NCBI GenBank assembly: GCA_965655095.1
Contig: OZ296656.1
Span: forward strand, 74,400,001 to 74,464,000
Origin: Haplodiscus bocki
Lineage: Eukaryota
Length of the DNA: 64,000 nucleotides
Direction: 5' to 3'
The translations under genes and the position numbers were made by a program. Numbering within the stretch: the first letter of the stretch is position 1; each line of letters opens with the position of its first letter. The notes under the pieces are model-generated. The model had not been told where the DNA came from. It saw nothing but the letters and a program-made list of their open reading frames with translations, and made no database searches. Of this stretch, positions 1 to 64,000 are shown piece by piece.

Positions 1-156
1 ACTGCTTTGAAGGTGTCGATTGTTGTTCCCTTTTGCTGTGCTTTGGGGATGTTTTGAGTGTGTTTTTTGGTCCTGTGTACAATTAGATGCCTCTAGTTCT
101 CTTATGTTGTGGTCAGCTTTTGTTTGGCTATTTTTTCCCCAAAGCTGGGCAAAACT

Positions 157-228
157 TGCAAAAACTAGGTACCAATTCACGACGATGAGGTGACGAGATT
201 TACGCACTGCCCTCTGGGATTTTTTGAT
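157..228 (-). pseudogene. B-monomer tRNA-Met relic (example; one per unit)
   Basis: Minus strand ...CCCAGAGGGCAGTGCGTAAATCTCGTCACCTCATCGTCGTGAATTGGTACCTAGTTTTTGCAAG is collinear with the A copy GCGCAGACGGCAGCGCGTAAGTCTCATAATCTTAAGGTCGTGAGTTCGATCCTCACTTGTCGCAAG. Confidence 0.7.
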
Positions 229-479
229 TGATTTTTGACCAGGTCTCTAGTTTCTGTGGAAGTTCTTTTGAACTGATCTTGCCTTTTCTCTATATGAAAC
301 GAGTTTGTTACCTCTCTGCTGTTGTCAACTTTTGGTTGCTTTTGGCATAGTGTTGCTGATCTAGATGTATCTTGTGTGTATTATCTCGGTCAGTTTAGAG
401 ATAGTTGTCTCCGGTGGAGCCTATTTTGTGTTCGTCCTTTGTTGTAGTACCTTTGTTTTTTAGATGACTAGGAGAGACT

Positions 480-552
480 TGCGGCAACTCGAGCTAAAAA
501 ACACGACCTTGACATGTTTAGACTGACACGCTGCCTACTACTCCCTTGTCAC
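480..552 (-). pseudogene. C-monomer tRNA-Met relic (example; one per unit)
   Basis: GTGACAA GG GAGT AGTAGGCA GCGT G TCAGT CTAAACA TGTCA AGGTC GTGTT TTTTAGC TCGAG TTGCCGC A. It is exactly 73 nt, the acceptor stem still mostly pairs, and AGTAGGCAGCGTGTCAGTCT matches the metazoan elongator tRNA-Met D-loop and anticodon-stem sequence. Confidence 0.8.
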
Positions 553-799
553 ATGACTTTCGATGAACTCTGTATGTTCGAGATAGGTCTTGTGGAATTG
601 ACATTGTTTGGAACAAGTTGTTCTGAGAAAGTCGCTGACGCTTCTTGAAATATTGCTTTTTTTGCTTCTGGGCGTTGATGATATGCCTAGTCTTTGTTTT
701 TTGTTTCTGCGGCCTGTCAAATTTAGTTGTCTTGATCATTTTTGTCCCAAATTGTGACTTCTTTCCACAAGTTATTTTAAAGAACGAATATTGAAAACT

Positions 800-871
800 T
801 GCGACAAGTGAGCATCGAACTCACGACCTTAAGATTATGAGACTTACGCCTGCCGTCTGCGCCATTGTCGC
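800..871 (-). tRNA. tRNA-Met(CAT)-like A-monomer copy with a 1-nt D-arm deletion; probable pseudogene
   Basis: Minus strand reads GCGACAA TG GCGC AGACGGCA GGCG TAAGT CTCATAA TCTTA AGGTC GTGAG TTCGATG CTCAC TTGTCGC A. The acceptor and T stems pair perfectly. Confidence 0.75.
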
Positions 872-1755
872 TGGATGGTGACCAGCCTTTGTACTTTTTT
901 GTGAGGTTTTTCTCAACTGAGATTCATTTTCTCCACTTTTCAAGCAATTTTTTTTCACTGCGTTGAAGGTGTCGATTGTTGTTCCCTTTTGCTGTGCTTT
1001 GGGGATGTTTTGAGTGTGTTTTTTGGTCCTGTGTACAATTAGATGCCTCTAGTTCTCTTATGTTGTGGTCAACTTTTGTTTGGCTAATTTTTCCCCAAGG
1101 CTGGGCGAAACTTGCAAAAACTAGGTACCAGTTCACGACGATGAGGTGACGAGATTTACGCACTGCCCTCTGGGATTTTTTGATTGATTTTTGACCAGGT
1201 CTCTAGTTTCTCTGGAAGTTCTTTTGAACTGATCTTGGCTTTTCTCTATATGAAACGAGTTTGTTACCTCTCTGCTGTTGTCAACTTTTGGTTGCTTTTG
1301 GCATAGTGTTGCTGATCTAGATGTATCTTGTGTGTATTATCTCGGTCAGTTTAGAGATAGTTGTCTCCAGTGGAACCTATTTTGTGTTCGTCCTTTGTTG
1401 TAGTACCTTTGTTTTTTAGATGACTAGGAGAGACTTGCGGCAACTCGAGCTAAAAAACACGACCTTGACATGTTTAGACTGACACGCTGCCTACTACTCC
1501 CTTGTCGCATGACTTTCGATGAACTCTGTATGTTCGAGATAGGTCTTGTGGAATTGACATTGTTTGGTACAAGTTGTTATGAAAAAGTCGCTGACGCTTC
1601 TTGAAATATTGCTTTTTTTGCTTCTGCGCGTTGATGATATCCCTAATCTTTGTTTTTTGTTTCTGCGGCCTGTCAAATTTAGTTTTCTTGATCTTTTTTG
1701 TCCCAAATGGTGACTTTTTTCCACAAGTTATTTTAAAGAACGAGTATTGAAAACT

Positions 1756-1828
1756 TGCGACAAGTGAGGATCGAACTCACTACCTTAAGATTATGAGACT
1801 TACGCCCTGCCGTCTGCGCCATTGTCGC
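1756..1828 (-). tRNA. tRNA-Met(CAT), elongator-type, near-intact 73-nt copy
   Basis: GCGACAA TG GCGC AGACGGCA GGGC G TAAGT CTCATAA TCTTA AGGTA GTGAG TTCGATC CTCAC TTGTCGC A. It has a 7-bp acceptor stem, one D-stem mismatch, the U31-U39 pair typical of elongator Met tRNA, an intact B box and TTTT just downstream. Confidence 0.8.
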
Positions 1829-2712
1829 TTGATGGCGAACAGCCTTTGTACTTGCTTTTGGGGTTTTTCTCAACTGATATTCATTTTCTCCATTTTTCAA
1901 GCAATTTTTTTTCACTGCGTTGAAGGTGCCGATTGTTGTTCCCTTTTGCTGTGCTTTGGGGATGTTTTGAGTGTGTTTTTTGGTCCTGTGTACAATTAGA
2001 TGCCTCTAGTTCTCTTATGTTGTGGTCAGCTTTTGTTTGGCTATTTTTTCCCCAAGGCTGGGCAAAACTTGCAAAAACTAGGTACCAATTCACGACGATG
2101 AGGTGACGAGATTTACGCACTGCCCTCTGGGATTTTTTGGTTGATTTTTGACCAGGTCTCTAGTTTCTGTGGAAGTTCTTTTGAACTGATCTTGCCTTTT
2201 CTCTATATGAAACGAGTTTGTTACCTCTCTGCTGTTGTCAACTTTTGGTTGCTTTTGGCATAGTGTTGCTGATCTAGATGTATCTTGTGTGTATTATCTC
2301 GGTCAGTTTAGAGATAGTTGTCTCAGGTGGAACCTATTTTGTGTTCGTCCTTTGTTGTAGTACCTTTGTTTTTTAGATGACTAGGAGAGGCTTGCGGGAA
2401 CTCGAGCTAAAAAACACGACCTTGACATGTTTAGACTGACACGCTGCCTACTACTCCCTTGTCACATGACTTTCGATGAACTCTGTATGTTCGAGATAGG
2501 TCTTGTGGAATTGACATTGTTTGGAACAAGTTGTTCTGAGAAAGTCGCTGACGCTTCTTGAAATATTGCTTTTTTTGCTTCTGGGCGTTGATGATATGCC
2601 TAGTCTTTGTTTTTTGTTTCTGCGGCCTGTCAAATTTAGTTGTCTTGATCATTTTTGTCCCAAATTGTGACTTCTTTCCACAAGTTATTTTGAAGAACGA
2701 ATATTGAAAACT

Positions 2713-2784
2713 TGCGACAAGTGAGGATCGAACTCACGACCTTAAGATTATGAGACTTACGCCTGCCGTCTGCGCCATTGTCGC
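2713..2784 (-). tRNA. tRNA-Met(CAT)-like copy with intact B box and a 1-nt D-arm deletion
   Basis: Same cloverleaf as 1756-1828, with GTTCGATCC intact and a downstream TTTT; the 3' strand of the D stem is one base short. Confidence 0.75.
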
Positions 2785-3668
2785 TTGATGGTGACCAGCC
2801 TTTGTACTTTTTTGTGAGGTTTTTCTCAACTGAGATTCATTTTCTCCACTTTTCAAGCAATTTTTTTTCACTACGTTGAAGGTATCGATTGTTTTTCCCT
2901 TTTGCTGTGCTTTGGGGATGTTTTGAGTGTGTTTTTTGGTCCTGTGTACAATTAGATGCCTCTAGTTCTCTTATGTTGTGGTCAGCATTTGTTTGGCTAT
3001 TTTTTTCCCAAGGCTGGGCAAATCTTGCAAAAACTAGGTACCAATTCACGACGATGAGGTTACGAGATTTACGCACTGCCCTCTGGGATTTTTTGATTGA
3101 TTTTTGACCAGGTATCTAGTTTCTGTGGAGGTTCTTTTGAACTGATCTTGCCTTTTCTCTATATGAAACGAGTTTGTTACCTCTCTGCTGTTGTCAACTT
3201 GTGGTTGCTTTTGGCATAGTGTTGCTGATCTAGATGTATCTTGTGTGTATTATCTCGGTCGGTTTAGAGCTAGTTGTCTCCAGTTGAACTTTTATTGTGT
3301 TCGTCCTTTGTTGTAAAACCTTTCTTTTTTAGATGACCAGGAGAGATTTGCGGCAACTGGAGCTGAAAATCACAACCTTGACATGTTTAGACTGACACGC
3401 TGCCTACTACTCCGTTTTCATATGACTTTCGATGAACGGTGTCTGTTCGAGATACGTCTTGTGGAATTGACATTGTTCGGTACAAGTTGTTATGAAAAAG
3501 TCGCTGACGCCTCTTGAAATATTGCTTTTTTTGCTTCTGCGCGTTGATGATATGCCCAATCTTTGTTTTTTGTTTCTGCGGCCTGTCAAATTTAGTTTTC
3601 TTGATCAATTTTGTCCCAATTTGTGACTTTTTTCCACAAGTTATTTTAAAGAACGAATATTGAAAACT

Positions 3669-3741
3669 TGCGACAAGTGAGGATCGAACTCACGACCTTA
3701 AGATTATGAGACTTACGTGCTGCCGTCTGTGCCATTGTCGC
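3669..3741 (-). tRNA. tRNA-Met(CAT)-like 73-nt copy with two D-stem mismatches
   Basis: GCGACAA TG GCAC AGACGGCA GCAC G TAAGT CTCATAA TCTTA AGGTC GTGAG TTCGATC CTCAC TTGTCGC A. Both D-stem strands show GCGC>GCAC, a CpG-type change. Confidence 0.78.
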
Positions 3742-4629
3742 TTGATGTTGACCGGCCTTTGTAGTTTTATGTGAGGTTTTTCTCAACTGAGATTCAATTT
3801 GTCCCTTTCCCAAGCAACTTTTTTTTCTATTCGTTGTTGTCATTTTTTTCCCTTTTGATCTGCTTTAATGATGATTTGGCTGTGTTATTTTGCGCCTGTG
3901 TACAGTTAGTTGCCTCTAGTTCACTTATGTTGTTTTTTGCTTTTGCTTGGCTAACTTTGTTCCCAAGCCTGGGATAACTTGCAAAAACTATGTACCACAT
4001 TCGGGACTCTGAGATGACGATATTTTTGCGCTGCCCTTCGGGCCCTTTTCGGTTGGTTATTGACCAGGTCTATAGTTTGTCTTGATGTTATTTTGAACTG
4101 AGCATATTTTTTCTCTAAACAAAACGAGTTCGTTGCCTCTGCTGTTGTCAATTTTTGGTTCCTTTTTGCTTAGTGTTGCTGATCTAGATGTATCTTGTGT
4201 GTCTAATCTTTTCCTCGGTCAGTTTAGAACTAGTTGTCTCCAGTGGAACTTATACTGTGTTCGGCCTTTGTTGTAGGTCCTTTGTTTTTGAGGTGACTAG
4301 GAACGATCTGCGGTAACTGGAGTTGAAAAACACTACCCTGTCATGATTAGACATAGACTCTGCCTACTACTCTTAGAACATGACTTTTGATCAACACTGT
4401 ATGTTCTATGATACGTCTCGTGCAACTGATATTTTTTGGTACCCTTTGCTTTTAAAAAGTCGCTGACGCTTCTTGAAACTTTGGTCTTTTTGTTCCTACT
4501 CATTGATGATATGCCTAACCTTTAATTTTTTTGTTTCTGTGGTCTGTTCAAATTTAAATTCTCGTGAGCAGTCTTGTCCAATGTTGGCACTTTTCTTACC
4601 TAATTAATTTAAAGACAAATTGTCAGAAC

Positions 4630-7600
4630 TTGCGAAAAGTGAGTATCGCAGTCACGACCTTAAAAATATGAGAACTACGCGCTGCTATCTGCGCCATTGT
4701 CGCTTGATGTTGACCAGCCTTTGTAGTTTTACGTGAGGTTTTTCTCAACTGAGATTCAATTTGTCCCTTTCTCAAGCAACTTTTTTTTCTATTCGTTGTT
4801 GTCATTTTTTTCCCTTTTGATCTGCTTTAATGATGATTTGGCTGTGTTGTTTTGCGCCTGTGTACAGTTAGTTGCCTCTAGTTCACTTATGTTGTTGTTG
4901 GCTTTTGCTTGGCTAACTTTGTTGCCAAGCCTGAGCAAACTTGCAAAACTATGTACCAAATTCAGGACGCTGAGATGACGATATTTTTGCGCTACCTTTT
5001 GGGCCTTTTTCGGCTGGTTATTGACCAGGTGTCTAGTTTGTCTTGATGTTATTTTGAACTGAGCATATTTTTTCTCTAAACAAAACGAGTTCGTTACCTC
5101 TGCTGTTGTCAATTTTTGGTTCCTTTTTGCTTAGTGTTGCTGATCTAGATTTATCTTGTGTGTCTAATCTTTTCCTCGGTCAGTTTAGAACTAGTTGTCT
5201 CCAGTGGAACTTATACTGTGTTCGGCCTTTGTTGTAGCTCCTTTGTTTTTGAGGTGACTAGGAACGACCTGCGGTAACTGGAGTTGAAAAACACTACCCT
5301 GTCATGATTAGACATAGACTCTGCCTACTACTCTTAGAACATGACTTTTGATCAACACTGTATGTTCTATGATACGTCTCGTGCAACTGATATTTTTTGG
5401 TACCCTTTGCTTTTAAAAAGTCGCTGACGCTTCTTGAAACTTTGGTCTTTTTGTTCCTACTCATTGATGATATGCCTAACCTTTAATTTTTTTGTTTCTG
5501 TGGTCTGTTCAAATTTAAATTCCCGTGAGCAGTTTTGTCCCATGTTGGCACTTTTCCTACCTAATTACTTTAAAGACAAATAGTCAGAACTTGCGAAAAG
5601 TGAGTATCGCACTCACGACCTTAAAATTATGAGAACTACGCGCTGCTATCTGCGCCATTGTCGCTTGATGTTGACCAGCCTTTGTAGTTTTACGTGAGGT
5701 TTTTCTCAACTGAGATTCAATTTGTCCCTTTCTCAAGCAACTTTTTTTTCTCTTCGTTGTTGTCAATTTTGGTTCGCTTTTGATCTGCTTTAATGATGCA
5801 TTGGTTGTGTTGTTTTGCGCCTGTGTACAGTAAGTGGCCTCTAGTTCACTTATGTTGTTGTTGGCTTTTGCTTGGCTAACTTTGTTGCCAAGCCTGGGCA
5901 AACTTGCAAAACTATGTACCAAATTCAGGACGCTGAGATGACGATTTTTTTGCGCTACCCTTCGGGCCCTTTTCGGCTGGTTTTTGACCACGTCTCTAGT
6001 TTGTCTTGATGTTATTTTGAACTGAGCATATTTTTTCTCTAAACAAAACGAGTTTTTTACGTCTGCTGTTGTCAATTTTTGAATCCTTTTCGCTTAGTGT
6101 TGCTGATCTAGATGTATCTTGTGTGTCTAATCTTTTCCTCGGTCAGTTTAGAACTAGTTGTCTCCAGTGGAACGTATATTGTGTTCGGCCTTTGTTGTAG
6201 GTCTTTTGTTTTTGAGATGTCTAGGAAAGACTTAAGGTAACTGGAGTTGAAAAACACGACCCTGTCATGATTAGACATAGACTTCGCCTACTACTCTTAG
6301 AACATGACTTTTGATCAACACTGTATGTTCAATGATACGTCTCATGGAACTGATATTTTTGGTACCCTTTGTTTTCAAAAAGTCGCTGACGCTTCTTGAA
6401 GCTTTGGTCTTTTTGTTGCTACTCATTGATGATATGCCTAACCTTTAATTTTTTCTTTCTGTGGCCTGTTCAAATTTAAATTCTCGTGAGCATCTTGTCC
6501 CATGTTAAAACTTTTCTTACCTAATTATTTAAAGACAAATAGTCAGAACTCGCGAAAAGTGAGTATCGCACTCACGACCTTAAGATTATGAGAACTACGC
6601 GCTGCTATCTGCGCCATTGTCGCTTGATGTTGACCAGCTTTTGTAGTTTTTTGTGAGGTTTTTCTCAACTGAGATTCAATTTGTCCCTTTCTCAAGCAAC
6701 TTTTTTTTCTCTTCGTTGTTGTCAATTTTGGTTCGCTTTTGATCTGCTTTATGGATGCATTGGTTGTGTTGTTTTGCGCCTGTGTACAGTAAGTGGCCTC
6801 TAGTTCACTTATGTTGTTGTTGGCTTTTTCTTGGCTATTTTTGTTCCCAAGTCTGGGCAAACTTGCAAAAACTATGTACCACATTCAGGACGCTGAGATG
6901 ACGATATTTTTGCGCTGCCCTTCGGGCCCTTTGCGGTTGGTTATTGACCATGTCTCTAGTTTGTCTTGATGTTATTTTGAACTGAGCATACTTTTTCTCT
7001 AAACAAAACGAGTTTGTTGCCTCTGCTGTTGTCAGTTTTTGGTTCCTTTTCGCTGAGTGTTGCTGATCTAGATGTATCGTGTGTGTCTAATCCTTTCCTC
7101 GGTCAGTTTAGAACTAGTTGTCTCCAGTGCAACTTATATTGTGTTCGGCCTTTGTTGTAGGTCCTTTGTTTTTGAGATGTCTAGGAAAGACTTGCTGTAA
7201 CTGGAGCTGAAAAACACGACCCTGTCATGATTAGACATAGACTCTGCCTACTACTCTTAGAACATGACTTTTCATCAGCACTGTATGATCTATGATACGT
7301 CTCGTGGAACTGATGTTTTTTGGTACCCTTTGTTCTTAAAATTCGCTGACGCTTCTTGAAACTTTGCTTTTTTGTTCCTGCTCATTGATGATATGCCTAA
7401 TCTTTAATTTTTTTGTTTCTGTGGCCTGTTCAAAACTAAATTCTCGTGAGCAGTCTTGTCCCATGTTGGCACTTTCCTTCCCTAATTATTTAAAGACAAA
7501 TAGTCAGAACTCGCGAAAAGTGAGTATCGCACTCACGAACTGAAGATTATGAGAACTACGCGCTGCTATCTGCACCATTGTCCCTTGATGTTGACCAGCC

Positions 7601-10600
7601 TTTGTAGTTGTATGTGAGGTTTTTCTCAACTGAGATTCAATTTGTCCCTTTCTCAAGCAACTTTTTTTTCTCTTCGTTGTTGTCAATTTTGGTTCGCTTT
7701 TGATCTGCTTTAATGATGCATTGGTTGTGTTGTTTTGCGCCTGTGTAAAGTAAGTGGCCTCTAGTTCACTTATGTTGTTGTTGGCTTTTGCTTGGCTAAC
7801 TTTGTTGCCAAGCCTGGGCAAACTTGCAAAACTATGTATCAAATTCAGGACGCTGAGATGACGATTTTTTTGCGCTACCCTTCGGGCCCTTTTCGGCTGG
7901 TTTTTGACCAGGTCTCTAGTTTGTCTTGATGTTATTTTGAACTGAGCATATTTTTTCTCTAAACAAAACGAGTTTGTTACCTCTGCTGTTGTCAATTTTT
8001 GGGTCCCTTTCGCTTAGTGTTGCTGATCTAGATGTATCGTGTGTGTCTAATCATTTCCTCGGTCAGTTTGGAACTAGTTGTCTCCAGTGGAACTTATATT
8101 GTGTTCGGCCTTTGTTGTAGCTCTTTTGTTTTTAAGATGTCTAGGAAAGACTTGCTGTAACTATAGCTGAAAAACACAACCCTGTCATGATTAGACATAG
8201 ACTCTGCCTACTACTCTTAGAACATGACTTTTGATCAACACTGTATGTTCTATGATACGTCTCGTGCAACTGATATTTTTTGGTACCCTTTGCTTTTAAA
8301 AAGTCGCTGACGCTTCTTGAAACTTTGGTCTTTTTGTTCCTACTCATTGATGATATGACTAACCTTTAATTTTTTTGTTTCTGTGGTCTGTTCAAATTTA
8401 AATTCTCGTGAGCAGTCTTGTCCCATGTTGGCACTTTTCTTACCTAATTAATTTAAAGACAAATTGTCAGAACTTGCGAAAAGTGAGTATCGCACTCACG
8501 ACCTTAAGATTATGAGAACTACGCGCTGCTATCTGCGCCATTGTCGCTTGATGTTGACCAGCTTTTGTAGTTTTTTGTGAGGTTTTTCTCAACTGAGATT
8601 CAATAGTCCCTTTCTCAAGCAACTTTTTTTTCTCTTCGTTGTTGTCAATTTTGGTTCGCTTTTGATCTGCTTTATGGATGCATTGGTTGTGTTGTTTTGC
8701 GCCTGTGTACAGTAAGTGGCCTCTAGTTCACTTATGTTGTTGTTGGCTTTTTCTTGGCTATTTTTGTTCCCAAGTCTGGGCAAACTTGCAAAAATTATGT
8801 ACCACATTCAGGACGCTGAGATGACGATATTTTTGCGCTGCCCTTCGGGCCCTTTGCGGTTGGTTATTGACCATGTCTCTAGTTTGTCTTGATGTTATTT
8901 TGAACTGAGCATACTTTTTCTCTAAACAAAACGAGTTTGTTGCCTCTGCTGTTGTCAGTTTTTGGTTCCTTTTCGCTGAGTGTTGCTGATCTAGATGTAT
9001 CGTGTGTGTCTAATCCTTTCCTCGGTCAGTTTAGAACTAGTTGTCTCCAGTGCAACTTATATTGTGTTCGGCCTTTGTTGTAGGTCCTTTGTTTTTGAGA
9101 TGTCTAGGAAAGACTTGCTGTAACTGGAGCTGAAAAACACGACCCTGTCATGATTAGACCTAGACTCTGCCTACTACTCTTAGAACATGACTTTTGATCA
9201 GCACTGTATGATCTATGATACGTCTCGTGGAACTGATGTTTTTTGGTACCCTTTGTTCTTAAAATTCGCTGACGCTTCTTGAAACTTTGCTTTTTTGTTC
9301 CTGCTCATTGATGATATGCCTAATCTTTAATTTTTTTGTTTCTGTGGCCTGTTCAAAACTAAATTCTCGTGAGCAGTCTTGTCCCATGTTGGCACTTTCC
9401 TTCCCTAATTATTTAAAGACAAATAGTCAGAACTCGCGAAAAGTGAGTATCGCACTCACGAACTGAAGATTATGAGAACTACGCGCTGCTATCTGCACCA
9501 TTGTCCCTTGATGTTGACCAGCCTTTGTAGTTGTATGTGAGGTTTTTCTCAACTGAGATTCAATTTGTCCCTTTCTCAAGCAACTTTTTTTTCTCTTCGT
9601 TGTTGTCAATTTTGGTTCGCTTTTGATCTGCTTTAATGATGCATTGGTTGTGTTGTTTTGCGCCTGTGTAAAGTAAGTGGCCTCTAGTTCACTTATGTTG
9701 TTGTTGGCTTTTGCTTGGCTAACTTTGTTGCCAAGCCTGGGCAAACTTGCAAAACTATGTATCAAATTCAGGACGCTGAGATGACGATTTTTTTGCGCTA
9801 CCCTTCGGGCCCTTTTCGGCTGGTTTTTGACCAGGTCTCTAGTTTGTCTTGATGTTATTTTGAACTGAGCATATTTTTTCTCTAAACAAAACGAGTTTGT
9901 TACCTCTGCTGTTGTCAATTTTTGGGTCCCTTTCGCTTAGTGTTGCTGATCTAGATGTATCGTGTGTGTCTAATCATTTCCTCGGTCAGTTTGGAACTAG
10001 TTGTCTCCAGTGGAACTTATATTGTGTTCGGCCTTTGTTGTAGCTCTTTTGTTTTTAAGATGTCTAGGAAAGACTTGCTGTAACTATAGCTGAAAAACAC
10101 AACCCTGTCATGATTAGACATAGACTCTGCCTACTACTCTTAGAACATGACTTTTGATCAACACTGTATGTTCTATGATACGTCTCGTGCAACTGATATT
10201 TTTTGGTACCCTTTGCTTTTAAAAAGTCGCTGACGCTTCTTGAAACTTTGGTCTTTTTGTTCCTACTCATTGATGATATGCCTAACCTTTAATTTTTTTG
10301 TTTCTGTGGTCTGTTCAAATTTAAATTCTCGTGAGCAGTCTTGTCCCATGTTGGCACTTTTCTTACCTAATTAATTTAAAGACAAATTGTCAGAACTTGC
10401 GAAAAGTGAGTATCGCACTCACGACCTGAAGATTATGAGAAGTACGCGCTGCTATCAGCTCCATTGTCGCTTGATGTTGACCAGCCTTTGTAGTTTTACG
10501 TGAGGTTTTTCTCAACTGAGATTCTATTTGTCCCTTTCTCCAGCAACTTTTTTTTCTCTTCGTTGTTGTCATTTTTGGTTCGCTTTTGATCTGCTTTATG

Positions 10601-13600
10601 GATGCATTGATTGTGTTGTTTTGGGCCTGTGTACAGTAAGTGGCCTCTAGTTCACTTATGTTGTTGTTGGCTTTTGCTTGGCTAACTTTGTTGCCAAGCC
10701 TGGGAAACTTGCAAAACTATGTACCAAATTCAGGACGCTGAGATGACGATATTTTTGCGCTACCCTTCGGGCCTTTTTCGGCTGGTTTTTGACCAAGTCT
10801 CTAGTTTGTCTTGATGTTATTTTGAACTGAGCATACTTTTTCTCTAAACAAAACGAGTTCGTTACCTCTGCTGTTGTCAATTTTTGGGTCCCTTTCGCTT
10901 AGTGTTGCTGATCTAGATGTATCGTGTGTGTCTAATCATTTCCTCGGTCAGTTTGGAACTAGTTGTCTCCAGTGGAACTTATATTGTGTTCGGCCTTTGT
11001 TGTAGCTCTTTTGTTTTTGAGATGTCTAGGAAAGACTTGCTGTAACTGGAGCTGAAAAACACAACCCTGTCATGATTAGACATAGACTCTGCCTACTACT
11101 CTTAGAACATGACTTTTGATCAACACTGTATGTTCTATGATACGTCTCGTGCAACTGATATTTTTTGGTACCCTTTGCTTTTAAAAAGTCGCTGACGCTT
11201 CTTGAAACTTTGGTCTTTTTGTTCCTACTCATTGATGATATGCCTAACCTTTAATTTTTTTGTTTCTGTGGCCTGTTCAAAACTAAATTCTCGTGAGCAG
11301 TCTTGTCCCATGTTGGCACTTTCCTTCCCTAATTATTTAAAGACAAATAGTCAGAACTCGCGAAAAGTGAGTATCGCACTCACGACCTGAAGATTATGAG
11401 AAGTACGCGCTGCTATCAGCTCCATTGTCGCTTGATGTTGACCAGCCTTTGTAGTTTTACGTGAGGTTTTTCTCAACTGAGATTCTATTTGTCCCTTTCT
11501 CCAGCAACTTTTTTTTCTCTTCGTTGTTGTCATTTTTGGTTCGCTTTTGATCTGCTTTATGGATGCATTGGTTGTGTTGTTTTGGGCCTGTGTACAGTAA
11601 GTGGCCTCTAGTTCACTTATGTTGTTGTTGGCTTTTGCTTGGCTAACTTTGTTGCCAAGCCTGGGAAACTTGCAAAACTATGTACCAAATTCAGGACGCT
11701 GAGATGACGATATTTTTGCGCTACCCTTCGGGCCTTTTTCGGCTGGTTTTTGACCAAGTCTCTAGTTTGTCTTGATGTTATTTTGAACTGAGCATACTTT
11801 TTCTCTAAACAAAACGAGTTTGTTGCCTCTGCTGTTGTCAGTTTTTGGTTCCTTTTCGCTGAGTGTTGCTGATCTAGATGTATCGTGTGTGTCTAATCCT
11901 TTCCTCGGTCAGTTTAGAACTAGTTGTCTCCAGTGCAACTTATATTGTGTTCGGCCTTTGTTGTAGGTCCTTTGTTTTTGAGATGTCTAGGAAAGACTTG
12001 CTGTAACTGGAGCTGAAAAACACGACCCTGTCATGATTAGACATAGACTCTGCCTACTACTCTTAGAACATGACTTTTGATCAGCACTGTATGATCTATG
12101 ATACGTCTCGTGGAACTGATGTTTTTTGGTACCCTTTGTTCTTAAAATTCGCTGACGCTTCTTGAAACTTTGCTTTTTTGTTCCTGCCCATTGATGATAT
12201 GCCTAATCTTTAATTTTTTTGTTTCTGTGGCCTGTTCAAAACTAAATTCTCGTGAGCAGTCTTGTCCCATGTTGGCACTTTCCTTCCCTAATTATTTAAA
12301 GACAAATAGTCAGAACTCGCGAAAAGTGAGTATCGCACTCACGACCTGAAGATTATGAGAACTACGCGCTGCTATCTGCACCATTGTCCCTTGATGTTGA
12401 CCAGCCTTTGTAGTTGTATGTGAGGTTTTTCTCAACTGAGATTCAATTTGTCCCTTTCTCAAGCAACTTTTTTTTCTCTTCGTTGTTGTCAATTTTGGTT
12501 CGCTTTTGATCTGCTTTAATGATGCATTGGTTGTGTTGTTTTGCGCCTGTGTAAAGTAAGTGGCCTCTAGTTCACTTATGTTGTTGTTGGCTTTTGCTTG
12601 GCTAACTTTGTTGCCAAGCCTGGGCAAACTTGCAAAACTATGTATCAAATTCAGGACGCTGAGATGACGATTTTTTTGCGCTACCCTTCGGGCCCTTTTC
12701 GGCTGGTTTTTGACCAGGTCTCTAGTTTGTCTTGATGTTATTTTGAACTGAGCATATTTTTTCTCTAAACAAAACGAGTTTGTTACCTCTGCTGTTGTCA
12801 ATTTTTGGGTCCCTTTCGCTTAGTGTTGCTGATCTAGATGTATCGTGTGTGTCTAATCATTTCCTCGGTCAGTTTGGAACTAGTTGTCTCCAGTGGAACT
12901 TATATTGTGTTCGGCCTTTGTTGTAGCTCCTTTGTTTTTAAGATGTCTAGGAAAGACTTGCTGTAACTGGAGCTGAAAAACACAACCCTGTCATGATTAG
13001 ACATAGACTCTGCCTACTACTCTTAGAACATGACTTTTGATCAACACTGTATGTTCTATGATACGTCTCGTGCAACTGATATTTTTTGGTACCCTTTGCT
13101 TTTAAAAAGTCGCTGACGCTTCTTGAAACTTTGGTCTTTTTGTTCCTACTCATTGATGATATGCCTAACCTTTAATTTTTTTGTTTCTGTGGTCTGTTCA
13201 AATTTAAATTCTCGTGAGCAGTCTTGTCCCATGTTGGCACTTTTCTTACCTAATTAATTTAAAGACAAATTGTCAGAACTTGCGAAAAGTGAGTATCGCA
13301 CTCACGACCTTAAGATTATGAGAAGTACGCGCTGCTATCAGCTCCATTGTCGCTTGATGTTGACCAGCCTTTGTAGTTTTACCTGAGGTTTTTCTCAACT
13401 GAGATTCAATTTGTCCCTTTCTCAAGCAACTTTTTTTCTATTCGTTGTTGTCATTTTTTTCCCTTTTGATCTGCTTTAATGATGATTTGGCTGTGTTGTT
13501 TTGCGCCTGTGTACAGTTAGTTGCCTCTAGTTCACTTATGTTGTTGTTGGCTTTTGCTTGGCTAACTTTGTTGCCAAGCCTGGGAAACTTGCAAAACTAT

Positions 13601-16600
13601 GTACCAAATTCAGGACGCTGAGATGACGATATTTTTGCGCTACCCTTCGGGCCCTTTTTGGCTGGTTTTTGACCAAGTCTCTAGTTTGTCTTGATGTTAT
13701 TTTGAACTGAGCATACTTTTTCTCTAAACAAAACGAGTTTGTTACGTCTGCTGTTGTCAATTTTTGGTTCCTTTTCGCTTAGTGTTGCTGATCTAGATGT
13801 ATCTTGTGTGTCTAATCTTTTCCTCGGTCAGCTTAGAACTAGTTGTCTCCAGTGGAACCTATATTGTGTTCGGCCTTTGTTGTAGGTCTTTTGTTTTTGA
13901 GATGTCTAGGAAAGACTTGCTGTAACTGGAGCTGAAAAACACGACCCTGTCATGATTAGACATAGACTCTGCCTACTACTCTTAGAACTTGACTTTTGAT
14001 CAGCACTGTATGTTCTATGATACGTCTCGTGGAACTGATATTTTTTGGTACCCTTTGTTTTCAAAAAGTCGCTGACGCTTCTGGAAACTTTGGTGTTTTT
14101 GTTCCTGCTCATTGATGATATGCCTAACCTTTAATTTTTTTTTGTTTCTGTGGCCTGTTCAAATTTAAATTCTCGTGACCAGTCTTGTCCCATGTTGGCA
14201 CTTTTCCTACCTAATTACTTTAAAGACAAATAGTCAGAACTTGCGAAAAGTGAGTATTGCACTCACGACCTTAAGATTATGAGAAGTACGCGCTGCTATC
14301 TGCTCCATTTTTGCTTGATGTTGACCAGCCTTTGTAGTTTTATGTGAAGTTTTTCTCAACTGAGATTCAATTTGTCCCTTTCTCAAGCAACTTTCTTTTC
14401 TCTTCGTTGTTGTCAATTTTGGTTCGCTTTTGATCTGCTTTAATGATGCATTGGTTGTGTTGTTTCGAGCCTGTGTACAGTAAGTGGCCTCTAGTTCACT
14501 TATGTTGTTGTTGGCTTTTGCTTGGCTAACTTTGTTGCCAAGCCTGGGAAACTTGCAAAACTATGTACCAAATTCAGGACGCTGAGATGACGATATTTTT
14601 GCGCTACCCTTCGGGCCCTTTTTGGCTGGTTTTTGACCAAGTCTCTAGTTTGTCTTGATGTTATTTTGAACTGAGCATACTTTTTCTCTAAACAAAACGA
14701 GTTTGTTACGTCTGCTGTTGTCAATTTTTGGTTCCTTTTCGCTTAGTGTTGCTGATCTAGATGTATCTTGTGTGTCTAATCTTTTCCTCGGTCAGTTTAG
14801 AACTAGTTGTCTCCAGTGGAACCTATATTGTGTTCGGCCTTTGTTGTAGGTCTTTTGTTTTTGAGATGTCTAGGAAAGACTTGCTGTAACTGGAGCTGAA
14901 AAACACGACCCTGTCATGATTAGACATAGACTCTGCCTACTACTCTTAGAACTTGACTTTTGATCAGCACTGTATGTTCTATGATACGTCTCGTGGAACT
15001 GATATTTTTTGGTACCCTTTGTTTTCAAAAAGTCGCTGACGCTTCTGGAAACTTTGGTGTTTTTGTTCCTGCTCATTGATGATATGCCTAACCTTTAATT
15101 TTTTTTGTTTCTGTGGCCTGTTCAAATTTAAATTCTCGTGACCAGTCTTGTCCCATGTTGGCACTTTTCCTACCTAATTACTTTAAAGACAAATAGTCAG
15201 AACTTGCGAAAAGTGAGTATTGCACTCACGACCTTAAGATTATGAGAAGTACGCGCTGCTATCTGCTCCATTTTTGCTTGATGTTGACCAGCCTTTGTAG
15301 TTTTATGTGAAGTTTTTCTCAACTGAGATTCAATTTGTCCCTTTCTCAAGCAACTTTCTTTTCTCTTCGTTGTTGTCAATTTTGGTTCGCTTTTGATCTG
15401 CTTTAATGATGCATTGGTTGTGTTGTTTCGAGCCTGTGTACAGTAAGTGGCCTCTAGTTCACTTATGTTGTTGTTGGCTTTTGCTTGGCTAACTTTGTTG
15501 CCAAGCCTGGGCAAACTCGCAAATTTATGTACCAATTTCAGGACGCTGAGATGACGATATTTTTGCGCTACCCTTCGGGCTCTTTTCGGCTGGTTTTTGA
15601 CCAAATCTCTAGTTTGTCTTGATGTTATTTTGAACTGAGCATACTTTTTCTCTAAATAAAACGAGTTTGTTACGTCTGCTGTTGTCAGTTTTTGGTTCCT
15701 TTTCGCTTAGTGTTGCTGATCTGGATGTATCGTGTGTGTCTAATCATTTCCTCGTTCAGTTTAGAACTAATTGTCTTCAGTGGAACTTATATTGTGTTCG
15801 GCCTTTGTTGTAGGTTTTTGGTTTTTGAGGTGACTAGGAAAGACTTGCGGTAACTGGAGTTGAAAAACACGACCTTGTCATGATTAGACATAGACTCTGC
15901 CTACTACTCTTAGAACATGACTTTTGATCAGCACTGTATGTTCTATGATACGTCTCGTGGAACTGATATTTTTTGGTACCCTTTGTTTTCAAAAAGTCGC
16001 TGACGCTTCTGGAAACTTTGGTGTTTTTGTTCCTACTCATTGATGATATGCCTAACCTTTAATTTTTTTTGTTTCTGTGGCCTGTTTAAATTTAAATTCT
16101 CGTGAGCAGTCTTGTCCCATGTTGGCACTTTTCTTACCTAATTACTTTAAAGACAAATAGTCAGAACTTGCGAAAAGTGAGTATTGCACTCACGCCCTTA
16201 AGATTATGAGAAGTACGCGCTGCTATCTGCTCCATTTTTGCTTGATGTTGACCAGCCTTTGTAGTTTTATGTGAGGTTTTTCTCAACTGAGATTCAATTT
16301 GTCCCTTTCTCAAGCAACTTTCTTTTCTCTTCGTTGTTGTCAATTTTGGTTCGCTTTTGATCTGCTTTAATGATGCATTGGTTGTGTTGTTTCGAGCCTG
16401 TGTACAGTAAGTGGCCTCTAGTTCACTTATGTTGTTGTTGGCTTTTGCTTGGCTAACTTTGTTGCCAAGCCTGGGCAAACTCGCAAAACTATGTACCAAA
16501 TTCCGGACGCTGAGATGACGATATTTTTGCGCTACCCTTCGGGCCCTTTTCGGCTGGTTTTTGACCAATTCTCTAGTTTGTCTTGATGTTATTTTGAACT

Positions 16601-19600
16601 GAGCATACTTTTTCTCTAAACAAAACGAGTTTGTTACGTCTGCTGTTGTCAATTTTTGGTTCCTTTTCGCTTAGTGTTGCTGATCTAGATGTATCGTGTG
16701 TGTCTAATCATTTCCTCGTCAGTTTAGAACTAGTTGTTTCCAGTGGAACTTATATTGTGTTCGGCCTTTGTTGTAGCTCTTTTGTTTTCGAGATGTCTAG
16801 GAAAGACTTGCTGTAACTGGTGCTGAAAAACACAACCCTGTCATGATTAGACATAGACTCTGCCTACTACTCTTAGAACATGACTTTTGATCAGCACTGT
16901 ATGTTCTATGATACGTCTCGTGGAACTGATGTTTTTTGGTTCCCTTTGTTCTTAAAAAGTGGCTGACGCTTCTTGAAACTTTGCTTTTTTTGTTCCTGCT
17001 CATTGATGAAATGCTTAATCTTTAATTTTTTTTGTTTCTGTGGCCTGTTCAAAACTAAATTCTCGTGAGCAGTCTTGTCCCATGTTGGCACTTTTCTCCC
17101 TAATTATTTAAAAACAAATAGTCAGAACTTGCGAAATTGAGTATCGCACTCACGACCTTAAGATTATTAGAAGTACGCGCTGCTATCAGCTCCATTGTCG
17201 CTTGATGTTGACCAGCCTTTGTAGTTTTACGTGAGGTTTTTCTCAACTGAGATTCACTTTGTCCCTTTCTCAAGCAACTTTCTTTTCTCTTCGTTGTTGT
17301 CAATTTTGGTTCGCTTTTGATCTGCTTTAATGATGCATTGGTTGTGTTGTTTCGAGCCTGTGTACAGTAAGTGGCCTCTAGTTCACTTATGTTGTTGTTG
17401 GCTTTTGCTTGGTTAACTTTGTTCCCAAGCCTGGGCAAACTTGCAAAAACTATGTACCACATTCAGGACGCTGAGATGATGATATTTTTGCGCTGCCCTT
17501 CGGGCCCTTTTCGGCTGGTTATTGACCAGGTCTCTAGTTTGTCTTGATGTTATTTTGAACTGAGCATACTTTTTCTCTAAACAAAACGAGTTTGTTACGT
17601 CTGCTGTTGTGAATTTTTGGTTCCTTTTCGCTTAGTGTTGCTGATCTAGATGTATCGCGTGTGTCTAATCATTTCCTCGGTCAGTTTAGAACTAGTTGTT
17701 TCCAGTGGAACTTATATTGTGTTCGGCCTTTGTTGTAGCTCTTTTGTTTTTGAGATGTCTAGGAAAGACTTGCTGTAACTGGAGCTGAAAAACACAACTT
17801 TGTCATGATTAGACATAGACTCTGCCTACTACTCTTAGAACATGCCTTTTGATCAGCACTGTATGTTCTATGATACGTCTCGTGGAACTGATGTTTTTTG
17901 GTTCCCTTTGTTCTTAAAAAGTGGCTGACGCTTCTTGAAACTTTGCTTTTTTGTTCCTGCTCATTGATGAAATGCTTAATCTTTAATTTTTTTGTTTCTG
18001 TGGCCTGTTCAAAACTAAATTCTCGTGAGCAGTCTTGTCCCATGTTGGCACTTTTCTTCCCTAATTATTTAAAAACAAATAGTCAGAACTTGCGAAATTG
18101 AGTATCGCACTCACGACCTTAAGATTATGAGAAGTACGCGCTGCTATCTGCGCCGTTGTCGCTTGATGTTGACCAGCCTTTGTAGTTTTATGTGAAGTTT
18201 TTCTCAACTGAGATTCAATTTGTCCCTTTCTCAAGCAACTTTCTTTTCTCTTCGTTGTTGTCAATTTTGGTTCGCTTTTGATCTGCTTTAATGATGCATT
18301 GGTTGTGTTGTTTCGAGCCTGTGTACAGTAAGTGGCCTCTAGTTCACTTATGTTGTTGTTGGCTTTTGCTTGGCTAACTTTGTTGCCAAGCCTGGGCAAA
18401 CTCGCAAATTTATGTACCAAATTCAGGACGCTGAGATGACGATATTTTTGCGCTACCCTTCGGGCCCTTTTCGGCTGGTTTTTGACCAAATCTCTAGTTT
18501 GTCTTGATGTTATTTTGAACTGAGCATACTTTTTCTCTAAATAAAACGAGTTTGTTACGTCTGCTGTTGTCAATTTTTGGTTCCTTTTCGCTTAGTGTTG
18601 CTGATCTAGATGTATCGTGTGTGTCTAATCATTTCCTCGTCAGTTTAGAACTAGTTGTTTCCAGTGGAACTTACATTGTGTTCGGCCTTTGTTGTAGCTC
18701 TTTTGTTTTCGAGATGTCTAGGAAAGACTTGCTGTAACTGGTGCTGAAAAACACAACCCTGTCATGATTAGACATAGACTCTGCCTACTACTCTTAGAAC
18801 ATGACTTTTGATCAGCACTGTATGTTCTATGATACGTCTCGTGGAACTGATGTTTTTTGGTTCCCTTTGTTCTTAAAAAGTGGCTGACGCTTCTTGAAAC
18901 TTTGCTTTTTTTGTTCCTGCTCATTGATGAAATGCTTAATCTTTAATTTTTTTTGTTTCTGTGGCCTGTTCAAAACTAAATTCTCGTGAGCAGTCTTGTC
19001 CCATGTTGGCACTTTTCTCCCTAATTATTTAAAAACAAATAGTCAGAACTTGCGAAATTGAGTATCGCACTCACGACCTTAAGATTATTAGAAGTACGCG
19101 CTGCTATCAGCTCCATTGTCGCTTGATGTTGACCAGCCTTTGTAGTTTTACGTGAGGTTTTTCTCAACTGAGATTCACTTTGTCCCTTTCTCAAGCAACT
19201 TTCTTTTCTCTTCGTTGTTGTCAATTTTGGTTCGCTTTTGATCTGCTTTAATGATGCATTGGTTGTGTTGTTTCGAGCCTGTGTACAGTAAGTGGCCTCT
19301 AGTTCACTTATGTTGTTGTTGGCTTTTGCTTGGTTAACTTTGTTCCCAAGCCTGGGCAAACTTGCAAAAACTATGTACCACATTCAGGACGCTGAGATGA
19401 TGATATTTTTGCGCTGCCCTTCGGGCCCTTTTCGGCTGGTTATTGACCAGGTCTCTAGTTTGTCTTGATGTTATTTTGAACTGAGCATACTTTTTCTCTA
19501 AACAAAACGAGTTTGTTACGTCTGCTGTTGTGAATTTTTGGTTCCTTTTCGCTTAGTGTTGCTGATCTAGATGTATCGCGTGTGTCTAATCATTTCCTCG

Positions 19601-22600
19601 GTCAGTTTAGAACTAGTTGTTTCCAGTGGAACTTATATTGTGTTCGGCCTTTGTTGTAGCTCTTTTGTTTTTGAGATGTCTAGGAAAGACTTGCTGTAAC
19701 TGGAGCTGAAAAACACAACTTTGTCATGATTAGACATAGACTCTGCCTACTACTCTTAGAACATGCCTTTTGATCAGCACTGTATGTTCTATGATACGTC
19801 TCGTTGAACTGATGTTTTTTGGTTCCCTTTGTTCTTAAAAAGTGGCTGACGCTTCTTGAAATTTTGCTTTTTTTGTTCCTGCTCATTGATGAAATGCTTA
19901 ATCTTTAATTTTTTTGTTTCTGTGGCCTGTTCAAATTTAAATTCTCGTGAGCAGTCTTGTCCCATGTTGGCACTTTTCTTACCTAATTACTTTAAAGACA
20001 AATAGTCAGAACTTGCGAAAAGTGAGTATTGCACTCACGACCTTAAGATTATGAGAAGTACGCGCTGCTATCTGCTCCATTTTTGCTTGATGTTGACCAG
20101 CCTTTGTAGTTTTATGTGAGGTTTTTCTCAACTGAGATTCAATTTGTCCCTTTCTCAAGCAACTTTTTTTTCTCTTCGTTGTCAATTTTGGTTCGCTTTT
20201 GATCTGCTTTAATGATGCATTGGTTGTGTTGTTTTGCGCCTGTGTACAGTAAGTGGCCTCTAGTTCACTTATGTTGTTGTTGGCTTTTGCTTGGCTAACT
20301 TTGTTGCCAAGCATGGGCAAACTTGCAAAACTATGTACCAAATTCAGGACGCTGAGATGACGATATTTTTGCGCTGCCCTTCGGGCCCTTTTCGGCTGGT
20401 TATTGACCAGGTCTCTAGTTTGTCTTGATGTTATTTTGAACTGAGCATACTTTTTCTCTAAACAAAACGAGTTTGTTACGTCTGCTGTTGTCAATTTTTG
20501 GGTCCCTTTCGCTTAGTGTTGCTGATCTAGATGTATCGTGTGTGTCTAATCATTTCCTCGTCAGTTTAGAACTAGTTGTTTCCAGTGGAACTTATATTGT
20601 GTTCGGCCTTTGTTGTAGCTCTTTTGTTTTCGAGATGTCTAGGAAAGACTTGCTGTAACTGGTGCTGAAAAACACAACCCTGTCATGATTAGACATAGAC
20701 TCTGCCTACTACTCTTAGAACATGACTTTTGATCAGCACTGTATGTTCTATGATACGTCTCGTGGAACTGATGTTTTTTGGTTCCCTTTGTTCTTAAAAA
20801 GTGGCTGACGCTTCTTGAAACTTTGCTTTTTTTGTTCCTGCTCATTGATGAAATGCTTAATCTTTAATTTTTTTTGTTTCTGTGGCCTGTTCAAAACTAA
20901 ATTCTCGTGAACAGTCTTGTCCCATGTTGGCACTTTTCTCCCTAATTATTTAAAAACAAATAGTCAGAACTTGCGAAATTGAGTATCGCACTCACGACCT
21001 TAAGATTATTAGAAGTACGCGCTGCTATCAGCTCCATTGTCGCTTGATGTTGACCAGCCTTTGTAGTTTTACGTGAGGTTTTTCTCAACTGAGATTCACT
21101 TTGTCCCTTTCTCAAGCAACTTTCTTTTCTCTTCGTTGTTGTCAATTTTGGTTCGCTTTTGATCTGCTTTAATGATGCATTGGTTGTGTTGTTTCGAGCC
21201 TGTGTACAGTAAGTGGCCTCTAGTTCACTTATGTTGTTGTTGGCTTTTGCTTGGTTAACTTTGTTCCCAAGCCTGGGCAAACTTGCAAAAACTATGTACC
21301 ACATTCAGGACGCTGAGATGATGATATTTTTGCGCTGCCCTTCGGGCCCTTTTCGGCTGGTTATTGACCAGGTCTCTAGTTTGTCTTGATGTTATTTTGA
21401 ACTGAGCATACTTTTTCTCTAAACAAAACGAGTTTGTTACGTCTGCTGTTGTGAATTTTTGGTTCCTTTTCGCTTAGTGTTGCTGATCTAGATGTATCGC
21501 GTGTGTCTAATCATTTCCTCGGTCAGTTTAGAACTAGTTGTTTCCAGTGGAACTTATATTGTGTTCGGCCTTTGTTGTAGCTCTTTTGTTTTTGAGATGT
21601 CTAGGAAAGACTTGCTGTAACTGGAGCTGAAAAACACAACTTTGTCATGATTAGACATAGACTCTGCCTACTACTCTTAGAACATGACTTTTGATCAGCA
21701 CTGTATGTTCTATGATACGTCTCGTGGAACTGATGTTTTTTGGTTCCCTTTGTTCTTAAAAAGTGGCTGACGCTTCTTGAAACTTTGCTTTTTTTGTTCC
21801 TGCTCATTGATGAAATGCTTAATCTTTAATTTTTTTTGTTTCTGTGGCCTGTTCAAAACTAAATTCTCGTGAACAGTCTTGTCCCATGTTGGCACTTTTC
21901 TCCCTAATTATTTAAAAACAAATAGTCAGAACTTGCGAAATTGAGTATCGCACTCACGACCTTAAGATTATTAGAAGTACGCGCTGCTATCAGCTCCATT
22001 GTCGCTTGATGTTGACCAGCCTTTGTAGTTTTACGTGAGGTTTTTCTCAACTGAGATTCACTTTGTCCCTTTCTCAAGCAACTTTCTTTTCTCTTCGTTG
22101 TTGTCAATTTTGGTTCGCTTTTGATCTGCTTTAATGATGCATTGGTTGTGTTGTTTCGAGCCTGTGTACAGTAAGTGGCCTGTAGTTCACTTATGTTGTT
22201 GTTGGCTTTTGCTTGGTTAACTTTGTTCCCAAGCCTGGGCAAACTTGCAAAAACTATGTACCACATTCAGGACGCTGAGATGACGATATTTTTGCGCTGC
22301 CCTTCGGGCCCTTTTCGGCTGGTTATTGACCAGGTCTCTAGTTTGTCTTGATGTTATTTTGAACTGAGCATACTTTTTCTCTAAACAAAACGAGTTTGTT
22401 ACGTCTGCTGTTGTCAATTTTTGGTTCCTTTTCGCTTAGTGTTGCTGATCTAGATGTATCGTGTGTGTCTAATCATTTCCTCGTCAGTTTAGAACTAGTT
22501 GTTTCCAGTGGAACTTATATTGTGTTCGGCCTTTGTTGTAGCTCTTTTGTTTTCGAGATGTCTAGGAAAGACTTGCTGTAACTGGTGCTGAAAAACACAA

Positions 22601-25600
22601 CCCTGTCATGATTAGACATAGACTCTGCCTACTACTCTTAGAACATGACTTTTGATCAGCACTGTATGTTCTATGATACGTCTCGTGGAACTGATGTTTT
22701 TTGGTTCCCTTTGTTCTTAAAAAGTGGCTGACGCTTCTTGAAACTTTGCTTTTTTTGTTCCTGCTCATTGATGAAATGCTTAATCTTTAATTTTTTTTGT
22801 TTCTGTGGCCTGTTCAAAACTAAATTCTCGTGAGCAGTCTTGTCCCATGTTGGCACTTTTCTCCCTAATTATTTAAAAACAAATAGTCAGAACTTGCGAA
22901 ATTGAGTATCGCACTCACGACCTTAAGATTATTAGAAGTACGCGCTGCTATCAGCTCCATTGTCGCTTGATGTTGACCAGCCTTTGTAGTTTTACGTGAG
23001 GTTTTTCTCAACTGAGATTCACTTTGTCCCTTTCTCAAGCAACTTTCTTTTCTCTTCGTTGTTGTCAATTTTGGTTCGCTTTTGATCTGCTTTAATGATG
23101 CATTGGTTGTGTTGTTTCGAGCCTGTGTACAGTAAGTGGCCTCTAGTTCACTTATGTTGTTGTTGGCTTTTGCTTGGTTAACTTTGTTCCCAAGCCTGGG
23201 CAAACTTGCAAAAACTATGTACCACATTCAGGACGCTGAGATGATGATATTTTTGCGCTGCCCTTCGGGCCCTTTTCGGCTGGTTATTGACCAGGTCTCT
23301 AGTTTGTCTTGATGTTATTTTGAACTGAGCATACTTTTTCTCTAAACAAAACGAGTTTGTTACGTCTGCTGTTGTGAATTTTTGGTTCCTTTTCGCTTAG
23401 TGTTGCTGATCTAGATGTATCGCGTGTGTCTAATTATTTCCTCGGTCAGTTTAGAACTAGTTGTTTCCAGTGGAACTTATATTGTGTTCGGCCTTTGTTG
23501 TAGCTCTTTTGTTTTTGGGATGTCTAGGAAAGACTTGCTGTAACTGGAGCTGAAAAACACAACTTTGTCATGATTAGACATAGACTCTGCCTACTACTCT
23601 TAGAACATGACTTTTGATCAGCACTGTATGTTCTATGATACGTCTCGTGGAACTGATGTTTTTTGGTTCCCTTTGTTCTTAAAAAGTGGCTGACGCTTCT
23701 TGAAACTTTGCTTTTTTTGTTCCTGCTCATTGATGAAATGCTTAATCTTTAATTTTTTTTGTTTCTGTGGCCTGTTCAAAACTAAATTCTCGTGAGCAGT
23801 CTTGTCCCATGTTGGCACTTTTCTCCCTAATTATTTAAAAACAAATAGTCAGAACTTGCGAAATTGAGTATCGCACTCACGACCTTAAGATTATTAGAAG
23901 TACGCGCTGCTATCAGCTCCATTGTCGCTTGATGTTGACCAGCCTTTGTAGTTTTACGTGAGGTTTTTCTCAACTGAGATTCACTTTGTCCCTTTCTCAA
24001 GCAACTTTCTTTTCTCTTCGTTGTTGTCAATTTTGGTTCGCTTTTGATCTGCTTTAATGATGCATTGGTTGTGTTGTTTCGAGCCTGTGTACAGTAAGTG
24101 GCCTCTAGTTCACTTATGTTGTTGTTGGCTTTTGCTTGGTTAACTTTGTTCCCAAGCCTGGGCAAACTTGCAAAAACTATGTACCACATTCAGGACGCTG
24201 AGATGATGATATTTTTGCGCTGCCCTTCGGGCCCTTTTCGGCTGGTTATTGACCAGGTCTCTAGTTTGTCTTGATGTTATTTTGAACTGAGCATACTTTT
24301 TCTCTAAACAAAACGAGTTTGTTACGTCTGCTGTTGTGAATTTTTGGTTCCTTTTCGCTTAGTGTTGCTGATCTAGATGTATCGCGTGTGTCTAATTATT
24401 TCCTCGGTCAGTTTAGAACTAGTTGTTTCCAGTGGAACTTATATTGTGTTCGGCCTTTGTTGTAGCTCTTTTGTTTTTGAGATGTCTAGGAAAGACTTGC
24501 TGTAACTGGAGCTGAAAAACACAACTTTGTCATGATTAGACATAGACTCTGCCTACTACTCTTAGAACATGACTTTTGATCAGCACTGTATGTTCTATGA
24601 TACGTCTCGTGGAACTGATGTTTTTTGGTTCCCTTTGTTCTTAAAAAGTGGCTGACGCTTCTTGAAACTTTGCTTTTTTTGTTCCTGCTCATTGATGAAA
24701 TGCTTAATCTTTAATTTTTTTTGTTTCTGTGGCCTGTTCAAAACTAAATTCTCGTGAGCAGTCTTGTCCCATGTTGGCACTTTTCTCCCTAATTATTTAA
24801 AAACAAATAGTCAGAACTTGCGAAATTGAGTATCGCACTCACGACCTTAAGATTATTAGAAGTACGCGCTGCTATCAGCTCCATTGTCGCTTGATGTTGA
24901 CCAGCCTTTGTAGTTTTACGTGAGGTTTTTCTCAACTGAGATTCACTTTGTCCCTTTCTCAAGCAACTTTCTTTTCTCTTCGTTGTTGTCAATTTTGGTT
25001 CGCTTTTGATCTGCTTTAATGATGCATTGGTTGTGTTGTTTCGAGCCTGTGTACAGTAAGTGGCCTCTAGTTCACTTATGTTGTTGTTGGCTTTTGCTTG
25101 GTTAACTTTGTTCCCAAGCCTGGGCAAACTTGCAAAAACTATGTACCACATTCAGGACGCTGAGATGATGATATTTTTGCGCTGCCCTTCGGGCCCTTTT
25201 CGGCTGGTTATTGACCAGGTCTCTAGTTTGTCTTGATGTTATTTTGAACTGAGCATACTTTTTCTCTAAACAAAACGAGTTTGTTACGTCTGCTGTTGTG
25301 AATTTTTGGTTCCTTTTCGCTTAGTGTTGCTGATCTAGATGTATCGCGTGTGTCTAATCATTTCCTCGGTCAGTTTAGAACTAGTTGTTTCCAGTGGAAC
25401 TTATATTGTGTTCGGCCTTTGTTGTAGCTCTTTTGTTTTTGAGATGTCTAGGAAAGACTTGCTGTAACTGGAGCTGAAAAACACAACTTTGTCATGATTA
25501 GACATAGACTCTGCCTACTACTCTTAGAACATGCCTTTTGATCAGCACTGTATGTTCTATGATACGTCTCGTTGAACTGATGTTTTTTGGTTCCCTTTGT

Positions 25601-28600
25601 TCTTAAAAAGTGGCTGACGCTTCTTGAAATTTTGCTTTTTTTGTTCCTGCTCATTGATGAAATGCTTAATCTTTAATTTTTTTGTTTCTGTGGCCTGTTC
25701 AAATTTAAATTCTCGTGAGCAGTCTTGTCCCATGTTGGCACTTTTCTTACCTAATTACTTTAAAGACAAATAGTCAGAACTTGCGAAAAGTGAGTATTGC
25801 ACTCACGACCTTAAGATTATGAGAAGTACGCGCTGCTATCTGCTCCATTTTTGCTTGATGTTGACCAGCCTTTGTAGTTTTATGTGAGGTTTTTCTCAAC
25901 TGAGATTCAATTTGTCCCTTTCTCAAGCAACTTTTTTTTCTCTTCGTTGTCAATTTTGGTTCGCTTTTGATCTGCTTTAATGATGCATTGGTTGTGTTGT
26001 TTTGCGCCTGTGTACAGTAAGTGGCCTCTAGTTCACTTATGTTGTTGTTGGCTTTTGCTTGGCTAACTTTGTTGCCAAGCATGGGCAAACTTGCAAAACT
26101 ATGTACCAAATTCAGGACGCTGAGATGACGATATTTTTGCGCTGCCCTTCGGGCCCTTTTCGGCTGGTTATTGACCAGGTCTCTAGTTTGTCTTGATGTT
26201 ATTTTGAACTGAGCATACTTTTTCTCTAAACAAAACGAGTTTGTTACGTCTGCTGTTGTCAATTTTTGGTTCCTTTTCGCTTAGTGTTGCTGATCTAGAT
26301 GTATCGTGTGTGTCTAATCATTTCCTCGTCAGTTTAGAACTAGTTGTTTCCAGTGGAACTTATATTGTGTTCGGCCTTTGTTGTAGCTCTTTTGTTTTCG
26401 AGATGTCTAGGAAAGACTTGCTGTAACTGGTGCTGAAAAACACAACCCTGTCATGATTAGACATAGACTCTGCCTACTACTCTTAGAACATGACTTTTGA
26501 TCAGCACTGTATGTTCTATGATACGTCTCGTGGAACTGATGTTTTTTGGTTCCCTTTGTTCTTAAAAAGTGGCTGACGCTTCTTGAAACTTTGCTTTTTT
26601 TGTTCCTGCTCATTGATGAAATGCTTAATCTTTAATTTTTTTTGTTTCTGTGGCCTGTTCAAAACTAAATTCTCGTGAACAGTCTTGTCCCATGTTGGCA
26701 CTTTTCTCCCTAATTATTTAAAAACAAATAGTCAGAACTTGCGAAATTGAGTATCGCACTCACGACCTTAAGATTATTAGAAGTACGCGCTGCTATCAGC
26801 TCCATTGTCGCTTGATGTTGACCAGCCTTTGTAGTTTTACGTGAGGTTTTTCTCAACTGAGATTCACTTTGTCCCTTTCTCAAGCAACTTTCTTTTCTCT
26901 TCGTTGTTGTCAATTTTGGTTCGCTTTTGATCTGCTTTAATGATGCATTGGTTGTGTTGTTTCGAGCCTGTGTACAGTAAGTGGCCTCTAGTTCACTTAT
27001 GTTGTTGTTGGCTTTTGCTTGGTTAACTTTGTTCCCAAGCCTGGGCAAACTTGCAAAAACTATGTACCACATTCAGGACGCTGAGATGACGATATTTTTG
27101 CGCTGCCCTTCGGGCCCTTTTCGGCTGGTTATTGACCAGGTCTCTAGTTTGTCTTGATGTTATTTTGAACTGAGCATACTTTTTCTCTAAACAAAACGAG
27201 TTTGTTACGTCTGCTGTTGTGAATTTTTGGTTCCTTTTCGCTTAGTGTTGCTGATCTAGATGTATCGCGTGTGTCTAATCATTTCCTCGGTCAGTTTAGA
27301 ACTAGTTGTTTCCAGTGGAACTTATATTGTGTTCGGCCTTTGTTGTAGCTCTTTTGTTTTCGAGATGTCTAGGAAAGACTTGCTGTAACTGGTGCTGAAA
27401 AACACAACCCTGTCATGATTAGACATAGACTCTGCCTACTACTCTTAGAACATAACTTTTGATCAGCACTGTATGTTCTATGATACGTCTCGTGGAACTG
27501 ATGTTTTTTGGTTCCCTTTGTTCTTAAAAAGTGGCTGACGCTTCTTGAAACTTTGCTTTTTTTGTTCCTGCTCATTGATGAAATGCTTAATCTTTAATTT
27601 TTTTTGTTTCTGTGGCCTGTTCAAAACTAAATTCTCGTGAACAGTCTTGTCCCATGTTGGCACTTTTCTCCCTAATTATTTAAAAACAAATAGTCAGAAC
27701 TTGCGAAATTGAGTATCGCACTCACGACCTTAAGATTATTAGAAGTACGCGCTGCTATCAGCTCCATTGTCGCTTGATGTTGACCAGCCTTTGTAGTTTT
27801 ACGTGAGGTTTTTCTCAACTGAGATTCACTTTGTCCCTTTCTCAAGCAACTTTCTTTTCTCTTCGTTGTTGTCAATTTTGGTTCGCTTTTGATCTGCTTT
27901 AATGATGCATTGGTTGTGTTGTTTCGAGCCTGTGTACAGTAAGTGGCCTCTAGTTCACTTATGTTGTTGTTGGCTTTTGCTTGGTTAACTTTGTTCCCAA
28001 GCCTGGGAAAACTTGCAAAAACTATGTACCACATTCAGGACGCTGAGATGACGATATTTTTGCGCTGCCCTTCGGGCCCTTTTCGGCTGGTTATTGACCA
28101 GGTCTCTAGTTTGTCTTGATGTTATTTTGAACTGAGCATACTTTTTCTCTAAACAAAACGAGTTTGTTACGTCTGCTGTTGTGAATTTTTGGTTCCTTTT
28201 CGCTTAGTGTTGCTGATCTAGATGTATCGCGTGTGTCTAATCATTTCCTCGGTCAGTTTAGAACTAGTTGTTTCCAGTGGAACTTATATTGTGTTCGGCC
28301 TTTGTTGTAGCTCTTTTGTTTTTGAGATGTCTAGGAAAGACTTGCTGTAACTGGAGCTGAAAAACACAACTCTGTCATGATTAGACATAGACTCTGCCTA
28401 CTACTCTTAGAACATGCCTTTTGATCAGCACTGTATGTTCTATGATACGTCTCGTTGAACTGATGTTTTTTGGTTCCCTTTGTTCTTAAAAAGTGGCTGA
28501 CGCTTCTTGAAATTTTGCTTTTTTTGTTCCTGCTCATTGATGAAATGCTTAATCTTTAATTTTTTTTGTTTCTGTGGCCTGTTCAAAACTAAATTCTCGT

Positions 28601-28735
28601 GAGCAGTCTTGTCCCATGTTGGCACTTTTCTTCCCTAATTATTTAAAAACAGTCAGAATTTGCGAAATTGAGTATCGCACTCACGACCTTAAGATTATTA
28701 GAAGTACGCGCTGCTATCTGCGCCATTGTCGCTTG
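4630..28735 (-). pseudogene. About 26 A-monomer tRNA-Met pseudogenes in the homogenised core (one per unit)
   Basis: The T-loop is changed to TGCGATA or TGCAATA (B box broken), D-loop GG is changed to AG, the acceptor stem has a mismatch (TTTTCGC), and the downstream TTTT is replaced by TTCT. Confidence 0.85.
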
Positions 28736-31700
28736 ATGTTGACCAGCCTTTGTAGTTTTATGTGAGGTTTTTCTCAACTGAGATTCAATTTGTCCCTTTC
28801 TCAAGCAACTTTTTTTTCTCTTCGCTGTCAATTTTGGTTCGCTTTTGATCTGCTTTAATGATGCATTGGTTGTGTTGTTTTGCGCCTGTGTACAATAAGT
28901 GGCCTCTAGTTCACCTATGTTGTTGTTGGCTTTTGCTTGGCTAACTTTGTTGCCAAGCCTGGGCAAACTTGCAAAACTATGTACCAAATTCAGGACGCTG
29001 AGATGACGATTTTTTTGCGCTACCCTTCGGGCCCTTTTCGGCTGGTTTTTGACCAGGTCTCTAGTTTGTCTTGACGTTATTTTGAACTGGGCATACTTTT
29101 TCTCCAAACAAAACGAGTTTGTTGCCTCTGCTGTTGTCAGTTTTTGGTTCCTTTTCGCTGAGTGTTGCTGATCTAGATGTATCTTTTGTGTATTATCATT
29201 TTTTTCGGTCAGTTTGGAATTAGTTGACTCCAGTGGAACTTATATTGTGCTCGGCCTTTGTTGTAGGTCCTTTGTTTTTGAGATGACTAGGAAAGACTTG
29301 CGGCAACCGGAGCTGAAAAACACGACCTTTACATGTGTAGACTCACACGCTGCCTACTACTTCGTTGTCACTTGACTTTCGATCAACTCTGTATGTTCGA
29401 AATACGTCTTCTGGAATTGATTTTGTTTGGTACACCTTGTTTTTAAAAGTCACTGACGCTTCTTGAATTTTTTTTGTTTCTGCGCGTTAATTGTGTGCCT
29501 AATTTTTGTATTTTGTTTCTGTGACCTGTTCAAATTTGGTTTTCCTGATCTTTCTTGTCCCATGTCGGGACTTTTCCTACCTAAATTACTTTAGAAAGCG
29601 AATACTCAAATCTTAGGAAAAGTCAGGATCGAACTTACGACCTTAAGATTATGGGAACTACGCGCTGCCGTGTGTGCCATTTTCGCTTGAGGTTGCGCAG
29701 CCTCTGTAGTTTTTATGTGAGGTTTTCCCAACTAAGCTTCATTTTCTCCGTTTCTCAAGCAACTTTTTTTCGCTTCGTTTCGGTGTCCAGTTTTTGTTCC
29801 CTTTTGCTGTGCTTTGATGATATTTTGGGTGTGTGTTTGTGGGCCTGTGTACATTTAGTTGCCTCTAGTTCACTTATGTTGTGGTCGGCTTTTGTTTGGC
29901 TAACTTTGTTCCCAAGGCTGTTTAAACTTGCAAGAACTAGCTACCAAATTCAGGTCGCTGAGATGACGAAAGTGACGCGCTGCCCCCCTGGGGTTTTTCG
30001 GTTGGTTTTCTACCACGTCTCTAGTGTCTCTTGAAGTTCTTTTGAACTGAGCTTACTTCTCTGTATCTGAAACAAGTTTTTTAACTCTCTGCTGTTGTCA
30101 ACTTTTGATTCCTTTTCGCTGAGTGTTGCTGATCTAGATGTACGTTATGTGTAATATCATTTGTTCTGTCAGCTCAGAACTATTCGTCTCCAGTGGAAAT
30201 TATATTGTGTTCGGCCTTTGTTGTAGGTCCTTTGTTTTTGAGATGTCTAGGGAAGACTTGCTGTAACTGGAGCTGAAAAACACGACCCTGTCATGATTAG
30301 ACATAGACTCTGCCTACTACTCTTAGAACATGACTTTTGATCAGCACTGTATGTTCTATGATACGTCTCGTGGAACTGATGTTTTTTGGTTCCCTTTGTT
30401 CTTAAAAAGTGGCTGACGCTTCTTGAAACTTTGCTTTTTTTGTTCCTGCTCATTGATGAAATGCTTAATCTTTAATTTTTTTTGTTTCTGTGGCCTGTTC
30501 AAAACTAAATTCTCGTGAGCAGTCTTGTCCCATGTTGGCACTTTTCTTCCCTAATTATTTAAAAACAAATAGTCAGAACTTGCGAAATTGAGTATCGCAC
30601 TCACGACCTTAAGAATATTAGAAGTACGCGCTGCTATCTGCGCCATTGTTGCTTGATGTTGACCAGCCTTTGTAGTTTTATGTGAGGTTTTTCTCAACTG
30701 AGATTCAATTTGTCCCTTCCTCAAGCAACTTTTTTTTCTCTTCGTTGTTGTCAATTTTGGTTCGCTTTTGATCTGCTTTAATGATGCATTGGTTGTGTTG
30801 TTTTGCGCCTGTGTACAGTAAGTGGCCTCTAGTTCACGTATGTTGTTGTTGGCTTTTGCTTGGCTAACTTTGTTCCCAAGGCTGGTTAAATTTGCAAGAA
30901 CTAGCTACCAAATTCAGGTCGCTGAGATGACGAAAGTGACGCGCTGCCCCCCTGGGGTTTTTCGGTTGGTTTTATACCACGTCTGTAGTGTCTCTTGAAG
31001 TTCTTTTGAACTGAGCTTACTTCTCTGTATCTGAAACAAGTTTTTTAACTCTCTGCTGTTGTCAACTTTTGGTTCCTTTTCGCTGAGTGTTGCTGATCTA
31101 GATGTACGTTATGTCTAATATCATTTGTTCTGTCAGCTTAGAACTATTCGTCTCCAGTGGAACTTATTCTGTGTTGGGCCTTTGTTGTACTACTTTTGTT
31201 TTTGAGATGACTAAGAAAGACTTGCGCCAAGTGGAAACAAAGAACTTGACCCTGACATGTTTAGACTCACAAGCTGCCTACTACTTTTTTGTCAGGTGAG
31301 TTTCGATCAACTCTGTATGTGCCAGATACGTCTTGTGGAACTGATATTTTTTGGTACACCTTGTTTTTAAAAAATTGCTGACGCTTCTTGAAATTTTAAA
31401 TTTTTTGTTGCTGGGCGTTGATGATTTGCTTAATCTTGGTTTTCATTTTCTGCGGCCTCTTCAAAGTTAGTTTACCTGATCATTCTTGTCCCATGTTGAC
31501 TTTTCTATCCTAAATTACTTTAAAGAACGAAATTTAAAAACCTGAGACAAGTGAGGATCGAACGCACGACCCTAAGATTTTGAGACTTACGCGCTGCTGT
31601 CTGCTCTGTTGTTGCGTGATGTTGAACAGCCTATGTCGTTTTATTTAAGTTTTTCTCAACTGTGAATCGTTTTCTCCTTTTCTCAAGCAGCTTCTCTTCA

Positions 31701-34700
31701 CTCGTTGTCGCTGTCGTTTTTTTGTTCCCTTTTGTTGTGCTTTGATGTTGTTTTCGGTGTTTTTTTTTGAGCCTGTGTGCAATTAGTTGCCTGTAGTTCA
31801 CTTATGTTGTGGTCGGCTTTTGTTGAACTAACGTTGTTCCGAATGTTGGGCAAACTTGCAAAAACTATGTACCAAACTCGCGACGCTGAGAAGGCGAGAT
31901 TTACGCGCTGCCCTTTGGGCTCTTTTTGGTTGGTTATTGACCAAGTCTCTAGTTTCTCTTCAAGTTTATTGTGAGTGAGCTTACTTTTTCTCTTTCTGAA
32001 ACAAAGTTGTTTGTTATTTCTCTGCTGTTGTCAATATTTGGTTCGTTTTGGCGAAGTGTTGCTGATTCAGATGTGTCTTGTGCGTTTTATCTTTTTTTTG
32101 GTCAGTTTAGACCTAGTCGTCTCCAGTGGAACTTATATTGTGTTCGGCCTTTGTTGTAGGTCCTTTCTTTTTGAGATGACTAGGAAAGACTTGCGGCAAC
32201 CTGAGCTGGAGAACACGACCTTGACATCTTTAGACTCACACGTTGTCACATGACTTTCAATCACCTCTGTATCTCCGAGATACCTCTTGTGGAACTGATA
32301 TTGTTTGGTACACATTGTTTTTGAATAGTTGCTGATGCTTCGTGAATATTTTTCTTTGTTTCTGCGCGTCGATGATATGCCTGATCTTTGTTTTCTTTTT
32401 GGTTTGGCGTGTTCAAAGTTAGTTGTCTTGATCATTTTTGTCCCATGTTGGGACTTTTTTGCCTAAGTTAATTTTTTGAACGAATTTTCAAAACTCACCA
32501 CAAGTGAGGATCGAACTCACGTTCCTAAGAATAGGAGACTTACGCACAACCGTCTGCTCCATTTTGCTTGATTTTGAGCAGCCTCTTTAGACTTATGTGA
32601 TGTTTTTCTCAACTGAAATTCTTTTTCTCCCTTTCTAAAGCGACTTTTTTTCACTCCGTTGTTGGTGTCGATGTTCTGTTCCCCTTTGCTTTGCTTGGAC
32701 GATGTTTTGAGTGTGTTATTTGGGACTATGTGCATTTAGTTGCCTCTACTTCACTGATGTAGTGTTTGGCCTTTGTTTAGCTAACTTTGTTCCCAAGGCT
32801 AGGCAAACTTGCATGAACTAGCTATCAAAATAACGACGCTGAGATGACGAGGTTTACGGGCTGCCCTTGTCGGTTGGTTATTGACCATGTCTCTAGTTTC
32901 CCTTGAAGTTTTTATGAACTGAGTTTACTTTTTCTCTGTCTGAAACAAGTTTGTTCCTTCTCTGTTGTTGTCAAGTGTTGGTTCCTTTTGGCTCTGTGTT
33001 GCTGATTTTAGATGTATTTTGTGTGTTTTATCAGTTTTTTGGTGAGTTTAGAACTGGTTGTGTCCAGTGGAACCTATATTGCGTTCGGTCTTGTTTGTAC
33101 TACTTTTGTTTTTGAGACGACTAGGAAAGACTTGCGGCAACTAGGGACAGAAAATACGTCCTTGACATGTTTCGATTCACACGCTGCCTACTACTCCGTT
33201 GTCACATAGCTTTCGATCAACTGTGTTCGTTCGAGATACGTCTTGTGGAACTGATATTGTTTGCTACACCTTGTTTTTAAAAAATCGCTGACGCTTCTTG
33301 AAATTTTGTTTTTCCTTTCTGCGCGTTGATAATGTTCCTAATCCGTTTTTTGTTTTCTGTGGCCTCTTCAAAGTTAGTTGTCTTGATCATTCTTGTCCCA
33401 TCTTGGGACTGTTGTTTCCTAAGTTACTTTTTTGAATGAGTTTTCAAAACTCGCGGCAAGTGAGGATCGACCCCACGACCCTAAGAATATGAGACTTACG
33501 CGTTGCCGTCTGCACCATTTTGGCTTGTTGTTGAACAGCCTCTTCAGATTTTTGTGGGTTTTTCTCAACTGAGGTTCATTTTTTCCCTTTCTAAAGCGAC
33601 CTTTTCTCACTTCGTTGTCGGTGTCGATCTTTTGTTCCCTTTTGCTTTGCTTGGACGATGTTTTTAGAGTGTTTTTTTTTTACCCTTTGTGCAATTAGTT
33701 GATTCCAGTTCACCAATGTCGTGGTTGGCTTTTGTTTGGCAAACTTTGGTCCCAAGGCTAAGCAACTTTGTAAAAACTATCTACCAGTTTCGCGACGCTG
33801 AGACGGCGAAATTTACGCGCTGCCCTTTGGGCATTTTTTGGTTGGTTATTGACCAGATCTCGAGTTTCTCTTGAAGTTCCTTTGAACTGAGCCTACTTTT
33901 TTCTCTGTATGAAACAAGTTTTTTACCTCTCTGCTGTTGTCAATTTATGGTTCCTTTTCGCTTGGTGTTGCTGATCCTGATGTATCTTGTGTGGAATATC
34001 ATTTTTTCGGTCAGTTCTGAACTAGTTGTCTCCAGTGGAACTTATATTGCGTTCGGCCTTGGTTGTACTACTTTTGTTTTTCAGATGACTAGTAAAGATT
34101 TGCGGCAACTGGAGACAAAAAAACTCGACCTTGAAATGTTTAAACTCACACGCTGCCTACTACTTCGTTGTTGCGTGACTTTCGATCAACGCTGTACCTG
34201 CGAGATACGTCTTGTTGAACTGATATTGTTTAGTACACCTTGTTTTTAGAAAGTCCGTGATGCTTCCTGAACTTTTTTTTGTTTCTGCGCGTTGATGACA
34301 TGCCTGATGTTTGTTTTTTGTTTCTGTGACCTGTTCAAATTTAGCCTTCCTGAGCATTCTGGTCCCATGTTGGGACTCTCCTTTCCTAAATTAATTTAAA
34401 GAACGCATATTGAAAACTTGCGACAATTGAGTATCGCACTCACGACCTTAAGATTATTAGAAGTACGCGCTGCTATCAGCTCCATTGTCGCTTGATGTTG
34501 ACCAGCCTTTGTAGTTTTACGTGAGGTTTTTCTCAACTGAGATTCACTTTGTCCCTTTCTCAAGCAACTTTCTTTTCTCTTCGTTGTTGTCAATTTTGGT
34601 TCGCTTTTGATCTGCTTTAATGATGCATTGGTTGTGTTGTTTCGAGCCTGTGTACAGTAAGTGGCCTCTAGTTCACTTATGTTGTTGTTGGCTTTTGTTT

Positions 34701-35381
34701 GGCAAACTTTGGTCCCAAGGCTAAGCAACTTTGTAAAAACTATCTACCAGTTTCGCGACGCTGAGACGGCGAAATTTACGCGCTGCCCTTTGGGCATTTT
34801 TTGGTTGGTTATTGACCAGATCTCGAGTTTCTCTTGAAGTTCCTTTGAACTGAGCCTACTTTTTTCTCTGTATGAAACAAGTTTTTTACCTCTCTGCTGT
34901 TGTCAATTTATGGTTCCTTTTCGCTTGGTGTTGCTGATCCTGATGTATCTTGTGTGGAATATCATTTTTTCGGTCAGTTCTGAACTAGTTGTCTCCAGTG
35001 GAACTTATATTGCGTTCGGCCTTGGTTGTACTACTTTTGTTTTTCAGATGACTAGTAAAGATTTGCGGCAACTGGAGACAAAAAAACTCGACCTTGAAAT
35101 GTTTAAACTCACACGCTGCCTACTACTTCGTTGTTGCGTGACTTTCGATCAACGCTGTACCTGCGAGATACGTCTTGTTGAACTGATATTGTTTAGTACA
35201 CCTTGTTTTTAGAAAGTCCGTGATGCTTCCTGAACTTTTTTTTGTTTCTGCGCGTTGATGACATGCCTGATGTTTGTTTTTTGTTTCTGTGACCTGTTCA
35301 AATTTAGCCTTCCTGAGCATTCTGGTCCCATGTTGGGACTCTCCTTTCCTAAATTAATTTAAAGAACGCATATTGAAAACT

Positions 35382-35454
35382 TGCGACAAGTGAGGATCGA
35401 ACTCACGATCTGAAGATTATGAGACTTACGCACTGCCGTGTGCTCCATTGTCAC
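35382..35454 (-). pseudogene. tRNA-Met(CAT)-like copy at the diverged array edge, B box retained
   Basis: GTGACAA TG GAGC ACACGGCA GTGC G TAAGT CTCATAA TCTTC AGATC GTGAG TTCGATC CTCAC TTGTCGC A. Confidence 0.75.
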
Positions 35455-36799
35455 CTGATATTGAACATCTTCTGTAGGTTTATGTGAGCTGTTTCCCAGC
35501 TGAGTTTCATTTCCTGCCTTTCTGAAGCAACTTTTTTCCATTCGTTCTCGGTGTCATTTTTTTGTTCCCTTTTGCTGTGCTTTGACTATGTTTTGGGTGT
35601 TTTTTGGGCCTGTGTAGAATTAGTTTCCTCTAGTTCACTGATCTTGTTTTCGGCCTTTGTTTTGCTCACTTTGTTTCTGAGGCTGGGCCAAACTTGCGGA
35701 AACTATTGACCAAATTAACGACGCTGAGATGGCGAGACTTACCTGCTGCCTACTAGTCTGTTGTCACTTGACTTCTGATCAGCTCTGTAGTTTCGATGAG
35801 ACGTCGTGTGGAACTGATATTTTTAGCGCAGCTTTCAAAAAGTCGCTGGCTTTTCTCGAAATTCATTTTTTTGTTTCTGCGCGTTGTTGATAGATCGTCT
35901 AATCTTTGTTTTTTGTTTCCGCGGCATGTTCAAAGTTGGTTGTCTTGATCCATTTTGTCTCTTGTTGGGACTTTTCTTTCCAAATTGTTTTTGGTAAAAC
36001 TTGCGACAAGTGGGGATCCAACTCACGATCTTAAGAATATGAGAATTACGCGCTTCCGTCTACGCCTTTGTCGCTTGTTGTTAAGCAGGCTCTGTAGGTT
36101 TGTTTTAGGTTCTTCTCAAACCGGGTTAGTTTTTTGTCCCTATCTGAAACAAATTTGTTCTTTGTTGGTGTCGACGTTTTGTTCCTTTTTGCTGCCAACT
36201 GATGGTTCGTGCGGCTTTTGTTTTTGCTGCCTCTGTATAAATAATTGCCTTTAGTTTTCTTCTGTTGCATTTGGCTTTTTGTTTCCTACTTTTTTTTGGA
36301 AATGGCTTGGCAGAACTTGTGATTAGACTTACGTGCTGCCCACTGCGCCGTTGTCACTTGCAATTTGATTACCTCTGTAGGTTCGATGATACGTCTATTG
36401 GAACTGATACTGTTTTGCACACATTGTTTTTGAACAGTCGCTGACAGTTCTCAAATTTTATTTTTGTTCCTTTGTTTCTGCGCGTTGATCATAGATCTAA
36501 TTCTTGTTTCTGTGGCCTGTTCAAAGTTAGTTGTCCTGATCCATTTTTTCTCTGATTGGGTTTTTTTCTTTCCTAACCTATTTTAGTGAAAACTCAAAGT
36601 CGTCATTTTTGCTTGACTTTAGTTAATCTCTATATGTTTGTTTCACGTTTCTTCAGCTGTCATTCAACATTCATATTGCTATTTCGGAGTATTGAACCAT
36701 GCAAAAGAGCGAACTAGCGCTTGTCCAGCTTCAGCGCCAGATAGCGGCAAGAAGCCGTTACACTGTTGGTCTCTTGTTTTTCCTCAACCAACAATCGCC

Positions 36800-36872
36800 A
36801 ACGGAAAATGAGGTTGGAACTCACGAGCACAAAATAAAGAGGCTTGCGCGCCTTCTGCTGCGCCATTGTTAC
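36800..36872 (-). pseudogene. Last, highly decayed tRNA relic marking the array boundary
   Basis: Minus strand GTAACAATGGCGCAGCAGAAGGCGCGCAAGCC...CTCGTGAGTTCCAACCTCAT is collinear with the A-monomer tRNA over 73 nt. Confidence 0.65.
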
Positions 36873-37057
36873 ATGATTGCAGACGTATCATGGTTTTTCT
36901 GTTTTGGGCCATATTATATATTATGAAAACAGAATGATCCGCTTAAATGGGTCACATCCGTCGTTTTTTACCCGATGTTTGCCAATTGCGTTCACACTAA
37001 AACGATGATCATTAACGTTTCTGAGCGTTATTTTTTTTAACCAAATTGTAGCAGTTA

Positions 37058-38035
37058 TGTCGCAGAATGGGACTGGAATACTAAAAATTCTCAAAACTTT
37101 CAAAATTTGGAGTTTTTTGGAAAAATAGATGGATTTTTTTCGAATTAAAACCTTGAAATTTTTCAAAATCGCTAAATGTGGCAAATTGTTTCTAGAATGC
37201 GTCTCAAATGGTAATATTTCTCTAAAATTGTCTTTCCTCTTTATTTATGAGGTTTTTTGGGCTAAAAATAAAAAAAAATCAACAATGGAAAAATTAGAAA
37301 ATGTGATGAAGAAACAGAGTATTTTGAAAAAAAAAGACGTTTTCATCCTTCTGAAAGGCATTTTTAACAAAGTTGGAGGTTGCAAAATATCACGGTGGTA
37401 GCCGGGTGTGTTGTTGTTTTGCTGCTTAACTGAAAACGTGGTCAGCGTTTTGTGATCAACTACGTTATCCCTGTTTTTGGAAGTTGATCGATTTTCTTTT
37501 GTTCTGCGCAGTCAGTGATGGAGATTTAAAGGTACTTCAGACAAGACGACTGGCTACCACCGGCATATTTTCCGCCCTCCAATTTTGTTAGAGGTTCCTT
37601 TTGAAAGGATGAAAGCGGTTTTTTCAAAAATAAATATTCTCTCCTCATCAGATTTAGTAATTTTTTCCAAATTGAAAATTCTCGTGATTTCTGCAAAAAA
37701 ATCCTCAATTCAGGTGGAAAAAAAATTCTATGAAATAGTATCATTTGATATGACTTCTACAGCAAATTTGCCACCTTTAACGATTTTGGAAAAAGTCAAG
37801 TTTTCTTGAAATATTCCAAATTTTTATTTTTTAAAAAATCAAATTTCGTTCATTTTTGAGGATTGCAAGTATTTCGTTCGCAATATACGGCAAATTTGCT
37901 ATAATTTGGTCATAAAACATTTCAAATTCAGAATCTGGGGATTCTGCCCGGAAATTTGTTCAGTAATGATTAAAAAGCGCACCGCTTTGATTGGATGATT
38001 TTCCTTCCATGTTATAACTATGGGCGGAAAATGAT
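37058..38035. repeat. Two inverted copies of a dispersed non-coding repeat family (probable DNA-transposon relics)
   Basis: 37360-37415 (aacaaagttggaggttgcaaaatatcacggtggtagccggg) is the reverse complement of 37541-37590. 37880-38035 is the reverse complement of 63857-64000. Related pieces lie near 49480-49520 and 49765-49835. Confidence 0.7.
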
Positions 38036-39249
38036 AATCCTTCAAAATTTTAATTTTCTTGAAAAAATTGAGGTATTTTCATTTAAGTGATTCTATTTAG
38101 GTTAAAAAAATTGATAAATACTAAAGTTTCAAGTGTTGAAGCTTCGGTATAAACCGAATCGACGCCAGATATGCACTTTACCATCTGGAAAGCGCGACCA
38201 TTACGAAGGCATTTATCATCATCTCATCAAACCTTTTCCGGCCGATTTTATGCTTATTGAAAAAGTAAAAAGGTGGAAGGATGCCTTTAACCTTAAATGG
38301 GCCAAGATGTTTTCTCGAGAATCCAAAATTTGAGCGAAAGGAACTTTAAACGCTGTTTCCTCAAAGACTATTGCGAATTGAGAAACGAGCTATAGGTCAT
38401 TTGAAAGGCCTATTTCGTGCGACCCGATGCGCGCGGGGCTTTTAATAACATGACAATACTATGGCGTTGTCAAAGCATTAAGGTTCTGGATGGCGTGTAG
38501 TGCAGGTGAAATAAACCAGTTTAGAAGATATAATCAGAATACAGTGAACAGTTAAATTTCTGAAATTAAATAATTTTTTACAGAACTGACAGCTATCACA
38601 AAACACTTATATGACGGCAGTGCCCAAACCAATTTTCACCTAAGCCAGGACCGGAAACGTACCAGCTCGCAACACACTATTTTGGAGCTCCAGTGGTTTT
38701 TTTTAGTCAGAAAATATTTTACTTATTAATATCGAAAAAATGATATGTTCCAAATATGGCCCAGTGCAGTGGCCCATTCATAGTTAAATTTCTTGATTTC
38801 TTTCAAATCGAAAAAAGGCCTAAAAAATTAAAATGCACATGACTGTCCGCGATGTTGAACTTATTCGTTTTTCTCAGTTCTTGCATATGTTTCGAGATGT
38901 TATTGTGCTTGGCTGAATTCTTGGAATTTTGGTCATGGTTCTGCTTTGAAATTTGTAATACAGGGGAAAATTTGTGAAAATGACAGTTGAGCTTGCGATC
39001 TTCAGGTGAGACGACACGCGCTCCGGAGTGATCATTTATCGTCTGTCCCTTATTGTCTGTCACGAGGTATTCTTTGGTTTACTCTTCTTTAACAGCTTTA
39101 AATGTTTGTTGCCTAGAATTTTGCGGAAAACCACGAAATCCTCGCATTTATTGTGACAATTTTTGTTTGATGTGTTGATTCAACAGTTAACCATGCTTCG
39201 ACCACATGTGTCACCTATCTTGTACAAAATGGTGGATTGTCTTGTTTAG

Positions 39250-39354
39250 ATTGAGAGTCTTCCTGCAACAAAATTGGGTTCCCGCAGAGGCAGTGGATCT
39301 TTGGGCAACACAGGAAGTCAGCCTCGGAACTTGCTGCTTCTGGACGAGACACAA
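39250..39354 (+). CDS. Probable exon of the coiled-coil protein gene (IESLPATK...LLDETQ)
   Basis: tttag acceptor and gtaaat donor flank 105 nt open in phase 0/0, compatible with the next exon. There is no homology support. Confidence 0.5.
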
Positions 39355-39454
39355 GTAAATATTAAATCATTTTTTTCTCAAAACATTCGTGAATCCACTG
39401 AAAAATTAGTTATTGTACGTATTTGTAAATGATTGCAATATAGTTATAGATAAA

Positions 39455-39692
39455 AAGAAGATCGGCAGAGTAACGAGAATGCATTTCGAGAATAAATGTC
39501 ATCATGAGGTAAAAATGATGTAAAAAACGAACCACATTTGATGTAGTGTCTTGAAAAACACAAGCAACGTTGGAAACGAGAGAGATGTTTACACATCATA
39601 AAACACAAGTGACGGCACTGTTGGGCTCCCTTCAGAACTTCAATAGAAGCTCTTTGCTTCGGTATTCATCCCTGGTGTTGATAGAAGGATTC
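39455..39692 (+). repeat. Dispersed ~240-bp repeat, copy 1
   Basis: Clearly alignable to 46878-47112 (atgcatttcgagaataaat...gacggcactgttggg...ccctggtgttgat). Confidence 0.85.
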
Positions 39693-39859
39693 TTATCGGC
39701 AATATGCGGGGCGTTCAAGGTCATTAGAAAGGAAGAGTTGGTATGAGTATCAATTGATTGCAATATATTTCTGAGCTTTCAGAGATATAGAATTTAGCTC
39801 TACTTCCCCTTTTTTAGCCATGTGTTAGACGACAGACAAATGTAGATGGAAATCCATAA

Positions 39860-40150
39860 GAGTTTTTCTAGTGAAACGGATCATGGCACCGTTTCCAAGA
39901 TCTTGGCAGGATCTTAGCATGACTGGTATGATCTTGCACGATCATGGCAAAGATCTTATGTGTTTATATGTATTTTGGCAAGGGTTTCACGATTTCTTGG
40001 TAAGTTGACAAGGCTGGCAAAATTAAGTTTGCATCCTAAGATCTTTATAAGATCGTGGCCATGCATCTTGACTGTCATACACCATACATCTTGACCAGGC
40101 TACTATGCTTTTCCATGCATCCTTACAAATCTCCAGTCTTCCTGGAACCA
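39860..40150. mobile_element. Decayed CATG/GATC-rich MITE-like relic
   Basis: Repeated gatcatggca, gatcttggca and catgcatctt motifs resemble the 60372-61164 element; the ends are not defined. Confidence 0.4.
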
Positions 40151-41989
40151 AAGCTCCTTTTTTAAGAGAAAGTTTTTATTTTAAAAAATATAAATTAAAT
40201 TTTGAAACCTCTAAATGAGAGGTTTCATGCCCTAGGTGAGGAAAAATACATTTCTTGCAAGATCTTGATAGAGAATGTATAGTTCATGCATATTCTTCCA
40301 AGATTCTTGCAAATAATAGGTATCTTGCAAGACTCTTATAAGTATCTTGCAAGGAATGTATTGTCGCACGTGGTAGGGGTATTGAAAGTCTAGTATTTAC
40401 TTAGTTGTGCTGGCGGTTGACTTAGTCAGCACTGCTGCGTGGTAGTGACGGCTATTATTTATAAGTCTCAATAGTGTGCCTTGCTTAACCGTGCGAACAA
40501 AGGGATTGAGTGAATTCAAGCAAGGACTTGTGAGCTATAGCGGGGGAAGAATACAACGGAAAGTTAGATTATCAGTGAAGGTATTCCAATATGTCGAATT
40601 GTGGAAAGGGAAATGACTGCACGTACGCAAGGCGGAATTGCTTAGCTCCGTCTAAAGCTGTAAGCGTGGAATAGCACAGGGAAATTCGCCATATGGTCTT
40701 TAATGCTACACTGTTCAGTTAATCTTTCCTTTCTATTTCATCTTCACATTAGCTTCAATACGATTCATATAAACTTTCAATTTTTCCTCTTTATTAATCA
40801 ATTTCAATTTTAAATCACACCGTAGACAGCAGAAATTATTCAGCAAGAAGTCAGAATATTAAACGAGGGGTTAAATAGGGGATGCCACAACCATTATAAC
40901 AATAATTAACATTAAATTTATTTCACTTTAGGAGTGAAGATGCAATAACATTAGCTAATTCAGACCACTTTAATTCAGTCTGAATTAATATTATAAAATG
41001 CAATCAACATCAACCAATTCAGGCTACTTTAATTTATCCTGAATAGAAGTTATGAAATTAAATGTGACGTTGAATTTATTGAATTTAATTGAATTTAGAA
41101 TCTATAAAATAATGAACAGAAATTGGACTCGTTCAATTAAGTCCAATAGAATTATAAAGTAAATTATTACAATTAAATTCTTGGACTATTCAAATTTACT
41201 CCGAATAAATCTTGAAATTATAAATTAATCTTATAAAACATCAGAATTAAAGCTAATCCACATCCACAACTGCTGCTGGAAATCTGAGAATAAATCAAAA
41301 CGTTTCACATACACCATTTTACTTTTCTGACCAGTGCAAGTGGCGAACAAGTCCCGTCTTATCTCTGGTCGGCTTTTTGTAGCCCGCCATTTTACGTTTG
41401 CTTTTACGTCTAGCTAAACCACGTCTCTCACTAGATAGGCTAGGGTAACGGGTTAAAAAAGACTAGCCCCTGTTTTAGTCCCAAGCTGGATAAGCCAGTC
41501 TGTAGGGAAAGGGGGTTCAAATTACATGCATTTTACATTACATGCATTTTACACTACTCTTAGTATTAAAAAAAGGACCGCGGTATCGGGTCTTAATCGT
41601 AAGCTGGTATTTAGTCACCTGCCGATTAACAGTCCGGGCCCACGGGACACCAGCAATAAATAAATTTTCTTCTCTTTTATCTGCGACCAAGGCATACGTC
41701 ATAAGGACTGCCAATAGGTCCTGAATAATAAATATTTCACTTTTACCAAGTAATAATTAAAACTAAGTCCTAGCAAAAAGGGGAAAAATTCACAAAAAAG
41801 GGATTTTAGAAAAATGGAAAAGTCACAAAATGGGCCACGGTGCGGTGGCTGCACGCTGCTACTGGCGACTAATCCTATATCAACTTCTAGCCGGACAAGC
41901 CTCTGCTAGGAACCGTAGTCGAAACAAACGGAAGTCGTCGTGGATTATGTAGGTGCTGCTGGTAGGATGAAAGCAGTTTGCTGTTGATG

Positions 41990-42116
41990 GTCGTTTTTGC
42001 TGGTTGCTGCTGCTGATTGCTGCTATTGATTGCTGCTGCTGGTTGCTGGTGTTGATTGCTGCTGCTGGTTGCTGCTATTGATTGCTGCTGCTGGTTGCTG
42101 CTGTTGATTGCTGCTC
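41990..42116. repeat. 26-bp CTG/CAG-rich minisatellite (ttgattgctgctgctggttgctgcta), about 4 copies
   Basis: Read directly; the unit length is not a multiple of 3. Confidence 0.85.
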
Positions 42117-42117
42117 A

Positions 42118-42505
42118 AAAAGTCTTTGAATATTTCCGGGTTTATGATGATTTGCGGCTAAGACAAATTTGCAGGCGAATAAGTCTTTGAATATTTTCGG
42201 ATTCTTGATGATTTGCGGCTAAGACAAATTTGCAGGCGAAAAAGTCTTTGAATGCCTTCGGATTCTTGATGATTTGCGGCTAAGACAAATTTGCAGGCGA
42301 AAAAGTCTTTGAATGCCTTCGGGTTGCTGATGATTTGCGGCTAAGACAAATTTGCAGGCGAATAAGTCTTTGAATACCTTCGGGTTGTTGATGATTTGCG
42401 ACTAAGACAAATTTGCAGACAAAAAAGTCTTTGAATATTTTCGGGAGATGATGAAAAGTCTTTGAATTTTTTCGGGTTGTTGGTGAAAAGTCTTTGAATT
42501 TTTCC
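42118..42505. repeat. 61-bp minisatellite, 5 full copies plus partials
   Basis: aagtctttgaat...gatgatttgcggctaagacaaatttgcaggcgaa repeats with a 61-bp period. Confidence 0.95.
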
Positions 42506-42592
42506 AGAATATTGATGGGAGAGAAGTGGAAGAGAGGTTCGCCTCGGGGAAGTAAGCTAGAAAGCGAAAGAATATTATGGCTGTGCGCCGGT

Positions 42593-42600
42593 TATTTATA
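42593..42600 (-). promoter_or_regulatory. Candidate LTR TATA box
   Basis: gTATAAATAacc on the minus strand lies ~620 bp into the putative LTR, downstream of duplicated cttcgtgactagtcgttgNgccaata motifs at 42900-42980. Confidence 0.4.
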
Positions 42601-43255
42601 CTCAGCTTACAAAATGGCCGCCAGTTTTGACGAGAGCCAATAGGATCATTTGGCAAGAAATGTTGAGCGGGAAGGTTGGTTCAGCAAAGTAAAAATTGCA
42701 GCCAAGACAATTTTGGAATTGTCTTAGAATATTCCCGTCCGCGGAAAGAGGGAATTTTAGCTAGGCAAGGAGGGAGAGAAAGCAAGGAAAGGGATTTAAA
42801 TAAAGGGAAATAAGTATGGCCGCCGTCCAGTAAGCGAGTAAGTAATAACTGATCAAGCCGCTTTCCCGCACCAGCTACGGAACGAAGTTATGACGGCACC
42901 TTCGTGACTAGTCGTTGAGCCAATAGCGTAGTTGAGCCAAAATGAAATTATACTTCGTGACTAGTCGTTGTGCCAATAACGTTGAACCACATTACAACGC
43001 TTTAGAAATTTTGCTTTTTCCTTCCTTTTGTGCAATTCCAATCCTTCAGCTTTCGTTTATACTGCACGCCATTTTATCAACAGCAGCAATTCCCAGGTTA
43101 GTCAATACCATCTGCAGTTCTCTTGTTAAACATTATTCATTTCCTGTTTAATAGCTTACTGCACGTATTTAAGAAATATAATATATCTGTTTAAGCGTTA
43201 GCTATAACGCGACAACTCACCGGGGTTAAAGGGATAGAAAATTGATTGGGGGGTT

Positions 43256-44479
43256 CTATAGAAGGTATGGTCGGAGTGCGAAAGGTGTGGCGCCTTCAAG
43301 GTTGGGTAGGTCAGTGAATTTTTTTTCCAAATACAAAGCGTCATATAAAAGAAAGTTTTCAGTTTTGCTGAACATCTTGCTGTGCGGAAAGAAGTTGAAG
43401 TTCATTAGGGTAGGTACTGGTTCTCTGGTAGGTCTTCGAAAGGATAACTTCTCGGAGGGTGCGAAGGTGATAGTCCACGTATTCTGGGGGTCGAGTTGGT
43501 CGCGGACTGAAAGATGAATCGTTTTGGGGAACGGCCACGTCAATAAACCATCGTAGTCGCCAGGAAATGAGGCGAACATAATTGAAGCGTGATTTCCAGC
43601 GGCAGAATCCAGACCATATCGGTAGAATTGAACAAAAAAATTGTAGCCGTAGGGGCGTGTGCGATAGACTGGGCTATTGTAATGAGTACTGGGGTCTTTG
43701 GCAGCATTTTCCTGTCGAGCAGAAGATTTAGCGGTGTCGAAGACCAATTTCAATGAAGTTAATTTCCACAAGATAGTGCTTGCTCCTCCAGACTCCAGGG
43801 CTCGGATTCTATCATAGAGAAAGGCGAGTTGAGATCGGTGAATAGATGCAATTGTCTCACGACTTTCCCTTGCCTTGGTAATTTCTTCTTCCAGTTGTCT
43901 GACTCGGGTTTCTAAATCCAGAGAAGGTCCGGATGTTGTTAGGTTTGATAGGAAAGCTCGCGATGGTTCAGTTGGCTGAGATCGAGACGGAGTGCTCGAA
44001 GTTCTTTTCAAGGTAATTGTGACCCTAGGCTTCAATATTTGGATACTGCCTAGGGTACTCGAGTCTTGAAAAGCAACAAAGCTTGGTGGGTCAACTGTAA
44101 AGGAAGCAGGAAGTGAAGAAGATGATGGTTCATGTACTTGGCGGCGCAATTGGGTTAGCTCATCTTCAAGTCGGCAATTAGTGGTGCACAGCTTAAGGCG
44201 TTCATTCTTCTCAGTGTTAAGATCCACTTAGAATTGAGCCACTTGTTGTTGAACTGCGTGGAGGTAATGGAACTGCTTGATATTAGCCAATGGAAAGGTT
44301 TGGATTAGGGGCTTCGTTTGTTCCAGTGTTTGTTCTGATTTTATTTTAAGTTGGTTGACTTGACTGGTTAATAGATGCAACTGCTCTGATACTATAGGGC
44401 TATTGGAATCCGGAGAGGTTTTAGGATATTTAGTCGGAATTGTAAGATCAATAATATCTTAGGAAGTAGATGCATCCAT
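43256..44479 (-). pseudogene. Intronless coiled-coil + TRAF-C (MATH) domain ORF, 407 codons before the terminal stop, with two in-frame TAA stops
   Basis: The C-terminus has TRAF-type motifs ILWKL, SPVYRTRPYGYNF, GLDSAAGNHASI, PGDYDGLLTWPF and SFRRP. The frame extends upstream of the listed 323-aa ORF to an ATG at 44479 (MDASTS*DIIDLT...VAQF*VDLN), with stops at 44459-44461 and 44228-44230. No RING or zinc fingers are seen. Confidence 0.88.
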
Positions 44480-45570
44480 TTCTGTCAGCAACTCAGGGCG
44501 ATATATTGTGAATAATCGTGAGCAGGTCGTCGGCTTGAATATGGGTGCGTGTGGATTCAGTGTCATTCGACGGGCTGTACTTCAATAGCTGACAGGGGTA
44601 CCACAAGTCTCTGTGATGACAAGACAGTATTCTGAATAGTATATTCCTGCCTTTTGTGATCCCAAAATACAATTTCCAAAATACAAGATTCTTGTAAGAA
44701 ATGCATTTTTGTTCGACTAAGGTACTTCGACTGATTGTAGTTCCTCAGAAACGAAGTCTCCGATTTTTGTTCATTTTCAGGCACTCTTGATTTGACGCCA
44801 CTCGATTATCCGCCAGTTCGCAAAACCGTGCCAGAAATGACACGTTACAAAATTTGTACTTCCTGAATTACCGCCAAATTCACATATCCATCAGCCCCAA
44901 AAAATCGCTAACAAGATGTTTTTCAAGGATGAACTAATTTTTTTCGTAAACGACAAATGTGAGTGAGATAAAATTCTCCTTCGTAGAAATTAAAGATGTA
45001 AAACGGACAAAGGTTTTCCAAACAGTTTATCTCGAAGATAATCGGATATCTTTTCGAGATTGCTGTCAATTTCATGTACATTTATGCATCTACATCGATA
45101 TTTCGGTCGATATAAAACTCCAGAGGCAGAAATAGTTTCCCTGCCATTTCGTACATTTGCCATGTTATTGCTTTAACGGACTATAGTGAGAACCGAGAGT
45201 GCACTGTAATTGCAATCCATTACGCTTGCACCATTAATTAATCTATGAACTAATTTTTAACAATCTGGTGATTAACTGATTGCAATTAATTGCAAAGTAT
45301 TTGGTTGCAATTAATTTTTGATGGTGGGAACACGGGAAAATTCGATTACTATTTGAACGTGTGTGGCATACTGAGTCATAACCAGAATCTAAAAACAGTT
45401 CATCAAAATATTTTGCATTCTTTTCTTGATATTATGAGAACGACATTAATGAGAAAAATCACAATAGAAATTATCTGGCAAAAGCGAGAGAACTGGAAAC
45501 AGAAAAATAAAATGTCAATTCTCTATCTCTCTGGGTTCGCAATGCTAATTTTAAATAAATCTCAATCCAG

Positions 45571-45744
45571 GCACCGGAAATGGAAGCTGATGACATCATC
45601 AATACAGTTGAAGAAGCAGTGGCTGTCGAGAGTGTACCAACAGGTCTACAGGCTGCTCCACCCCCTAAAGAAGACCACCAAGCGATGATTCATCAATTGC
45701 CAATGAATGCTCCTCAGATAGATTTCATAACAATGGCCGAGAAG
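45571..45744 (+). CDS. Exon of coiled-coil protein gene (APEMEADD...TMAEK)
   Basis: ccag acceptor, gtttgt donor, 174 nt, phase 0/0, protein-like composition. Confidence 0.75.
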
Positions 45745-46877
45745 GTTTGTACCTACAGTGTTTTTGATAATATTTTTTCTCTGGCGAGCGGAACGAAGCC
45801 TATTATTGTCCGCCTCAGGACGTCAAAATGGATGTCATTTTTTCCCTGTCCCATGACTTGCCTCTCTGTTTTTCGATTAGAAGTAAAAACGTGAGTGCAC
45901 AAACAACTTTTAGTGGTCGCTCCCGAGGAAAAACCGATTGTTTTGGTTACTCGGTTTCAGTTTTGAGGATCACGTCAAAATGTCAAGATTTGATTAGCTT
46001 ACTTGCTGTTTCTAATTGTCCCCAACCCAAAGTCGCGTAACCACGTCAATATGTACAAAGTAGAATGGATATAATATTCCAAGCAGTGTGGAACGTACTA
46101 AAGAGCCTCATGATTTTTTGGCATTCTGAGACAAAAATGTGGTAGTCCCCCTTTGTTTGCCTCAATTTCCTGAAAACCAATTTTCGAAAACGTTAGAGAG
46201 TTCTCCCTGTAATTTTCTCAGCGTTGTGAAGCAAAACTTTCCGACAAAACTATCTTGATATGTTTTTTGTTTCGCCTAAATTTTTGCACTCGACCGTTGT
46301 ATCAATTTTGTTGCTTCGATACTAACCTCTATAACGCGGTAACTTGATTTCTGGTGGTAACGAATCTTTTTGATGGGAAAGTTGATGCGAAATGTTTACC
46401 CACAGTGATCGAACGGTCTTTTTTTCGAAAAGGCGAGTTTTGTATATTGCAAGTCAAAAAGTTGTATCGACATCATACCATCGTTGTAAACTAGCGTGGA
46501 AACACCATGACTAGTTCAAACTTTTGATATGTTGCCCGACTTTCATCAAACGAAACCTTTATTGCTCTGGGAATTCTGAGAAACTTTTGTTACTGAAAAT
46601 TTTTGGTGAAATCTGCAGTTTTGGCAAAATTGAGCTCTAAAAATGTCACTTCTGCATTTCGAAGAGTGCTGGAGAGACAGCTTTTTGACGAGCACTATAA
46701 AATCTTCGACTATAAAATTGTAATAGACAAATTTGACTGTCTTTCTGTTTGCTTGATTTTTTCTGACTTTTCTTCCGGGAAAATCAATTTATCACCAGTT
46801 TTGTTTGAACCTCTTGCATATGTAGGTCAAGGTATATGAGCGGGGAATGTGAAGTTCTTAATGTTTCGTTACATATA

Positions 46878-47112
46878 AAAAAAGATCGGCGGAGTAACAA
46901 TGCATTTCGAGAATAAATTTCATCATCAGGCAAAAATGATCTAAAAAACAAAGCACATCTGTTTAGTATCTTAAAAAGCAGAAGCGAAGTTTGAAACGAG
47001 TGAGATGTATACACATCGTAAAACACAAGTGACGGCACTGTTGGGCTTCCTTCAGAGCGTCAGTAGAAGCTCTTTGTGATCGGTATTCATCCCTGGTGTT
47101 GATGGAAGGATT
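46878..47112 (+). repeat. Dispersed ~240-bp repeat, copy 2
   Basis: Same-orientation match to 39455-39692. Confidence 0.85.
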
Positions 47113-47193
47113 CGAATTAGCTTTGTGAGAAAAGTGGTTAAATATGTCGTCTATGTTTTTCAGTTGGCTTTTTCAAGGCTAGTGTTTTTGCAG

Positions 47194-47303
47194 GTAGCAA
47201 TTGAAGAGAAGTACGAGAAAGAGATGGACGAAATTAAACAAAAAATAACAGAAATGGAAACTCAGCTGGAAGATCTACAAGAAGAAAAGAACAAAATTAC
47301 TGA
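47194..47303 (+). CDS. Exon, coiled coil (VAIEEKYEKEMDEIKQK...KIT)
   Basis: tttttgcag acceptor, gttagt donor, 110 nt, phase 0/2, E/K-rich heptad-like sequence. Confidence 0.85.
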
Positions 47304-48414
47304 GTTAGTTGGAATTATTAACCTTTAATAATTTCAGTTCATTTAATGTTCAAAACGGAATTTTATTTCGCAATAACTATTGCCTGGCCTTGGTTACCTC
47401 TGAGACAGTCCTAACTAAATCAGTATCCAATCACTTTTAATTACTCTTCTTTTCTCTCATGTTTGCGTATGGTTGAACTCACATGCCAAGACATCAAGAA
47501 TATTTTTTGCCAAATGTGTAAATTTTTAGGGAACTTTACAAAATTAGAAGTAGTATAGCATTTTGTTTGATTTGCAACGGGTCAATCCTTGGATTTTTTT
47601 GAAATTTAATTGGTATTCACCCGTTGAAATATTCTACGAAAGCAAGGATGGCCCCATTCATTGTAAACCAGATAAAACGATATGCCCTCTTTAGATCAAT
47701 ATTTTTTACAGGAAGCATTATGACTCACGTTCAGAAGCGGTGCTTTTCCCAGTTATCCTGGGACTTCTTATTTTGAGTTATTTTTTGTATAAGAAGAGTG
47801 TCCGACAGTTACAGTGCATTTATTTTGTCACCGTGAAAAATTACGAATATTGAACGTGTTCAGACTAATGAATTTAGTGAAATATTCCCCATCAACTATT
47901 GCTGGAGTTCCATTATTATTCGCACGGCGAGACGGCGAATATATTTGTCATGCCCCCTGCCTATAGCAAAACTTTGAAGTTGAATGGGCTTAGAATGTTT
48001 GTGATACACCCTTTGATTTACATCGAAAGTAGAAAAGGCAAAAATTTTCAGCAAAACTCTTGCTGACCTTCGAGGTTTTTCAAAATTACCGAAAGCCATT
48101 TTAAAAATTGTGGCGCCCCCTTCACTGACACCAAACTTGAATGAAACTAAATATTAGACCAAAATTTTTCAAAAGGCAAAAAAACTTGATGATTTTTGAG
48201 CCTTACTGACAGCGCCGACTGGGGCCGGTCCCGGCTTTTTTCATCGACACTTCCTTTCCTTGATATGAAATTCATCGGCGTTCACGAATGTCCGGCAAAT
48301 AAGAGCTCATATTGATTTTTGAAATTTTGGTCATAAAAAAGTGCTCCCTGGCGGGCAAATGTGGCACCGTTCAATATTATTTAACATATGAAGATTGATT
48401 GATTTTTGTTTCAG

Positions 48415-48514
48415 AGATCTGGCTGCTGAAAATATGAGCAAGCAGAAACTGATGATCCAGCTGGATGCCGAAAAAGCTAGAAGCGTGAACAACCAAGAAC
48501 GAGCGGATGACAAG
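48415..48514 (+). CDS. Exon, coiled coil (DLAAENMSKQK...RADDK)
   Basis: tttcag acceptor, gtcgat donor, 100 nt, phase 2/0; its first base completes a GAA codon with the previous exon. Confidence 0.85.
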
Positions 48515-48984
48515 GTCGATATTACTTTTATCACTTTATATTCAATCACTGCGTATGTGTCAATCTTTAATTTATCATTTTCCGTATATGATATCATAAC
48601 AACCTTCAAAATATTAGCATGAGCATAATATGTGACAGAAAGTTCATTCTTTGTTATCTATCACTGCGTAAATTTTCCAGCTTCTCTGTTTAAATTGAAG
48701 TGCGCGTGACACAAGAATGCTTCGTGTTCACAAATTGTTGGTTCGAGTCTTACCTGGAGCAAAATTTTTAATATTTTACCATTTTTCTTGCTCAGTTGAT
48801 TCGGTTTATAAATAGACTAAATGAGCACCATCGTTGTGGATTCGAAACCCACCTCTTCCAACTTTTTGCCAATCTAAGCGTTTTTTAGCTCAGTTCATAT
48901 TCGGCGCCTTTGAAACTTTATTTTTTGGTCACTGAACAGTGAGATACTTGAGTTTGTGAGTTTAATTGCTGGATTCTCTTGCAG

Positions 48985-49148
48985 ATTCGTGAACTGAAAG
49001 AGAAAGTGGAAGAGAAGGAGAGTTTTGTAAAGCACCTGCAAGGTGAGCTGAGAGCGAAAGACGAACAAATCAGTGAGTTGCAGGAGAAGATCCACTCCAG
49101 AGAAGTTCACAACACGAAACTGCAGGCCGATCTTGACCACACGCAACA
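48985..49148 (+). CDS. Exon, coiled coil (IRELKEKVEEK...LDHTQ)
   Basis: ctcttgcag acceptor, gttagt donor, 164 nt, phase 0/2. Confidence 0.88.
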
Positions 49149-52100
49149 GTTAGTTCCACTTCTGATATTTTGCAACCTTATTATTTTCCGCCCATATTTT
49201 GAATACATATAAAGTTATTAATTCAACATTCAGGTTTTTAGATCAAATTTGCCTATTACACAAAGGTGCACGGAAAAAAAATTATTTCACCATTCTGTTC
49301 GAACTGTCCAGTAGAATGCGTTCAGCATAGTGATCTTTCTCCAAAAAACTTTTGTGCCAAAATTTGTTTTTTTTTTGCGGAAAAAAATGAAAAATTCGAT
49401 TTGAGATGCAATTTTGAACTTTTTAAAAACTTTTTTTTAAAGTATGAGTTGCGGGATTTTAACGTTTCTTCCATAATTGGGAATGCGGAAAAATATCCAG
49501 GAGTCAGCTGGGCGTGTTGTTAATTCTCTGAGACTAGCTGTACCGATGATCGAATCCTGTGCTGGGCCTCGAGCATTCATTATTTTATATAATTTAGTGT
49601 ATAATTAGATAAAATACGTTGAATTCTCAGAAATTTCAATTAACCCAGGTGATTGTTTCTTTTGAAGCCTTGACCCCAAATTTGAATTGGAAAGCGCTAA
49701 GTAGTATTTACGAAAAGGGATGACCGAAGCAGCTATAATTGTATCGATTTTTTTTTTCATTTTAATATTTTCCGCCCATATTTCATGTATGGAAAGAAAA
49801 TCATTCACCCAACATTCAGAATTTGACAATTGCACGATGAAGCAAAAAAGCAGGAAAAAATGGTGCGCCTATTTGTTCTAATGTGGTTGTAGATCAATAT
49901 AGTTACATTTTTCGAAAAAAAATGGTTTGTCGAATTTAAGAGTTTGTTTAGAAACTCGAGCTTTGTGCATTTTTCTGACTTTTTTTGTTCGACTTACCAT
50001 TTTAACGTTCGTTCTCTAGTTTGGAAGGGTAATTTAGAAGAAAATATCCCGGACTTTGCCGGTCGTCTTTTTTCCAATAATTATCTGAGCGTTGTTTTTC
50101 GCTTCATATTCTAAAACACGTTTCCTTGCGAATTTGATCATGAACTTGCATGTTTCCAAACTAACTTTCGAAAATTTTTCATAATTCAGGCAAAAACTTA
50201 GATGCTTATATTTTGTCTGACGCAGGCAATTTTATGAAATTCTTTTATGCAACATGAAAAAATTCCATGAACTTTGTCTGAAACTTACAAAATATGACTG
50301 CAGTCGCTGCAATCTCAGTTTAGAAGATTTTGTAGGAATGTTGGAAACTATTCCTTGCACGTTTTACAGAAGAGGTGCAATCAAATTTTTGTAATGGTGA
50401 TTGATAACTTATTTATTTCGCGGAATTTTCCACTGTGTCACTGAAAAGGCTTGAAATGGAACATATGTCTGCATTTAGGTGAAACTAGGAAGTTTAAACA
50501 ATCTTTTGCCCGCTTTTGTACGGAAAAAACCGCCGAGGGTTTGCAGTTAGCTTTCGGATACGGAAGGATCGTTGGCACAGATTAGTTGCTGGAAACCAGG
50601 ACACATTTCTGAGAGAAATGCCTCTGTATTCGACAATTGCGTTTTAGTTCTAAAATTTATTGTACCAAGTCCATTATATTGCGAACCGCAGCTGCTTCTT
50701 CGTAACAGTGTACTGACGTTTTTTCGCGGCTGTTGAGATCTTGTCCATCAATCAAAAACAGGTAAGTGATGGTCCTTTTGTCAGGGTGTCAATTAAATAA
50801 CGGGAATTACCAACAGGTACATGCTTCTCATTGCAGGTTTTTTACATTCAAAAATGGATTTTGATATAATTTGGATTTTTGTATGAACGTTGGGTGAATA
50901 TATTTGAACGAATTTTTTCTCGGCTAAACTTAATGATTGTTTTCCGGTTAACACAACTCGCATTGGAATTATTTTTCTCCGTTATTGCGTGCAAAGTTCC
51001 GCAGAGTTTTTTACGATCCCGAAAACTTAGCGTTCTGTGATAATTTCGGCGAGTAATTAACGTTCAAAATTGAAAAACATGGAATTTTTACCATTTTCTA
51101 AAATAAATTTTTGCCAATCATAGCTTCATCTGACCATCTATATCCGACATACTCTAAACCTTTTCTGTGCATATATTGTCCGGCTATTCCAAGCCATCCA
51201 CTGGTTGATTTTGTTTGGAAAGGCCGTTTTTGCGAAATTTTTTGCACCAAGTAACAACCTTCTCTGTCTTTACATTATTCAATTTATTTTTGAGTTGAAG
51301 GGTTTTTCGTTAAAGCGAATTGGTGCGAGGGTTTTCATTTTTTCGACAAATATTCTCAATAGGATCATAAGTGACCTGGGAACAGTTTATCGTGTCGCGG
51401 AAAATTTTTCTCGGCGAGTTATAAGCAAAAAACGTGGAAATTTTGGGTGCTTTTGGAGGACATTGGCCATAGTTTGGTATTTCTTTGACTCCGCAGGCTC
51501 CAGATTCACTTAGAAATCACTAAAACAGCTGAACCACAATTATTAGCGAGTTTTTCAATGACATCAGTATTATCCCAATTTCTCTGCACCACTTCTCCGA
51601 AAATTAATTGTACCATGTTCAAGCAAAAATTCTCTCAAGTTATTGCTCCTCTATAATTCTTTAGGAACTTCAAGCCGGAGGTTGAAAAGATTCCCGCTTG
51701 CAGTGAAGCTTCAGACACGGGATCTTTTATCTTAGAGCGTCACTCCTCTCCTTCGCAAGCCTTGCACTGAACATATTAGCGCCTATGTTTTTATTGGAAG
51801 AAATAACTTCTTTCTTATTTAATAATTGAACAACGAAATTTGAAGAAACCCGTTCAATTTCTCGCCAGATTCATTTTTTTCGAAGCAGCTACTGATAGCT
51901 GTAAGGCTCATAAGAGAAAAGCGGAGCCAAGATCAGGTCTCACGAATTCGATGTTTTCGCAGAGGAATGTAGCACCTTACCCTTGTTAATATTTAGAGCT
52001 TCCAAGAAAAAAGAAGTCCATTTAGAGTTGGAAAAACCCAATCGGACTAGTTGTTTCAAATAACGGACACTAAAAATTTCTTAAAGCTTCCCAATGCAAT

Positions 52101-52289
52101 TTGAGATTTTGAGAGGGGAAGTCTGAAAAAACTGCCGCTGCTGCTTTGCAGTCTTACTTAGCAAAGAGACGTTGAATGAGCCGGAAAGTTATGCCTTGCG
52201 AAGTCTAATTAGTGAGAAAAACACTTTCAACGAACATCATAGGGAAAAATGTAATTTCTTCAACAAAAGTTGAGAGAAATTGCGATGAA

Positions 52290-53400
52290 GTGAGAAGAAT
52301 CCTCAGAAGCTCCAATCAATGAGTAGCTCAATCAGCAGCGAATGGACCCAGTCTGACCTGTACAAATTGGAGAACATTCCCAATGACTATCGCTGGTGAA
52401 GCCTCCTTGATATTTTGAAGTAAAACGTATTGCGAAAGAGTCCAAACTAGACTATCTCATTTACTCCTTCAAAACTCCTCGCACGGAGTAGTTGAATCAG
52501 CGCCCGAAGGGCCCTTTCCAAACAGTAGTTGTCAGGAAAAAATCGGACGAACGACACTAATAGATACAGTTTTGATGCTTCAAAGACAAATTTAGATAGT
52601 AAAGGTGCAAACTAGGCCATCGCCACTACTGTTTGAAGACTGCTGCTACCAAGTGATTGAATAAACTCTGGATGAACCCAATCTGACCAATCATCGCTGA
52701 GAAAAAGTTTCAACGCGCAGCTCAAGCAAAATCGTCTTTGATTCTACGAAAAATCAAAGGGCAGAGAAACTTCCGGAAGCGGCTAGTTGAATCAATGACG
52801 CCGTATGGGCCCAATTTGACCACTAATCATTGTAGGAAACACTTTTAACGACCGACGCAAAAATAGACATCTTTGATTTTCAACTAGAAAAACAAGAAAG
52901 TACCTCCATGATTTTTCAAACTCGCGTCTAGGTCTTTCGCATTGAAAGTTGAAAAAGATTATCCCATGTCCTCAGAAGCTTCAGGTAACGAGTAGTTCAA
53001 ACATCTTTGGATGAAATCAATCTGGTTAGTATAGAAAAATGAAAACAATTTTCAAGAATACGGCTCCAAAAAACTTCGGTTTCCTTTAATACAAGATACA
53101 AGATAACATATTTTGTAAATGTCGGGAAAAGAACGTCCCAGCTGCTCGTTAGAAGCTCCAGATAACGAGGTAGTTGAATCGGCACTGGGTGGACCCGATT
53201 CGATCAGTACTTGTCAAGAAAACGAATTTTACCGGAAATCGCAGTAAAAACATCCTTAATCTATCGAGTACAAGTTACATTGTTCTTGCAATGAAAGCTC
53301 AGAACAAACCACTCTGGCCACTCCTCAGAAAATCCAGGCAGTTAATTGTCGTTTCTCAATGGTCATTGAGAAAACGGTTTTAACGATTAATGCAAGTAAA
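52290..53400 (+). repeat. Old, highly diverged tandem repeat with a ~170-180 bp period
   Basis: The motif cctcagaagctcca...gagtagttgaatca...ggaccc recurs near 52300, 52470, 52650, 52780, 52970, 53150 and 53325. Confidence 0.65.
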
Positions 53401-54220
53401 AACATCATCAATTTTTCGATCACAATCAAAGATTTTTTGCAGAAGAATCATGAAAAATGCCGTTCCTTAAGCATGTTTATATTGTACGTCAACAACGTTT
53501 CTTTTCAATTCATCAAGAAATGCAGCTGTCAGGTTTCTTTTTACTAGTGATGTCTTTAATTTAGCCTGAGTTAATGACGTGGTCACTTGAGCAAACGCTT
53601 CTGGGGTCTAAGGTTGCCGATTGGAGCCCTACAAGAAAGGAAAAATTCTTGGAATAGAGTCTCGGAAAAATCTCGGGTTTAAACGACAAAAAAAGTTAGA
53701 TCTGTCTAGTCGACCGTAATAGACTTGCTTCGCTACGCTACACATGTCTAAGGATCGGTAGCTGATGTGGAAAATGCATTTGCTGGTCAAATCGCTGTAA
53801 ATGGGTATCATACTTGAAGGTTCTTGAGAGGTAAACATTGCCAAACCGCCAAATACAAACTGGAAACGGTTCTAAACGGAGCGGTATTTTATTTAAAAGC
53901 AGTTAGCGCTAGAGGAGTGGCCTATCGAATCTGCCAGTACACGCGACTCGAAAAAAACACGCCAATAATGGTGCTTTTTTATAGGCCCGATTAAAAATGA
54001 GCAGACCACCAACTATGAGGAAATGTCGAAACCGTCATTCTTCTTGAACTTTGTAGCCTGTAATATTTCTGGGCGTCAATGTGTAGTCTTTATTGAAAGG
54101 GGGAGTTTTCTCATTTCTACCGGAAGACCACGAGCGTGAACAGTCGGCTTTCAGATTTTTTTGAGAAATACTGGGTGGTAACGGCCAAACAGTTCCAAAT
54201 GAATTTTTTTTGTGTTTCAG

Positions 54221-54275
54221 AGTCGTCACAGCGGAAAAAGAGCTTTTACATCAATCCAACGCCGAGAGACTTAAG
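54221..54275 (+). CDS. Short exon (VVTAEKELLHQSNAERLK), absent from the ORF track
   Basis: tttttgtgtttcag acceptor, gtgagc donor, 55 nt, phase 2/0; it exactly bridges the phases of the flanking exons. Confidence 0.8.
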
Positions 54276-54476
54276 GTGAGCTGTCAATAACAGTAACCCA
54301 CACTTTATTTATCTCGAAATTCGTTTTTTCTTACCTCGAAAACAAGGCTCTGATCTTGGTTTTCTGTATGTCTTGTCGATATCGCTGAAAATATGGAGAA
54401 CTAAGCGTTTCTTAGCGAAATATCTTACCAAATTTTTGCCAGGAAATCTCCACTTCCAAGAAACACAAGCGGATCT

Positions 54477-54654
54477 AGAAAATTTTCAATGGGATGTCTA
54501 CTTTCAAATAGGGGGCTCAGCAAGGGAAAATTCACAAATTGCATGATTTTACGCATTTTGCAGATAGAAAATTTTCAATGGGATGTCTACTTTCAAATAG
54601 GGGGCTCAGCAAGGGAAAATTCACAAAATTACATGATTTTAGGCATTTTGCAGA
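54477..54654 (+). repeat. 88-bp tandem duplication
   Basis: tagaaaattttcaatgggatgtctac...cattttgcaga occurs twice, nearly identical. Confidence 0.95.
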
Positions 54655-55216
54655 TGACTTTGTCCTAATTTTTTTCAATGGGAGCTGGGAGAGGAGCCTT
54701 ACGCCTCTTCGCTCTCCCCCTGAATCTGCTCTTTCCAAGGACCATTAAATAATATGGACATGACCAATGAGGTTCCAAGCAATGGGTGTAAATTTCATTC
54801 AGGAATGCAATTTTGGATTCAAAATATCCCGTTTTTGTTGAACCGTTTTTGTCAGAATTTTGTGCTCTCGAAACAGCTTTCAGTTTTAACCGAATGGATG
54901 GTAAATAGGTTTCACCGGAATATCTACAAAACAATTTGTCAAGCCCTTCTTAGTTTTACCAATTGTTCCAAAATTGTTTAAAAAAACCTCAGCAGGTCTA
55001 TGAGAAAATTTTGGGATATTAATACCATATTTCTTCTGACAAAAAATTGTGGTTCCCTTCCCCCTGAGCAACGTTCCTTTCAGTTGGAAGCTTAATTAAT
55101 TTTCCGTATGGCGCGAAGATATCTTCTCGGAAAGCAAGTCCAGGAGTCAGCTAAGTATCTTTCGAACAATGTGTGGGGAAATAAAACGAGACTTAAATAT
55201 CTCATTTTATTTCTAG

Positions 55217-55396
55217 TTGCAATCTGAAGTGAAACAACAGCAAGAGTCTATGAATGAGATGTACCAGACCTCTGTAGACTACAAACGAGATATTGCTCTG
55301 GCCGAGGCAAGACTCAAGGCCAATGAGGACGCTCGCAGAGGCAACGAAACTGAAAAGGAAGACCTGAAAAACAAAATAGAGAAGCTCAGACAGCAG
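55217..55396 (+). CDS. Exon, coiled coil (LQSEVKQQQ...KLRQQ); the gene continues downstream
   Basis: tttctag acceptor, gtttgg donor, 180 nt, phase 0/0. No stop is reached and no further exon was identified in the window. Confidence 0.87.
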
Positions 55397-56399
55397 GTTT
55401 GGCCTCATGTTTGTGTCTTTTTTAGCGTTTCATGGGTTAATCTACAAAATTCAGGGCTGGATTTTTTGCCTTGCGGAAATCCTTCTTCGATTTTGCGATT
55501 CGTTGGCAACATTGTACTAAGAAGTCGGAAGCTCCCGATTTTCATGAATTTCTTAGGAAAAGCATAGCTTGCCAAGGAGGAATCATGAGAATTCAAATTT
55601 TTGATACTTCCTACATGACATGCACGTAAGTAGAAAAATGAAAGTCTTGATTCATATTTTTTGTTGCCGATTAATTTTCTGGCCATTTATTTTGATATTC
55701 TTTTAACCTGCAAAGTTTAACATTTTTTCCCGATTCTGTCAACTTTATCTACTTCATATAATCCATTCCAAAAATGAAACCCTCACAGTTCTCAGTAAAA
55801 TTACTTGTTTTCAAGGAATGCGCGCAAAAAGCTGGAAATTGATACGGACACTTTGAAGGCTGTACTGAAACTTGGAATATTATTGTTTGTGAACGCCATT
55901 TTTGTGCAAATGAAAAAATAATCTTGAGAAATTGACCTTCTTTCAGAAATTCATCCTATGGTCTGGAGATTTATATTTGAATAGTTAGATTCAATCAAAT
56001 TGTGGAGAATTCATCAAATTTTTAAAAATCAAAATCGGTAGTAGTTGAGTTGTTCAGCTGCAATGAAATGCTTTTCTTTGTCCAGTTTTTTGTTTGTCCC
56101 TATTCTACTGAAACTTGAGACTTGAACTTGAAACATAATCAAGTGTCTCAATGTCTCAAGAACGTTCTTCTCTCCTATGAGACAAAAAGGCATATGATAG
56201 TCTCTAGCCCCTTCTCATCATCAGTAACAAGTAATGGATCAGATTCAGTGCAGAAAACTTCCGCACGATCATGCGAAGGGGGCGGGGCCAAAGTTTCAGG
56301 CATTTCATGTGATTTCGGAAATTTGTTCTTCTCGAGGCCGGGCATTCTAGGATTGTTGGATCATATTAACTAGTGGAAGTTAGGATTTCGGTTACAAGC

Positions 56400-57700
56400 G
56401 GTATTTGGAAACTATCATCCAGAAACTGAATATATTGATCAGCACGCTGGATCAATAAAAAAACTTCCACATAAATAGATACAGAGGCCGGAAGCATACA
56501 TCTGCGCAGTGGTGGAGTAGCGTTTTCTATTGCCGCTAAATGTCTCGAATGCGATGCTTTGAAACTAAACACCGGATACTTGACGGAACGTTTCAGATGC
56601 GGAAATATTCTTATTCTCGGCAGATCATGCATTAAAGCCCCTCTCCGCAGTTGCATTGCGTAAAGTCGATTTTTTCGGGAGTGCTGTAGTTACATCGAGG
56701 CCACGGTGATGTCCACATCTCCAAATTGGAAATAGGACGTCTACTGGTTGACGGTTTTTGTACGAAATGTGGGACGGCTCTCGTTTTCCTGACCATTTGG
56801 CCGTTTTACATATTTTCAAGAAGAGATCTCGTTGTCGCCCTATATTTTGTCTCCAGATCACAAGCACGTCCGTGGAGTGGTCACCAAACCTGTCTGACAG
56901 GGTTGTAAAGCATCAGGGGCAAGTACAGGGGGATGAAAACTCGAATACTCTCTGTTGTGTGCAGAAGGAAACTGTAAATCTTTGACGGGACATTTCAATT
57001 CTGCTTGTGGTATATGGCCGCGCATGGCAAAGTCTTGGAGATCATGTTAGTTTTGCTTGCTGAGTTCAAATGGAACAAAGTTCTCTGCTGTTAATTATGG
57101 TCATTTTTTGAATTTTCAATTGGAGATATTTGTCTTCCACGGAAAGGTTGTCTAGAAAATCTCGTCTACTTGTTGCTTGAGATTCAAAAGTATAACAGAA
57201 TTGCTTGATTTCTCTGAAGCTATAGCGATTCTGTAAAAGTGGTTCACAAAGTGCAGTTTCAATTCTAGCGGCCATATAAGCGGTTTGTTGAGATTTAACA
57301 GCCATCTGCTATTGATGATTTTTGAGGGGCGTCCAATTGTTCTGTCCAAAAAAAATCTGGAAAGATTCATCCAAAGTCTGGAATGCTTTTTGAAGAAAGT
57401 GTTGACGTTGTTCTTAGCAAGCGATTTTTAGGAAAATTGGAAGAAATCCGTCTTAAATGGTTCAGTGTTCGCACGTGGCTTGTAGGACCCTGGTGCAGGC
57501 ACAGGCCACTGCGTAGCGTTAAGTCGGTTAGTTAGTAGACCTAAGCATCCAAGAGAATAAACTCTCTGGCTTCTACGGTATTACCTACCCAGGGGACACC
57601 GCGGGGAAGCTGAGATTAATTTGTGACCTCCTCAACTGTAAACTGAATGCCTTTGAAATGTGGTGTTGCAACAAAATGCAACGTCTAAGACGGTGCTAGA
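56400..57700 (-). mobile_element. Decayed non-LTR retrotransposon fragment with zinc-finger and restriction-like endonuclease region (CRE/RLE-type)
   Basis: One minus frame at 56930-56520 reads CTCP*CFTTLSDRFGDH...RQRD...REP...RQPVDVLFPIWRCGHHRGLDVT...AE.K...G.*FQSIAFETFSG. This matches the CxxC..DxxGDH / RPADxxxPxWxxG..DVT / FxPxAxETxG pattern of RLE elements. There are multiple stops and the boundaries are approximate. Confidence 0.7.
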
Positions 57701-58785
57701 AAAACTGGAATAATGATGTCTTTAAGCTGTTTAATACCCTGAGATTCCTTCTGAATAGTGAAGGCACCAGATAACTAAGTTTTTTGAGACACGTCATACG
57801 TGAACAATGATTGGAAACCTTGTTGGGGAGATAGAATGACAACTTGCAGGACCCAGACAACGAGAAGCTTAAATTTCGCCATTTTGAGGGAATACTAACA
57901 GATACATACCCCTGACCGACTACATAGAAAATATATACCGCTTCACTGCCAGAAAAGTTTGGCCAATATGTTGCCACACCCTTTTCGTATACCAAAACTT
58001 TTTGAAAAACCATTAAGTTTCAAAGCTGTGCCTTAAAAATAATGAATCATACGAGCGACGGTGACTTGGGCTGTTCCCGATTTTTCATTTCTAACTTTCT
58101 CGCAAGAGAACTACTGTAGAATAATTTTTTTTGAAAAATTAAGCAAATACATACAAATGAAGTTATAGTGGAAGAACTTGATAGGATAGACAACAATTCT
58201 AAATGTAATATCTTGTATGTTTCTTTGAACAGAGCTCCAATTTTATCTGTAGCTTCATAGGATCAATTAAATGTTGTTCATTGGTATGAATGACGTCAAT
58301 TCATGACCCTGATTAAATTAATCCCACATACTGAGAAACTTCGGTGGATATTTAAAAAAATATCCAAAAATAAATATTTGAACTCAAATTTTCGAACAAG
58401 TTCTGGAAAACTAATTAAAGCTCATTAGAACGAACACAACTTGGATTTCCATTAATGTGAGCTAAGATCTGTTGACCTATCTCCCTTCTCCTTCTACAAA
58501 TGAATTTTAATTCCTTCAACAAAAACTTTTATTTGATTAAAAAAGAAAAAAAATAATGGCTTCTCAATGCAGTAACAAGAGTAATGCTGTTTCTATTTGG
58601 GTAATCTGTTTCCAACCTCGGGTTTTGTTGGTTCGAGTGTTTCAAATTATGCCATTCGACAGAACTGAACTTTCTTCCAACTAGAAACGTTTTTTTTTCA
58701 AGTTGTCAGCAAGTAGCAGAAGTGTATTTATCAGCTATTTTAGATTTAGAATTGCAAAAATGGAACATTCACGAGGTTGTGGAGT

Positions 58786-59594
58786 CCCTAATTGACAGAA
58801 AATTTATTTCTTGCAAGATATTGCAAGTTGAGAAAATCTTGCAAGAATCTTCCAAAAAATTTCAGTTCTTGCAAGATTCTTGGATGCAATGGCATTCTTG
58901 CACGATTCTTGCTAGAAACTGTGCTCTATCACAAGAAGGAAAATCTGGCAAGATTCTTGTGATAGAGCACAGTTTCTTGTAAGAATCTTTGCAAGATTTT
59001 CCTAACTTGCAAGAATCTTGCAATAAATAAATTTTCTGTGTACACATTATGTTTTGATAATTTATGCTTTTCACCAAAAAGCAGGCATAACCTACCATTA
59101 GAGGTAAAATTTGATGAACATTACACCTGTTGAACGTATTTTGTAATCGAATGTTTAAAAGCAACAGGGATAAGGAATTTTCTTTCTGGAATCAGATGTT
59201 TTGTAATGGCCTAATTTGTCTGGAAAGAAATACAAAATGAAACAATATTTGTGCGAAGTTACGTATCTCGTCCTTTTGGATAACATTAATTTTGTCGTTT
59301 TCTGAACCGGCGCGAAACGCGTGGTTCTGAAGCGACTGTTGGATTCCTAGTACATTTTTGTAGTGGAAAAGACAGAATTTACAAAAGTTTCTCATACGTT
59401 TTGCGATAAAAAGAACATTGAGAGCTTTAAGGTTTAGTCTGCAAGAATCTTGTAAGAAACCGTAAAATCTAGAAAAAAACTTGTGAGAATAAAGCGATTC
59501 TTGCAAGATTCTTGAAAGATGTCTGCAAGAATAATGCCTTGTCTTGCAAGATCTTGTACGATTCTTGCAAGAAGTGCTATCTTTGAAGTCAAGG
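58786..59594. mobile_element. CTTGCAAG-rich MITE, longer copy
   Basis: The ends ccctaattgacagaaaattta and gaagtgctatctttgaagtcaagg match the 63685-63856 ends in the opposite orientation; there are subterminal arrays of the palindrome (T)CTTGCAAG(A). Confidence 0.8.
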
Positions 59595-60371
59595 AGTATA
59601 ACTTGATTCAAGAGTTCAAAAGTGGTATGTTCGTTCCCTAGCCACGTGAGGTAAATGATGGTTGAAAATTTGTCCGGTTAAACTTGACACTTCAACAAGT
59701 ATCCTTCAAGTTTAATGTTATTCGACGATCGTTGTTGCCCATTGTTTCTCTGGCAAAACATCATGAAGCTCAATCCAAAACTCAAACTAATGAGAATATA
59801 CGGATGTTTCGGCAATATTCAGGAAAATTAGTAACAATTTTGACAAAACTCAAAATTTAATGGAGCCAATGACCCTCTGAACACTTGTTACTAGTCTGCA
59901 TTCTCTGAAGGCACCTGTCTCAGGGGTTCTTCTGAGGAGCATTGTTAATTATTATTATCCACCTGTATGGAAAGAAAATCATTCGTTCAACATTTATGTT
60001 TTTTTTAACATAAAATCTGCCAATTACAAGATCTTCTCATGGTGCACTGTCACTGTGAATAGCATGACGTCATCCAGAACTTGATTCTGATTGGACTCGA
60101 AAAAAGCGCAGGAAAGCTATTGGTATAACTAGTGTGACGTCATCAAATGATCGATTCTGATTGGACGAGACATGAAAGTGCTGGAAAACGTCAGCCAATA
60201 TGAACCACTCGCGCTTGTGAGTTACGGTGGAACTGCAAAGGTTATTTCGAATCTTGTGAAGAATGAACATTTTTGTCTGATTAGAACGGGCGCAAAATAT
60301 CCCAGAGGTAGCTGCGCATCTGGTCCCAGTTGTAGTACTGGCTACATCGGACAAACTTAACCAGGGCATAA

Positions 60372-61164
60372 CCCGGGTTGGAAAAACACGGCTGCCATGC
60401 CATGATCTTGCCATGATCATGGCGAAACATGGTCATGATCATGCCATGATGACCTCATGGCGGCCATGTTTCTTGGCATGGTCGTCATGATTCATAGCAT
60501 GATCATGGTATGATTACCATGTTTTCCATGATTCATACCATGATCATGGTATGATCATCATGTTTTCCATGTTTTTTTTTGAAAAATGGATTGTTTTTTC
60601 AATGTTTTCTCAAATAGTTGCTGCCTTGTACCATTATATGGCACAATTGACTGGCTTTATAGGAATTTACGCGTCCAAATTGACGAGTCAACAAAATTAA
60701 ACGAAGATTACTCCAGAAAGACTTCGAGTTTTCTTCAGTGATAACCAAACAGCAAGTTCTTATTAAACAACAGTTTCAGTAAAACATACATATTACAGCT
60801 TTGTGTTATTTTTGGTAATCTCGAATTTTTGGGAGAAAGATCCATATTATTAAACGTCTTTCGGGTAGTTTCTGATGAGTTCGTTCAATATATTCCATAT
60901 TAAAAAGTAACGTACTACCTACCACCTGCTTACTAATTAACAAAGTTGGTTGAATAATTAGCGTCCTGACTACGTTATAACAATGACCATGGTCACCATG
61001 GCATGATCATGCTACTTTCCATGACGGCCATGCTGTGATCATGCTATATTTCATGATGACGATGACATGATCTCACCATGATCATACCATGGCGAGTATG
61101 AATCACCATGATCATACCATGTCATAGCATGATCGACATGTTTGACGATGGCTGTCAACCCGGG
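60372..61164. mobile_element. CATGATCATG-rich MITE
   Basis: TIRs CCCGGGTTG / CAACCCGGG enclose subterminal CATG-palindrome arrays at both ends and a non-coding core. Confidence 0.85.
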
Positions 61165-63684
61165 CATATATCACAGGCTTTCTTGAGCACTACCGCATAG
61201 GTGCTCCAGTATAGCAACATTTCATAGCATACGATATCAACGCCTTATCACTAATGCTCGGAATGAGCATCACCAGAAAGAACTCCTGGTGCTCTTCTGG
61301 CGTTTCATTTCACACTCCATGATTGTGCGAGGTTCTCTTAAATGTTTTTTAAAACCCTAAGTAGTAATATTTTGATCACTGATAATCCTTTATTGCTTCT
61401 ACATCGGTATCTTTTTGTTGTTTTTTTTTAATCTTAGTATCGAAATCGACACGACACAAGATGTCAGATTAAACATTATCATTTGTGTTTTTTATTTTTC
61501 CCGAAAATTTTCATTTTGGTGTTTACTTTCGGCATTATAACTAAACAGAAACAAACCAAGAATGGCAATAGTGGGCTGTGCCCATAAGGCTCGAAATACT
61601 TATAGGACGGAGTTGGTTTTGATGTTTGAAAAAAAATACTTTGGTATATTTTGCGGATAAAATGTAAGAAAACATAGCTGATGTTCAGATTCAAACCCCT
61701 ACCTGTCGTTTCAGTATTTTTTTAAGGTAGGAGGGGGGTATCACGGAAATAGCTGGGACTAGAGATCCAATTTTTTTTTGAAAAAAGGTAGATTTTCGTA
61801 TACTTTCCGGGGGTGGGGAGTTCACCAGCAGTTGTAACGCTCAACAGTGAGCGGGAAGGGGAGTAGCTCGAGAAAATGCAACTATGTCCGAATTGGAACA
61901 GTTCGATGTGGTTCTGTCATCTTACGAATAAAAAGTTTCTACTATAGTCGGCCTCTCTGCTAAAAGTAAAGCGTCGACTAAAAGTGGATCTGCTTCTTCT
62001 TTTTGTTGACTGAGAGAGTTTTCACTTGGATTTCGATTCAAAATTCCCCCAGTGAGCAAAAACATGAATGCGGTACCATTTTTATGAAAGAATTCAGAAA
62101 CCTCTAAGGAGCTCTCTTGTTGGGCACATTTGTATTTTTTCGATTAAGACGCACTGCTTGCAATTAATTTCGGTTCAATTTAGTCTTGAATGGAGAAAAA
62201 CGGGAATTTTCAAAATTAACCTAATTACATGCCTAGGTTTGTCTGATTTTTTTTTGTGGAAGCAACAATACTGTTTCCTGAGAATGGACTGAAAATGGTA
62301 CTCGCTGTGTTAATTATTTGGCAAACATTTTTTTTTCGTTTTACTTGAATGAATTGAGGAAAATGTCTTTTACTATCAGTTTTGAGCTCACTTTGCTCAG
62401 GCATTTTGCGCAACAATTGCGGACCCGAGGCTCTTGTAAGACTTCAACGCTGGAGAATTGCAACTTGAATAAATCGACTATTAATTTTTAATTGGCCTTG
62501 TTTTTTTTTCATTTGAAATCAGGCCTGTTGTCCGGTAAAATGATACCCGGTTTGCAGGCATGCCATAAAATCTCGCTAAATTTCATCAAATTTCACACGA
62601 TTTTTCAAAAAAATATATTGATTTCTTTCAAATAAAATTGACCAATTTTGTGTCACCGGAGACCTTTTTTTGCAAGTAGCCAAAGATGAAAATGTGAACA
62701 AGCAAATTTTTCTTTGCTGACATTTTCGATAACTGGTTCCACCTGAAGCCTCAAAAAGTTGCATTTTCCCGCTCAAATATTTCTAACTAGACATCTGATA
62801 ATGAAAACAAAAGCATAAAATATGTGAAATACTCGTAATTTTACTCTTTTCTGTTGTTTTTCACACTGAGTTCGTTAATTTTGGGAGATAACAGTTATGC
62901 TTAAATTTGGGATAAATAAATTCTTTCTTTCTTTCTTCCTTATTTTCACGCGGTGACACGAGCTCTCTGAATTGACCGAAATTAACGCTAATTTCACGGC
63001 GTGATTTTATAATATGCTGGCCAATTTGTCTATTCGTAATTCTCCATATTTCTTAATAGTGAATTTTTCTTCCACATTCTAAGGTATCCCGTATTTCCAG
63101 TTTTTGAAACGTAAAAGCTAAACAAATAGAAATCAAAGAGAACTACAGTAGATAATTTTAACCTTGGTTCACAATTATTTCTCTTAAAATGCTACAAATA
63201 CATGGGAGCAATAATAATGCCAATTTTGAAGGATTGTTGGAGAAACAAAGAACCGATCTCTTTCCTAACGATGTCGCAGCAACCGAATTTTTTATATATA
63301 TCTTGGCAGCAAAAAACTCGTATTTCAAGATGAGAATTAATTTCTTCAAATTGAGACTTAGCCATACAAAATAGTTAAATCAACAAAGATGTATAAGTTT
63401 ATAAAACCATGTATCTACATTTTGGACCAATTTTACAAAACTTTATGACTACAAAATTTACTTCAGTCAGTGGAAATTTTGAAAAAAAAGTAGTTATCAC
63501 AGATATTCGCGATATCTTCATGCCGGTACCATTTTTTACAAAGCGTATGTACCAAAAATTTTGTAACACTTTAGTCAACGTGCCAAAGTCTTTGGTTACG
63601 GGATGCACCAAAATATGTGATACCCCCATGCATCTTTCAACTCCCGGGGGTGGCGCCGGATTGGGCTGTGCCACTTTGCTATTT

Positions 63685-63856
63685 CCCTAGACTAAAAAGT
63701 TAGCACTTCTTGCAAGAATCTTACAAGAAGCCTTGCAAGATCTTGCCTGACAATGCATTATTCTTAAAGACATCTTTCAAGAATCTTGCAAGAATTGAAC
63801 TTTTTTGTAAGAATCTTGCAAGATCTTGCAAGAACTAAATTTTCTGTCAACTAGGG
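63685..63856. mobile_element. CTTGCAAG-rich MITE, internally deleted short copy
   Basis: Termini are CCCTAG...CTAGGG, and both halves align to the ends of 58786-59594. Confidence 0.85.
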
Positions 63857-64000
63857 TTGCCGCCCATATTTATAGTATGGAAGGAAAGTTCACTGAACGC
63901 GTGCGTTTGTTTAACGTTTCCTTGCGAATTGAAAATGCCCAATTGTCCAGACGATTCTGAATTTGATTTTTAATCACCAAATTATAGCAATTTTGCCGTA
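63857..64000. repeat. Dispersed repeat, same family as 37880-38035 (inverted)
   Basis: ccgcccata...tatggaaggaaa...ccaaattatagcaattttgccgta is the reverse complement of 37885-38030. Confidence 0.75.

What the first reader, a model, noticed from the sequence alone, without database searches (positions are those of the whole stretch)
1..36900. A >36-kb satellite built from an elongator tRNA-Met gene array, organised as a trimeric higher-order repeat
Seen: the obvious period is ~960 bp, but each unit hides three ~320-bp monomers, each starting with acttgc and containing a ~73-nt tRNA-Met-collinear segment on the minus strand. That is roughly 110 tRNA-derived segments in the window. Known: the segment matches the metazoan elongator tRNA-Met pattern (...GCGCAGTAGGYAGCGCGTCAGTCTCATAATCTGAAGGTCGTGAGTTCGATCCTCAC...). 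Inference: an ancestral 320-bp tRNA-gene tandem array decayed, then an A-B-C trimer was re-amplified, as in alpha-satellite-style HOR evolution. It could be centromeric or heterochromatic DNA, or a source of tRNA-like transcripts. I do not recognise it as a described family but could not search.
Basis: partly seen in the sequence, partly recalled or inferred. Interest (0 to 1): 0.82.

Follow-up and report, generated by a model that had tools for sequence, protein, structure and literature searches.

The report
Decayed three-part tRNA-Met gene array
About 36 kb of this animal (probably coral) chromosome is a head-to-tail array of methionine tRNA genes, nearly all dead, whose 960-bp repeat is built from three old tRNA-gene copies; such tRNA arrays are already described in cnidarians, so it is ordinary.

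Summary
Window 1-35690 is 37 head-to-tail units of 953-964 bp plus a partial one. Decayed relics continue to 36898. Each unit is three ~320-bp monomers (A, B, C), 116 in all, each beginning with a tRNA-Met(CAU)-derived segment on the minus strand.

A and C are homologous over their full length. B matches only over the tRNA part plus about 65 bp. In a tree, A, B and C each form one clade (support 0.97-1.0). An independent metagenome contig, about 80% identical, has the same order. So the trimer formed once and was then amplified.

Only C still looks like a tRNA. Nine copies pass Rfam's threshold and four pass ARAGORN, all with D-stem defects. The youngest, most homogenised units (96-100% identical) carry a dead gene.

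This is a tRNA gene array decaying into satellite DNA by unequal crossing-over. Such arrays are published for Hydractinia and Nematostella, and Arabidopsis has a triplet-unit tRNA array. This scan already found tRNA-Ile and tRNA-Arg arrays on other DNA of this genome.

Nothing supports a centromere role. RNA could not be tested. Verdict: a new member of a known kind, of low to moderate interest.

The parts
1..35690 (-). Main tandem array: partial C monomer (1-152) plus 37 A-B-C units of 953-964 bp. The tRNA-sense strand is minus. The + strand is T-rich.
   Evidence: AT skew is -0.30 to -0.37 over the array and about 0 in the flank.
153..3777 (-). Alpha subfamily: units U1-U3 (96-98% identical to each other) and most of U4. 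Holds the four best tRNA-Met copies.
   Evidence: Identity matrix. The in-register alpha-to-beta switch lies at about 3750-3778, inside U4's C monomer and just past its tRNA.
1109..1431 (-). Example A monomer (unit 2): a decayed tRNA-derived head plus a spacer homologous to the C spacer.
1432..1751 (-). Example B monomer (unit 2): a decayed tRNA-derived head (own model 24.2 bits at 1436-1508). Only the first ~65 bp of the spacer resemble C.
1752..2065 (-). Example C monomer (unit 2), carrying the tRNA-Met(CAT) gene or pseudogene.
800..871 (-). tRNA-Met(CAT), 49.3 bits, one base missing in the D stem.
1756..1828 (-). tRNA-Met(CAT), 53.9 bits, the best copy in the window, with one D-stem mismatch.
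2713..2784 (-). tRNA-Met(CAT), 52.3 bits, one base missing in the D stem.
3669..3741 (-). tRNA-Met(CAT), 49.9 bits, two D-stem mismatches.
3778..28965 (-). Beta subfamily, U5-U30, 92-100% identical. The core U18-U30 is 96-100% identical with an alternating two-unit (1.92 kb) pattern. In the core units the C tRNA is dead (anticodon AAT, changed B box, one-base deletion in the acceptor stem); the older beta units keep anticodon CAT.
28966..35690 (-). Divergent edge units U31-U37: most are only 76-85% identical to every other unit (U32 is 88-92% to the beta units, and U36/U37 are 92% to each other), yet all keep the A-B-C order.
35691..35997 (-). A/B recombinant monomer: A-type 3' half of the tRNA segment joined to a B-type 5' half and B spacer. 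This equals a ~320-bp deletion by exchange between the A and B tRNA segments.
35998..36280 (-). Relic C monomer with a tRNA-like segment at 36002-36074 (Rfam 39.2 bits).
36281..36590 (-). Relic B monomer. The tRNA 3' half is deleted. The 5' half is better kept than in other B copies.
36800..36872 (-). Outermost tRNA-derived relic, 39.5 bits (E 8e-8) with the model built from C copies. It is separated from the last B by about 210 bp of unrelated sequence.

Best explanation
This is a tandem array of elongator-type tRNA-Met(CAU) genes that has largely decayed and now evolves as satellite DNA.

Inferred: a tRNA gene with about 245 bp of spacer was first duplicated head to tail at a ~320-bp period, as in other tRNA arrays of this genome and of other cnidarians.

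Shown: neighbouring monomers then diverged into three types. B is the most distant. A and C are closer to each other. One A-B-C trimer became the unit of amplification, because every sampled unit, including one on an independent contig, has the same order and each type is a single clade.

Inferred mechanism: unequal crossing-over and gene conversion in 960-bp register, later also in 1.92-kb register. This gave a homogenised core (beta units, up to 100% identical) with older, divergent units at the edge. Two recombination footprints are visible: an in-register alpha/beta switch and an A/B hybrid monomer.

Only the C slot kept a recognisable gene. It was conserved above spacer level in some lineages, but not in the beta subfamily that fills most of the window. 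The recent amplification therefore did not depend on tRNA function.
For: Array and monomer map.

Homology against shuffled controls.

Tree: A, B and C are each exactly monophyletic (support 0.97, 1.0, 0.996), with stem lengths of 0.17, 0.44 and 0.22.

Independent contig: metagenome contig L001 is 78-82% identical and has the order B-C-A-B-C.

tRNA calls occur only in C: 9 copies reach Rfam's gathering score, 17 have E<10, and ARAGORN. The consensus of 13 C copies is a perfect cloverleaf.

Conservation is flat along the unit among divergent units. However, the tRNA part is 86-97% identical against 64-82% for the spacer between alpha, U4, U37, the tail copy and L001 (z about 2.5-4.4 for most of these pairs, down to 1.7). 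It shows no excess in beta or the other edge units.

The beta core carries anticodon AAT and a changed B box. Only 4 of 116 segments keep A box, B box and T-run together.

Recombination footprints.

Array ORFs have no Pfam match.

Published precedent: PMC11067881, PMC2888827, PMC2886086.
Against: The B spacer beyond about 145 bp shows no detectable similarity to A or C. B may therefore descend from a tRNA-Met copy with a different spacer, not from the same 320-bp monomer.

Most A segments score at background level with the covariance model. Their tRNA origin rests on sequence profiles and on their exact register.

No expression, chromatin or whole-genome data were available. 'No function' is an inference from sequence decay.

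The array's left end is outside the window. More intact alpha copies may lie there.
Confidence: 0.85

Rival explanations
1. It is a working tRNA-Met gene cluster. The alpha-type C genes, perhaps with many more to the left of the window, supply elongator tRNA-Met. The A and B relics are just spacer, and the beta block is a dead side branch.
For: Four alpha copies keep the A box, B box and a T-run directly after the gene, and score 49-54 bits. The tRNA part is conserved above spacer level between alpha, L001, U37 and the tail copy (z 2.7-4.4). In Hydractinia, tRNAs for all 20 amino acids are found in such arrays.
Against: Each of the four alpha copies carries a D-stem lesion, of three different kinds. 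That looks like independent decay. Their scores are below those I would expect for intact eukaryotic tRNAs (my own knowledge, not tested here). No RNA evidence exists. In the window, 33 of 37 units are not alpha, and most of those score far below alpha in Rfam.
Confidence: 0.15
2. It is a satellite born from a tRNA-derived SINE or retroposed tRNA copy, like the newt PolIII/TAN family, not from a tRNA gene array.
For: tRNA-related tandem repeats of suggested SINE or retroposition origin exist in amphibians.
Against: The tRNA-derived segment spans the full gene, from position 1 to the discriminator base. In the best-kept copies a T-run follows at once, and the 5' flank is conserved between monomer types. 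No SINE body or A-rich or simple-repeat tail is seen. The same genome holds plain tRNA-Ile and tRNA-Arg gene arrays.
Confidence: 0.04
3. It is the cargo array of a Helitron/Helentron-type rolling-circle element, as earlier scan notes report for short tRNA-like arrays in this genome.
For: Earlier notes describe Helentron-type elements carrying 1-28 tRNA-like copies in this genome. I did not check those notes.
Against: The array is at least 36 kb long. Its right edge fades through older, divergent units and relics into unique sequence. No terminal hairpin or element end was seen there. The left end is not visible.
Confidence: 0.04
4. It is a functional chromatin element: a centromeric or pericentromeric satellite, or a TFIIIC/Pol III boundary array.
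For: It has a layered higher-order layout with a homogenised core and divergent edges. tRNA genes can act as boundaries; a human tRNA tandem repeat has been proposed as a boundary element (cited in PMC11067881).
Against: The B box matches the pattern used here in only 8 of 116 segments. This genome has many other higher-order satellites and at least two other tRNA arrays, so this one has no special claim. No chromatin data exist.
Confidence: 0.05

Closest known systems
Tandem tRNA gene arrays of cnidarians (Hydractinia symbiolongicarpus and H. echinata; Nematostella vectensis) - PMC11067881, PMC2888827
   Same: Evenly spaced head-to-tail copies of one tRNA gene with mutually similar spacers of a few hundred bp, in tens to hundreds of copies, in a cnidarian-like genome. 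Nematostella has more than 17,000 tRNA genes and pseudogenes, 89% of them clustered.
   Different: Here most copies are dead. The repeat unit holds three anciently diverged copies of the same tRNA gene, only one still recognisable. The text I read in those papers does not mention such an internal trimer.
Arabidopsis thaliana chromosome 1 triplet-unit tRNA array (27 t-units of three pre-tRNA genes) - PMC2886086
   Same: A three-gene unit is the basal unit of amplification. Expansion and homogenisation are explained by unequal crossing-over, concerted evolution and neutral copy-number drift.
   Different: In the plant array a number of the genes produce transcripts, according to the paper. From my own memory, it combines two isoacceptor types (Tyr, Tyr, Ser). 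Here all three slots derive from tRNA-Met, and two are ancient pseudogenes.
Alpha-satellite-type higher-order repeats
   Same: Diverged monomers sit inside a unit that is itself repeated at much higher identity, with a homogenised core, divergent edge layers and nested larger periods (here 1.92 kb).
   Different: The monomer is a Pol III gene plus spacer (~320 bp), not a nucleosome-length non-genic monomer. Unit copies range down to 76% identity. One monomer (B) is only partly alignable. No centromere link is shown.
tRNA-related tandem repeats of amphibians (Xenopus OAX, Rana/PolIII, newt PolIII/TAN from retroposed tRNA-Glu), as listed in PMC12054243
   Same: Satellite-like tandem families containing a tRNA-derived, Pol III-type segment.
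   Different: A SINE or retroposition origin has been suggested or reported for those families. Here the full gene with its terminator and conserved 5' flank points to direct tandem duplication of a gene.
Entamoeba tRNA gene arrays (PMC2652664)
   Same: tRNA genes organised in long tandem arrays whose units can hold several tRNA genes.
   Different: Entamoeba units hold up to five tRNA genes, separated by short-tandem-repeat spacers. Taking those genes to be different and functional is my own understanding, not something read here. The organism is unrelated.

Membership tests
Tandem tRNA gene array (cnidarian type) | Head-to-tail, evenly spaced copies in one orientation, in tens of copies or more | tested here: met
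   116 monomers (37 full trimer units) in one orientation, at periods of about 320 and 960 bp.
Tandem tRNA gene array (cnidarian type) | Each repeat contains a tRNA gene recognised by a tRNA covariance model | tested here: inconclusive
   Only C monomers match RF00005: 9 of 40 reach the gathering score and 17 have E<10. A and B never match. All copies derive from a tRNA by sequence profile.
Tandem tRNA gene array (cnidarian type) | Spacers between copies are similar to one another | tested here: met
   Same-slot spacers are 64-100% identical. A and C spacers are homologous at 24-35 bits.
Tandem tRNA gene array (cnidarian type) | Genes are transcribed by Pol III and yield mature tRNA | not testable with these tools
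   No RNA run is on record. By sequence, only 4 of 116 segments keep both boxes and the T-run.
Higher-order-repeat satellite | Monomers within the unit are homologous to each other | tested here: met
   A-C are homologous over the full length (z 3.2-6.8 per segment). B-C are homologous over the tRNA part and the next 65 bp only.
Higher-order-repeat satellite | Same-slot monomers of different units are closer than different slots of one unit | tested here: met
   A, B and C are each monophyletic with support 0.97-1.0. Units are 76-100% identical.
Centromeric satellite | Occupies the centromere (CENP-A binding, primary constriction) | not testable with these tools
   No chromatin or cytological data. 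Other higher-order satellites exist in this genome.
SINE-derived satellite | tRNA-related head joined to a SINE body and tail; dispersed copies with target-site duplications | tested here: inconclusive
   No SINE-like tail was seen, and a T-run directly follows the gene in the best copies. Genome-wide dispersed copies could not be searched.
Helitron/Helentron cargo array | Array bounded by rolling-circle element termini | tested here: inconclusive
   The right edge fades into relics and unique DNA without a terminal hairpin. The left edge is outside the window.

The most novel reading that the evidence does not exclude
The array, or its better-kept alpha-type part extending left of the window, is not inert. 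It could be a Pol III/TFIIIC-bound chromatin domain (a boundary or nuclear-positioning element), or a source of tRNA-Met-like small RNAs. On that reading the three-slot unit is maintained because one live Pol III gene per 960 bp is what is used.
Probability: 0.07. Interest if true: 0.6.

Novelty: new member of a known kind. Interest (0 to 1): 0.27.

Why it matters
It gives a clean, datable example of how a Pol III gene array turns into satellite DNA. One slot of three stayed gene-like for a long time. Later a subfamily with a dead gene was the one that got amplified, so the recent amplification did not depend on tRNA function. It also warns annotators that tRNA counts in cnidarian genomes are inflated by such arrays. 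It does not open a new kind of system.

Tried and rejected
1. My first alignment tests with harsh or free-end scoring gave no discrimination. A global-alignment identity and pair count was also useless: shuffled segments reached 43 of 73 'identities'. I discarded those numbers and kept only the anticodon and copy listing.

2. Tandem Repeats Finder missed the array because its longest period is 500.

3. The sigma-70 promoter and terminator scan is irrelevant for a eukaryotic Pol III array.

4. ORFs of 90-170 aa in the array have no Pfam match and are taken as chance. Weak Rfam 'Plastid-ycf2' hits on the + strand are just the antisense of the tRNA copies, far below threshold.

The metagenome scan used a word from the A spacer only. 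Local alignment scripts still used them.

6. Centromere, SINE and Helentron readings were considered and ranked low (see rivals).

7. I did not run the large protein searches. No claim here rests on a protein.
Full report
**What is there**

The first 36 kb of the window differ sharply from the rest. The + strand is T-rich, with AT skew of -0.30 to -0.37 against about 0 beyond 38 kb. Autocorrelation peaks at 956-964 bp and at about 1913-1927 bp.

blastn with one unit finds 37 consecutive full copies from 153 to 35690, a partial copy at 1-152 and degenerate copies to about 36590. The window begins inside the array, so its true length is unknown and is at least 36 kb.

**Sub-structure**

nhmmer with the three thirds of a unit tiles the region as C(partial)+(ABC)x37+B,C,B,C(relic). 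That is 116 monomers of about 310-330 bp. Of these, 89 begin with exact ACTTGC.

On the minus strand this motif is the last bases of a tRNA acceptor stem, the discriminator base and the start of the trailer.

Exact 7-mer matches show the predicted faint diagonals at lags 309-313 and 650-651: 57-94 matches against a background median of 5. Each of the eight main lags from 956 to 964 gives 1000-6100 matches. The two faint lags are the C-to-A and A-to-C distances.

**Is the monomer homology real?**

Profile HMMs built separately for the tRNA-derived 85 bp and for the spacer were scored against the other monomer types and against dinucleotide shuffles.

| Comparison | Real score (median bits) | Highest shuffle score (bits) |
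|---|---|---|
| tRNA part, A<->C | 16-20 | 2.7 |
| tRNA part, B->C | 13.6 | 2.9 |
| tRNA part, B->A | 8.3 | 0.0 |
| Spacer, A<->C | 24-35 | 3.6 |
| Spacer, B against A or C | about 0 | 4.7 |

In the reverse direction the B comparisons are weaker: the C profile scores B copies at a median of 2.3 bits and the A profile at 0.

Segment-wise Smith-Waterman tests on the consensus monomers agree:

- A-C is significant in every segment (z 3.2-6.8).
- B-C is significant only in the 65 bp next to the tRNA part (z=5.0, 0 of 1000 shuffles).
- The majority-consensus B tRNA part is weak (z=2.0).

So A and C are full-length homologues. B shares the tRNA-derived segment and a short piece of its 5' flank. The rest of B has either diverged beyond recognition or has another origin.

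Rfam's general tRNA model matches only C monomers. Nine copies reach the gathering score (37-54 bits) and 17 have E<10. ARAGORN calls four, all tRNA-Met with anticodon CAT.

The consensus of 13 C copies is a perfect cloverleaf. I built a model from them and searched with filters off:

- Every C copy scores 68-98 bits.
- The outermost relic at 36800-36872 scores 39.5 bits (E 8e-8).
- B copies of the alpha and edge units score 17-29.5 bits (E 3e-5 to 0.05).
- Beta-type B copies score nothing.
- A copies mostly score 8-13 bits, the same level as chance hits in the flank. One A copy reaches 20.9 bits.

A and B have therefore lost tRNA structure. Their origin is shown by collinear sequence similarity, not by fold.

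From established tRNA knowledge, the C gene is elongator-type. It has the usual T-loop, and it lacks the run of three G-C pairs at the base of the anticodon stem that marks initiators.

**History**

A maximum-likelihood tree of 113 window monomers plus three from an outside contig puts A (38), B (39) and C (39) each in one exact clade. Support is 0.97, 1.0 and 0.996. Stem lengths are 0.17, 0.44 and 0.22 substitutions per site. The trimer therefore formed once, before all sampled units diverged, and A and C are the closer pair.

The outside contig L001 is 1154 bp. It was found in a metagenome collection with a 20-base word from the A spacer. It is 78-82% identical to all window subfamilies and reads B-C-A-B-C. 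This is independent support for both the reality and the age of the trimer.

The unit identity matrix shows layers:

| Units | Subfamily | Identity |
|---|---|---|
| U1-U3 | alpha | 96-98% |
| U4 | hybrid | switches from alpha to beta at about 3750-3778, just past its tRNA |
| U5-U30 | beta | 92-100% |
| U18-U30 | beta core | 96-100%, with an alternating two-unit pattern that explains the 1.92-kb period |
| U31-U37 | edge | mostly 76-85% to all other units (U32 88-92% to beta; U36/U37 92% to each other) |

Beyond U37 lie four relics:

- An A/B recombinant monomer at 35691-35997, with an A-type tRNA 3' half joined to a B-type 5' half and B spacer.
- A relic C monomer.
- A truncated B monomer.
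- After about 210 unrelated bases, a last tRNA relic.

A homogenised core with older variants at the edge, plus in-register and out-of-register exchange footprints, is the classic signature of unequal crossing-over. The mechanism itself is inferred.

**Function**

Among divergent units, conservation is flat along the 960 bp: 0.70-0.86 per 20-column bin, with the tRNA segments no higher than the spacers.

Pairwise comparisons give a different picture for some lineages. Between alpha, U4, U37, the tail C copy and L001, the tRNA part is 86-97% identical while the spacer is 64-82%. For most of these pairs z is about 2.5-4.4; the weakest, U37 against L001, is 1.7. The pairs are not independent. Beta and the other edge units show no excess.

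My reading is that the C gene was under constraint for much of the family's history and was later released.

Today every alpha copy has a D-stem lesion, of three different kinds. The beta core has anticodon AAT, a changed B box and a one-base deletion in the acceptor stem. Only 4 of 116 segments keep A box, B box and a T-run together.

The most recently amplified units carry a dead gene, so the recent amplification did not depend on tRNA function. Array ORFs have no Pfam match.

**Expression and other samples**

Four runs of one coded organism hold 24-30% of the sampled words. One run of a second coded organism holds 5%. None is on record as RNA.

Nothing was laid. Expression therefore stays untested.

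**Surroundings**

The right flank (36.9-64 kb) is gene-poor. It holds one 323-aa ORF with a TRAF/MATH domain at 43256-44227 on the minus strand. Ten other ORFs have no Pfam match. No rolling-circle element end is evident at the array edge.

**Comparison with what is known**

- The Hydractinia genome paper describes evenly spaced tandem arrays of tRNAs for all 20 amino acids, with similar spacers of hundreds to thousands of bases, and reports tRNA arrays in Nematostella (PMC11067881).
- Nematostella has more than 17,000 tRNA genes and pseudogenes, 89% of them clustered (PMC2888827).
- Arabidopsis has 27 triplet units of three pre-tRNA genes. They expanded by unequal crossing-over with the triplet as the basal unit (PMC2886086).
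- tRNA-related satellites are listed for amphibians (PMC12054243).
- Earlier notes of this scan report a tRNA-Ile array, a tRNA-Arg array and many higher-order satellites in this same genome. I did not test those notes.

**Verdict**

The object is a further example of a described kind, a cnidarian-type tRNA gene array decaying into satellite DNA. Its particular feature is a three-slot unit derived from one tRNA gene.

Noticed in passing
window 43256-44227 (-): A 323-aa ORF with a TRAF/meprin MATH domain (E 1.5e-16).
   Followed up: partly
window 59496-59572 and 63767-63834: Two short arrays of an 11-bp repeat whose consensus units are reverse complements of each other (after rotation), about 4.3 kb apart. 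They may be terminal inverted repeats of a foldback or DNA element. Similar palindromic motifs occur at 40245-40362.
   Followed up: no
window 37148-37257 / 37695-37804 and 37331-37414 / 37541-37624: Nested inverted repeats (110-nt arms at 71% complementarity, 84-nt arms at 76%) about 250 bp beyond the last tRNA-derived relic (36800-36872). This looks like a foldback or MITE-like element.
   Followed up: no
window 41998-42504: A compound minisatellite with 13/26-bp, 61-bp and 31-bp periods, in a G-skewed stretch (GC skew 0.21).
   Followed up: no
window 60396-61072: A cluster of short, imperfect palindromic repeats of 11-41 bp rich in CATGAT/ATCATG.
   Followed up: no
L001 (metagenome contig Ga0126343_10282954, 1-1154): A contig from an environmental metagenome holds 1.2 units of the same trimer satellite at about 80% identity, with a near-consensus C tRNA. 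It comes from another locus or a related host species. The source sample could not be identified here.
   Followed up: partly
window 799-871, 1755-1828, 2712-2784, 3668-3741 (+): Sub-threshold Rfam hits to 'Plastid-ycf2 5UTR' (32-34 bits, cut-off 65.7) on the strand opposite the tRNA copies. They are an antisense-of-tRNA artefact.
   Followed up: yes

Follow-up and report, generated by a model that had tools for sequence, protein, structure and literature searches.

The window analysed here, a 64-kb stretch of DNA, contains a TRAF-like gene that lies directly beside a long LTR-like block, and this raises the question of whether gene and block are parts of one mobile element or unrelated neighbors. 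We conclude that the locus is probably a broken copy of a widespread LTR-type element carrying two extra genes. The features on which this reading is based are collected in Table 1.

Table 1. Features of the locus, in positions of the 64-kb window (a dot marks features given no strand).
Feature	Position	Strand	Remarks
Candidate exon of the host gene, before the insertion	39250..39354	+	exon-chain reading
MITE, left half	40230..40361	.	TCTTGCAAGA units
LTR-like block, putative 3' LTR	40362..43214	minus	2853 bp, TG...CA ends, 6-nt inverted match
Tandem repeats in the block	41998..42504	.	13/26-bp x 9/4, 61-bp x 5.4, 31/32-bp x 2.6
Putative U3/promoter part	42560..43214	minus	4 CCAAT-type boxes, YY1-like GCCAT sites, TATAAA at 42600 and 43061
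Spacer, ORF2 stop to block	43215..43255	minus	41 nt, pyrimidine-rich, ends GGTGAGT, not a canonical PPT
ORF2 (TRAF ORF)	43256..44566	minus	ATG at 44566, stop 43258-43256, 436 codons
TRAF-C/MATH domain	43328..43684	minus	Pfam PF21355 match, codons 295-413
PAM2-like motif	44528..44563	minus	may contact poly(A)-binding protein; ORF2 codons 2-13
ORF-X, last 37 codons and stop	44563..44676	minus	reading-frame test, relatives
MITE, right half	44684..44722	.	44678-44683 match neither side clearly
Six candidate host exons, coiled-coil protein gene	45571-45744, 47194-47303, 48415-48514, 48985-49148, 54221-54275, 55217-55396	+	exon-chain reading

The TRAF gene, ORF2, is a dead copy at this locus: its start codon is intact, and two in-frame TAA stops are found at codon 36 (44459-44461) and codon 113 (44228-44230). 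The encoded protein would consist of the PAM2-like motif, a helical or coiled-coil region, a Ser/Pro linker, a coiled coil and the TRAF-C domain. Judged by its sequence, ORF2 has the C-terminal TRAF-C/MATH domain of the TRAF family, as Pfam TRAF-mep_MATH was matched with E=1.5e-16 (residues 182-300 of a 323-aa piece). The domain and the coiled coil (TRAF-N) directly before it were aligned with solved TRAF5, TRAF4, TRAF1, TRAF3 and TRAF2 (best E=2.4e-14), the coiled coil being covered by the TRAF5 and TRAF1 alignments. The match of the N-terminal motif to Pfam PAM2 stayed below the curated cut-off (E=0.02, 15 bits against 20); the pattern was present in 65 of the 76 proteins of family A extending to the start, and in 33 of 52 ORF2 proteins of family B (both families are described below). 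A RING pattern was found in none of 261 proteins, and Pfam gave no match to RING or TRAF zinc fingers in the relatives P0007, P0182, P0252 and P0048. An earlier note on this DNA had described an intronless, RING-less coiled-coil and TRAF-C ORF with two TAA stops; this was borne out by the ORF map, Pfam and the matches to solved TRAFs, and the RING-less state was seen in intact relatives as well. Aligned groove segments differed from those of solved TRAF4 and TRAF5, so binding of ORF2 to TNFR- or TLR-type motifs is not to be assumed.

ORF2 comes second in a cassette of two genes: the TGA stop of an upstream frame, ORF-X, overlaps the ORF2 start codon as ATGA. The ORF-X frame is coding, with 18 of 29 changes being silent (29% expected, p=2e-4). 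Whole ORF-X spans about 200-220 aa with an acidic N-terminus, a basic stretch and a predicted SH3/Tudor-like barrel. Of 22 matches, P0128 and P0137 were dropped as unrelated repeat proteins, and the 20 true relatives, all of at most 280 aa, were consistently short separate ORFs. The break of the element falls in ORF-X, which had been missed earlier; the former description as 5'-truncated thus holds for the element and not for the TRAF ORF with its intact start. Fold searches with ORF-X yielded only weak rows of SH3/Tudor/chromo-barrels and integrase C-terminal domains (best Z 4.1, rmsd 2.7, 45 aligned), Foldseek gave no match with E < 0.001 and the ESM Atlas no usable one. ORF-X may be a detached integrase tail, a candidate reading that draws on these predicted folds. 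Residues upstream of family B ORF-X are compatible with a pyrimidine tract and an AG acceptor, as deduced from the peptides. At the level of sequence features, ORF-X and the PAM2-like motif, both overlooked earlier, point to a possible role in RNA-related processes.

Relatives were counted as single-frame ORF calls, possibly from more than one assembly, which means that spliced relatives would be missed and that the figures are not copies per genome: 328 matches to ORF2 were obtained among 4183 candidates (family A). The best 120 of the 328 were 66-92% identical, and their member counts total about 470 sequences; 117 of these 120 aligned in one piece, 42 were single full-length ORFs from the start to the end of TRAF-C, and 11 extended into DNA matching the flanks in the window. 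Family B, with the same layout, gave 522 matches among 1309 candidates, and the 119 that were examined comprised 61 ORF-X-like, 54 ORF2-like and 4 sequences bridging both. Between the families, ORF2 is 34% identical. One weak locus in bacterial or archaeal genomes (62% over 29 aa) was discarded as a chance match.

That this copy is intronless and broken would be explained if it had simply arisen from a host TRAF as a processed pseudogene beside an unrelated repeat. However, hundreds of relatives share both the ORF upstream and the junction downstream, no poly(A) tail follows ORF2, and intact relatives show no remnant of a RING or zinc finger; because the flanks are shared among relatives, we regard the pseudogene explanation as refuted and give it next to no credence. 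The case that the earlier note had set against its own reading, a single-copy ORF or one never linked to the block, was not what we observed: the ORF is multicopy and intronless, and its junction with the block recurs.

Another reading is that the relatives form a TRAF family of the host which is not mobile, was enlarged through segmental or tandem duplications and includes some functional immune genes. In 52 near-full-length copies, shared variants amounted to 0.34 per site in TRAF-C, below the 0.82 of the linker (Fisher p=0.0014), and private variants to 1.1-1.5 per site across the five main regions. A TRAF-C that is depleted of shared changes while private changes are even is apparently the pattern expected for a selected gene of a mobile element. 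An apparently constrained TRAF-C would suit a host family too, as would the many full-length ORFs, and large planarian TRAF expansions have been described as host gene families (PMC6109357). The even spread of private changes, the many truncated or frameshifted relatives, the stop/start overlap of the two ORFs and the position of this copy in a MITE within an intron, antisense to a candidate host gene, argue against such a family, which we consider improbable.

The insertion site was examined by removing positions 40362-44683, which rejoins the TCTTGCAAGA-unit MITE without a gap and colinear with a copy at ~63690-63856, in agreement with the insertion into a MITE that had been proposed. Similarity to relatives stops at ~44677, and the limit of the element had been placed too far out, at 44683. 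At the present MITE junction no TSD was found; the outer element end is missing. Around the insertion, seven plus-strand exons bounded by AG/GT form one open frame of 296 codons, with the insertion in the intron 39355-45570; this chain is one of 7488 open combinations, chosen near exon positions that were placed by eye, which leaves the host gene plausible rather than proven. The claim of an antisense position inside a host intron is therefore supported insofar as an open exon chain brackets the insertion, and shares the plausible rather than proven standing of that gene.

The inner end of the block, the junction at 43214, recurs in all three relatives whose tails reach it (P0048, P0058 and P0233), one of them from family B, and the same spacer was read in P0039, P0048 and P0058. 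The ORF adjoins the block as had been reported, with 41 nt and not 42 between its stop and 43214. The TG...CA ends are likewise present, although the 6-nt terminal inverted match by itself is at chance level (38% of 1000 shuffles). Motifs of the U3/promoter part were weakly above shuffles (P 0.056, 0.034 and 0.11). The outer end at 40362 abuts the MITE half. No purine run of at least 11 nt abuts 43214 in this copy, and two relatives of family A have none there either; as no PPT was found there, the element is not filed as a member of the LTR retrotransposons. Neither a second copy of the block in the 64-kb window, this copy being truncated, nor a shorter LTR pair inside 40362-44683 was found. 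A TGG-type primer-binding site follows neither block end (the 5' end of the element is absent), and Rfam gave no match in the element. The block as a plus-strand 5' LTR was ruled out, as neither a TGG-type primer-binding site nor a self-priming complement of at least 7 nt was present. The absence of gag and pol from this copy, noticed earlier, was confirmed for the 64-kb window. None of 5376 candidates was an ORF2 fusion of 764-2180 aa with gag or pol, which by the search tool's own note is weak evidence, and Pfam detected no retroelement domain in any of the N-terminal extensions that were tested.

The lack of a detected PPT, TSD, second LTR and pol, and the clean 5' loss in a MITE without a gap, would also be compatible with the cassette being cargo of other mobile DNA (Penelope-like or DIRS-like retroelements, transposons of the cut-and-paste or rolling-circle type, integrated DNA viruses), the 2.85-kb block then being a terminal non-coding region; rotifer LTR and Penelope-like elements do have accessory ORF types in common (PMC5408684). 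We consider such cargo unlikely, given that both block ends read TG...CA with an inverted match, that the inner end is conserved between families 34% identical in protein, a boundary directly behind the last ORF being what a 3' LTR would give, and that the tail peptide of a family B sequence would allow for a run of purines ahead of the block boundary.

ORF-X and ORF2 are neighbors overlapping stop to start, both free of introns and present in many copies in each of the two families, with a conserved boundary behind them. We hold with fair confidence that a decayed LTR retroelement has left its 3' end here and that its intact relatives bear a two-gene accessory cassette at the env position, membership being unproven. 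The element would have inserted into the MITE and later lost its 5' part. In intact relatives, with ORF-X/ORF2 at the env position, the cassette would be made from a spliced sub-genomic RNA and ORF2 translated by termination-reinitiation after ORF-X. ORF-X may then regulate the element by binding nucleic acid or chromatin, and ORF2 may, as a TRAF trimer lacking a RING, bind TRAF-type partners of the host but leave them unubiquitinated, presumably held on poly(A)-binding protein by its PAM2-like motif.

A trimer model of ORF2 scored 0.79 (best control 0.22) and passed a mark that 21 of 30 solved pairs, but none of 23 single chains, attain, with contacts agreeing to at least 94% and pLDDT of at least 84; this pass may reflect the TRAF trimers already solved. 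The AlphaFold model of full ORF2 was unusable (pLDDT 39), and the ESM Atlas returned generic TRAF clusters only. If the element reading holds, ORF2 would most likely serve, as we tentatively propose, to dampen a stress, death or defence signal of the host in cells with an active element; scaffolding of the RNA of the element itself comes next and is conceivable with rather less assurance. The immune-modulating or dominant-negative action raised in the earlier note is hypothetical. It is also possible, and we state this with similar reserve as the first of these uses, that the relatives form an undescribed, diversified group of LTR retroelements in which two translationally coupled genes took the place of env, one an ORF-X that is Rev/CERV-like or binds chromatin, the other a TRAF with PAM2 but no RING. 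This pair would have been captured independently of the planarian Burro elements, selected in several lineages and become the source of most TRAF-C domains in the host genome, connecting poly(A)-bound RNA with the TRAF signalling of the host.

Elements of this kind, carrying a shortened form of TRAF, an immune-signalling protein of animals, may interfere with signalling in the host and raise the number of TRAF genes counted. If the element reading is true, LTR elements would have acquired TRAF-C in a second case of different build, suggesting that TRAF signalling is a recurring target of host-transposon conflict in invertebrates. Invertebrate TRAF expansions such as that of Schmidtea, with 99 MATH transcripts reported (PMC6109357), could partly be transposon genes, and the ORF-X/ORF2 family allows a direct test. 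The PAM2-plus-TRAF protein and the unclassified barrel of ORF-X are new candidate accessory proteins.

Among known systems, animal TRAF4 and TRAF1 resemble ORF2 in combining a coiled coil with TRAF-C, and TRAF1 is not known to have a RING. The ORF2 family profile scored highest with PDB 7ypc (E=2.4e-18), followed by TRAF4 chains (~1e-15), with TRAF6 lowest (~5e-4). ORF2 has no RING or zinc fingers, and it differs from these TRAFs in its N-terminal half, its changed groove region and its intronless, multicopy state. For ORF-X, the CERV protein of C. elegans Cer1, a small regulator made from a spliced LTR-element mRNA, offers a functional model by analogy only (PMC10309623). LTR retrotransposons of bdelloid rotifers carry captured, non-env ORF3 genes after pol; LTR elements usually express ORF3 from a spliced message of its own. 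These accessory ORFs resemble the cassette as separate spliced units, a state that is deduced for the cassette, but they encode GDSL lipases, DEDDy exonucleases and TM or coiled-coil proteins, with no TRAF in the main text (PMC5408684). The literature listings contained no PAM2-bearing retrotransposon protein, PMC6338049 and PMC13524379 made no mention of TRAF or MATH, and acoel genome papers made none of TRAF, which was not counted as evidence. The only precedent for an LTR element with TRAF in this literature was Burro; supplements, Repbase entries and subscription papers could describe the family. Burro (GYPSM1) elements are giant Gypsy-like LTR retrotransposons of planarians that carry MATH/TRAF-C, like the locus described here, a precedent that the earlier note had missed. 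According to PMC6431247, interference with apoptosis and ubiquitin systems has been proposed for Burro, and its TRAF-C lies inside or upstream of a 4,873-aa polyprotein with BIR, BCL2, ankyrin and env-like parts, or forms a separate accessory ORF in Dugesia tigrina. None of the Burro parts (gag, BIR, BCL2, ankyrin, env-like, pol) was detected by Pfam in ORF-X or ORF2. The cassette differs from Burro in its stand-alone TRAF gene of 433-453 aa just before the 3' boundary, its PAM2-like motif and its coupled ORF-X. LTR elements with TRAF-C are thus already known from planarian Burro, and it is the ORF-X/ORF2 layout that differs.

ORF2, the TRAF gene of the cassette, carries its TRAF-C/MATH domain in the final third (Pfam E=1.5e-16), preceded by a coiled coil that is alignable to solved TRAF5 and TRAF1; the RING has been lost. 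Its stop lies 41 nt from an LTR-like block, the putative 3' LTR, which contains internal tandem repeats and, close to its inner end, promoter-like motifs. With the insertion taken out, its flanks join without gap or TSD into a MITE that aligns end to end with a further copy elsewhere in the window. The whole insertion would lie within one intron of a coiled-coil protein gene, given a phase-compatible seven-exon chain that was picked among many open combinations and is a candidate, not proven. The earlier note's description of the locus and its domains therefore held except for the truncation point: the window copy ends within ORF-X, the gene upstream of ORF2.

Coordinates of the features in the window
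Feature	Position	Strand	Remarks
ORF2	44566 (ATG) to 43256 (stop)	minus	436 codons; in-frame TAA at codons 36 and 113
End of window copy, in ORF-X	~44677
LTR-like block	40362-43214		2853 bp; TG...CA ends, 6-nt inverted match
GGTGAGT	43215-43221	element strand	final 7 nt before block; consensus splice donor
Insertion	40362-44683
Host intron (candidate)	39355-45570	plus
Host gene splice donors (candidate)	45571-55396		5 of 7 start GTT or GTG, not GTA
Tandem array	1-36900		~962-bp units, each with minus-strand tRNA-Met(CAT) gene or decayed copy (40 blastn matches)
tRNA-Met of the array	800-871		acceptor stem has the 6-7 nt of block's inverted ends (43209-43215 / 40362-40367)
~250 bp repeat	39443-39692; 46868-47113		86% identical; both in host-gene introns
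TCTTGCAAGA-unit MITE family, more copies	58786-59035; 59448-59594; 63688-63856
Block-end-like sequence	57464-57477		start shares 10 nt with the 40362 end; similarity stops there
Second inverted element	~60370-61165		internally repetitive

Because its inner units share the same changes, the tandem array resembles a macrosatellite built from tRNA pseudogenes; ARAGORN calls just the first four tRNA-Met copies. The likeness between the tRNA-Met stem and the block ends is probably chance, and together they form no full primer-binding site.

A search with window ORF2, read through its stops, gave 328 matches from 4183 candidates. The best 120 were 66-92% identical, with member counts totalling ~470, which possibly pool more than one assembly and so do not give copies per genome. 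Among these 120 relatives, 117 align to the window as one piece, and 42 are a single ORF from the start through the end of TRAF-C. Lost stops or frameshifts extend 11 of the 120 into flanking DNA, nine upstream and three downstream, and all 11 match the window's own flanks. With 328 matches and common flanks, the TRAF ORF belongs to a multicopy family (family A) and is not a stray pseudogene, and the TRAF cassette is a real feature.

In the upstream extensions, 18 of 29 single-step changes were silent in another frame, against 29% expected (p=2e-4; three multi-step changes left out). This frame, ORF-X, closes with a TGA that overlaps the ORF2 ATG as ATGA. A 39-residue query from ORF-X retrieved 22 proteins, of which 20 were true relatives (69-280 aa). 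They run from an acidic N-terminus through a low-complexity middle and a basic stretch to a conserved C-terminal domain, with no Pfam family and no Atlas match. The last 50 residues are predicted to form a small beta barrel (pLDDT 85-95), for which Tudor, chromo-barrel, SH3 and retroviral integrase C-terminal domains were the best fold matches, all weak (Z at most 4.1).

One ORF-X relative, P0138, continues into a different downstream ORF. Its search gave 522 matches from 1309 candidates; the 119 others listed were ORF-X-like (61), ORF2-like (54) or bridged both (4). The full-length ORF2 of this second family, family B, which shares the layout of family A, has 453 aa and a TRAF-C, and is 34% identical to family A: 7/12 in the first residues, 5/43 just after, 10/67 in the linker and 76/161 in TRAF-C. 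Those first residues are a PAM2-like motif that scores under the Pfam cut-off; 65 of 76 start-reaching family A proteins have it, as do 33 of 52 ORF2 proteins of family B. In family B, read-through peptides point to stop and start codons that share a single base. Contigs of equal length suggest that both families occur within one assembly (database relatives P0113 and P0235) and that family B ORF-X and ORF2 lie on common contigs (P0176/P0192 and P0171/P0240).

By itself, the inverted match of the block ends would arise in 38% of shuffled sequences; the promoter-like motifs stand out only marginally from shuffles. Position 43214, the inner end of the block, is crossed by two of the 11 extended family A relatives. 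Three of five long-tailed proteins reach this junction and all three match the window there, including family B P0233, whose final five residues beyond the stop (GELSR) equal those of the window and P0058 across 43214; judged from these tails, 43214 is therefore a real, conserved boundary. Two family A relatives keep the donor-like heptamer before the block, and family B is consistent with it. The block-end-like sequence elsewhere in the window may be a terminus of some related element.

The region probably functions as the 3' end of an LTR retroelement would. It is not filed as a member, because no link to gag, pol or env was found (ORF2 gave no match of 764-2180 aa), no retroelement domain appeared in the extensions tested, and the window copy has a single block, with TSD and canonical PPT not found. 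That another kind of mobile vehicle carries the cassette is unlikely.

In 52 near-full-length family A proteins, chosen by us from the 120, private variants were even (1.1-1.5 per site across five main regions). For variants present in at least three copies, the rate was 0.82 per site in the linker and lower in TRAF-C (0.34) and the first helical region (0.35) (TRAF-C plus coiled coil versus linker plus N-terminus, Fisher p=0.0014). As a protein-level proxy, not dN/dS, from a set in which 90% clustering enriches for decayed copies, this is the pattern of selection in active lineages overlaid by neutral decay after insertion.

The cassette would be expressed via spliced RNA and ORF2 translated through reinitiation at the overlap, a process established for viral polycistronic RNAs; in family B, the peptide read from just before ORF-X is consistent with a pyrimidine tract followed by AG. 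In LTR elements separate spliced ORF3 messages are usual, according to PMC5408684. For an intact relative, the coiled coil together with TRAF-C gave a trimer model scoring 0.79 (best control 0.22; contact agreement ≥94%, pLDDT ≥84), on a scale whose mark 21 of 30 solved pairs attain, against 0 of 23 single chains; the model may reflect memory of solved TRAF trimers. TRAF4-type chains are nearest to the family profile and TRAF6 furthest, and the groove segments differ from those of solved TRAFs. We favour a ligase-less decoy that would damp host TRAF-type signalling and that the PAM2-like motif would tether to poly(A)-binding protein. Almost equally likely, ORF2 would serve the element's own RNA as a scaffold. 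By analogy alone, ORF-X could have a role like that of CERV, the regulator from C. elegans Cer1 (PMC10309623).

An LTR element with TRAF-C is a known idea, because the giant planarian elements Burro/GYPSM1 carry MATH_TRAF_C (PMC6431247); the planarian TRAF set is expanded, according to PMC6109357. The literature searched, supplements, Repbase and subscription papers aside, showed no precedent for PAM2, coiled coil and TRAF-C combined in one stand-alone gene that is coupled to ORF-X immediately before a 3' boundary. In Burro/GYPSM1, TRAF-C lies within a giant polyprotein or an upstream accessory ORF, whereas the window element carries it in a gene of its own, next to ORF-X by the 3' boundary.
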